DNA of 40,965 nucleotides from positions 1-40,965 of IMG/VR virus record IMGVR_UViG_3300048574_000501. The stretch is one strand, 5' to 3'. Shown here piece after piece: positions 1 to 40,965 of the stretch; position 1 is the stretch's first letter, and every line of letters starts with the position of its first letter. Source of the stretch: a virus. Lineage: Duplodnaviria > Caudoviricetes. The position numbers and the translations under genes are program-made. The notes beneath the pieces are model-generated. The model worked only from the letters and a program-made list of their open reading frames with translations. It made no database searches and was not told where the DNA came from.

Positions 1-430
1 TTGATAGAGATACTGTTTTCAGCAATCCTTGACGGCCTAAACAATTTATTCCTCCTGCTAGGCTATGTTTCAAATGTAAATTCCTTCCCTCAGCCTTTAA
101 GTTCTGAGGAGGAACTATACTATACCGAAGCATATAAAAATGGTAGTGAGGAAGCAAGAAACATTTTGATTGAGAGAAACTTAAGGCTTGTTGCACATAT
201 TGTAAAAAAATACGGTTCTTGTGGCAATGATAGCGATGACCTTATCTCGATAGGTACTATTGGTTTAATTAAAGCAATATCAACATTCAACATGGATAAG
301 GGTACACGTCTTGCAACATATGCTGCCAGATGCATAGAAAATGAAATTCTAATGCAAATTAGAGCATCTAAAAAGATACAGAATGAAGTTTCATTACAAG
401 ATCCGATTGGAGTCGACAAAGAAGGCAACG
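1..430 (+). CDS. sigK: RNA polymerase sporulation sigma factor SigK, 5' part (pro-sequence, regions 1.2-3); the unrecombined ORF reads on into attL and stops at 462
   Basis: Hydrophobic pro-peptide then [70 protein letters not shown]. Similarity ends abruptly after GNEI. Confidence 0.96.
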
Positions 431-459
431 AAATACCATCCACATGTTGTATATTAGTT
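420..459. other. attL of the sigK-intervening element
   Basis: AGAAGGcAACGAAAT (420-434) is repeated at 40677-40691 (14/15). ACATGTTGTATATTAGTT (442-459) is the exact reverse complement of 40659-40676. Confidence 0.93.
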
Positions 460-482
460 TAGATCCTTTAAAATAAAGGGTT

Positions 483-2027
483 TCAGAAATGAGAAATTTT
501 CGGATAGAGCTTGATTCTAAAGTTATCCACTTTAGCGTCAGGCTCTTTATTGTATCCAACTTTAATCAGAATAGATTTGAGAAGTAGATTTTTATCCTCG
601 GGCGAATCAATTTTATAATAGGCGTCCAATACGCTTCTTAGCATAGTGAGGTATTCGGTGCTAACTGCATTAGTAGATTTTATCTGTAGTATTTGATTTT
701 TTGATTCTCCAATAGATGATTGTAAAACTTCAAGTCGTTCTTGAATTGAGGTTGAACGCTCAGTAAAGGTGGCAACGTCATAAATACCCTGTTCAAGCAG
801 ATCAAATGTTTTTACACGTTGCTGTTCAAGGGTTTTACTTTCATTTTCCAGATTAGCAATATTTTTTTCCAGTAGAGAGAATTCCACAGTTGATTCGATG
901 TCTGTTTTTTTATTGGATGCGTCAACAAGTAGGTTATTATAATATTCCTCCAGTTCCTTCAAAATCAGTTCTTCTACACTTTTAAAAAAATTACTTTTCT
1001 GGCCGCAGTTTTTAGGGCACATTATTCTCGGGGGCTTTTTACCAACCGGGCGTTTAATCATTTTGGCTCCGCATTTGTCGCATATCAGGAGACCGGCCAA
1101 AGGGTTTGTTACTCCGTTTTCAAGCTGATAGGGAACATGGTATTTACAGGCAAGAAGCTCTTGAGCTTTATTAAATATGGATTCATCAATAATTGCAGGA
1201 TGCTTGCCTTCACTGATAATCCATTCTTCCTGAGGGCGTGTATAAACATCTCTCTTTTTCCCTGGAGTTTTACTCTTTCGGATGCATTTTTTCTTCCATA
1301 CAATTTTGCCTATATATACAGGGTTTTTAAGATAGTTGGTTATGCTTGACTTATCCCATTTTTTACCCGTATATGATTTAATACCGAGTCTATCAAGTTC
1401 ATTGCCTATTTTACTGCAGCCCATGTTCTGATTAACATACCAATCGAATATCATCTGTATTACTTTTGACTGCTCAGGATTAGGCTTTAATACTCTTGTT
1501 TTTTTGTCTATCCGGACAATATCATAGCCATATGGGGGGCGGGTGGCAATATAATTGCCTTCCATAACAGATTCTGTTCTTCCACCCTGAAGGCGTTTAT
1601 TGATCATTTTATATTCCTTGCGGCTCATAAATGCTTCAAATTCGCTGTATTCCTCGTCAAATTCGTCATTAAGGTCATATGTTTTTTTAGGAGTGATAAT
1701 TTTAGCATTGGACTTTTTAAATGTTTTAAGAATGATGCCTTGCTCTTCCATGTCGCCACGGCCAAGACGCTGTATATCCATGACAAGTACACCTTCGCAT
1801 AGACCCGCTTCAACGTCTTTTAGGACTTCAAGCATTGCTGGCCGGAAAAATAATTCTTCTCCGGAGACTAGTTCTTCATGAATTTTATGTATAGTATAGC
1901 TTTCTTCCTTGGCCAGACGCAATAAAACTTTCCGATGTCGGGCAAGGGTTTCACCCTGGCCTAGAGTTTTCTCCAACTCTTCATCGGCTCTGGATTTTCT
2001 TAAATAAATATCGACAATTAAAGGCAT
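483..2027 (-). CDS. Large serine recombinase (SpoIVCA/CisA-like integrase)
   Basis: N-terminal resolvase motif IYLRKSR (catalytic Ser), DIQRLGRGD, recombinase domain PPYGY...NPVYIG, zinc ribbon LAGLLICDKCG...C, and a coiled coil. Adjacent to attL. Confidence 0.95.
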   Translation of the reverse strand: MPLIVDIYLRKSRADEELEKTLGQGETLARHRKVLLRLAKEESYTIHKIHEELVSGEELFFRPAMLEVLKDVEAGLCEGVLVMDIQRLGRGDMEEQGIILKTFKKSNAKIITPKKTYDLNDEFDEEYSEFEAFMSRKEYKMINKRLQGGRTESVMEGNYIATRPPYGYDIVRIDKKTRVLKPNPEQSKVIQMIFDWYVNQNMGCSKIGNELDRLGIKSYTGKKWDKSSITNYLKNPVYIGKIVWKKKCIRKSKTPGKKRDVYTRPQEEWIISEGKHPAIIDESIFNKAQELLACKYHVPYQLENGVTNPLAGLLICDKCGAKMIKRPVGKKPPRIMCPKNCGQKSNFFKSVEELILKELEEYYNNLLVDASNKKTDIESTVEFSLLEKNIANLENESKTLEQQRVKTFDLLEQGIYDVATFTERSTSIQERLEVLQSSIGESKNQILQIKSTNAVSTEYLTMLRSVLDAYYKIDSPEDKNLLLKSILIKVGYNKEPDAKVDNFRIKLYPKISHF

Positions 2028-2084
2028 GTAAAAATACGCCTCCTTTCACAGAAAATTAGAAATAGATTATATAGAATTATATGT

Positions 2085-2555
2085 TTAAACAATTTTCTTA
2101 AAGACTCCTAATGGATCAAAATAAATTATATACTCATCTTTTAAATGGTATAAACCATATTTTTCTTGATAGTGTTTTATGGTATCATTAATAAAATCTT
2201 CAGTCACATCCAGAAATTGCGAGAGTTCATATCTGTTCTTGATACCGTTGTTATATGCTTTTATAAAAGCTGACAAAGGAATAAGTTTCTCATATGCCCA
2301 GTTTCTTGCTCGTTTTTCTTGCTTTCTACTTTCAGTCTTATTTTGATCTATAATATCACCATGAGAAGTAAAGTAATGCCCTAATTCTTCAGCTAAGATG
2401 CATGTTTTCTCAATTGATGTACAAGTGTATTTATTTATTCCAATTTTATTATTTTTGATAAGACCTTTTGAAGATGATTCAAATGCGACTTCTTTTACTT
2501 CTATTTCATTATTGCATGCTTCATCTAAAAGTTGTTCGTATCTCAAAATAATCAC
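2085..2555 (-). CDS. ImmA/IrrE family metallo-endopeptidase (anti-repressor)
   Basis: CILAEELGHY (HEXXH-type variant) and KQEKRARNWA. Lies between the repressor and the integrase. Confidence 0.85.
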   Translation of the reverse strand: MIILRYEQLLDEACNNEIEVKEVAFESSSKGLIKNNKIGINKYTCTSIEKTCILAEELGHYFTSHGDIIDQNKTESRKQEKRARNWAYEKLIPLSAFIKAYNNGIKNRYELSQFLDVTEDFINDTIKHYQEKYGLYHLKDEYIIYFDPLGVFKKIV

Positions 2556-2561
2556 ACTCCG

Positions 2562-3068
2562 TTAAAGTTTGTCCAAATCTCGTCTAACCTTTTTCTGTTC
2601 TTCTAGATCTTTTAATTTATCATTATGAGCGGCTACAAGGTAAACTTCTTTATTTTCTTTAGTATAAAATTCATTACATCTGTTGAATTCCATCTGAAGA
2701 ATAGTTTCTATAGCATGCTTGCCTTTTTCATCAAGGAAGCGATATTTATATAAAAGATTTTTTTCTGTATCAGAAAGTTTCAATTGGTTATTGTTTTCTG
2801 AAATAGATTCGGCCTCTAAGTTTTCATACATCGGAACATCATAACCCATAAGCCATACTTCATTAACTCCAAGTGCCTTACCAAGGATTGCGAGCTTATC
2901 CTGTCCTGGCTCCACAAGGCCAGAAACGTATTGACTTAAATCAGATTTATTCATTTTAACATTATACTTTTGACAATAAGGTTTTGCCATGTCTAATATA
3001 TCCACTTGTCTTAAGTTACGAGATTCCATAATTTCTTTAAGTCTATCAGAGGTACTCAATTTTTCCAA
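2562..3068 (-). CDS. XRE-family phage repressor (ImmR/CI-like); likely TTG start at 3068
   Basis: HTH (RQVDIL...KSDLSQYVSG...LGVNEVWLMG) and a C-terminal AAH motif typical of ImmA-cleaved repressors. RBS AGGTGGAG precedes TTG 3068. Confidence 0.85.
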   Translation of the reverse strand: MEKLSTSDRLKEIMESRNLRQVDILDMAKPYCQKYNVKMNKSDLSQYVSGLVEPGQDKLAILGKALGVNEVWLMGYDVPMYENLEAESISENNNQLKLSDTEKNLLYKYRFLDEKGKHAIETILQMEFNRCNEFYTKENKEVYLVAAHNDKLKDLEEQKKVRRDLDKL

Positions 3069-3130
3069 ATCATCTCCACCTTTCCAGATGAATATATCAC
3101 TTTTTGAACAAAAGTTCAATAGAAAGTTTT

Positions 3131-3214
3131 AAAAGTTAAAAAGATTTGAACTTTTTTATTGACTTAACTATAACTGGGTGGTATATTTTAATTAGTTCAA
3201 ATGAATTGAACTAA
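3131..3214. promoter_or_regulatory. Genetic switch: operators AGTTCAA-N5-TTGAACT plus a rightward sigA promoter
   Basis: Palindromes at 3131-3155 (1 mismatch) and 3192-3214 (perfect 9-bp arms). Promoter TTGACT (3159-3164)-17 bp-TATATT (3182-3187) with an extended TG. Confidence 0.75.
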
Positions 3215-3227
3215 GAAAGGGGGGGAG

Positions 3228-3458
3228 ATGGATATGGCATTTAATTACAATAAATTGCGGGGAAGAATAGTTGAAAGATTTGGTACACAATCAGCATTTG
3301 CAAAGGCCCTAGGCGTGTCAGAAAGAACTTTATCTCTGAAGCTTAATGGTAAAATCTACTTTGCTCAGGATGAAATTGTATTAGCTGCAGAACTTTTAAA
3401 AATATCAGAACCAGATATACAAATATATTTTTTTACGCAAGAAGTTCAGAGATGTTGA
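3228..3458 (+). CDS. Cro-like XRE regulator (DUF739 family)
   Basis: FNYNKLRGRIVERFGTQSAFAKALG...LKLNGK. Divergent from the repressor. Confidence 0.85.
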   Translation: MDMAFNYNKLRGRIVERFGTQSAFAKALGVSERTLSLKLNGKIYFAQDEIVLAAELLKISEPDIQIYFFTQEVQRC

Positions 3459-3462
3459 ACTT
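3442..3462. promoter_or_regulatory. Third operator copy at the end of cro
   Basis: AAGTTCAG-AGATG-TTGAACTT. Confidence 0.65.
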
Positions 3463-3555
3463 AATAACAATGAAAATGTCAAGTAAGGGAGGATCAGCAA
3501 GGATAGGAATAGTGTACAAACAGGCCTTAATAAGTATAAAAGAGGGGGTGGTTTT

Positions 3556-3723
3556 TTGGGCACTGCAGAGATTATTCCGCCCGACATCACACCGGAAGAA
3601 AACCAGAAACGAATTAGAGATCTGGAGCAAGTTCTATCAAATATCTTCAATTGCGAAATCACTGTAAGGTGGAAGACACCTGAGGAAATAGCATATGAGG
3701 GTAAAAACGAGAGAAGTTTGTAA
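3556..3723 (+). CDS. Small hypothetical protein, 55 aa (not in the ORF track)
   Basis: RBS GAGGGGGTGG then TTG. Translates as MGTAEIIPPDITPEENQKRIRDLEQVLSNIFNCEITVRWKTPEEIAYEGKNERSL. Confidence 0.6.
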   Translation: MGTAEIIPPDITPEENQKRIRDLEQVLSNIFNCEITVRWKTPEEIAYEGKNERSL

Positions 3724-3797
3724 TTTTTTTTAACCATTAAGTAGACATGCAGTTAAAAGAAGGACAAGCAAATTCATACAAAAAGGTAGGTGTAGAT

Positions 3798-4049
3798 ATG
3801 TATAGGTGGTACAGAAAAATGCAATGGAGGCTTAGCTTATTGTGGTATCGAGTAAAACTTTGGCTAGGATGGTGGTATTGCGAACATTGTGAAAAGATGC
3901 ATTCTCCATTTACAGCTAAATACGATTTTAACAATTCTGAGGAATACGAGTGTTGTAAAGGTGTTTATGATTTACCGGTTCTAAAAGCATACGAGAATGA
4001 TTCAGAGTACTTTTATGAATTAACTAAAAAACTGTATAAAGTGGGGTGA
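3798..4049 (+). CDS. Hypothetical Cys/Trp-rich protein (likely start ATG 3798)
   Basis: RBS AGGTAGGTG before MYRWYRK. Contains CEHC...H...CC. Confidence 0.55.
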   Translation: MYRWYRKMQWRLSLLWYRVKLWLGWWYCEHCEKMHSPFTAKYDFNNSEEYECCKGVYDLPVLKAYENDSEYFYELTKKLYKVG

Positions 4050-4054
4050 ACTAA

Positions 4055-4240
4055 ATGAAACACGGTAAGGTACCAACGGTAGCTCAAAAAAAACTTATTG
4101 CTGTCCACAAGTATAAAAGTACATATCTAAACCCGAATAACTGGCTAGTGATTAAGAGTCTACCCCATGTACTTGTAATAAGGCACAGGCACAACAACAC
4201 CATTATCAATATACCAAGAGGAGGTGAGGAAAATTTATAA
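4055..4240 (+). CDS. Small phage hypothetical protein
   Basis: MKHGKVPTVAQKKLI...LNPNNWLV is a recurrent pattern in Firmicute phage early genes. RBS GGGGTG. Confidence 0.7.
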   Translation: MKHGKVPTVAQKKLIAVHKYKSTYLNPNNWLVIKSLPHVLVIRHRHNNTIINIPRGGEENL

Positions 4241-4241
4241 A

Positions 4242-4391
4242 ATGTCAAAGGAGGAATTTGTAACAAAAGCAATAGCCGATCTTGCAGCTATAAACAAAAA
4301 GCATATCCGGGATGCAGATTATTATCACATGGCTGCAATTGGTAAACAAAGAAAGGCCAGACGCCGGATGAAGGCACAAAGAGCAATTTAA
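4242..4391 (+). CDS. Small basic hypothetical protein, 49 aa (not in the ORF track)
   Basis: RBS GAGGA. MSKEEFVTKAIADLAAINKKHIRDADYYHMAAIGKQRKARRRMKAQRAI fills the gap before abrB. Confidence 0.55.
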   Translation: MSKEEFVTKAIADLAAINKKHIRDADYYHMAAIGKQRKARRRMKAQRAI

Positions 4392-4418
4392 AAATAATAT
4401 TTTAGGAGGTCAAGAATT

Positions 4419-4667
4419 ATGAAATCTACAGGAATTGTAAGAAAAGTTGATGAGCTAGGAAGAATTGTTCTACCAAAGGAATTGAGGAGAACAATGGATA
4501 TTGCAGAAAAAGATGCTTTGGAAATCTATGTTGATGATTCAACAATCATTTTGAAAAAATACGAGCCTGCATGCATATTCTGCGGTAATGCAAAAGACGT
4601 ACAAGTTTATAAAGGAAAGAATATTTGCCCTGACTGCATGAAAGAACTGAAGGAGGCTAAAAAATGA
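4419..4667 (+). CDS. abrB: AbrB-family transition-state regulator
   Basis: MKSTGIVRKVDELGRIVLPKELRRT swapped-hairpin domain and a C-terminal CIFC...CPDC. RBS AGGAGG. Confidence 0.9.
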   Translation: MKSTGIVRKVDELGRIVLPKELRRTMDIAEKDALEIYVDDSTIILKKYEPACIFCGNAKDVQVYKGKNICPDCMKELKEAKK

Positions 4668-4951
4668 GGGCTACTTACAAAATATGCGGACAACCTTGGA
4701 GTGTAAGCATACGTAAAAATCTTAATAAGCCCTATGTTTGTCCAAAGTGCTCAAAAATTCAGAAAATTGCATTAATTGTTATTGGTTTTATTATTAGCTG
4801 TCTTCTGGTACCAAAACTAAATAGTATTGCAAACTATCAACGAGGATACCGAGCTCTGGGAGGAGAGATATTTGTACCGGTGCTGTACCTAGTTATAATA
4901 GCCTTCATTAAGGAAGTTTCTAATCAAAAAAAAGAAAACGCCCATCAATAA
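4664..4951 (+). CDS. Hypothetical membrane protein with a zinc-ribbon-like N-terminus
   Basis: ATGA overlap with abrB, CPKC motif, two hydrophobic segments. Confidence 0.6.
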   Translation: MRATYKICGQPWSVSIRKNLNKPYVCPKCSKIQKIALIVIGFIISCLLVPKLNSIANYQRGYRALGGEIFVPVLYLVIIAFIKEVSNQKKENAHQ

Positions 4952-5015
4952 TAAGGCGTTAAACAAAAAAAATATCAATTCCAGTATACACTGGGGAAAG
5001 AATGAGGTCAAGAGC

Positions 5016-5828
5016 ATGAAAGGTTATAAAGGATTTGACAAAAATCTGAAATGCAGAGATTTTCAGTATGAAGTTGGAAAGGACTTTGAACACGATGGAC
5101 CAGTAGAAACTTGTAATAGCGGTTTCCACTTCTGCGAAAATCCTATGGATGTGTTCAGCTATTATTCACCAGCTGATAGCCGTTTTTGTGAAGTTGAAGG
5201 TACTGGCGAGATTGACAAAAAATCAGATGAAGATAGCAAAGTTGCAGTCTCCAAACTTCATATATCTATGGAAATAGGACTGAAAGGAATTATTGAGGCT
5301 GGTGTTAAGTTTATCCTGGACAAGGTCAACTGGAAGGACGCAAAGGAATCAAACACAGGAGATCAGTCAGCAGCGACCAACACAGGAGATCAGTCAGCAG
5401 CGACCAACACAGGTTATAAGTCAGCAGCGACCAACACAGGTTATAAGTCAGCAGCGACCAACACAGGAGATCAGTCAGCAGCGACCAACACAGGTTATAA
5501 GTCAGCAGCGACCAACACAGGTAATTATTCAGCAGCGACCAACACAGGAGATCAGTCAGCAGCGACCAACACAGGAGATCAGTCAGCAGCCACTGTGGAA
5601 GGAAAGGAAAGCGTTGCTTGTGCTCTTGGTATTGATAATAAAGTCAAAGGTGCTATAGGGTGCTGGTTAGTTGTAGCTGAGTGGTTTAGAGACTCCGAAT
5701 GGGAATGGCATCGTAAAGATGTTAGATGTACTTTGATAGACGGAGAGACTATTAAGGCAGATACATGGTACAAACTCAAAGATGGTGTATTTATTGAAGT
5801 TTCAGAAGAAAGTGAGGAGAACGATTGA
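5016..5828 (+). CDS. Phage protein with internal 9-aa tandem repeats
   Basis: KGYKGFDKNLKCRDFQYEVG...GFHFCENP N-terminal domain (common in phages), repeat block, C-terminal DGETIKADTWY. Confidence 0.8.
   Translation: MKGYKGFDKNLKCRDFQYEVGKDFEHDGPVETCNSGFHFCENPMDVFSYYSPADSRFCEVEGTGEIDKKSDEDSKVAVSKLHISMEIGLKGIIEAGVKFILDKVNWKDAKESNTGDQSAATNTGDQSAATNTGYKSAATNTGYKSAATNTGDQSAATNTGYKSAATNTGNYSAATNTGDQSAATNTGDQSAATVEGKESVACALGIDNKVKGAIGCWLVVAEWFRDSEWEWHRKDVRCTLIDGETIKADTWYKLKDGVFIEVSEESEEND
5352..5594 (+). repeat. 9 x 27-bp coding tandem repeat (NTG[DQ/YK/NY]SAAT)
   Basis: Unit AACACAGGAGATCAGTCAGCAGCGACC with variants, read directly from the sequence. Confidence 0.95.
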
Positions 5829-7129
5829 TGGATACTATCAAAATAAATAAGCTAGAAATTGAAAACGTAAAGCGTGTAAAGGCTGTCAAGATTGAGCCTA
5901 CAGCAAACGGACTTACGATAGTAGGAGGTAAGAACAATCAGGGCAAGACTACGGTTATTGATTCTATCGCTTGGACTTTGGGCGGGGATAAATTCCGTCC
6001 TTCTGATGCCCAGCGTGAAGGCTCGGTTATTCCTCCAACATTAAATATCACTTTGAGTAACGGTTTAGTAGTTGAGAGAAAAGGTAAAAACAGCGATTTA
6101 AAGGTAACTGATCCTACAGGTACAAAAGCCGGCCAGCAGCTCCTAAATGAATTTGTTGAGCAGTTGGCGCTTGATCTTCCAAAATTCATGAATTCATCCA
6201 ACAAGGAAAAGGCTGAAACGCTTCTCAAAATCATCGGAGCTAGTGCTCAACTTGCTGAATATGAGCGCCAGGAGAAGGAACTGTATAACAGACGTCTTGC
6301 TATTGGTCAGATTGCTGATCAGAAAAAGAAGTTTGCTAAAGAGCAGCCATATTATACTGATGCCCCAAAGGTACCGGTATCTGCATCAGAATTAATCAAA
6401 CAGCAGCAGGATATACTGGCCCGGAACGGTGAGAACCAGAAGAAACGTCAAAATCTTAAATATATACAGGATCAGAGGCAAAGATTAATAGATCAGGAAA
6501 ATGAACTTATTGCAAGACTGGCAGAAGTACGACAGAAACTTGAGCTTAATAGTAAAGACCTAGAAATCGCTGAGAAATCAGCTTTGGAACTGTATGACGA
6601 ATCAACGGCAGAACTTGAATCCAATATTGCCAACATTGAGGAACTCAATCGTAAGGTCAGAGCCAACTTAGATAAAGATAAAGCCGATGATGATGCTCTG
6701 GACTATGCAAATCAGTACAATGCTCTCACCACTCAAATTGACAATGTAAGGCAATCAAAAATCGATTTGCTGAAGAATGCGAATCTTCCATTGCCTGGAC
6801 TATCTGTCGAGGATGGAGAGCTTACCTATAACGGTAAGAAGTGGGACTGCATGTCTGGATCCGAACAGCTCAGGGTTGCAGTAGCAATTGTTCGTAAACT
6901 TAACCCAAAGTGCGGATTTGTGTTGATGGACAAGCTTGAACAGATGGACTTGGATACTCTTCAAGAATTTGGACAATGGCTTGAGCAAGAAGGTCTCCAG
7001 GTGATTGCAACAAGGGTAAGCACTGGTGATGAATGCAGCATCATTATAGAAGATGGTTACTCTGCAAATGAAAAGCCAAGTGAATCTATTACAGATAACG
7101 GTCAGAAATGGAAAGCAGGTGAGTTTTAG
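5825..7129 (+). CDS. SMC/Rad50-like AAA ATPase
   Basis: IENVKRV, Walker A GKNNQGKT, long coiled coil, signature MSGSEQ, Walker B FVLMD. Confidence 0.85.
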   Translation: MMDTIKINKLEIENVKRVKAVKIEPTANGLTIVGGKNNQGKTTVIDSIAWTLGGDKFRPSDAQREGSVIPPTLNITLSNGLVVERKGKNSDLKVTDPTGTKAGQQLLNEFVEQLALDLPKFMNSSNKEKAETLLKIIGASAQLAEYERQEKELYNRRLAIGQIADQKKKFAKEQPYYTDAPKVPVSASELIKQQQDILARNGENQKKRQNLKYIQDQRQRLIDQENELIARLAEVRQKLELNSKDLEIAEKSALELYDESTAELESNIANIEELNRKVRANLDKDKADDDALDYANQYNALTTQIDNVRQSKIDLLKNANLPLPGLSVEDGELTYNGKKWDCMSGSEQLRVAVAIVRKLNPKCGFVLMDKLEQMDLDTLQEFGQWLEQEGLQVIATRVSTGDECSIIIEDGYSANEKPSESITDNGQKWKAGEF

Positions 7130-7131
7130 AA

Positions 7132-8259
7132 ATGGAAATAGCTAGAGGCGTTATTAAAAGCGCACAAAAGATTGTAATTTATGGCCCTGAGGGCATAGGA
7201 AAGTCAACCTTTGCGTCCATGTTTCCGAATGCCTTATTTATCGACACAGAAGGCAGCACAAAATACATGGATGTTGCACGTCTACCGAAGCCATGTAGCT
7301 GGAGCATGCTTATGGATGATGTCCGTCACGTTTATGTACATCCAGAAGTATGTAACACGCTGGTAATTGACACAGCTGACTGGGCTGAAAAATTATGTTC
7401 TGAAGATCTATGTGCAAAGTCACAGAAAGCAGGAATTGAAGATTTTGGCTATGGTAAAGGTTATGTTTATCTTGTAGAAGACTTCGGGAAGCTTTTGAAC
7501 ATGCTTGAAGAAATTGTGAACATGGGAGTCAATGTAGTCTTTACAGCGCATGCACAAATGAGGAAGTTTGAGCAGCCCGATGAAATGGGTGCTTATGACC
7601 GGTGGGAAATGAAATTGCAGAAGAAAACTGCTCCGCTGCTAAAGGAATGGGCCGATGCAGTATTGTTTGTTAACTACCAAACATATGTTGTGAATGTTGA
7701 TGGACAGGGAACATCAAAAGGCAAGAACAAAGCTCAGGGCGGCAGAAGAGTAATGTATACCAGTCATCACCCTTGCTGGGATGCAAAGAACAGATACAAC
7801 CTGCCTCCAGATGTTGACTTTGACTATTCTGTGATTGCTCCTTATATACCTGTGAAGGGTTCGGCAGTCCCTGTCCAATACGTCACAACTCAGCCAGTAC
7901 AGCAACAGAATGTTCTTGCGCCTGTAGTTTCTGATGATAAGTCGGTTAATGAACCAATTCAGCAGCAGCTACCTATGGAATCTCCGCAACAACTACCACC
8001 TTCGGAACATCAAACAACTCCAGCAGTAACCAATGAAGAGCTGTCTGATGTTCCAAAAGCACTGGCAGCACTGATGAAAGAAAAACAAGTAGCTCTAAAA
8101 GAAATCCAGGAGGCAGTAGCATATAAAGGATATTTCCCTGCAGATACGCCATTTAAAGCATACCCAAATGAATTCGTATCAGGTGTACTTATAGCAGCGT
8201 GGCCACAAGTTTTTACAATTATTGAACTATTAAGAAGCAAAGAAATAGCACCATTCTAA
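7132..8259 (+). CDS. Sak4-like (AAA_24) ssDNA-annealing ATPase
   Basis: YGPEGIGKS, FIDTEGS, LVIDT, GYGKGY, AKNR. Confidence 0.85.
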   Translation: MEIARGVIKSAQKIVIYGPEGIGKSTFASMFPNALFIDTEGSTKYMDVARLPKPCSWSMLMDDVRHVYVHPEVCNTLVIDTADWAEKLCSEDLCAKSQKAGIEDFGYGKGYVYLVEDFGKLLNMLEEIVNMGVNVVFTAHAQMRKFEQPDEMGAYDRWEMKLQKKTAPLLKEWADAVLFVNYQTYVVNVDGQGTSKGKNKAQGGRRVMYTSHHPCWDAKNRYNLPPDVDFDYSVIAPYIPVKGSAVPVQYVTTQPVQQQNVLAPVVSDDKSVNEPIQQQLPMESPQQLPPSEHQTTPAVTNEELSDVPKALAALMKEKQVALKEIQEAVAYKGYFPADTPFKAYPNEFVSGVLIAAWPQVFTIIELLRSKEIAPF

Positions 8260-8281
8260 AAAATATGAGGAGATCAAATTT

Positions 8282-8764
8282 ATGAATAATGAACGTGAAC
8301 TTGGATGGAATGAAGTAATTGAAAATGATAGCCCGGATTTTGTTACACTTCCAGAAGGTGATTATAATTTTGAAGTAACAGAGTTTGAAAGGGCAAGGCA
8401 TAACGGTAGCGATAAGCTACCAGCATGTAACAAAGCAATAATACATATCAAAATTGAAGCACCTGAAGGAGTCACCACTATTAAACACAACCTGTTCCTT
8501 CATACCAAAACCGAAGGTATGCTGTGTGCATTCTTTACAGCGATTGGTCAAAGAAAAAAAGGTGAGCGCGCCACTATGAACTGGAATGCAGTCGTTGGTT
8601 CAAAGGGTAAGTGTAAGGTTGGTATCAGAACATGGAAGACTGATGACGGTCGTGAAATGACTTCAAATGAGATAAAAAGGTTTTATGAACCGGATGCAAA
8701 TAATCAAGCATCTGGTAGTAATCAACCTGCAGCGCAAAAGACATTTGAGGCTGGGAGGTTTTAG
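8282..8764 (+). CDS. Phage ssDNA-binding protein (DUF669-like)
   Basis: LPEGDYNFEV start, position after Sak4, C-terminal Phe. Confidence 0.75.
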   Translation: MNNERELGWNEVIENDSPDFVTLPEGDYNFEVTEFERARHNGSDKLPACNKAIIHIKIEAPEGVTTIKHNLFLHTKTEGMLCAFFTAIGQRKKGERATMNWNAVVGSKGKCKVGIRTWKTDDGREMTSNEIKRFYEPDANNQASGSNQPAAQKTFEAGRF

Positions 8765-8766
8765 TT

Positions 8767-10377
8767 ATGGAACTAAGGCCATATCAGCATGAAGCAAAGG
8801 AAGCTATACTAACTGAATGGAGTAAAGGAATTAAAAAAACTCTCCTGGTTCTTGTAACCGGTGGAGGAAAAACAATAATTTTCTCAAAAGTTACTGAGGA
8901 CTGTGTCAGAAACGGTGAACGGGTTTTAATACTCGCTCACCGTGGAGAGTTACTTGATCAGGCCGCAGACAAATTGAAAAAGGCTACTAATTTAGGATGT
9001 GCAACAGAGAAAGCAGAAGAAACTTGTTTAGGGAGTTGGTACCGGGTTGTGGTTGGATCAGTTCAATCACTTATGAGAGAAAAACGCCTAAATCAGTTTC
9101 CTAAAGACTACTTTAATACGATTATCATTGACGAAGCCCATCATTGCCTATCCGATGGTTACCAACGTGTATTAAGTTATTTTGACAGTGCAAAAGTTTT
9201 AGGGGTTACAGCTACTCCGGACCGTGGAGATATGCGAAATTTGGGTCAATTTTTTGAATCTTTAGCTTATGAATACACATTACCCCAGGCAATCAAAGAA
9301 GGATATTTATGCCCTATCAAAGCTCAGACCATTCCACTAAAACTAGACCTGTCAGGAGTCAGTGTCCAGGCCGGTGACTTCAAGAACGGTGACCTGGGCA
9401 ATGCATTGGAACCATATCTTGAAAGTATAGCAGACGAAATGTTAAAGTGCTGTGCAGACCGCAAAACAGTTGTATTTCTTCCTCTTATAAAAACTAGCCA
9501 GAAATTTAAAGATATACTCAATAGCAAAGGCTTTAGAGCTGCAGAGGTTAATGGGAACAGCCAGGATAGAGAGCAAGTATTATCTGATTTTGATTCCGGA
9601 AAATACAATGTAATTTGTAACTCTATGTTGCTTACTGAAGGTTGGGACTGCCCCAGTGTTGACTGCATAGTGGTGCTCCGGCCAACAAAAATAAGAAGCC
9701 TATATGTTCAAATGGTTGGACGCGGTACCCGTTTACATCCCGGCAAGGATCACCTACTTTTATTAGATTTCCTATGGCATACTGAACGTCATGAACTTTG
9801 TCATCCAGCAGCACTAATTTGTGAATCTGAAGAAGTAGCAAAGAAGATGACAGAGAATATTGAGGTTGCCGGATGTCCTGTTGACATTGAAGCTGCAGAA
9901 AAGCAAGCGACAGAAGATGTTGTCGCTCAAAGAGAAGAAGCTCTTGCTAAGAAACTGGCAGAAATGAAAAATCGTAAGCGCAAGCTCGTGGATCCGCTGC
10001 AGTTTGAAATGAGTATCCAGGCGGAAGATTTAGCTAGCTACGTGCCGGCATTCGGTTGGGAAATGGGACCACCATCTGATAAGCAAATTGCAACACTTGA
10101 AAAGATGGGTATATTTCCGGATGAAATTGAGAGTGCTGGTAAGGCAACAAAGCTGCTTGAAAGACTTGATAAGCGGAGAAATGAAGGCTTAACAACTCCA
10201 AAACAAATCAGATTTTTGGAAGGTCGTGGATTTCAGCATGTAGGTACATGGCAGTTTGAAGGTGCAAAGGATCTTATAGACAGAATTGCAGGGAATGGGT
10301 GGAGAGTACCAAGTGAAATAACTCCATCTGATTATAAACCTGCATATATAGAACAACCGCTTGGTTGGGAGATTTAA
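8767..10377 (+). CDS. SF2 DEAD/DEAH-box helicase
   Basis: LRPYQ, TGGGKT, DEAHH, TAT, LTEGWDCP, QMVGRGTR. Confidence 0.92.
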   Translation: MELRPYQHEAKEAILTEWSKGIKKTLLVLVTGGGKTIIFSKVTEDCVRNGERVLILAHRGELLDQAADKLKKATNLGCATEKAEETCLGSWYRVVVGSVQSLMREKRLNQFPKDYFNTIIIDEAHHCLSDGYQRVLSYFDSAKVLGVTATPDRGDMRNLGQFFESLAYEYTLPQAIKEGYLCPIKAQTIPLKLDLSGVSVQAGDFKNGDLGNALEPYLESIADEMLKCCADRKTVVFLPLIKTSQKFKDILNSKGFRAAEVNGNSQDREQVLSDFDSGKYNVICNSMLLTEGWDCPSVDCIVVLRPTKIRSLYVQMVGRGTRLHPGKDHLLLLDFLWHTERHELCHPAALICESEEVAKKMTENIEVAGCPVDIEAAEKQATEDVVAQREEALAKKLAEMKNRKRKLVDPLQFEMSIQAEDLASYVPAFGWEMGPPSDKQIATLEKMGIFPDEIESAGKATKLLERLDKRRNEGLTTPKQIRFLEGRGFQHVGTWQFEGAKDLIDRIAGNGWRVPSEITPSDYKPAYIEQPLGWEI

Positions 10378-10398
10378 CATTTGAAAGGAGTTAAAGGT

Positions 10399-11745
10399 AT
10401 GATTCAAAACATAGATATAAAGAAATTGCACAATCACCCCAAAAATCCTAGAAAGGATCTCGGAGATCTGACAGAAATTGCAGAGAGCATTAAGGTTAAT
10501 GGCATTTTTCAAAACTTAACGGTTGTCCCCTGGTTCTGTTTTGAAACAGGTGTTGGTGCTGATGACCCTAAGCAGCAGGAAGAAATGGGCTATTTCGTTG
10601 TTATTGGAAATCGTCGCTTAGCAGCTGCTAAGCTTGCTGGTCTTACAGAATTACCATGCGCTATATCAGATATGGACTATAAGACTCAGCTGGGTACAAT
10701 GCTACTTGAAAACATGCAAAGAAACGACCTGACAATATATGAGCAGGCACAGGGTTTTCAAATGATGCTAGATCTCGGCGAAACTCTTAATGATATTTCC
10801 GAAAAAACCGGTTTCTCAGAAACAACAGTAAGGCGCAGAGTAAAACTTCTCGAGCTTCAGCTTGACAGTGAGAAGTTTAAGAAGTCAGTGGAGCGCGGAG
10901 CTACATTGATGGACTATTTAGAGTTAGACAAGATTCATGACATTAAACTGAGAAATAGCGTTCTTGATAAAATCGGAACGCCTAATTTTAAGTGGGAACT
11001 GCAGAGCGCTGTTGACAAAGAAAAGAAAGAAATAAACAAGGCATTATGGGTTGCTGAATTTGATAAATTTGCAACGCAAGTAAAGGGTAGTAATGGGCTT
11101 CAGTATGTTACAGCCTATTATAATTTATCGCAGAAACCTGATATTACTCAACCGGCTGATGCCGATACTGTAGAGTATTTCTTCGTTGTATCGGACTACG
11201 GCAGTATTACTCTATACAAGAAATCAGAGAATAATAACTCAACTTCTGATAATTCAGCAAATGAGGAAAAACAAAAACAGTTTAGAGAACAACGCACAGC
11301 TTTGGAGGAAGTTTCAAAACAAGCATATCAACTAAGATGTAACTTTATAAAAGATACCTCAAATGCCAAAGCTAAAAAGAACATGAGCGTAATAATTGAG
11401 TATTTATTACGAGCTATGTTGAGTGATTATTATTTCAACTTTGATTGTGATGACTTTACAGAGTTTTTAGGTATTGAAATCAATGAGGATGAAGAGTGGA
11501 GCTTTGATAATATTGCAGACAGTGTTATGACTCAGCTAGAACGTCATATGCTTATTGCAACTTATTTGGCACTTGACTCAGAGGGTGAGCACTATTACGA
11601 CTATAATAATCAGTGGCGTAATAATCAAACCTTGAATACAGCTTATGAGTTCCTTGAAAAGCTTGGATATGAGACATCTGAAGAAGAACGTTCGCTGCGT
11701 GACGGTACGCACAAGCTATTTGCAAACAGCGAGGCAGCGAATTAA
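10399..11745 (+). CDS. ParB/RepB/Spo0J-like protein (likely start ATG 10399)
   Basis: HPKNPRK, GIFQNLTV, GNRRLAAA, ENMQRNDL and an HTH. Confidence 0.85.
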   Translation: MIQNIDIKKLHNHPKNPRKDLGDLTEIAESIKVNGIFQNLTVVPWFCFETGVGADDPKQQEEMGYFVVIGNRRLAAAKLAGLTELPCAISDMDYKTQLGTMLLENMQRNDLTIYEQAQGFQMMLDLGETLNDISEKTGFSETTVRRRVKLLELQLDSEKFKKSVERGATLMDYLELDKIHDIKLRNSVLDKIGTPNFKWELQSAVDKEKKEINKALWVAEFDKFATQVKGSNGLQYVTAYYNLSQKPDITQPADADTVEYFFVVSDYGSITLYKKSENNNSTSDNSANEEKQKQFREQRTALEEVSKQAYQLRCNFIKDTSNAKAKKNMSVIIEYLLRAMLSDYYFNFDCDDFTEFLGIEINEDEEWSFDNIADSVMTQLERHMLIATYLALDSEGEHYYDYNNQWRNNQTLNTAYEFLEKLGYETSEEERSLRDGTHKLFANSEAAN

Positions 11746-12894
11746 ATGGGTATGGGGCGTAAGTGGACAAAGGAAGATGAAACTTACCTCTCTGATAATT
11801 GGGGGCATATATCGGTACCAGGTCTGTGTAAAAAGCTTAATCGTTCAAAAAACGCCATAATGGTTCGCGTACAGCGTTTAGGTCTTCCATCATTCCTTGA
11901 AAGCGGAGAATATATAACACTAAGCCAGCTTATTATTGCAGTAACCGGTTCAATGACTAACTATTCATATAAAATAACGAGTTGGGTTAAAAACAGAGGA
12001 CTTCCCGTCCATGATAAACGGAATAATCAATGCACATGGAGAGTTATCTACATAGACGAGTTTTGGAAATGGGCAGAGAAAAACCGTAGCTTTATAGATT
12101 TTTCAAAGATGGAACCAAACATACTTGGAAAAGAGCCCGCATGGGTGGCTCCACAGCGAAGTCAAGACAGTATATCTAATGTAAACTACCGAAAGGATCC
12201 ATGGACTCCTAAAGATGATGCTCTCCTAAAAGAATACCTGAAACAGTTCAAGTATGGATATGCTGAACTGTCAAGAATGCTGGGGCGCTCTGCAGGTGCA
12301 ATTCAGCGTCGGATATGCGACCTCAAACTTAAAGAACGGCCTTTAAAAGCGGATAATCATATTGCATGGGAAGAATGGCACTTTCAGACTCTTGCCGATA
12401 TGATTCGATCAGGATACAGTTACGGTGCAATTGGAGAAGTCATAGGCAAATCGGAAAAAGCAGTACGTGGACGTGTGTATGACTTCTATAGAACCGAAAA
12501 TGCAGACAAGGTTCGTGTCATGATCAGTGACGGTCCGTGGGGCACTGGCAGACCTGAATTGACCGTTCTTAATAGCAAACGTAAATCTCCAGTAAAGAAG
12601 GATTTGACCAGACTTTCGGAATTATTGCTTATCCGGAGGAACCAGTTGGATTTTGATGGTTATTGGCAAAAGAGTATGTGTATGAAATGGTATGACATAA
12701 AAGGATGCACAGCTAATCAGAAAAACTGCGATGATTGTGCCGAATTTATTAGAATCAAACCACAATACTGCAAGCGCTGCGGAGTTACCTTCTATAGTCG
12801 GCAGATTTCAGACATTTGTGATCCGTGTAAAACGGCCAGAAAGAAGCAATATCAAAAAAAATGGGCTATTTTAAATAACATACATAGCATTTAG
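11746..12894 (+). CDS. Hypothetical DNA-binding protein (repeated Myb/HTH-like units, C-terminal Cys clusters)
   Basis: Repeats of WTxxxxxxL...RSxxAI; C-terminal CxxC pairs. Confidence 0.65.
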   Translation: MGMGRKWTKEDETYLSDNWGHISVPGLCKKLNRSKNAIMVRVQRLGLPSFLESGEYITLSQLIIAVTGSMTNYSYKITSWVKNRGLPVHDKRNNQCTWRVIYIDEFWKWAEKNRSFIDFSKMEPNILGKEPAWVAPQRSQDSISNVNYRKDPWTPKDDALLKEYLKQFKYGYAELSRMLGRSAGAIQRRICDLKLKERPLKADNHIAWEEWHFQTLADMIRSGYSYGAIGEVIGKSEKAVRGRVYDFYRTENADKVRVMISDGPWGTGRPELTVLNSKRKSPVKKDLTRLSELLLIRRNQLDFDGYWQKSMCMKWYDIKGCTANQKNCDDCAEFIRIKPQYCKRCGVTFYSRQISDICDPCKTARKKQYQKKWAILNNIHSI

Positions 12895-12911
12895 GGGGAG
12901 GAACTTAGGCA

Positions 12912-15158
12912 ATGGACGGCAACAAGCATGATTTGCGCGAATTATTACAATACATACACCCTGCATCACTCGACTACCAGGAATGGGTCAGCGTGGGAAT
13001 GGCATTAAAAGAGGATGGATATACAGCATCAGATTGGGATAACTGGAGCCGGCAGGATACTAAACGATATCATTCCGGGGAGTGTTTCAAAAAGTGGGAT
13101 ACTTTCAGGGGAACTTCAAGCCCTGTTACGGCAGGCACTATTGTACAAATGGCAAAGGATAACGGCTGGCTTCCTAAAAGAAGTGAGCCGGGTCCAGAGC
13201 ATGAACTTGATTGGGAGGATTCCATTGGTAGTAAGGATGACCTTGTTGTTATAAATAAGGCCTGGCTTGAAGGAAAAGAAGTAACCGAGCCTGAAGAATG
13301 GGACCCAGAGGGCCAACTGGTTAGATACCTAGAAACTCTTTTTGAGGCATCAGAAAACGTTGGGTATGTTACTGAAAGTTGGTTCAATGAAGAGAAACAG
13401 AAGTACCTCCCAACAAAGGGAGCCTGGGATCGTACTGCAGGGGAACTTATACAGCAACTAAACAAATGCAATGGTGACATTGGAAGTGTTATAGGGGATT
13501 ATAAGCACGAAGCAGGAGCATGGATTCGCTTTAATCCTCTTGATGGCAAGGGTGTAAAAAATGAAAATGTATCAGATTTCAGATATGCTCTTGTTGAATC
13601 CGATGACACCGAGATAGAACAACAAAACGCAATCATCCGGGAGTTAGAGCTCCCAGTTGCTTGCTTAGTCCATAGCGGAGGTAAAAGCCTTCATGCCATC
13701 GTGCGCATCGATGCCGCAGATTATAACGAATATCGAAAACGTGTAGATTACCTATATAATGTCTGCCGTAAAAACGGTCTGAAGATAGATACTCAAAATA
13801 AAAATCCTTCTAGGTTGTCACGTATGCCAGGCATTGAGAGAAACGGCCAGAAGCAGTTTCTTGTTGAGACCAATATTGGTAAGGAGAGTTGGAAAGAATG
13901 GCAGGAGTGGATTGAAGGTATTAATGACGACCTCCCGGAACCTGAAAACTTAACCGGTGTATGGGACAACCTCCCTGAGCTTTCACCGCCACTTATAAAC
14001 GGAGTTCTTAGACAAGGACATAAGATGCTGCTCGCAGGTCCCAGTAAAGCCGGTAAGTCATATGCTCTTATAGAGCTCACTTGTGCTATTGCTGAAGGAA
14101 AGAAGTGGTTTAACTGGAATTGTGCACAGGGGAAGGTTATGTATGTTAATTTGGAACTTGACCGCGCAAGTTGCTTGCACAGGTTTAAAGATGTATACCA
14201 AGCGCTGGGATGGAAAGCAAACAACCTGGACAACATCGATATTTGGAACCTAAGAGGAAAGTCGGTACCAATGGACAAGTTGGCGCCGAAGCTTATCAGA
14301 AGAGCAGCAAAGAAAAACTATATTGCCATCATCATTGACCCGATTTACAAGGTTATCACCGGTGATGAAAATAGTGCTGATCAAATGGCACATTTCTGTA
14401 ACCAGTTTGACCTTGTATGTACTGAGTTAGGCTGTGCGGTTATCTATTGTCATCATCATTCTAAAGGCGGCCAGGGAGGTAAGAAGTCGATGGATAGGGC
14501 TTCTGGTTCAGGTGTATTTGCCCGTGACCCTGATGCACTTCTTGACCTCATTGAGCTTGATCTAACAGACAGTCTTCTGAAGCAAGAGGAAAACAAGGCA
14601 GTATGTAAGGTGTGCGAAGACTGGCTGAAAATGAGTAATGTAGATATATTTGCAGAGCTATCACAAGATGATTTATGCAGTGAAAAAGCGATGTTAGAGG
14701 CGTGCCAAAGGCTTCTAAGCAAAGAGACAAATCAAGCTATGCAGATAGCCGTAGAAGCCGCCAGAAAGACTGTACAACAACGTACTGCATGGAGAATTGA
14801 AGGAACATTGAGAGAGTTTCCGAAGTTCCCTCCGGTAAATCTATGGTTCAACTACCCAGTACACAACATTGATACAATCGGCAGTCTGAAGGATGTACAG
14901 ACTGACGGAGAAATGCAGCCATATATGAGAGGTCTAAAAAAAATTAGTAAGCAAAAAGAGCGAAAAAAACAAGACCGTAAAAAAGATATAGAAAATGCGT
15001 ATGACTTTTGCAGTCTTTCTGGAGAAGTTACAGTGATTGCTCTCGAGGAATATATGTCAGCATCTAAGAATTCAGTAAAAAATTGGGTAAAAGAGCACGG
15101 TGGCTTTGAGATAAATAACGGTATCGTTATCCGAAAAGAAGGGGTGTCAAATTCGTAA
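12912..15158 (+). CDS. Primase-helicase replication protein (PriCT-2 + primase-like + AAA_25/RepA helicase)
   Basis: N-terminal YQEWVSVGMALK...WDNWS (PriCT-2), HSGGKSLH, Walker A GPSKAGKS, IIIDP, HHHSKG, ASGSG. Confidence 0.85.
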   Translation: MDGNKHDLRELLQYIHPASLDYQEWVSVGMALKEDGYTASDWDNWSRQDTKRYHSGECFKKWDTFRGTSSPVTAGTIVQMAKDNGWLPKRSEPGPEHELDWEDSIGSKDDLVVINKAWLEGKEVTEPEEWDPEGQLVRYLETLFEASENVGYVTESWFNEEKQKYLPTKGAWDRTAGELIQQLNKCNGDIGSVIGDYKHEAGAWIRFNPLDGKGVKNENVSDFRYALVESDDTEIEQQNAIIRELELPVACLVHSGGKSLHAIVRIDAADYNEYRKRVDYLYNVCRKNGLKIDTQNKNPSRLSRMPGIERNGQKQFLVETNIGKESWKEWQEWIEGINDDLPEPENLTGVWDNLPELSPPLINGVLRQGHKMLLAGPSKAGKSYALIELTCAIAEGKKWFNWNCAQGKVMYVNLELDRASCLHRFKDVYQALGWKANNLDNIDIWNLRGKSVPMDKLAPKLIRRAAKKNYIAIIIDPIYKVITGDENSADQMAHFCNQFDLVCTELGCAVIYCHHHSKGGQGGKKSMDRASGSGVFARDPDALLDLIELDLTDSLLKQEENKAVCKVCEDWLKMSNVDIFAELSQDDLCSEKAMLEACQRLLSKETNQAMQIAVEAARKTVQQRTAWRIEGTLREFPKFPPVNLWFNYPVHNIDTIGSLKDVQTDGEMQPYMRGLKKISKQKERKKQDRKKDIENAYDFCSLSGEVTVIALEEYMSASKNSVKNWVKEHGGFEINNGIVIRKEGVSNS

Positions 15159-15393
15159 AAATTTTTTGATAGGTCTTTTTTGACAGGGTATCAAAAAAGA
15201 AAAATTTATACTGACATATATTTTTGATAGGTATCAAAGAGGGTATCAAACACGTGGATTTACGATTTTGATAGCAATAACTTACAAGGTGTCAAAAATA
15301 TATGTCAAATTCGTAAAATCACATGTTTGACAGGGTGTCAAAACAGGGTGTCAAACTCGTTATATAAATATATAAAAATTTTTTTTGACACCC
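15141..15393. repeat. Iteron-like cluster (about 14 copies of TTTGAYA/TRTCAAA in both orientations); putative phage replication origin
   Basis: Examples: TTTGACAGGGTATCAAA (15179-15195), TTTGACAGGGTGTCAAA (15326-15342), and TGTCAAATTCGTAAAA twice. AT-rich, directly after the primase-helicase. Confidence 0.65.
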
Positions 15394-15530
15394 TTCGTGT
15401 GGTCAGTGCGATGTCAGTTGCGTGTAAAGCTCACGCAACGACAACTGACACGCTTGCACTGACAAAAGAAAAAATTGACAGAAATAATAAAAGTAAAAAA
15501 ATTACAGTAAAAAACAGGAAGGTGATAAAA

Positions 15531-15800
15531 ATGCAGAATAAAGCAGACATGATTTTAGAAACATTTGTTGGAGTTAAGTTAAATACTCTGTCAAGTGTGC
15601 CAATAATCTCAGTATATAAAAGTCCTAAAGACTACCCTAATAAATTTGTGGCTCGGCTATGGGATGTAAATAACAAAGCTACGAACTTCATAGTTGTGGC
15701 AGAGACATTGGAGGGCATTAGGAAGTTGATTCCTGAAAACATGTTGTGTATTCCTCCCTCAGAGATGGATGATTCGGTTATTGTTGAGGTGTACATATGA
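15531..15800 (+). CDS. Hypothetical phage protein (likely start ATG 15531)
   Basis: RBS GGAAGGTGA. Contains IISVYKSPKDYPNKFVARLW. Confidence 0.65.
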   Translation: MQNKADMILETFVGVKLNTLSSVPIISVYKSPKDYPNKFVARLWDVNNKATNFIVVAETLEGIRKLIPENMLCIPPSEMDDSVIVEVYI

Positions 15801-16303
15801 GCAAAAATCATATTGTTAATTGCAAACATCAACTTGATTATTGGGAGGAAAAATGCTTTCAGTGTGATGGTTTAGAAAATTGTAGGGCAAAACCTCCAGC
15901 TAAAACAGAATTCTTCTTGCCGATGAAAAAAGTTCCAACCTGTACGCATCAGGAGAAACAGGTACATGTGGTAAATGGCAAACCACAATTTTACGAACCG
16001 GAAGAATTAAAAGTAGCAAGGGCAAAGTTACAGGCACACCTGGCAAAACATATTCCTGAAAAGCCGTATACCGGTGCTGTAAGGCTAATGACAAAGTGGT
16101 GTTTTCCTATTACCAGTAAGCATAAAAATGGCGAATACAAAACTACTAAGCCAGATACTGATAACCTTCAGAAGCTGCTGAAAGACGTAATGACTGACCT
16201 GAAATTCTGGAAAGATGATGCTCTTGTGGCATCAGAGATAGTTGAGAAGTTTTGGGCAGAAGTACCTGGTATTTATATCAGCATTGAGGAATTGAGTTTG
16301 TGA
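15797..16303 (+). CDS. rusA: RusA-family Holliday junction resolvase
   Basis: KPDTDNLQKLLKD...WKDDALV catalytic Asp pattern. Confidence 0.85.
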   Translation: MSKNHIVNCKHQLDYWEEKCFQCDGLENCRAKPPAKTEFFLPMKKVPTCTHQEKQVHVVNGKPQFYEPEELKVARAKLQAHLAKHIPEKPYTGAVRLMTKWCFPITSKHKNGEYKTTKPDTDNLQKLLKDVMTDLKFWKDDALVASEIVEKFWAEVPGIYISIEELSL

Positions 16304-16344
16304 AGTTTTTTAGTCTATTGCGAAGAAAGTGAGGATAATTTGAA

Positions 16345-16860
16345 ATGATTAAATCAGCACATCTGTATAAAGAACAACTGGAAAAGAAAATCTACGAGTC
16401 ATGGTATAGTCTCCAAAATCAATACTGGAATGGAAGTTGTAGTGATTGGATGATAAAGCTAAGTGAAGACAATTGGAGTCAACATCAATTTGTAACCGTT
16501 GATAAAAATGACAATGTAACAGGATATATTACATACTCTGTTGACCACCAAAGTCTTAAGGCATATTGCTGGGGGATTATAAGCTTTGTTAAGGGTAATT
16601 TGTATTTTGCGCAGGATTTATACCAAGCAATTCATGATATATTCTACAAGTATAATTTGAATAAGATAGAATTCTGTGCATACACTGACAACCCAGTTAT
16701 AAATGCGTATAGAAATTTTATAGGCAAAGTTGGAGGAACTATAATTGGAATTCATCATGAATCAACTATGCTTTTAGACCACAAACTTCATGATACCGAA
16801 GAATTTGAAATTATGAAGGTAAATTTTAAACCAATTAACAACTGGAGATTTAATAAGTAA
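16345..16860 (+). CDS. Putative GNAT (RimJ/RimL-like) fold protein
   Basis: FYKYNLNKIEF...DNP...GG...G...LLDHKLHD resembles the C-terminus of RimJ-type proteins. Confidence 0.5.
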   Translation: MIKSAHLYKEQLEKKIYESWYSLQNQYWNGSCSDWMIKLSEDNWSQHQFVTVDKNDNVTGYITYSVDHQSLKAYCWGIISFVKGNLYFAQDLYQAIHDIFYKYNLNKIEFCAYTDNPVINAYRNFIGKVGGTIIGIHHESTMLLDHKLHDTEEFEIMKVNFKPINNWRFNK

Positions 16861-16914
16861 TTTCAATCGCAATTTGAATAGATTGCATACTTAGAAATAG
16901 GGGAGGAGGTACCC

Positions 16915-17343
16915 ATGACAAAAGAGGAGTTATTGAAGTTTAAAGTGATTGAAAGTGAAATTGAGCAAATCAAAAAAGAACTGGAAAAGATAAAGCCTGA
17001 ATATAGGATGGATGCTGTTACTGGTTCTGAACCGTCCCACCCTTATATTGCTCATCAAATAAAGATCGAAGGATATGACTATGGCGGCTATTTCAATAAG
17101 CTGAGAAGAATTGAAAAGCGGCTGAATGACAAGCTTGCTGAACTAGTGGACACAAAGGATATAATTACTAAATACATATATAGCATTGATGATAACGAAC
17201 TCAGGAGAATCCTAATGTATAAATACATTGACGGAAAAAGCTCCAGAGAAATTGGTATGGAAATGGGATGGACAAGCAGAACGATTGAAAGACGACTAAA
17301 GAAATGGAATGAAAGTTTGTCGGTGAATGTCGCAAAAAAATAA
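16915..17343 (+). CDS. RinA/ArpU-like late transcriptional activator (sigma-70 region 4-like HTH)
   Basis: Last early gene before the packaging module. RRILMYKYIDGKSSREIGMEMG HTH. Confidence 0.75.
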   Translation: MTKEELLKFKVIESEIEQIKKELEKIKPEYRMDAVTGSEPSHPYIAHQIKIEGYDYGGYFNKLRRIEKRLNDKLAELVDTKDIITKYIYSIDDNELRRILMYKYIDGKSSREIGMEMGWTSRTIERRLKKWNESLSVNVAKK

Positions 17344-17435
17344 AGTATAATAGCATTGTAGAAAAATACCATTTAATTTTAAAAGAGTAAAACGGGGCAG
17401 GGAATAATACCTTGCCTCATTTTTATTATCTATTT

Positions 17436-17462
17436 GCAGGAATTTTCCTTTTTATGTAGAAT
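17436..17462 (+). promoter_or_regulatory. SigH-type promoter
   Basis: GCAGGAATT-11 bp-GTAGAAT matches RNAGGAWWW-N11/12-RNNGAAT. Confidence 0.7.
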
Positions 17463-17488
17463 CATGGAAATAGAGAGGGGACGATATA

Positions 17489-17689
17489 TTGGCAAACGAA
17501 GAACATCTTGTTGCAGGATATCTTGGCCAAATAGAGGCAAGGGTATTAAAGAATATATTAATTAGCAAAGGTATTATCACCACAGAGGAATATATAACTA
17601 CTCTAAAAGATACATTGGAAAACGATTTTAAGGATATACCAGTAATTCAAAGAGCCATGGAAAAGAGTGAAGAATTGAAGCCTAAATAA
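17489..17689 (+). CDS. Small moron protein (66 aa)
   Basis: RBS GAGAGGGG, its own promoter and terminator. Contains LKNILISKGIITTEEY. Confidence 0.7.
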   Translation: MANEEHLVAGYLGQIEARVLKNILISKGIITTEEYITTLKDTLENDFKDIPVIQRAMEKSEELKPK

Positions 17690-17703
17690 AGGCTTCTTTT
17701 TTC
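17677..17703 (+). terminator. Rho-independent terminator
   Basis: GAAGCCT-aaataa-AGGCTTC followed by a T-run. Confidence 0.6.
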
Positions 17704-17726
17704 TTGCAGAATAGGAGTGAGCCTGA

Positions 17727-18239
17727 ATGGCAAAATTAACACCAAAGCAAGAAATGTTTGTACAGGAGTATTTGATAGATTTAAATGCTACTCAGGCTGC
17801 AATCAGAGCAGGATATAGCACAAAAACAGCAAATGAACAAGGAGCAAGGTTATTAGCGAATGTTAGTATTCGCGCATGTATAGATGAGGCCCTGGCTGAA
17901 CGTTCAAAAAGGACAGGGATAAATCAGGATAGAGTTATTCAGGAACTGGCACGCATAGGATTTTTCAAGGCTACAGACGCCATTAATGTAAATAAAGCAA
18001 CGTTGAAAGAAGATATATCTGAGGATGATGCAGCTGTAATAGCTTCAGTAAAAGTAAAAACAGTATCTGGTGATGCTTTTGATAGTACAGAACGCGAGAT
18101 TAAATTTGCGGACAAATTAAAGGCTCTGGAGCTCCTTGGCAAACACCTTGGAATGTTTAAAGATAAAGTTGAAGTATCAGTTATGAATGAGGAGAAAAGT
18201 AAACTTGATAACTTGATTGATCAAATGCGAGGTGGATAG
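17727..18239 (+). CDS. terS: Terminase small subunit
   Basis: LTPKQEMFVQEYLIDLNATQAAIRAGYS...KLKALELLGKHLGMF. Confidence 0.95.
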   Translation: MAKLTPKQEMFVQEYLIDLNATQAAIRAGYSTKTANEQGARLLANVSIRACIDEALAERSKRTGINQDRVIQELARIGFFKATDAINVNKATLKEDISEDDAAVIASVKVKTVSGDAFDSTEREIKFADKLKALELLGKHLGMFKDKVEVSVMNEEKSKLDNLIDQMRGG

Positions 18240-18241
18240 TA

Positions 18242-19600
18242 TTGAGTCAAGAAAATCTAATACTATCTGAAAAATACAAAGCCTTTATAAGACATACGGC
18301 ACCGGTAGAGTTTCTTGAAGGAACAACAGCTGCGGGGAAAACGACAGTCGGGATATTCAAGTTCATGCTGTTGGTTGCCCAGAGCAAAAAGAAATATCAC
18401 ATAATAGCAGCCAAGGACACCGGTACTGCAGAAAAGAATATTATAAACAAGGATCTTGGAATCATTGATGATTTTGGTGTTCTCACTGAATACAATGGTA
18501 ACGGATCCAAGGATGAGAAAATACCTCATATCGTCTATCACACAAGCAAGGGTGATAAAATTGTTTACGTTATGGGTTATGCTGATAAAAAGAAATGGCA
18601 AAAGGCGCTGGGAGGTCAGTATGGATGCCTTTATATTGATGAAATTAATATAGCTGATATTGATTTCGTCCGAGAAGCCATAATGCGTGCTGATTATGTT
18701 ATGGCCACACTTAACCCGGATGATCCAAACCTGCCGGTGTATAAGGAATATATAAACTGCAGCAGGCCATTAGCTGAATGGGAGAAGGAAACGCCAAAAG
18801 AAATACGCGATATGTTAAAAGAGGAACCGAAGCCCGGCTGGGTACACTGGTTCTTTTCTTTTACTCATAATTTGGGGCTGACTAAAGAAAAGGTAGCCCA
18901 GATAATAATGAATGTGCCTAAAGGTACAAAGCTTTATAAAAATAAAATTCAGGGTTTAAGGGGTAGAGCTACTGGCTTGATTTTTGGGAACTTCACCCAT
19001 AAGCATAATGTCATAAGCAAGGAGAAGGCAAAAAAATATAAATTCCTATACTTTTCGGCTGGCCTGGACACAGCCTATTCTCAGCAGAGTCCGGATACCT
19101 TCGCATTTATCTATTTGGGCATAACGGATACTGGTAAAGTGGTAGTACTCAGTGAGGAAGTATATAACAACGCAAACCTTGACATACCTCTGGCACCTTC
19201 AGATATTGCCCCGAGGTTTTTTGCTTTCCTGGAACGCAACCGGAAAGACTGGGGATTTGCAAGAGATACATTTATTGATTCAGCGGATCAGGCAACCATA
19301 ACGGAGCTACGAAAGTACAAGCGTGAGCATGCTTGCTTATATAACTTCCTGGACGCGTATAAAAAAATAACGATTATAGACCGTATTCACTTGATGCTGG
19401 GCTGGATTAACTGCAATGATGTTATATTTTATGAGGTTGTAGATACTTGTGTAAACCATATTGGAGAGTTGGAGAGCTACAGCTGGAAAGAAGATAAGTA
19501 TGAGCCTGAGGACGCAAACGACCATACGGTTAATGCAAGTCAATACGGATGGATTCCGTTTAAAACAAAGATAGGAAACTACAAGGAGGGTAAAGCATGA
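18242..19600 (+). CDS. terL: Terminase large subunit
   Basis: Walker A GTTAAGKT, Walker B LYIDE, TLNP, nuclease domain with DANDH. Confidence 0.9.
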   Translation: MSQENLILSEKYKAFIRHTAPVEFLEGTTAAGKTTVGIFKFMLLVAQSKKKYHIIAAKDTGTAEKNIINKDLGIIDDFGVLTEYNGNGSKDEKIPHIVYHTSKGDKIVYVMGYADKKKWQKALGGQYGCLYIDEINIADIDFVREAIMRADYVMATLNPDDPNLPVYKEYINCSRPLAEWEKETPKEIRDMLKEEPKPGWVHWFFSFTHNLGLTKEKVAQIIMNVPKGTKLYKNKIQGLRGRATGLIFGNFTHKHNVISKEKAKKYKFLYFSAGLDTAYSQQSPDTFAFIYLGITDTGKVVVLSEEVYNNANLDIPLAPSDIAPRFFAFLERNRKDWGFARDTFIDSADQATITELRKYKREHACLYNFLDAYKKITIIDRIHLMLGWINCNDVIFYEVVDTCVNHIGELESYSWKEDKYEPEDANDHTVNASQYGWIPFKTKIGNYKEGKA

Positions 19601-21285
19601 GCCTGCTAGGGGGATTAAGAAATATGCTTATAAAAATACTTAAAATACAACCAGCGATTGAGAACAGAAACATTATTGTCAGAGAGCCGTTTTCTTTTGA
19701 AACAAATACTTTACGTAATAGATTATGGTATCGTGGTGAGCCATCAGAGCTTGAGCAATTTTTTAAACAAACAGCTTATGACCCGGTAAGTAAAGGGCGA
19801 TTTTGGGCAGCAGTTCCTTCCGATGGATTGGCAATTAGAAAAATACATTCCGGATTGCCTGCTATGATTGCAGATCGGCTATCGGATATCGTAATTGCTG
19901 ACCTTGATGGCATTGAACTCAAACAATCGGCAGAGACAGATTTGTGGAATGAAATAAGCAAGGATAATAAGGCTAATAAGCTTCTTGGTGAAGCTATAAC
20001 CAATACTTTAGTAGAAGGTGACGGAGCTTTTAAAATAACTATCGATACGGATATAACCCAATACCCTATGATTGAGTTCTACAGCGGAAATAATGTTGAC
20101 TATACATACAAACGTGGACGGCTGCAGGAAGTTATATTTTATACTGACTATACAGTAGGCCAGAAAGATTATAGGCTTGCTGAGGCGTATGGTAAGGGGT
20201 ATATCCGGTATAAGCTTTTCGATTCTACTACTGGCAAAGAAGTACTGCTTAATACTGTATCAGAAACTGCTGCGTTACAGGACATTACCTACACTGATAA
20301 GTTTATAATGGCTGTGCCTCTTATGTTTTTTAAATCTCCCAAATGGTCAGGTAGAGGCAAAAGTATTTTTGATGGTGGTAAGAGTGACGACTTCGATGCT
20401 CTTGACGAGGTTATATCACAGTGGGTGGATGCAGTCCGGTCAGGAAGGGTACAGAAGTATATTCCTGAAGACCTTATACCAAAGAATCCGGAAACAGGTG
20501 CTCTATTAAAGCCGAATCCCTTCGATAATCAGTTTATTGCTATTGGATCCAGCTTGGCTGAGGACAGTAAAAACAAAATAGAAACTGTTCAACCTCAGAT
20601 TATGTTTGAGGCTTTTGTTGCAAGTTATTCCAGTATACTTGATGTTTGTTTACAGGGTATTATAAGCCCATCAACACTGGGCATTGATCTCAAGAAAACG
20701 GATAATGCAGAAGCTCAGAGAGAAAAGGAAAAAGCTACACTGTACACTAGGGGCAAGATAATTGATGCTCTTAACGATGTTATACCTCAATTAGCCGATG
20801 TTGTCTTAAAAGTGTATGACTTGATGAATGAGCATACAGCTGGTGAATATGAAGCGACTGTTAAATTTGGAGAATATGCAAGTCCAAGTTTTGATACGGT
20901 GGTAGAAACGATAGGCAAAGCAAAAACATACGGGATAATGTCAACAGAGCAGTGTATTGAAGAATTATACGGAGATACCTGGACCGATGAGGATAAAGCT
21001 ACAGAAGTGTTAAGAATTAAGACAGAACAGGGATTAATGACAACAGATGAGCCTGCTGTTGCAGGGCAGGATGGTGATATAAATGCCGAAGAAGATACAA
21101 CTGGCGTTAACAGCGCTAAGTCACTGAACCTTAACGGTGCGCAGATGGCCAGTTTACTCGCTGTGGTAAGGTCGGTTAAGGCAGGAGAGATATCTAGTGC
21201 TGCCGCAATAGCCCTGGTAACAAGTTCGTTTGGTATGACCGATGTTCAGGCCAGAAGCATACTCGAAGATAACAATGCGATTTAA
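19597..21285 (+). CDS. Portal protein
   Basis: Follows terL, 562 aa. GRGKSIFD...LDEVISQW and SPSTLG are portal-like motifs. Confidence 0.85.
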   Translation: MSLLGGLRNMLIKILKIQPAIENRNIIVREPFSFETNTLRNRLWYRGEPSELEQFFKQTAYDPVSKGRFWAAVPSDGLAIRKIHSGLPAMIADRLSDIVIADLDGIELKQSAETDLWNEISKDNKANKLLGEAITNTLVEGDGAFKITIDTDITQYPMIEFYSGNNVDYTYKRGRLQEVIFYTDYTVGQKDYRLAEAYGKGYIRYKLFDSTTGKEVLLNTVSETAALQDITYTDKFIMAVPLMFFKSPKWSGRGKSIFDGGKSDDFDALDEVISQWVDAVRSGRVQKYIPEDLIPKNPETGALLKPNPFDNQFIAIGSSLAEDSKNKIETVQPQIMFEAFVASYSSILDVCLQGIISPSTLGIDLKKTDNAEAQREKEKATLYTRGKIIDALNDVIPQLADVVLKVYDLMNEHTAGEYEATVKFGEYASPSFDTVVETIGKAKTYGIMSTEQCIEELYGDTWTDEDKATEVLRIKTEQGLMTTDEPAVAGQDGDINAEEDTTGVNSAKSLNLNGAQMASLLAVVRSVKAGEISSAAAIALVTSSFGMTDVQARSILEDNNAI

Positions 21286-21299
21286 AGGGGGTTAGAGCC

Positions 21300-22838
21300 A
21301 TAGCTAATAATTATGATATACGTAAAATCTTTGACGATATGGCCCTTGACCTTATACAGTCGCAAAGGAGAACATTCCTTCGACACCAGGGGGAGCAACT
21401 AAAAGAGGGCTTCCAGTGGGAGCAGTGGCAACTTGCAAAGCTCCGGGAACTGAATAAATACCGGCAAGCAAATAAGAAATTAATTGATGGTTATAGTCCG
21501 GACATTGATAGGCTCATCGATGAAGTACTAACCGGTAGCTATACAAAGGGCGAAAGAAATGTAGAGAAAGCGATTGAGGATGTATGGCAGCTTGAGATAG
21601 AAACCCCTGACGGAGAGATAAATCCGGAGCTCTTGAAAAAGTATACAACTGATGAAATAGCAGCTCTGAAGGAAACTAAAAGCATAATCGAAGCTGCTGC
21701 AAAGCTGCCTAAAGCATCTGGCACAGATACCTTTTTCGGCATTAATGATAAAAAGCTTCAGGCTTTGCAGCAGGTCGTAAAGGGTGACATGCGGAAAGCT
21801 CAGCATGCAGTCCTCAGAAAGATGGACGACGTATACCGGCAGACGATATTCAAGTCACAGATATACATGAGCTCTGGAGCTACATCTCTAAATCAAGCAA
21901 TAGACATGGCAACGAAAGACTTCCTTTCACAGGGTATTAACTGTATTCAGTACAAGGATGGCAAAATGGTTAATGTCGCATCATGGGCAGAGATGTCACT
22001 CAGGACAGCAAGTCACCGGGCAACGATGCTGGGCGAAGGCAAAAAAATGGATGAATGGAATCTGCACCTTATTGTAATTACTGCCCACGGTAATACTTGT
22101 GAAATGTGTCTGCCCTGGCAGGGTAAAGTCTTAATTGATAATGTGTTTTCATCCGGTAAGTCTGATGGCAAGCATACTCTTTTATCAGTTGCTATTGATG
22201 CCGGGCTATTTCATCCGAACTGCAGACATTCAAAGGCGATATATTTTGAGGGAATTACACAAATACCTACTGCCCCAGTAGATGATGAGACAGCTGGTGC
22301 TCGTTATAATGCTGAACAAAAGCAGCGAACCATAGAAAATAATATCCGAAAGTACAAACGGTTCGAAGCTGGTTCTACTGATGCTGAGAACGTGAACAAA
22401 GCTTCTGATAAGGTAAAGGAGTGGCAGTGGAATCTTAGGCAGCACTTAAAGGATAATCCTTATCTGAGGCGAAGAGACCGAGCAAGTAAAGGTATTGAAA
22501 AAAATGGTAGTAGTGATATACTTAGTGATAGAAAGTGGCTTAAGGCTCCATTCTCAACTCAAAAAAAATTCGATAAACATATTGAAAAGCATTTAAGTGA
22601 ATATGGGAATATTACACCTGAACAGTACTTGAATAAGGCGAGAGACTTATTAGCTACTCCGCTTAGTGAGGATATTGAGGGCTTTGTTATTAAAGAAGGT
22701 TTTATATTTAAATACCGCATAAGTACAAACGATTTTTCGGTTGGTAGGGCTGACGGTAGAATATCAACACTATATAAACCAACAGAGGGGTATGAACACT
22801 GGCTAAAAGAAATCGAGAAATTTAAGAAGGAGGAATAA
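21300..22838 (+). CDS. Minor capsid / MuF-like head morphogenesis protein with a C-terminal extension (RBS-linked start is ATA at 21300; first ATG is 21339)
   Basis: CEMCLPWQGKV...GLFHPNCRH motif, position after the portal, about 105 extra residues at the C-terminus. Confidence 0.85.
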   Translation: MANNYDIRKIFDDMALDLIQSQRRTFLRHQGEQLKEGFQWEQWQLAKLRELNKYRQANKKLIDGYSPDIDRLIDEVLTGSYTKGERNVEKAIEDVWQLEIETPDGEINPELLKKYTTDEIAALKETKSIIEAAAKLPKASGTDTFFGINDKKLQALQQVVKGDMRKAQHAVLRKMDDVYRQTIFKSQIYMSSGATSLNQAIDMATKDFLSQGINCIQYKDGKMVNVASWAEMSLRTASHRATMLGEGKKMDEWNLHLIVITAHGNTCEMCLPWQGKVLIDNVFSSGKSDGKHTLLSVAIDAGLFHPNCRHSKAIYFEGITQIPTAPVDDETAGARYNAEQKQRTIENNIRKYKRFEAGSTDAENVNKASDKVKEWQWNLRQHLKDNPYLRRRDRASKGIEKNGSSDILSDRKWLKAPFSTQKKFDKHIEKHLSEYGNITPEQYLNKARDLLATPLSEDIEGFVIKEGFIFKYRISTNDFSVGRADGRISTLYKPTEGYEHWLKEIEKFKKEE

Positions 22839-22841
22839 CTT

Positions 22842-23021
22842 GTGGAGCATACTTTAACCTGTCCCGTATGTGGCACAGAAGTTGAGAGGTATGATATTTG
22901 TGATAATTGCGGATACCAAAACAGCGGACCTAAAGAGAAAGAAGGGGATCCTCTAGGTCCCAATAAAATGACATTGAAGGAAGCAAGAGAAGCTTATAAA
23001 AAAGGTGAAAAAATAGTTTAG
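22842..23021 (+). CDS. CPCC-family cysteine-rich protein, 59 aa (putative immunity protein; not in the ORF track)
   Basis: RBS AAGGAGG then GTG. Translates as MEHTLTCPVCGTEVERYDICDNCGYQNSG...GPNKMTLKEAREAY. Confidence 0.8.
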   Translation: MEHTLTCPVCGTEVERYDICDNCGYQNSGPKEKEGDPLGPNKMTLKEAREAYKKGEKIV

Positions 23022-23052
23022 AAGCATTTACTGTTAATCGGTAGGTGCTTTT
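23022..23052 (+). terminator. Terminator hairpin (related copy at 23239-23269; third hairpin at 23281-23309)
   Basis: AAGCATTTACT...GGTAGGTGCTT followed by TT. Confidence 0.6.
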
Positions 23053-23399
23053 ATATTAATATAAATAGGATAGGAGCTGATTATATTAAAACTATAAAGA
23101 GAGTATTTGACCCAATAATATGGGGACTACAGAAGGTACCTGAATTAATAGATGAGGTACTAAATTATAAATTACATGATTTCTTTAGTCAATTTATTGT
23201 AGAGTTATCCGAGGTCATAAAAACAAGAAATAGAGTATAGCATTTACCAATAAGATGGTAAGTGCTTTTATTATGCTATTAAAGTGCTCTCATTAGAGGG
23301 TGCTTTTTTATTTTAGCCTTTTTGGTATTACAGGCGAAAAAGAATAAGACGTCACTGGTCGAGACCAGGATAAAAAACGAAGATGAAAGGATGATTGAC

Positions 23400-23990
23400 A
23401 TGACAAAAGAACAATTTATCGCACTTGGATTTACCGAGGAGCAGGCAACAAAAGCGGCTACAGCATCAGCAGAGGAACTAAAGACTTATATTCCCAAACA
23501 TCGTTTTGATGAGGTTAATGAGGAAAATAAGACGTTGAAGGTAACAGTCAAGGACAATGCAACACAGCTTGAAACTCTTAAGGCCGCTGCGGGAGCTTCT
23601 GAAGAAATGAAAAAGACAATTGAAACCCTACAGACTGATAACAAAAAGAAGGATGAAGAACATCAAGCGAATCTGAAAGATATTACTCTTACTAACGCTA
23701 TTAAGATTGCTTTAGCTGGTAAGGTACATGATGAAACTCTGGCAGTAGGATTGGTTGATAAGACTAAGCTTGTTATCGATGGTGACAAAGTGGTTGGTCT
23801 TGATGAGCAGCTGAAAGGACTTAAAGAAACAAAATCATTTCTTTTCAAGCCTGATAATAACCAGACACAGAAGCCAGGCTTCAAGGTAGGAACTGATGGT
23901 CAACAGCAACAACAGCAAGATAATAAAGTAAGTATGAAAGATGCGATAGCTGCAAGAATTCAGATGCAGCAATCACAGCAAACTCAATAA
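23400..23990 (+). CDS. Phage scaffolding protein (GP20-like); start at 23391 or 23400
   Basis: MTKEQFIALG...YIPKHRFDEVNEE coiled coil, GLDEQL...FLF. Precedes the major capsid gene. Confidence 0.85.
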   Translation: MTKEQFIALGFTEEQATKAATASAEELKTYIPKHRFDEVNEENKTLKVTVKDNATQLETLKAAAGASEEMKKTIETLQTDNKKKDEEHQANLKDITLTNAIKIALAGKVHDETLAVGLVDKTKLVIDGDKVVGLDEQLKGLKETKSFLFKPDNNQTQKPGFKVGTDGQQQQQQDNKVSMKDAIAARIQMQQSQQTQ

Positions 23991-24010
23991 AAAAGGAAGG
24001 ATGATTATTA

Positions 24011-24976
24011 ATGGCTATTACATTAGCAGAAGCAAGTAAAAATGTGCAGGACGATTTGCAGTCAGGGGTTATTGATGAATTCCGTAAATCTAACTGGATA
24101 ATGGATCACATCACCTTTGATGATGTTGTATCTCCAGTGGGTGGAGGAGCAACAATGACCTATTCCTATGCAAGACTTAAAACACAACCTACAGCTAGAT
24201 TCAGATCAGTGAATAGTGAGTACAGCCCACAGACAGTTGAAAAAGAACTGCAGCATACAACTCTTAAGGTGTTTGGTGGATCCTACGAAATTGACCGTAT
24301 CATAGCTAATATGGGCGGTATTGTAAACGAGGTTGATTTGCAGCAATCTCAGAAGATAAAGGCAGCAAATGCACTGTTCAATGACACCTTTATCAATGGT
24401 GACAGTGGCGTAGATGAAAATGCATTTGACGGGCTTGAAAAGGCACTCGCAGGAAGCTCTACCGAGTACAATGTCGGTGGATCAGGAACAGTTATTGACC
24501 TATCAACTTCTACGGCTATAACTACAAATTACATGGAGTTCCTTGATATGCTGGATGAATTCCTATCAGGGCTTGATGGAACACCGTCCTTTATAGGTGG
24601 TAATGCAAAGCTTATAGCAAAACTAAGAGCATGTGCAAGACGTGCATCAATGTACCAAGTAACAAAGAACGATTTCGGTCAGCAAGTAGAATCGTATGGC
24701 CCAATTCCTTTTGTTGATCTCGGCGCTAAAGCTGGAAGTAATGACGATGTTATTGCAACAGATGCAGCAACAGGCACTACTTCACTCTATGTTGCAAGGT
24801 TAGGACTTGATGGCTTACATGCTGTTTCTATGGCTAATCAAGCACCAGTTAAAACTTGGCTACCTGACTTCTCCACATCAGGAGCTGTAAAGAAAGGCGA
24901 AGTTGAAATGACTGCTGCTATTGCCTTAAAGGCCACAAAGGCAGCCGGAGTATTCAGAAAAATAAAAGTGAAGTAA
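24011..24976 (+). CDS. Major capsid protein
   Basis: MAITLAEA...FRSVNSEY...FINGD...FDGL, 321 aa, follows the scaffold gene. Confidence 0.9.
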   Translation: MAITLAEASKNVQDDLQSGVIDEFRKSNWIMDHITFDDVVSPVGGGATMTYSYARLKTQPTARFRSVNSEYSPQTVEKELQHTTLKVFGGSYEIDRIIANMGGIVNEVDLQQSQKIKAANALFNDTFINGDSGVDENAFDGLEKALAGSSTEYNVGGSGTVIDLSTSTAITTNYMEFLDMLDEFLSGLDGTPSFIGGNAKLIAKLRACARRASMYQVTKNDFGQQVESYGPIPFVDLGAKAGSNDDVIATDAATGTTSLYVARLGLDGLHAVSMANQAPVKTWLPDFSTSGAVKKGEVEMTAAIALKATKAAGVFRKIKVK

Positions 24977-24989
24977 GGAGGATTAGGAT

Positions 24990-25274
24990 ATGGCTAAAAT
25001 ATTTGCTCCAAATAAAGATTACACTGGCATATCTGCTAGTGTTGGATTTGCAAAAGGGGTTGGTGAGACAACGGACCCTAATTTAATTGAATGGTTTAAA
25101 ACTCATGGTTACACGGTTGAGGAAGAAGCTGTATCTGATGATGAGTTCAAAGGAAAAACAGTTGAAGAACTGAAGGCATATGCTACCGAAAATGGTATAG
25201 ATATCGGTAATTCAACAAGTATTAACGGAATCATTAAAAAGATTCAGGACTCACAAAAGAAAGCCGGTGAGTAA
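24990..25274 (+). CDS. Small head-associated protein with a HeH/Rho-N-like C-terminus
   Basis: KTVEELKAYATENGIDI; position after the major capsid gene. Confidence 0.65.
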   Translation: MAKIFAPNKDYTGISASVGFAKGVGETTDPNLIEWFKTHGYTVEEEAVSDDEFKGKTVEELKAYATENGIDIGNSTSINGIIKKIQDSQKKAGE

Positions 25275-25276
25275 TT

Positions 25277-25639
25277 ATGGCCTATGCTAATGCGGAGTAT
25301 TACAAAAATACATACAGCGGGACTGTTATACCTGATGAGGAATTGACCCGGCAGCTCGATATTGCTTCAGATCAGATTGATAGTATGACATTTAACCGTA
25401 TAGTGTCAACCGGAATCGAAGGTTTGACAGATTTTCAGCAAAACAGGGTCAAGAAAGCTGTATGCATTCATGCAGACTTCCAGTATCAATACGGCGCCTA
25501 TCTCAACATGCCATTGTCCGGGTACTCTGCAGGCAGCATAAGCCTTTCCTTTAAGTCTGTAGACGCCGGAGGGGTAAAGACTTCCGAAGAAGTGACAAAC
25601 CTGCTTAAAGCCACAGGGTTAATAGACAGGAGGCTATGA
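25277..25639 (+). CDS. Head-tail adaptor
   Basis: MAYANAEYY...ASDQIDSMT...LKATGL; synteny. Confidence 0.75.
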   Translation: MAYANAEYYKNTYSGTVIPDEELTRQLDIASDQIDSMTFNRIVSTGIEGLTDFQQNRVKKAVCIHADFQYQYGAYLNMPLSGYSAGSISLSFKSVDAGGVKTSEEVTNLLKATGLIDRRL

Positions 25640-25959
25640 GTATGAAGTTACCTTTTCCTGACTGGATACTCGTTACACCGATTAAAATTTTTCAGGAGAC
25701 CATGGGAGAGAATGGGATAACAGAGGAATTAATTTTTGACGGCAAGTGCTGTTATGATGATAAAACAAAGCAGGTACTTGATGCAGAACGCAGACTTGTG
25801 ACTCTTGCCGGTAAAGTTATTCTAAAAGGTGATATTTATCCGGATAAAGAAATCTCCGGATATGCCATGTTTGGTGAGAAGAAAAATACTATACTCCGGA
25901 CAGCTCGTCCACACAATCCTGACGGCTCTGTATTTTCTACTGAATTGGAGTTGATTTAA
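25636..25959 (+). CDS. Head closure / head-tail joining protein
   Basis: Synteny, overlapping start/stop, C-terminal RPHNPDGSV. Confidence 0.65.
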   Translation: MSMKLPFPDWILVTPIKIFQETMGENGITEELIFDGKCCYDDKTKQVLDAERRLVTLAGKVILKGDIYPDKEISGYAMFGEKKNTILRTARPHNPDGSVFSTELELI

Positions 25960-26342
25960 TGGCTATTAAGGTAAATGTGAAAATGAATCATGGGGCACTA
26001 GGCAAATTAAGTAATGCACAGAAGCAGGCCATAGAAATGACGACAGAGGCTGTTAAATCTGATGTCACATTATCGGCTACAGTCCCAAAAGATACAGGAG
26101 AATTAGAACGTAGCGCTTTTGTAGATGCATCCAAGTTAGGAGAAGGAAAAACCCGACTTACTTATGACACTCCATACGCCCGCCGAGTATACTGGCATCC
26201 CGAAAGTAATTTTAGGACTGACAAAAATGCAAGTGCTCAAGGGAAATGGCTTCAGACATATATTGATGGACCCAAGCGAAAATTCGCTAAGGATGTTTTT
26301 AAAAAGCTATATAGAAAACTGACCGGGGGTGTTGTCAAATGA
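25959..26342 (+). CDS. Neck / minor capsid protein
   Basis: VPKDTGELERS...YDTPYARRVYW motif. Confidence 0.75.
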   Translation: MAIKVNVKMNHGALGKLSNAQKQAIEMTTEAVKSDVTLSATVPKDTGELERSAFVDASKLGEGKTRLTYDTPYARRVYWHPESNFRTDKNASAQGKWLQTYIDGPKRKFAKDVFKKLYRKLTGGVVK

Positions 26343-26743
26343 CACTTGCTGAAGTAAAAGACTGGCTTAAAGCCCAGGTAAATTGCCCTAATTGGTATAT
26401 TGGGAAGATTGACGGCAGTAAAGAACGGTGTATTGGAATTTATAGCGTGGATGGTCCGACTCCTAATATTGCACTTGGAGGATTGGAATGTACGAGCTAT
26501 GCCGCAAAAGCGGTATCTATACTAATACATTGGGGCAAAGATGCCGACATAGCTGAGCAGAAAGCCCAGGAGATATATAACTGCTTGTATGGTAAATCTG
26601 CTGTTATAGGTGGTAAACGAGTAGTGATTTTTTTAATGAGGACCCCCGAACCTGTGGGAGTAGGCACTGATAACAATAATATGTATGAGTATGTTATTGA
26701 ATCAGTAATTTATTATGATAAGGAGGTAATGACAAATGATTAA
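26339..26743 (+). CDS. Tail terminator / minor capsid protein
   Basis: Synteny, immediately before the tail tube gene. Confidence 0.7.
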   Translation: MTLAEVKDWLKAQVNCPNWYIGKIDGSKERCIGIYSVDGPTPNIALGGLECTSYAAKAVSILIHWGKDADIAEQKAQEIYNCLYGKSAVIGGKRVVIFLMRTPEPVGVGTDNNNMYEYVIESVIYYDKEVMTND

Positions 26744-27209
26744 AAATATTAACATACAGCTGTTTGCTGCAGGGACAGGAGTATTCCCTGTACATAATAA
26801 CAAGTTCAAGATAGGGACTGCCGGTAGAGCATCAACTACAGAAGAGATGCTCGTTATAAAGGACCTGGAAACATTTAGCCCTTCGATAGATGGAAATACC
26901 GAAGAATGGACGCCTATGGATACAGCAGGATGGGTACGCCGGGCAGTTACCGGTAAGGGTTTGACGTTCAGCTTTTCCGGTAAGCGCCACTATGGAGATC
27001 CAGGGAATGATTATATTGGTGGTCTGCTTTTAGGAACAGGGCAGGATGTAGAAAGCAAATTCGAGTGGGAATTCCCTTCAGGAGCAAAGCTAACAATGGA
27101 TTGTGTAATTAACTTGACAACACCTGCAGGTGGGGACAGTACGAATATAGATACACTGGAGTTTGAGCTCTTAAGTGATGGGCTTCCAGTATTCACACCG
27201 GCTACTTAA
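26736..27209 (+). CDS. Major tail tube protein
   Basis: 157 aa, GWVRRAVTGK...DPGNDY...SDGLP. Followed by a hairpin and the chaperone genes. Confidence 0.8.
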   Translation: MIKNINIQLFAAGTGVFPVHNNKFKIGTAGRASTTEEMLVIKDLETFSPSIDGNTEEWTPMDTAGWVRRAVTGKGLTFSFSGKRHYGDPGNDYIGGLLLGTGQDVESKFEWEFPSGAKLTMDCVINLTTPAGGDSTNIDTLEFELLSDGLPVFTPAT

Positions 27210-27225
27210 TCGTGGCCGGTTTTAT
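27198..27225 (+). terminator. Terminator/attenuator after the tail tube gene
   Basis: ACCGGCTAC-ttaatc-GTGGCCGGT followed by TTT. Confidence 0.6.
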
Positions 27226-27246
27226 TTATGAGAGGAGATTGAAGCA

Positions 27247-27549
27247 ATGTCAAAAGTGATTAATATTACGGACAAATTGAGCAATGAAAAGCCTTCTATT
27301 CAAATAGGAGATAAGATATATCAAATAAATGACAGTGTAGAGACTGTTTTAAAATTTGAAGAATTAATGTCAATTGGTACATCAGAAGCATTAGTCGAGG
27401 CTATTTCAACATCACTTGGAAAGGAGTCGCTAAAAGAAATTAGTTTGAAAAAGATGTCAATTGACAATTTTAAAGTTCTCACAATTGCCATAACGGCGTC
27501 AGTACAAGGTATCGAATATGAGGAAGCAGCTGCCCGATTTCAAAAATAA
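27247..27549 (+). CDS. Tail assembly chaperone (gpG-like)
   Basis: Between the tail tube and tape measure genes. Strong RBS AGGAG. Confidence 0.75.
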   Translation: MSKVINITDKLSNEKPSIQIGDKIYQINDSVETVLKFEELMSIGTSEALVEAISTSLGKESLKEISLKKMSIDNFKVLTIAITASVQGIEYEEAAARFQK

Positions 27550-27904
27550 CAGTAATGAATCCTATTACGATTTGAGAGAAGATTGGGCATTAATAGAAGC
27601 CAGCCTTGCTGCTCAGTACGGCATTCGCATAAGGCAGAATGCGGACATACCTTGGAATGAGTTTTGTACTCTTGTGGCCGGGCTTATGCCAGAAACGCCT
27701 CTCGGCAACATAGTTACTATCAGGTCAGAGAAGGACCGTAAAGTTATAAAAAATTTTACACCGGCGCAACGCAAAATTTATAGCGATTGGCAGCTCAGAG
27801 CTGCCAATACGAAGCTCAATAATCCTGAGCAGCTTGAGAAAAGCATGAAAAACTTTGAAATGGCATTTGCACAAATGTTTGGAGGTGGTGGCAATGTCGG
27901 ATAG
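27518..27904 (+). CDS. Tail assembly chaperone C-terminal part (gpT / Gp15-like), probably reached by frameshift
   Basis: YYDLREDWALIEASLAAQYGIR...TPLGNIVTIRSE. Overlaps the upstream ORF and has no RBS. Confidence 0.7.
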   Translation: MRKQLPDFKNNSNESYYDLREDWALIEASLAAQYGIRIRQNADIPWNEFCTLVAGLMPETPLGNIVTIRSEKDRKVIKNFTPAQRKIYSDWQLRAANTKLNNPEQLEKSMKNFEMAFAQMFGGGGNVG

Positions 27905-30551
27905 TGTTGGTCAAATAGCATTAGACCTTGGTGTAAATTATAACGGTTTTAATAAGCAGCTGAGCGGTATTGCCGGTAATGCTACCAATATGGTCGGAGG
28001 TGCATTTAAAAAGCTTGGCGGTATAATCGCAGGTGCATTTGCAATTAAGGGACTTATAGACTTTGGTAAAGAATCTATAGAACTCGCATCCAATCTATCC
28101 GAAGTGCAGAACGTGGTGGATGTTACCTTTGGATCCATGGCTTCGGATATAAACTCCTGGTCTAAAACAGCTCTGCAGGGCTTCGGGCTTTCAGAGTTAT
28201 CGGCTAAAAAGTATAGCAGTACCATGGGGGCAATGATGAAATCATCAGGTCTGGCCGGGATCCAAATGGAGGGCATGTCAAAAAAGCTTACTGAGCTGGC
28301 TGGCGACATGGCCTCTTTTTATAACCTTTCTACTGATATGGCATTTGAGAAGATCAGGTCTGGCATATCTGGAGAAACAGAACCGTTAAAGCAGTTAGGC
28401 GTAAATATGTCGGTGGCTAATATGGAAGCTTTTGCGCTTAGTCAGGGTATAAAGAAAAGTTACGATTCAATGACGCAGGCAGAACAAACTCTGTTGAGAT
28501 ATAACTATTTATTGTCGGTAACAGGAGATGCTCAGGGCGATTTTGCAAGAACATCTGGTAGCTGGGCCAACCAGGTCAGATTACTTGGAGAGCAGTGGAA
28601 AGTATTCCAAGGTACAATGGGCTCTGCTTTCATATCTTTGTTAACTCCAGTGTTACAGATGCTAAATTCTTTAATCGCTAAGTTACAGATAGCTGCTGAG
28701 TACTTTAAAGCGTTCGTTGAATTAATTACAGGTACAGAAAGTACTGCTCAAGCTACGACTGGTGCCGTAACAGATTTAGGTAGTTCTGTTGCAAATACAG
28801 GCAATGCCGTTAAAAAGGCTAATAAAACTGTAAAAGGTTCTTTAGCAGGGTTTGACCAGCTGAATACTATATCTCAAAATGCATCAAATGCTTTAGATAG
28901 TATGGCTGATGCTAGTGGGGCTGCTAGTGATTTTAGTATGCCTTCAACGGGAACTACCCCAGAACTAAATATAAGTAGCAATATTAGTAAAGTGCTGGCT
29001 GAAATAAAAGAGGCTTTTGCCCCTGCTCAGGCAGCTTTAGAACGTTTTAAAAAGGCATTAGAACCCCTAAAGAATTTTGTTGCCCAGGGGCTGAAGGATT
29101 TTTTTAATGGGGTCTTAGTTCCTCTTGCAAAATGGACTATATCTGAAGTATTACCTAACTTTTTAGATACATTAACCATATTAGTACAGGGCTTGACTCC
29201 TATCTTAGAAGGGTTCAACAAGGTGTTTAAAGTATTTTGGACAGAGTACTTACAGCCTTTAGCCCAGTACGCAAGAGAAAAGTTTATTGGCTTTTTAAAA
29301 AGTATGAATGGTGGCTTAACACAACTAAAGGATATGATAAGCCAAACTACTATTTTTGAAGACTTTGCAGTTATTGTTGGAAAAATTGCCCCTGTGCTTA
29401 GAGAATTAGTACGGGGTCTAATGGATTTAGGTGGTTTTGTGCTTAAATTTGCATGGTTAGATGGAATCAATGCAGCCACCTTAGCTCTCAAAGATTTGGA
29501 AGATGTTATAGGCTTTGTAGCTGCTGTTCTGACAGGTGATTTTTCAGACGCATGGGAACATTTCAGAGGTTACATGATTGATAATAAGATTGATTTTGCT
29601 AAATCAGCCTTAGATACTCTTAAAGACAAATTCGGAGACCTTAAAAGCATAATTGGTGGATGGGTTACAAATTGGGGTGAACAAATTAAAAAATTTGTGG
29701 ACACTTGGAAAACAGGCATAGCAAACTGGTGGTCAAATAATGTTCTTCCATGGTTTACAAAAGAAAAATGGAACAAAATATTATTCCAGATAGGAGAATC
29801 ACTTGGACTTGCTTTAGCATCCTTTGTAACCATGTGGACACAAAAAATACCTAACTGGTGGACAAACAATGTTGCACCTTGGTTTACTAGGGAAAAATGG
29901 GTTAACCTGTTTAGCTCCATAAAAGATGGTATCGTTACTGCTCTGACAAATTTTATAAGCGCATGGAAAACCAATATTGCTAATTGGTGGACGAATAGTG
30001 TTTTACCCTGGTTTACTAAACAAAAATGGTTAGACTTAGGAAATAACATTAAAAATGGTATTGTAAATGGCTTTAAATCAGCTCTAGGTGGTGTAATTGG
30101 AGTAATAAACAGTATTATGGGTGCTTTCCAAGGGCTTGTAAATGGTGTGATAAAAGGAGTTAATAAAATTATAGGAGGCTACAATTCAGTAGCCGATAAA
30201 GTTCCTGCTTTACCATCTATGGGTCTCTTAAAAGAATGGTCAGCCCCTAAAATCAGTGTCCCTGCTTTTGCTAACGGTGCTTTAGTTTCAGCCCCCACCC
30301 TCGCTATGGTTGGTGATAATAGAAATGCTCAATCAGATCCGGAAGTAATATCTCCATTATCTAAATTACAAGGAATGATAAACGGCAGTAATACTGAGGT
30401 AGTTGAGTTATTAAAAGCTCTTATAGCTTTGATTAAAAACTTGGATACTCCAATAATAATGAAGCTTGGAGAAACCGAAGTTGGCAGAGCTACTATTAAA
30501 GCCATAAATAATGTCCAGCGAGCTGCCGGTGAGACTTTGTTAATTGTGTAA
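27894..30551 (+). CDS. Tail tape measure protein (likely start ATG 27894)
   Basis: RBS GGAGGTGG. Ala/Gly-rich helical protein with EVQNVVDVTFG, GETEPLKQLG and Trp repeats, C-terminal FANGA...AMVGD. Confidence 0.92.
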   Translation: MSDSVGQIALDLGVNYNGFNKQLSGIAGNATNMVGGAFKKLGGIIAGAFAIKGLIDFGKESIELASNLSEVQNVVDVTFGSMASDINSWSKTALQGFGLSELSAKKYSSTMGAMMKSSGLAGIQMEGMSKKLTELAGDMASFYNLSTDMAFEKIRSGISGETEPLKQLGVNMSVANMEAFALSQGIKKSYDSMTQAEQTLLRYNYLLSVTGDAQGDFARTSGSWANQVRLLGEQWKVFQGTMGSAFISLLTPVLQMLNSLIAKLQIAAEYFKAFVELITGTESTAQATTGAVTDLGSSVANTGNAVKKANKTVKGSLAGFDQLNTISQNASNALDSMADASGAASDFSMPSTGTTPELNISSNISKVLAEIKEAFAPAQAALERFKKALEPLKNFVAQGLKDFFNGVLVPLAKWTISEVLPNFLDTLTILVQGLTPILEGFNKVFKVFWTEYLQPLAQYAREKFIGFLKSMNGGLTQLKDMISQTTIFEDFAVIVGKIAPVLRELVRGLMDLGGFVLKFAWLDGINAATLALKDLEDVIGFVAAVLTGDFSDAWEHFRGYMIDNKIDFAKSALDTLKDKFGDLKSIIGGWVTNWGEQIKKFVDTWKTGIANWWSNNVLPWFTKEKWNKILFQIGESLGLALASFVTMWTQKIPNWWTNNVAPWFTREKWVNLFSSIKDGIVTALTNFISAWKTNIANWWTNSVLPWFTKQKWLDLGNNIKNGIVNGFKSALGGVIGVINSIMGAFQGLVNGVIKGVNKIIGGYNSVADKVPALPSMGLLKEWSAPKISVPAFANGALVSAPTLAMVGDNRNAQSDPEVISPLSKLQGMINGSNTEVVELLKALIALIKNLDTPIIMKLGETEVGRATIKAINNVQRAAGETLLIV

Positions 30552-30563
30552 GGAGGAACAGAA

Positions 30564-30923
30564 ATGTTACTAAAAATAAATGAAGTAGAAATAGCGGAGT
30601 ATCCGTCAGAATTTTCTGTTACAACAATGGACTTAGACAATGGTGACTCTACGACTAGATCTGCTAATGGTACATTAAATAGAGACAGAATTGCTGTAAA
30701 ACGGCAGATAACAATGGGTTGGGGATTAATTGAATGGTCAAAGCTAGCTAAAATCTTGCAAGCTATGGCGAATATGTACTTTCAACTTTATTACCCCGAC
30801 CCGATGGACGGAGTCTATGCTACAAAAACATTTTATGTAGGTGACAGGCCTTGCCCTGTTGCAGTAGAGCAAAATGGAAAGATGTATTGGTTAGGGGTTA
30901 AGGTTACTTTAACAGAAAGGTAG
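30564..30923 (+). CDS. Distal tail (Dit-like) protein
   Basis: Follows the tape measure gene. Contains RSANGTLNRDRIAVK and FYVGDR. Confidence 0.7.
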   Translation: MLLKINEVEIAEYPSEFSVTTMDLDNGDSTTRSANGTLNRDRIAVKRQITMGWGLIEWSKLAKILQAMANMYFQLYYPDPMDGVYATKTFYVGDRPCPVAVEQNGKMYWLGVKVTLTER

Positions 30924-30936
30924 GGGGGGAAAATCA

Positions 30937-32925
30937 ATGTATAATGTGTCGGACTTGTTTAAAACTTATATAAAAAATTTTGACCGGATGTTTGAAGCAC
31001 AGGTTGATGTGAATGGTGATATGTACACAGGTACAGATATAGTTGAGTTTAATATTGAAGATAGTATCCAATCCGGTGATGATTTTACGTTAGGTACAGC
31101 AATATCCTCTATCCTGAACATTTCTATTCGTACAGTTGAAACTATACCAGCTGGTGCTAAGATTATTCCATATATCCGTTTAAACGGATCAAGTGGAACA
31201 ACTGAATGGCTAAAGCTAGGGGAATATTATGTTGATTCAAGAGTAATGAATAACCGAGTATGGCAGTTTACTTGCTATGACAGGCTTATATTTGGTCAGG
31301 TTGAGTATATATCAAATTTAAACTATCCAACTACTATGCAAGCTGTATGGGATGAGGCATGTGGATTGTTAGGAACCACATCAGATGTAAGCGTGGTAAT
31401 TAACCCTGATTATACTTTTCAAGTAGCTCCAACAGGTCACATGCTGCGTGAAGTTTTAGGATATATAGCAGCTGCTCATGTATCTAGTGTAAAAATGACT
31501 AAAGATGGAACGATTGGTTGGGCTACTTTTAAAGCTTCATCTACTCCAGTGGATAAAATTACTGCTTCAGATTATAGCTCAGCGCCACAAACTAACCCAT
31601 CTAAAAAGTTTACTCGTATAGTTGTAAAAAGTGGTTCTGATGCTGAAGCTACCGAAATCGAAGTGGGTGTAGGTGAAGAAGCTAATACATTAACTCTAAT
31701 TAACCCATACATAACGCAATCTATGCTAAACGATATGTACACTGTATTTAATGGGTTTAGATACATACCATTTACAATGGATTGGCGGTGCTTTCCTAAT
31801 ATAGAGGTTGGGGATACAATAGAGGCCGAAATGTTCACAGTACTAACTTGGATTGAAGCAACTATGCCTTGGCAGACAGCAGATTTCCCATGGCGTGATT
31901 TGCCTACATTTTGCACAGTTGTACTTCGGAATAAAATCTCCTATAAAGGTGGTTTAAGAGCAGTTTCCTCGGCTTCGTCTACCTCTACCCAACAAAGTGA
32001 ACTGACTTTTAAAGGTACGATTCGTAATCAGCTTGAGCAGTTGGATACCAACACGCTGAAAGAAGGTAAAAACTATTATGGAGTAACAATGCACCGGGAT
32101 TACGGGATTAAAGTCGATAGCACTTCCGGTAGCTCGGCTCTTTTTAATGGCGATCAACTATCCATGCAGGCAAATGGGGTTGATTGCATTTACTTTAACA
32201 CCTTAACAGGAAAATATTGCATTAACGGCACACTGGAAGCGGTTGACGGCCAATTTAGCGGCACTGTGTACGCCGAAAAGATAGATACCTCTAATGCAAA
32301 AATTAAAGCGGCTCAAATTGAGACATTGCATATTGGCCCTAACGGTAATGTCGTACTTGACTCTACAGCCACAATCAGTTGGGGACAAATTACTAGTGTT
32401 CCAGATTTGGTTACAGGAACACAACTTACTACTAGACTAGGGCAAGATTATGTAGTTACGGGTAAGATCTATGCCAACCAAATAAACGGGCAAATAGCAA
32501 ACTTGACGGATAGCGTGTCTATAGGTAGTACTGTATCTGCAACGGCTAAAACATTATCTTTTTACAATAGTAGCGGGAACGAAGCCAAACTCTACATGGA
32601 ACCAGGAGGCAGTTTAAATTTAATTTCATGGCAATCGGTAAATGTACCAGGCCAAGCAGGAGTTAATTTATACGGAGGGCCTTTAAACAATATACAAAGC
32701 ATTCAACTCTACAACTATGATAGTGCAGCAGGTTCATATCTGATTAAGGTTAAAGGTGCAACTAAATTTTACGATCAGATTGCCTTTTTTGGAGGAACTC
32801 CAATCGCGCAGAAAACAGCTTCTTATTTAGCGAGTAATGCGACGCAAGCAGATATTATTACCAAGGTTAATGGTATCTTAGGTATTCTAAGCCAGAGCAA
32901 TTATAATTTAGTTTACGTAACATAG
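30937..32925 (+). CDS. Tail tip / baseplate hub (Tal-like) protein
   Basis: Position and motifs LGEYYV, CYD, NPY, EVGDTI; beta-rich C-terminus. Confidence 0.7.
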   Translation: MYNVSDLFKTYIKNFDRMFEAQVDVNGDMYTGTDIVEFNIEDSIQSGDDFTLGTAISSILNISIRTVETIPAGAKIIPYIRLNGSSGTTEWLKLGEYYVDSRVMNNRVWQFTCYDRLIFGQVEYISNLNYPTTMQAVWDEACGLLGTTSDVSVVINPDYTFQVAPTGHMLREVLGYIAAAHVSSVKMTKDGTIGWATFKASSTPVDKITASDYSSAPQTNPSKKFTRIVVKSGSDAEATEIEVGVGEEANTLTLINPYITQSMLNDMYTVFNGFRYIPFTMDWRCFPNIEVGDTIEAEMFTVLTWIEATMPWQTADFPWRDLPTFCTVVLRNKISYKGGLRAVSSASSTSTQQSELTFKGTIRNQLEQLDTNTLKEGKNYYGVTMHRDYGIKVDSTSGSSALFNGDQLSMQANGVDCIYFNTLTGKYCINGTLEAVDGQFSGTVYAEKIDTSNAKIKAAQIETLHIGPNGNVVLDSTATISWGQITSVPDLVTGTQLTTRLGQDYVVTGKIYANQINGQIANLTDSVSIGSTVSATAKTLSFYNSSGNEAKLYMEPGGSLNLISWQSVNVPGQAGVNLYGGPLNNIQSIQLYNYDSAAGSYLIKVKGATKFYDQIAFFGGTPIAQKTASYLASNATQADIITKVNGILGILSQSNYNLVYVT

Positions 32926-32933
32926 GAGGAAAT

Positions 32934-33185
32934 ATGGCAAAACAGACGGTTTTAAATAAAAAATATGAAATAAAAGATGGTATGGCAACTATTATTGAAA
33001 CGGTTGAAAGTATTTTGAATAAAGAGGATTTACAGAATCAGAAGTCACAATATGTACAAAAACAGGCTCAGTTAACAAGTCAAATAACCGGCTTGCAGGT
33101 ACAATATAAAGCCTGTTCTTCCGCTATTGCGGAAATAGATAAAATTATAGAAGAAATAGATTTGCAAGAAGAAAAGGAGGGCTAA
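32934..33185 (+). CDS. Small coiled-coil tail-associated protein
   Basis: RBS AGGAGG and a heptad pattern. Confidence 0.6.
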   Translation: MAKQTVLNKKYEIKDGMATIIETVESILNKEDLQNQKSQYVQKQAQLTSQITGLQVQYKACSSAIAEIDKIIEEIDLQEEKEG

Positions 33186-33188
33186 CTG

Positions 33189-33896
33189 GTGACTATTAAT
33201 AAGTATTGTAATCTATATGGACAGAATAAAATTAGTGAGGATTATACTAAGATTAATAGCGGTTTTTATACAGTGGAAACTGATATATCTGGAGTACTAG
33301 CCTCCGAAACCGCTAGAGAAGAAGCAGAAACACAAAGAGAAGTGGCAGAAGCTAACCGTGTACTTAGATACGAAAATACTAAGCATTATAACGCTTATAA
33401 TAGCACTATGACATACCACAAAAACAACATTGTGAGCTATTTTGGCTCATCATTTATGTTGGTTGTAGACGAATCCGTGGGCAATGCACCCCCCGAGTAT
33501 CCAACTACATATAACAGCTATTGGGCTTTGGTAGGTCAGAAAGGTGACAAGGGCGAAACCGGAACCGTACCTAATATAACCGTAGGGACTGTTACTACTT
33601 TACCATCTGGCAATTCTGCTACAGTCACTCGACAATCTGGTAGCCCGGACGAAGCCCCTGTATTTGATTTTAGTATACCAAGAGGCATTGACGGAGATGG
33701 TGCCGGAGACATGACAAAAGCCGATTATGATAGTAATGCAGACGGTGTTGTAAATGATTCAGACAAGCTAGGCGGGCAGTTGCCTGGGTATTATGCATCC
33801 GCTAGTAATATAGCGACTTTGGAAGATAAAATTATTACAAGCATATCCTATCCGACTATAAATAAGGCAGGACAAAAATTTTACAGAATAGTGTAA
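33189..33896 (+). CDS. Tail fibre / upper baseplate protein
   Basis: YHKNNIVSYFGSSF...YW carbohydrate-binding-like motif, collagen triplets KGDKGETG, GDMTKADYD, DSDKLGG. Confidence 0.7.
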   Translation: MTINKYCNLYGQNKISEDYTKINSGFYTVETDISGVLASETAREEAETQREVAEANRVLRYENTKHYNAYNSTMTYHKNNIVSYFGSSFMLVVDESVGNAPPEYPTTYNSYWALVGQKGDKGETGTVPNITVGTVTTLPSGNSATVTRQSGSPDEAPVFDFSIPRGIDGDGAGDMTKADYDSNADGVVNDSDKLGGQLPGYYASASNIATLEDKIITSISYPTINKAGQKFYRIV

Positions 33897-33970
33897 ATAA
33901 ATAAAAAGTTAACAAGGATAATATTGTTAAATGTAATTATAATGGCTATAATTTACATGAGGTGTTAAAA

Positions 33971-35425
33971 ATGAAAAAAATAGTTACATTAACAATTATA
34001 TTATTCCTTGTATTGTTACAAGGAGGAAGTATAATGGATTATAATATTCAAATGATGCAAAGAAATGCAAATAATACGGAATGGGACAACCATTATCCTA
34101 TTACAAAAGCAGAAAATATAATTACTGCGAATGGTAATGTTAAAACCGACTTGGATAGTAAGGCAAGTAAAACCTATGTAGATGGGTTAATGGCAAGTAT
34201 TGCAGATGGAAGTCCTACGCCATTTGCAACATTAGCATTACTACAAGCAGCTTATCCTACGGGAGATACGAAGTCTCATATTGTAATTGAGGACGGATAT
34301 TTATACTATTGGAATGGCACCGCATGGATAAAGGGATGGTTATTCCAGAGCCCTGCAGGAGACTACTTAACAGCAGAAGCATCACCAAACATCTATAATA
34401 AAACAAATGCTTTAAATGGCTATCTTGTTGGATATACACCTACAAATGTGCAAGCTTATGCCGATTCAATTTATTCTGGAATTGTTCCTGTGGTAAGTGG
34501 TAAATCCTATGTTATATCTCAAAAACTTAAACCTGTAGGCTATATTTATTGTTATAACAGTACAGTTTCATCACCATCATATAATTCGGGCGGCCTATGT
34601 GCTATTAGCGGTACTGGTGGAACATATGGAAACTGGGCAAGCCCAAGCGGGAAAATAACAAGAAGTAATAATATTTTAAGCAATGGTTATTATTCAACAG
34701 TAATTACAATAATAGACCCAACCATTAAATATATTGCATGGTCTATGCAGGGAGAGCCTTATTGGAGCCACACAACCGAAGAATTTAACACAATAATAAA
34801 TTCTGCACAGGTTGAGGAGGGAACTGTTAGAACCGAGTATACAGCCTATAATGCAATTACATATAAGGTAAAAGAAGCGTCACTACCTGATGAATTTAAA
34901 AAATTAAACAATAATAATATTGTCGTTTTCAAAGCTGATAATAAATTTAGTGTAAGAACAAGCTTTGATGATACAACGGATATATATAATTTGTGGGAAT
35001 ATCCTAGAACGGATGGGAATCTAGGACTTAATTTAATTGATACAGCTACTTGCGTCAAGAATACCCAGTATAACAAAATAACTGGAACTTCTTTTAAACC
35101 TTCTGGCGATGACATTGCTCCGCTATATCTAAATGGTTCTTATGTTGGTGCCAATCATGGCTATTATGACGTAAATGTACTAACCGCTACTGGGCATGGC
35201 AAAACTACTGCGGATATAGGCAGCGTATGGAACATAGATAATAAAAAATTTATAATATTAGATGTTGTAGACGCAAATACATTAAAAATATTTTCGGATT
35301 ACACCGGTACACAAACAAGCCCAACTAATTATTTGGGGGTAACATCTGGGGTACTAACTCATGTATCGGGCGCAACTAATACATCCAATATCAGTTTTAC
35401 CCAAATACTAATAATAAAAGTGTAA
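33971..35425 (+). CDS. Receptor-binding / tail-fibre-like protein, N-terminal part (starts at 33971 with a signal-peptide-like leader, or at 34034)
   Basis: WDNHYPITKAENI, KASKTYVD and TLALLQAAYPTG...YYWNGTAW are typical tail-fibre N-terminal modules. Confidence 0.65.
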   Translation: MKKIVTLTIILFLVLLQGGSIMDYNIQMMQRNANNTEWDNHYPITKAENIITANGNVKTDLDSKASKTYVDGLMASIADGSPTPFATLALLQAAYPTGDTKSHIVIEDGYLYYWNGTAWIKGWLFQSPAGDYLTAEASPNIYNKTNALNGYLVGYTPTNVQAYADSIYSGIVPVVSGKSYVISQKLKPVGYIYCYNSTVSSPSYNSGGLCAISGTGGTYGNWASPSGKITRSNNILSNGYYSTVITIIDPTIKYIAWSMQGEPYWSHTTEEFNTIINSAQVEEGTVRTEYTAYNAITYKVKEASLPDEFKKLNNNNIVVFKADNKFSVRTSFDDTTDIYNLWEYPRTDGNLGLNLIDTATCVKNTQYNKITGTSFKPSGDDIAPLYLNGSYVGANHGYYDVNVLTATGHGKTTADIGSVWNIDNKKFIILDVVDANTLKIFSDYTGTQTSPTNYLGVTSGVLTHVSGATNTSNISFTQILIIKV

Positions 35426-35427
35426 AA

Positions 35428-36300
35428 TTGGTATTAGATGGCAAAGAAATTACAGATAATGGTGTTTATTTTGGAGATAAATTTGATATAGTCGAAAGTT
35501 ATAATATTACGGATATTCCAAGCATACAACAATATTTAAAGGATCATGTTGGTTCTAAAGCCAATTTAAGCGATGATACAATTGCTGGATGGGTTACTGT
35601 GACAAACGTTTTTAGCCATAATCGAAACGGTAGTATTACTATAAAAACTGGCTATGAATATTTGAAAGATACCAATATTCAATTTTACGGCGGCGTACAA
35701 TCATTATCAATTGGAACGAAAGCATATGTCCCTGGCGTTGGAGTTGTTGACGGAAAGGACATGAGTACAGTTATTACGCAAGGTGATAATACACTAAGTT
35801 TTACAAAGTCTACATGGCTCAACGCTGAAAAACCACCATATAGATACCATCAATTTAATGATGATCTAACTAAAGGAATGGCACTTGGATATAACACATC
35901 ATTTGGAGTTGCCAAACCATCAATACGAAAAAATGATACAGACGCAGGTAATTATAATGGCACTTCTAAAAAAATGTATCCTCTGGTTAAGGTAGGAGGT
36001 ACAGCAACTGCTGGAGATTACCAGGAAGTGATATCTTATAGAGTGCCATTGCGCATTATTGATCCAGACGCAACTGACTTGTATTGGTATTGGGTTGGAG
36101 ATGATATCTATCTAGCTTTTGATTATCATAAAAATATTGATAAGACAATTAAACTACCTAGCTACATGGCAGGAATGAAGATAGAACAATTAGACATTCA
36201 TCCGAATACAACGGTGCAAAGTGAGTTTGTATCAGCAAAAGGAATAAAAGTAAAAGTAAAAAATAACTATGGATATGGCGTGCTAAGATTGTACAACTAG
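35428..36300 (+). pseudogene. C-terminal part of the same tail-fibre-like protein, separated by a frameshift near 35390-35425
   Basis: No RBS. This frame is open upstream (QFYPNTNNKSVKLVLDGKEI), overlaps the end of the previous ORF and has the same composition. Confidence 0.55.
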
Positions 36301-36313
36301 TATAAATCAAGTG

Positions 36314-36346
36314 AAAAGAGATTACCCAAGCCGGGTAGTCTCTTTT
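36314..36346 (+). terminator. Rho-independent terminator
   Basis: AAAAGAGATTACCC-aagcc-GGGTAGTCTCTTTT. Confidence 0.75.
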
Positions 36347-36480
36347 ATTATGCAAAAAACATCTAGGGAGGGACAAATAGATGTATATGGATAATATTAC
36401 ATACTACGATTCTATTTTAAGGTATATAGTGTTATGATATAAAAGTAAATAGGTTATTATTATTTAAGGAGAAGTAAACC

Positions 36481-36753
36481 GTGGATAATAAAATATTTTC
36501 TGATGAAGATTTAACTCCTAAGGGGGATGGGCAGTTACCAAGTGATATAAAAATACCAAATAAAGCTAAATGGATTGCAATTATAGGATATTTGTTACCA
36601 GGTCTAGCTTTCCTTTTTATGACTATTTGTTTGGCATTTGAAAATTTTATGGACAATATACCAGGAATAATATTGTTTGGTGGTTTTTCTATTCTAAGTT
36701 TATGGATAGCATACAGTTATATAAAAAGAGAATTAGCCATTAAGAAGCAATAA
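36481..36753 (+). CDS. Small two-TM membrane moron
   Basis: RBS AAGGAG, two hydrophobic helices, AT-rich, bracketed by terminators. Confidence 0.7.
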   Translation: MDNKIFSDEDLTPKGDGQLPSDIKIPNKAKWIAIIGYLLPGLAFLFMTICLAFENFMDNIPGIILFGGFSILSLWIAYSYIKRELAIKKQ

Positions 36754-36791
36754 AAGCAATTTAAACTTAATAATAAATTAGTTATTACAGG

Positions 36792-36817
36792 ATCACTCAT
36801 AAATGGGTGATTTTTTT
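36792..36817 (+). terminator. Rho-independent terminator
   Basis: ATCACTCAT-aa-ATGGGTGAT followed by a T-run. Confidence 0.6.
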
Positions 36818-36850
36818 GTTATGCAAAAATACAACTAAGGAGTGAGAAAC

Positions 36851-37480
36851 ATGGTAGAAAAGTTTTTAGAGTTAGCAAAAAGTAAAATAGGTTGTGGTTA
36901 TGTGTTTGGCTCGCAAGGACAGACAATGACGATATCGTTACTGAATTCACTCATAAAAACCTTTGGGAAAAGTCATTATGAGTTTACTGATTCTGTCGGG
37001 AATGTAAACGCAAACAAATGGCTTGGTAAGCAGTGCTTCGACTGTTCAGGACTGGTCGTTTGGACGCTGCAGCAGCTTGGAATCGTCAAGACCGAACAGG
37101 ACTATACAGCAGCTGTTTTGTACAGCAGCCTATGCGTACGAATTACAAAGGAACAGCTAGTGCCGGGAGATCTTGTATTTATAAAAGGTAGCACCGGCAT
37201 AATTAATCATGTTGGCATCTATGCCGGGAACAGCAAAACAATTGAGGCAATCGGCACCCGGAAGGGGGTAGTACAGGGAGACTCGGTAAGATTCAATGTT
37301 TATGGTAGATTAAAGGTGTTCAAGGATGAGATTGAAAAGCCTGTTGATGAACTGGCCGAAGCTGTAAAGTTCTTAGCCCAGAAGTCCGGAATTGATTTTA
37401 CAACATGGTATAAGACAGCAAAAGATGTAAAGTACCTGGATAAGTGTTTTATAAAGATAGCAAATGCTTTTAATGAATAA
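36851..37480 (+). CDS. Endolysin, NlpC/P60 (C40) peptidase
   Basis: GCGYVFG, FDCSGLV (catalytic Cys), PGDLVF, HVGIY. Adjacent to the holin. Confidence 0.85.
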   Translation: MVEKFLELAKSKIGCGYVFGSQGQTMTISLLNSLIKTFGKSHYEFTDSVGNVNANKWLGKQCFDCSGLVVWTLQQLGIVKTEQDYTAAVLYSSLCVRITKEQLVPGDLVFIKGSTGIINHVGIYAGNSKTIEAIGTRKGVVQGDSVRFNVYGRLKVFKDEIEKPVDELAEAVKFLAQKSGIDFTTWYKTAKDVKYLDKCFIKIANAFNE

Positions 37481-37499
37481 TTTTAAGGAGGAAGAATGA

Positions 37500-37967
37500 A
37501 TGGAAAATTTAAATGCGTTTAAAGTAACTATTACTGCAATAGCCGCAGGCATATCGTCCTGGCTTGGATGGTTCGGTTGGCTGTGGGTGGCATTTGTAGT
37601 TTGCCTTTTTGTAGACTGGCTGACCGGATCGGCAGCTGCGGCAAAACGGGGGGAGTGGAGTTCTAAAAAGGGTCATGAAGGTATATGGCATAAAGCCGGT
37701 TGCATAATTGTCGTACTTGTGGCCGCTGTACTCGATGTGGTTATAGGTACCATTATAAATAACATACCGAGCATATCCTTACCGTTTACTTATACAGTAT
37801 TGCTTTGTCCAATAGCTCTAGTATGGTACATACTTACCGAGCTAGGCAGCATAACTGAAAATGCCGGTAAAATGGGAGCGCCTATACCGGCATTTTTGAC
37901 CAAAGCAATATCTTTATTTAAGGGGGCCGTTAATTCGACTGGGGACAAATTAACTGACATAAAGTAA
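37500..37967 (+). CDS. Phage holin (toxin-secretion/phage-lysis family)
   Basis: DWLTG...WSSK..G..HK...ELGSITENAGKMGAPIP and TM segments. Confidence 0.9.
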   Translation: MENLNAFKVTITAIAAGISSWLGWFGWLWVAFVVCLFVDWLTGSAAAAKRGEWSSKKGHEGIWHKAGCIIVVLVAAVLDVVIGTIINNIPSISLPFTYTVLLCPIALVWYILTELGSITENAGKMGAPIPAFLTKAISLFKGAVNSTGDKLTDIK

Positions 37968-38008
37968 AAATAAATGCCCTCAGGGTAATTCCGGGGGCAT
38001 TTATTTTT
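37967..38008. terminator. Bidirectional terminator ending the lysis module
   Basis: AAAAATAAATGCCCTCAGG...CCGGGGGCATTTATTTTT. Confidence 0.8.
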
Positions 38009-38012
38009 ACCA

Positions 38013-38041
38013 TTGACACGAACATATGTTCGATATAAAAT
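38013..38041 (+). promoter_or_regulatory. SigA promoter with a LexA (SOS/Cheo) box in the spacer
   Basis: TTGACA (38013-38018), CGAACATATGTTCG (38019-38032), TAAAAT (38036-38041), 17-bp spacing. Confidence 0.85.
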
Positions 38042-38058
38042 GTCAGTAGGGTGATTTT

Positions 38059-38283
38059 ATGGTTGATTATTTTCTCAAAGCGTCACTTGAACGCAATATA
38101 ATTATTAACATTATTTATCTGAAGGATAACGAAATTACTGAAAGAAACGTTAAGGTATTCAGTATCGAAAACGGCAATATCAAGGCCTTTTGTTTTCTAA
38201 GAAATCAAAACAGGATATTCAAAATTGAGAATATTCTTTCTGCAGGTTATGTAAGAAATAATCATATGAAATTAGCTAAATAA
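38059..38283 (+). CDS. Small stand-alone WYL-like domain protein
   Basis: IIY...ITERNV...AFCFLRNQNRIFKIENI matches the WYL pattern. Confidence 0.7.
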   Translation: MVDYFLKASLERNIIINIIYLKDNEITERNVKVFSIENGNIKAFCFLRNQNRIFKIENILSAGYVRNNHMKLAK

Positions 38284-38346
38284 AGGAATTAACTTATACA
38301 GAGCGGGGTATCTTTGCTCTGATTTTTATTTTTTGGAGGATATATT

Positions 38347-39102
38347 ATGAATAGTTTTATAGGATGGATAGGCGGGAAAAAGCTTTTAAGAAAAGAAATT
38401 GTCAGTAGATTTCCCGAAAAAATTGACCGATATATTGAAGTTTTCGGAGGAGCTGCATGGGTTTTATTTCAGAAAGAAAAGCATGCAGAACTTGAGATAT
38501 ATAATGATTATAACAGTGACCTGGTTAATTTATACCGGTGTATAAAATATCACTGTCAGGAGCTTCAGCGTGAGCTTTCATTTATGCTTAATTCCAGAGA
38601 AATCTTTGAAGACTTCAAAGTTCAGTATAATACTCAAGGCATGACCGACATACAAAGAGCGGCAAGATTCTTTATGCTGATAAAGACGAGCTATGGTTCA
38701 GATGCTAGAACATATGGCTGCGTTAAGAAAGACACATCAGTTACTATAGAGTACCTGAAACGAATCCAGGAAAGACTCTCGAAGGTAGTAGTTGAGAACA
38801 AGGATTTTGAAAACTTGATTGAGGTTTACGACAGGCCGACTGCGCTGTTTTATCTTGACCCACCTTACTTCGGAACCGAGAAGTATTATCAGGCTCAATT
38901 TACACAGAATGATCATGAAAGACTCTACAATGTACTGAAGAATATAAAAGGGAAGTTCATACTTTCTTATAATAACTGTGACTACATATGGGAACGTTAT
39001 GAGAATTTCCATATTGAGTCAATTGAAAGAAATAACAGTCTGGTAGCAAGGTATGCTAAAAAGGATAAGCGATATGGAGAGGTCATTATAAGAAATTATT
39101 AA
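38347..39102 (+). CDS. DNA adenine methyltransferase (Dam/D12 class), orphan
   Basis: WIGGK, EVFGGAAWV (motif I), YND, FYLDPPY (motif IV). Confidence 0.9.
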   Translation: MNSFIGWIGGKKLLRKEIVSRFPEKIDRYIEVFGGAAWVLFQKEKHAELEIYNDYNSDLVNLYRCIKYHCQELQRELSFMLNSREIFEDFKVQYNTQGMTDIQRAARFFMLIKTSYGSDARTYGCVKKDTSVTIEYLKRIQERLSKVVVENKDFENLIEVYDRPTALFYLDPPYFGTEKYYQAQFTQNDHERLYNVLKNIKGKFILSYNNCDYIWERYENFHIESIERNNSLVARYAKKDKRYGEVIIRNY

Positions 39103-39176
39103 TTTAAAAGTCCTTGCTTGTAATATTTTACAATATGTAGTAGATTATTGTTATAAAAACATAAGGGGTTGGAGAA

Positions 39177-40631
39177 ATGGCTAAATGTAGAAGATGCAAT
39201 AAAAGTGGCCTATTCTTAAAAGTAAATGCAGGAGGATTTTGTAAGGAATGCGAAAGAATTCTCGTAATTGAAGCGGCAGAAAAGAGGATAAATGGATCAA
39301 CTAATAAGTGTAATAGATTCCCAGAGAAAAAAGAAGTCTCTATAGATAATGAACTTCAATTACTTGAAAAGCAGGTTATAGAAAAAAAGCAAGAACTTCA
39401 ACATTTAGACTATGAAATAATAAAATATGATAAAAATATCACAGCACATAGTAATAAACTTAAGAAAATGCGTGAGGCATTCAATAGGGTAGATTACACC
39501 ATTAAGAATTTTTATGATAACAATCAAATTCCGAATAATGGCGATATAATTAATGATGAAATGAATGAGCTCCTTGGACCGGCGGTTGAATTAAAACTCC
39601 ACTGTATGGATGTAAAGAGCCTTCGTAAGTTATACAATAAAAACTATAAGGACATACAAGAAACTCTTTCTAAATATCAAAGCAGGTACACAACTAAAAC
39701 AAATGCTGCCATATATAAATTGATGGTTGTTGCTTTGGAAGCTGAACTCCAGAATGTTTTATATAATATAAATTACGGAAAGCTGGATACTGCCATTGAA
39801 AACATTAAAAAAATTACATCAAAATATTTGTACGTAGCAACAGACGGAAATCAGAACATAGCACCTACGATGATAAAATTTATAGGAGAAATAGAATACC
39901 TATTCATTGAAGCAGTAAAGATTGAATATGAATATTATGTCCAGAAGGAGCGCATTAAAGAAGAACAACGGGCAATCAGAGAACAAATGCGGCAAGAAGC
40001 AACTGAAAGAAAGATATTAGAACAGCAGCGCAAACAGGTTGAAAAAGAAGAAGAAAAATACAAAAATGAGATCTCGAGTATAGCTGAACAGATCTCAAAT
40101 ACTGATGATAGTAATAAAATTATGCAATTAAAAATACGTATTGAGCAACTTCAAAATCAACTACTTGATGTTGAACATAAAAAAGAAGAAATTCTAAGCA
40201 GGCAAAATGGAAAAGCTGGATATATTTATATCATTAGTAACATGGGTTCATTTGGTAATAACGTATTTAAAGTCGGAATGACAAGAAGGCTTGACCCACA
40301 AGATAGAGTAAATGAGCTAGGTGATGCTTCGGTGCCGTTTCCATTTGATGTTCATTCGTTTATTTTCTCAGATGATGCTGTCAGTTTAGAACAAAATATG
40401 CATAAAATACTTAAAAACAACAGGGTAAACAGAGTTAATTTAAGAAAAGAATTCTTTAAAGCTACGATAGATGAATTAGAGGAGTTAGTATATTCACTTG
40501 AACCTTCGGCTGAATTTAATAGAACTGTGCTTGCTGAACAGTATAACCAAAGTCTTTCAATTGATGAAGTACCCGATGATGGAGAAACAGTTAACTTAGA
40601 TGATGATGAATTTAACGATTATGAGGTATAA
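39177..40631 (+). CDS. DUF4041 / T5orf172 (GIY-YIG-like) domain protein
   Basis: N-terminal CxxC..CxxC, coiled coils, KEEQRAIREQMRQE, GYIYIISNMGSFG..VFKVGMTRR..PQDRVNELGDASVPFPFDVH, RKEFF. Confidence 0.85.
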   Translation: MAKCRRCNKSGLFLKVNAGGFCKECERILVIEAAEKRINGSTNKCNRFPEKKEVSIDNELQLLEKQVIEKKQELQHLDYEIIKYDKNITAHSNKLKKMREAFNRVDYTIKNFYDNNQIPNNGDIINDEMNELLGPAVELKLHCMDVKSLRKLYNKNYKDIQETLSKYQSRYTTKTNAAIYKLMVVALEAELQNVLYNINYGKLDTAIENIKKITSKYLYVATDGNQNIAPTMIKFIGEIEYLFIEAVKIEYEYYVQKERIKEEQRAIREQMRQEATERKILEQQRKQVEKEEEKYKNEISSIAEQISNTDDSNKIMQLKIRIEQLQNQLLDVEHKKEEILSRQNGKAGYIYIISNMGSFGNNVFKVGMTRRLDPQDRVNELGDASVPFPFDVHSFIFSDDAVSLEQNMHKILKNNRVNRVNLRKEFFKATIDELEELVYSLEPSAEFNRTVLAEQYNQSLSIDEVPDDGETVNLDDDEFNDYEV

Positions 40632-40658
40632 CATAAAATAAATAAAATTTATAAAAAG

Positions 40659-40691
40659 AACTAATATACAACATGTAGAAGGTAACGAAAT
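40659..40691. other. attR of the sigK-intervening element
   Basis: AACTAATATACAACATGT inverted-repeat arm followed by the AGAAGGtAACGAAAT direct repeat. Confidence 0.93.
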
Positions 40692-40965
40692 TACATTAAT
40701 TGACTTGATTAGCAATGACTCTGAGTCTGTGGTGGATGAGGTAGAGCTTAAAATGCAGGTTAAAAAGCTATACAGCAAAATGAAGGGAACCTTAAAAAAC
40801 AGAGAAAAGGTAGTACTGGAATTAAGGTATGGTTTACTTAACGGATCAAGTAAAACTCAGCGAGAAATAGCTAAAATGCTTGGAATTTCCAGATCTTACG
40901 TATCAAGGATTGAAAAGAAAGCAATTAAAAAATTAAGCAAAGAATTAAAACCTGAAGGCTGCTGA
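40688..40965 (+). CDS. sigK: SigK 3' part (region 4 HTH)
   Basis: EITLIDLISND...REKVVLELRYGL...KTQREIAKMLGISRSYVSRIEKKA. In frame with the 5' part after excision. Confidence 0.96.

What the first reader, a model, noticed from the sequence alone, without database searches (positions are those of the whole stretch)
1..40965. sigK split by a near-complete 40-kb prophage: a skin-like developmental DNA rearrangement
Seen: removing 431-40687 (40,257 bp) joins 1-430 to 40688-40965 into a 708-bp ORF, a 235-aa pro-SigK reading [21 protein letters not shown]. Known: in Bacillus subtilis (skin/SpoIVCA) and Clostridioides difficile (skinCd), a serine recombinase excises a sigK-intervening element in the mother cell, and those elements are not known to produce virions. 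Inference: here almost every virion and lysis module is still present. The host would need this phage's integrase to complete sporulation, and the phage would need an excision mode uncoupled from lysis. That would make it an early stage of phage-to-switch domestication.
Basis: partly seen in the sequence, partly recalled or inferred. Interest (0 to 1): 0.92.

Follow-up and report, generated by a model that had tools for sequence, protein, structure and literature searches.

The report
Whole prophage splitting sporulation gene sigK

Summary
Observation confirmed. Removing 431-40687 rebuilds a 235-aa SigK, 229/235 identical to an uninterrupted relative. The join is the centre of a clean serine-integrase attP, and a near-full siphovirus gene set lies inside. 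The claimed novelty fails: Clostridium perfringens phage PhiS63 (2012) is a functional phage at this same sigK site, Alicyclobacillus phage MMB025 (2026) also sits in sigK, and SPbeta already shows excision without virions during sporulation. This scan also found the arrangement on other DNA. Added here: (1) an unnoticed 55-aa gene behind cro is a homologue of the C. difficile directionality factor CD1234. It is kept in 11 of 11 shrunken elements, is predicted to bind the integrase (0.75 against 0.03), and carries a sigma-E-like promoter motif like that of CD1234. (2) One distal tail gene is frameshifted, so the phage may already be non-infectious. (3) In the host's likely genus, 26 of 36 genomes have sigK in pieces, and this site holds both full prophages and 4-5 kb remnants. 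Excision, sporulation and virion production were not tested, and the host genome is not available. Verdict: new member of a known kind.

The parts
1..430 (+). sigK 5' part (N-terminal extension that likely is the pro-sequence, region 2), ending in the G-N-E codons
420..459 (.). attL: 15-bp near-duplicate 420-434, predicted crossover GA at 430-431, 18-bp phage arm 442-459
483..2027 (-). large serine integrase, 514 aa, Ser12, zinc-ribbon cysteines 316/319/337/341; 50% identical to the PhiS63 integrase, 52% to C. tetani site-A integrases
2085..2555 (-). ImmA/IrrE-type metalloprotease (likely anti-repressor)
2562..3119 (-). CI-like repressor
3134..3461 (.). three copies of a 19-bp palindrome (3134-3152, 3194-3212, 3443-3461), likely repressor operators; the third lies at the end of cro, before the RDF candidate
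   Evidence: pattern defined from these sites; 4 of 100 shuffles reached 3 matches
3228..3458 (+). Cro-like HTH protein, first gene of the early operon
3509..3532 (+). sigma-E-like promoter motif (ATA-N18-ATA with ACAA in the spacer), same layout as the mapped CD1234 promoter region
3556..3723 (+). candidate recombination directionality factor, 55 aa, pI 4.6, CD1234 family; no Pfam-type family found in PHROGs or NCBIfam
3747..17343 (+). early/replication module: AbrB-like, Sak4, helicase, ParB-like, primase, RusA, and a likely late activator at 16915-17343
15145..15394 (.). direct and inverted repeats after the primase gene, likely the replication origin
17727..33896 (+). terminase, portal, minor head, scaffold, major capsid, connectors, major tail, chaperones, tape measure, distal tail, tail and fibre-base genes; core genes full length against L164
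33962..36300 (+). distal tail/fibre-type gene in two ORFs (487 + 290 aa), frameshifted at about 35385-35400; one protein of 467-1024 aa in the 8 homologues aligned
36842..37967 (+). NlpC/P60 endolysin (36842-37480) and holin (37500-37967)
38019..40631 (+). accessory genes: LexA-box-like palindrome 38019-38032 before a 74-aa WYL-like ORF, adenine methyltransferase, PD-Lambda-1-like defence protein
40659..40691 (.). attR: 18-bp phage arm 40659-40676, near-duplicate 40677-40691, predicted crossover GA at 40687-40688
40688..40965 (+). sigK 3' part (region 4)

Best explanation
This is a near-complete temperate siphophage of the PhiS63 type inserted in sigK, and its serine integrase together with a CD1234-like 55-aa partner likely cuts it out in the sporulating mother cell to rebuild sigK. 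Shown: the split gene, the att sites, the gene set, the CD1234 homology and the tail frameshift. Inferred step 1: the integrase is made with the repressor operon and needs the partner to excise, as CD1231 needs CD1234. Inferred step 2: the partner gene has two inputs, read-through from the cro promoter on induction and its own sigma-E-type promoter in the mother cell, as SPbeta sprB has. Inferred step 3: in sporulation the repressor stays bound, so excision happens without a full lytic cycle and the spore keeps the prophage. Inferred step 4: the tail frameshift would impair infectious particles but not excision, which would be a first step of decay.
For: Join, att arms and crossover. Same site as PhiS63: its 10-nt core at nt 427 matches 40682-40691 at 9/10, and the integrases are 50% identical. 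The small ORF family is in 11 of 11 loci that held the whole stretch from integrase to sigK 3' half. A profile of it hit 115 of 163 integrase loci, 12 of them seeds, and 0 of 80 capsid loci. A profile built without the window, its three closest kin or C. difficile hit the window ORF (E 7e-9) and the 72-aa C. difficile ORF (E 1e-7). That 72-aa ORF is CD1234: the paper's primer IMV720 equals the 19 nt before its start codon in L125/L126. Complex model of integrase 290-514 with the ORF: score 0.75, best of 3 controls 0.03; the mark was reached by 116 of 157 solved complexes and 2 of 215 mismatched pairs (rough here, own alignments); runs agree in at least 86% of contacts, partner pLDDT at least 78. 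dN 0.09, dS 1.5 against L001. Strict promoter motif in 15 of 30 sigK-adjacent upstream regions, including the window and CD1234, and only twice in the whole window. No second intact sigK in 5 of 5 related genomes with split sigK.
Against: No experiment and no reads. The host genome is not held, so a second sigK or an inability to sporulate is not excluded. The motif was defined after seeing these sequences, so its shuffle control (mean 0.09, max 3) is partly circular. It is absent from 15 of 30 sigK-adjacent regions, present in 9 of 42 loci of unknown target, and by eye not matched before the PhiS63 or C. tetani-type homologues. No SpoIIID site like that of CD1234 lies near the ORF. No terminator follows the ORF, so sigma-E transcription could run into replication genes. 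The frameshift could be an assembly error, and the tail protein's role is unknown (no PDB match).
Confidence: 0.7

Rival explanations
1. An ordinary prophage that uses sigK only as a landing site. The small protein acts only in lytic induction, the upstream motif is not a working promoter, and the lysogen sporulates poorly or relies on chance excision or another sigK.
For: The ORF sits in the early lytic operon right behind cro. 0 of 30 loci of a related 82-aa group carry the motif. Sporulation-linked excision has not been shown for PhiS63 or MMB025. The host genome is unseen.
Against: The same motif, at the same spacing, precedes the ORF in 4-5 kb remnants that have lost cro and all lytic genes (L005, L006, L256, L257) and precedes CD1234, whose sigma-E promoter is mapped. 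sigK is single-copy in 5 of 5 relatives checked.
Confidence: 0.13
2. Excision in sporulation is real but not uncoupled: the sigma-E transcript reads through into the replication and late-activator genes, so the mother cell also replicates the phage or makes particles.
For: The ORF is upstream of the whole replication module and no terminator was found after it. SPbeta's lack of particles is explained by its genes lacking sporulation promoters, which need not hold for a gene inside the early operon.
Against: Remnants at the same site keep only integrase, ORF and motif, so excision needs no lytic genes. Early lysis would cost the spore that carries the prophage (inference).
Confidence: 0.12
3. 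The phage is fully infectious, like PhiS63; the tail frameshift is an assembly error, or the two pieces still work or are dispensable. The excision mechanism would be as in the best explanation, with no decay.
For: All other structural genes compared are full length and show long-term purifying selection against L164. The second piece has its own TTG start 2 nt after the stop. The closest capsid relative lacks this gene and has another fibre.
Against: All 8 homologues aligned run through the break as one protein, and about six residues are missing there, which fits a deletion of about 25 nt between short repeats rather than a one-base slip. 137 of 150 homologues are 400 aa or longer.
Confidence: 0.25
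4. The layout is an assembly chimera of a phage contig and a sigK gene.
For: No reads were available to check the junctions.
Against: Perfect 18-bp arms symmetric about the join. The same junction context follows related integrases in other genomes.
Confidence: 0.02

Closest known systems
Clostridium perfringens phage PhiS63 (Kim et al. 2012, PMC3442830; passages read)
   Same: Inducible siphovirus in sigK at the same codons (core 9/10 identical), integrase opposite to sigK and 50% identical, host SigK with pro-sequence; it also carries an unannotated 43-aa homologue of the small ORF in its early region (L002 2243-2407).
   Different: Other host family, 33.6 kb, other lysin type. PhiS63 particles are proven; here one tail gene is frameshifted and nothing is tested. 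The strict promoter motif is not matched by eye in PhiS63.
skinCd of Clostridioides difficile, CD1231 plus CD1234 (Serrano et al. 2016, PMC5025042; passages and four primer rows read)
   Same: Same site region, integrase about 47-48% identical, homologous small factor, same promoter layout.
   Different: skinCd is a 14.6-kb remnant in the other orientation, and its SigK has no pro-sequence. Here the factor still sits in a phage early operon behind cro.
SPbeta in spsM of Bacillus subtilis (Abe et al. 2014, PMC4191935; passages read)
   Same: Active prophage in a mother-cell gene; directionality factor driven by both a stress route and a mother-cell promoter; excision without particles in sporulation; remnants in relatives.
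   Different: Other target gene, integrase about 30% identical (SPbeta-like phages); the target here is the sigma factor itself.
Alicyclobacillus phage MMB025 (PMC13141910; passages read) and C. tetani site-A prophages (PMC5553647; passages read)
   Same: Large prophages in sigK; MMB025 is infectious; C. tetani integrases are 52% identical.
   Different: MMB025 is a 105-kb contractile-tailed phage with a different core; C. tetani site-A particles were not linked by electron microscopy.
skin of B. subtilis, SpoIVCA plus Skr (PMC6957869; passages read)
   Same: Serine-recombinase element splitting sigK.
   Different: Different site in sigK, defective, and the factor gene skr overlaps the recombinase gene.

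Membership tests
sigK-intervening (skin) elements | sigK in two parts that join in frame to a full SigK | tested here: met
sigK-intervening (skin) elements | SpoIVCA-like large serine recombinase at an edge of the element | tested here: met
   feature as stated in bioRxiv 10.1101/2022.02.25.481979
sigK-intervening (skin) elements | attL/attR with a short shared core and inverted arms | tested here: met
sigK-intervening (skin) elements | cognate directionality factor | tested here: met
   by homology to CD1234 and a complex model only; activity not assayed
sigK-intervening (skin) elements | mother-cell (sigma-E/SpoIIID) control of excision | tested here: inconclusive
   sigma-E-like motif found (post hoc); no SpoIIID site of the CD1234 type nearby
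sigK-intervening (skin) elements | [quoted passage not shown] | not testable with these tools
   no runs listed
sigK-intervening (skin) elements | the split copy is the only sigK | not testable with these tools
   record holds only the provirus; true in 5 of 5 relatives
PhiS63-type functional sigK phages | insertion at the G-N-E-I codons near nt 427 by a related integrase | tested here: met
PhiS63-type functional sigK phages | complete, unbroken virion and lysis gene set | tested here: inconclusive
   all modules present but one distal tail gene frameshifted; most early genes checked only by profile coverage
PhiS63-type functional sigK phages | inducible infectious particles | not testable with these tools
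   needs a culture
B. subtilis-site skin (SpoIVCA/Skr) | insertion at the B. subtilis site with skr overlapping the recombinase gene | tested here: not met
   the site is the PhiS63/skinCd one, which the papers call different from that of skinBs; the factor here is a separate gene 1.5 kb away

The most novel reading that the evidence does not exclude
CD1234 is the relic of an early-operon gene of a large family of sigK phages that acquired an internal sigma-E promoter. This element is caught at its first crippling mutation, and one genus holds the whole series at one attB: 40-kb and 33.5-kb prophages and 4-5 kb remnants with the same integrase, factor and promoter. Because the factor lies upstream of the replication genes with no terminator, the phage would need its own, undescribed way of keeping sporulation-time excision from starting lysis.
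Probability: 0.3. Interest if true: 0.5.

Novelty: new member of a known kind. Interest (0 to 1): 0.27.

Why it matters
The arrangement itself is known, so the finding is not surprising. Its use is practical. The papers on PhiS63 and MMB025 both leave open whether a functional sigK phage excises during sporulation and how. This locus names a candidate directionality factor, promoter and crossover, so the question becomes testable with a plasmid recombination assay and a promoter fusion. It also gives a candidate integrase-factor pair and a family profile that finds factors missed by annotation, including one in PhiS63.

Tried and rejected
Sequencing runs: none was listed for 1-6000, so no reads were laid; this is no evidence either way. 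The 74-aa ORF at 38059-38283 was first considered as the factor and dropped: it is WYL-like, follows a LexA-box-like palindrome, and had no homologue in the loci held then. The second strict motif hit at 15277 lies in the origin-like repeats. The sigma-70 promoter and terminator scan of 1900-6000 was at chance level (15 against 14.4; 2 against 2.4). The CD1234 SpoIIID site gave 20 matches against 18.5 expected, none near the factor. A search for a recalled SpoIIID consensus found no paper; the passages read of PMC517825 did not spell it out, so no SpoIIID claim is made. No PDB relative for the tail protein and no convincing one for the factor. The Atlas gave no result for the tail homologue. 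The hosts and target of the 82-aa group (L127-L163) were not identified. The P0130 row was misaligned and is not used. One paper on regulated gene integrity, recalled by DOI, is not held; it may already list such sigK elements. Supplements of bioRxiv 10.1101/2022.02.25.481979 (Table S7, Fig. S4) were not seen and may bear on which genes skin elements share.
Full report
Observation. The record is a 40,965-base provirus that starts at the sigK start codon and ends at its stop; no other host DNA is held. Joining 1-430 to 40688-40965 gives 708 bp and 235 aa. The halves fit the SigK model end to end (positions 10-140 and 141-226), and the product is 229/235 identical to an uninterrupted relative. 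A 15-bp near-duplicate (14/15) marks both ends. Perfect 18-bp inverted arms at 442-459 and 40659-40676, the only non-self pair of that length in the window, put the centre of attP on the GA at 430-431 / 40687-40688.

The element. From the left, on the minus strand: a 514-aa large serine integrase, an ImmA-type protease and a CI-like repressor. On the plus strand: cro, a replication module, a likely late activator, terminase, head, connector and tail genes, an NlpC/P60 lysin and a holin, then accessory genes. Terminase, portal, capsid, connector and tail-tube genes are full length against the closest capsid relative L164 and show low dN with high dS; that reflects long-term history, not present function. 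One gene is broken. The ORFs 33962-35425 and 35428-36300 are one protein in all 8 homologues aligned, with the frame change at about 35385-35400 and about six residues missing. I infer a deletion of about 25 nt between short repeats. The family has weak matches to virion and tail proteins and lies after the fibre-base gene; whether it is essential is unknown.

Host and spread. The nearest named SigK is from Ruminiclostridium herbifermentans (91% over the 5' part). I searched the 36 genomes of the genus that also holds L031, titled R. cellobioparum. By my reading of the listed matches (14 were not listed): 6 have sigK whole, 18 are cut at an upstream site near residue 115, 1 at this site only, 7 at both (5 with all three pieces listed), and 4 are unclear. 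Eight of the 36 carry an integrase at least 66% identical. At this site G025 holds a second full prophage of about 33.5 kb with different head genes, while G004, G005, G013 and G015 hold remnants of about 4.4-5.4 kb. In 5 of 5 genomes checked with split sigK there was no second intact copy. A split sigK is thus the rule in this group.

The excision partner. In 11 of 11 loci that held the stretch from integrase to sigK 3' half, a small ORF was kept on the opposite strand (picked by eye). Its homologue in the window is 3556-3723, 55 aa, right behind cro. A profile hit 115 of 163 integrase loci (12 were seeds) and 0 of 80 capsid loci. A held-out profile hit both the window ORF and a 72-aa ORF in C. 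difficile skin loci. The latter is CD1234, because the published 5' primer equals the 19 nt before its start in L125/L126. CD1234 is the proven directionality factor of skinCd and is under sigma-E and SpoIIID control (PMC5025042). PhiS63 has an unannotated 43-aa homologue. A complex model of integrase 290-514 with the ORF scored 0.75 against a best control of 0.03; the mark was reached by 116 of 157 solved and 2 of 215 mismatched pairs, roughly so with my own alignments; contacts agree to at least 86% and partner pLDDT is at least 78. The model supports binding and does not show it. The predicted contact is with the integrase's last strand (501-514) and nearby helices. No convincing PDB relative of the ORF was found.

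The promoter. An ATA-N18-ATA motif with ACAA in the spacer lies at 3509-3532. The same layout precedes CD1234 where its sigma-E promoter was mapped. The strict form was in 15 of 30 sigK-adjacent upstream regions, 9 of 42 of unknown target, 0 of 30 of a related 82-aa group, and 2 of 51 window genes; it occurs twice in the window. I defined it after seeing these sequences, so it is a lead and not a test. Against it: half of the sigK-adjacent regions lack it, it is not matched by eye in PhiS63, no CD1234-type SpoIIID site is near, and no terminator follows the ORF.

How it likely works. Integration needs the integrase alone and excision needs the factor (shown for CD1231/CD1234; inferred here). 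On DNA damage the factor would be made from the cro transcript. In the mother cell it would be made from its own sigma-E promoter while the repressor stays on its operators (three candidate sites), so sigK is rebuilt and the spore keeps the prophage. SPbeta works this way. How read-through into the replication genes is limited is not explained by anything I found.

Comparison with what is known. PhiS63 is called the first functional phage in sigK; its core at nt 427 matches this one at 9/10, precise excision was shown, and its sporulation phenotype was left open. MMB025 is a second. C. tetani has large prophages there. A survey lists split sigK in 15 species including R. cellulolyticum, 2.6-48 kb, and found no gene but the recombinase shared by all. 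I read passages of these papers, not whole texts. I found no paper extending CD1234 to a family or reporting a doubly split sigK, in nine searches of the open library, which misses most subscription journals. Earlier notes of this scan report a whole prophage in sigK, a small conserved partner, and doubly split sigK on other DNA; these are leads, not support.

Verdict. Real, well supported, and a new member of a known kind. The candidate factor, promoter and size series make a known open question easy to test, which earns a modest score of 0.27.

Noticed in passing
G004, G005, G013, G015, G025; also G006, G007, and L001 11560-11700: sigK is cut twice, near residues 115 and 143, by two unrelated serine-recombinase elements, leaving a middle piece of about 30 codons.
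   Followed up: partly
L002 2243-2407 (-): PhiS63 has an unannotated 43-aa ORF of the CD1234 family in its early region, a candidate for its directionality factor.
   Followed up: partly
window 39177-40631 (+): PD-Lambda-1-like anti-phage protein (E 1e-81) next to attR, after an adenine methyltransferase.
   Followed up: no
window 38019-38283 (+): Perfect palindrome resembling a Gram-positive LexA box (consensus recalled) inside a sigma-A-like promoter, before a 74-aa WYL-like ORF; likely SOS-controlled.
   Followed up: partly
window 4419-4667 (+): AbrB/MazE-type regulator in the early operon, 73-79% identical in two related prophages; a phage copy of a possible transition-state regulator.
   Followed up: no
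window 5016-5828 (+): DUF7666 protein with a run of 11-residue tandem repeats.
   Followed up: no
window 21339-23021 (+): The minor head protein has about 115 extra C-terminal residues compared with L164 and is followed by a 59-aa Cys-rich ORF, as in L179; it looks like a toxin-immunity-type tip (inference).
   Followed up: no
window 3724-3790 and the matching stretch of L001: The non-coding DNA right after the factor gene is conserved between the two otherwise different prophages and forms no hairpin; a possible regulatory site that limits read-through.
   Followed up: no
L127-L163 (viral loci): A group of about 30 prophages with a 46%-identical integrase and an 82-aa member of the same factor family but no sigma-E-like motif; target gene unknown.
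   Followed up: partly
L018, L008, L022, L095: Related integrases lie next to a sigK 3' half in the skinCd orientation, so this site has been entered in both orientations in several lineages.
   Followed up: no
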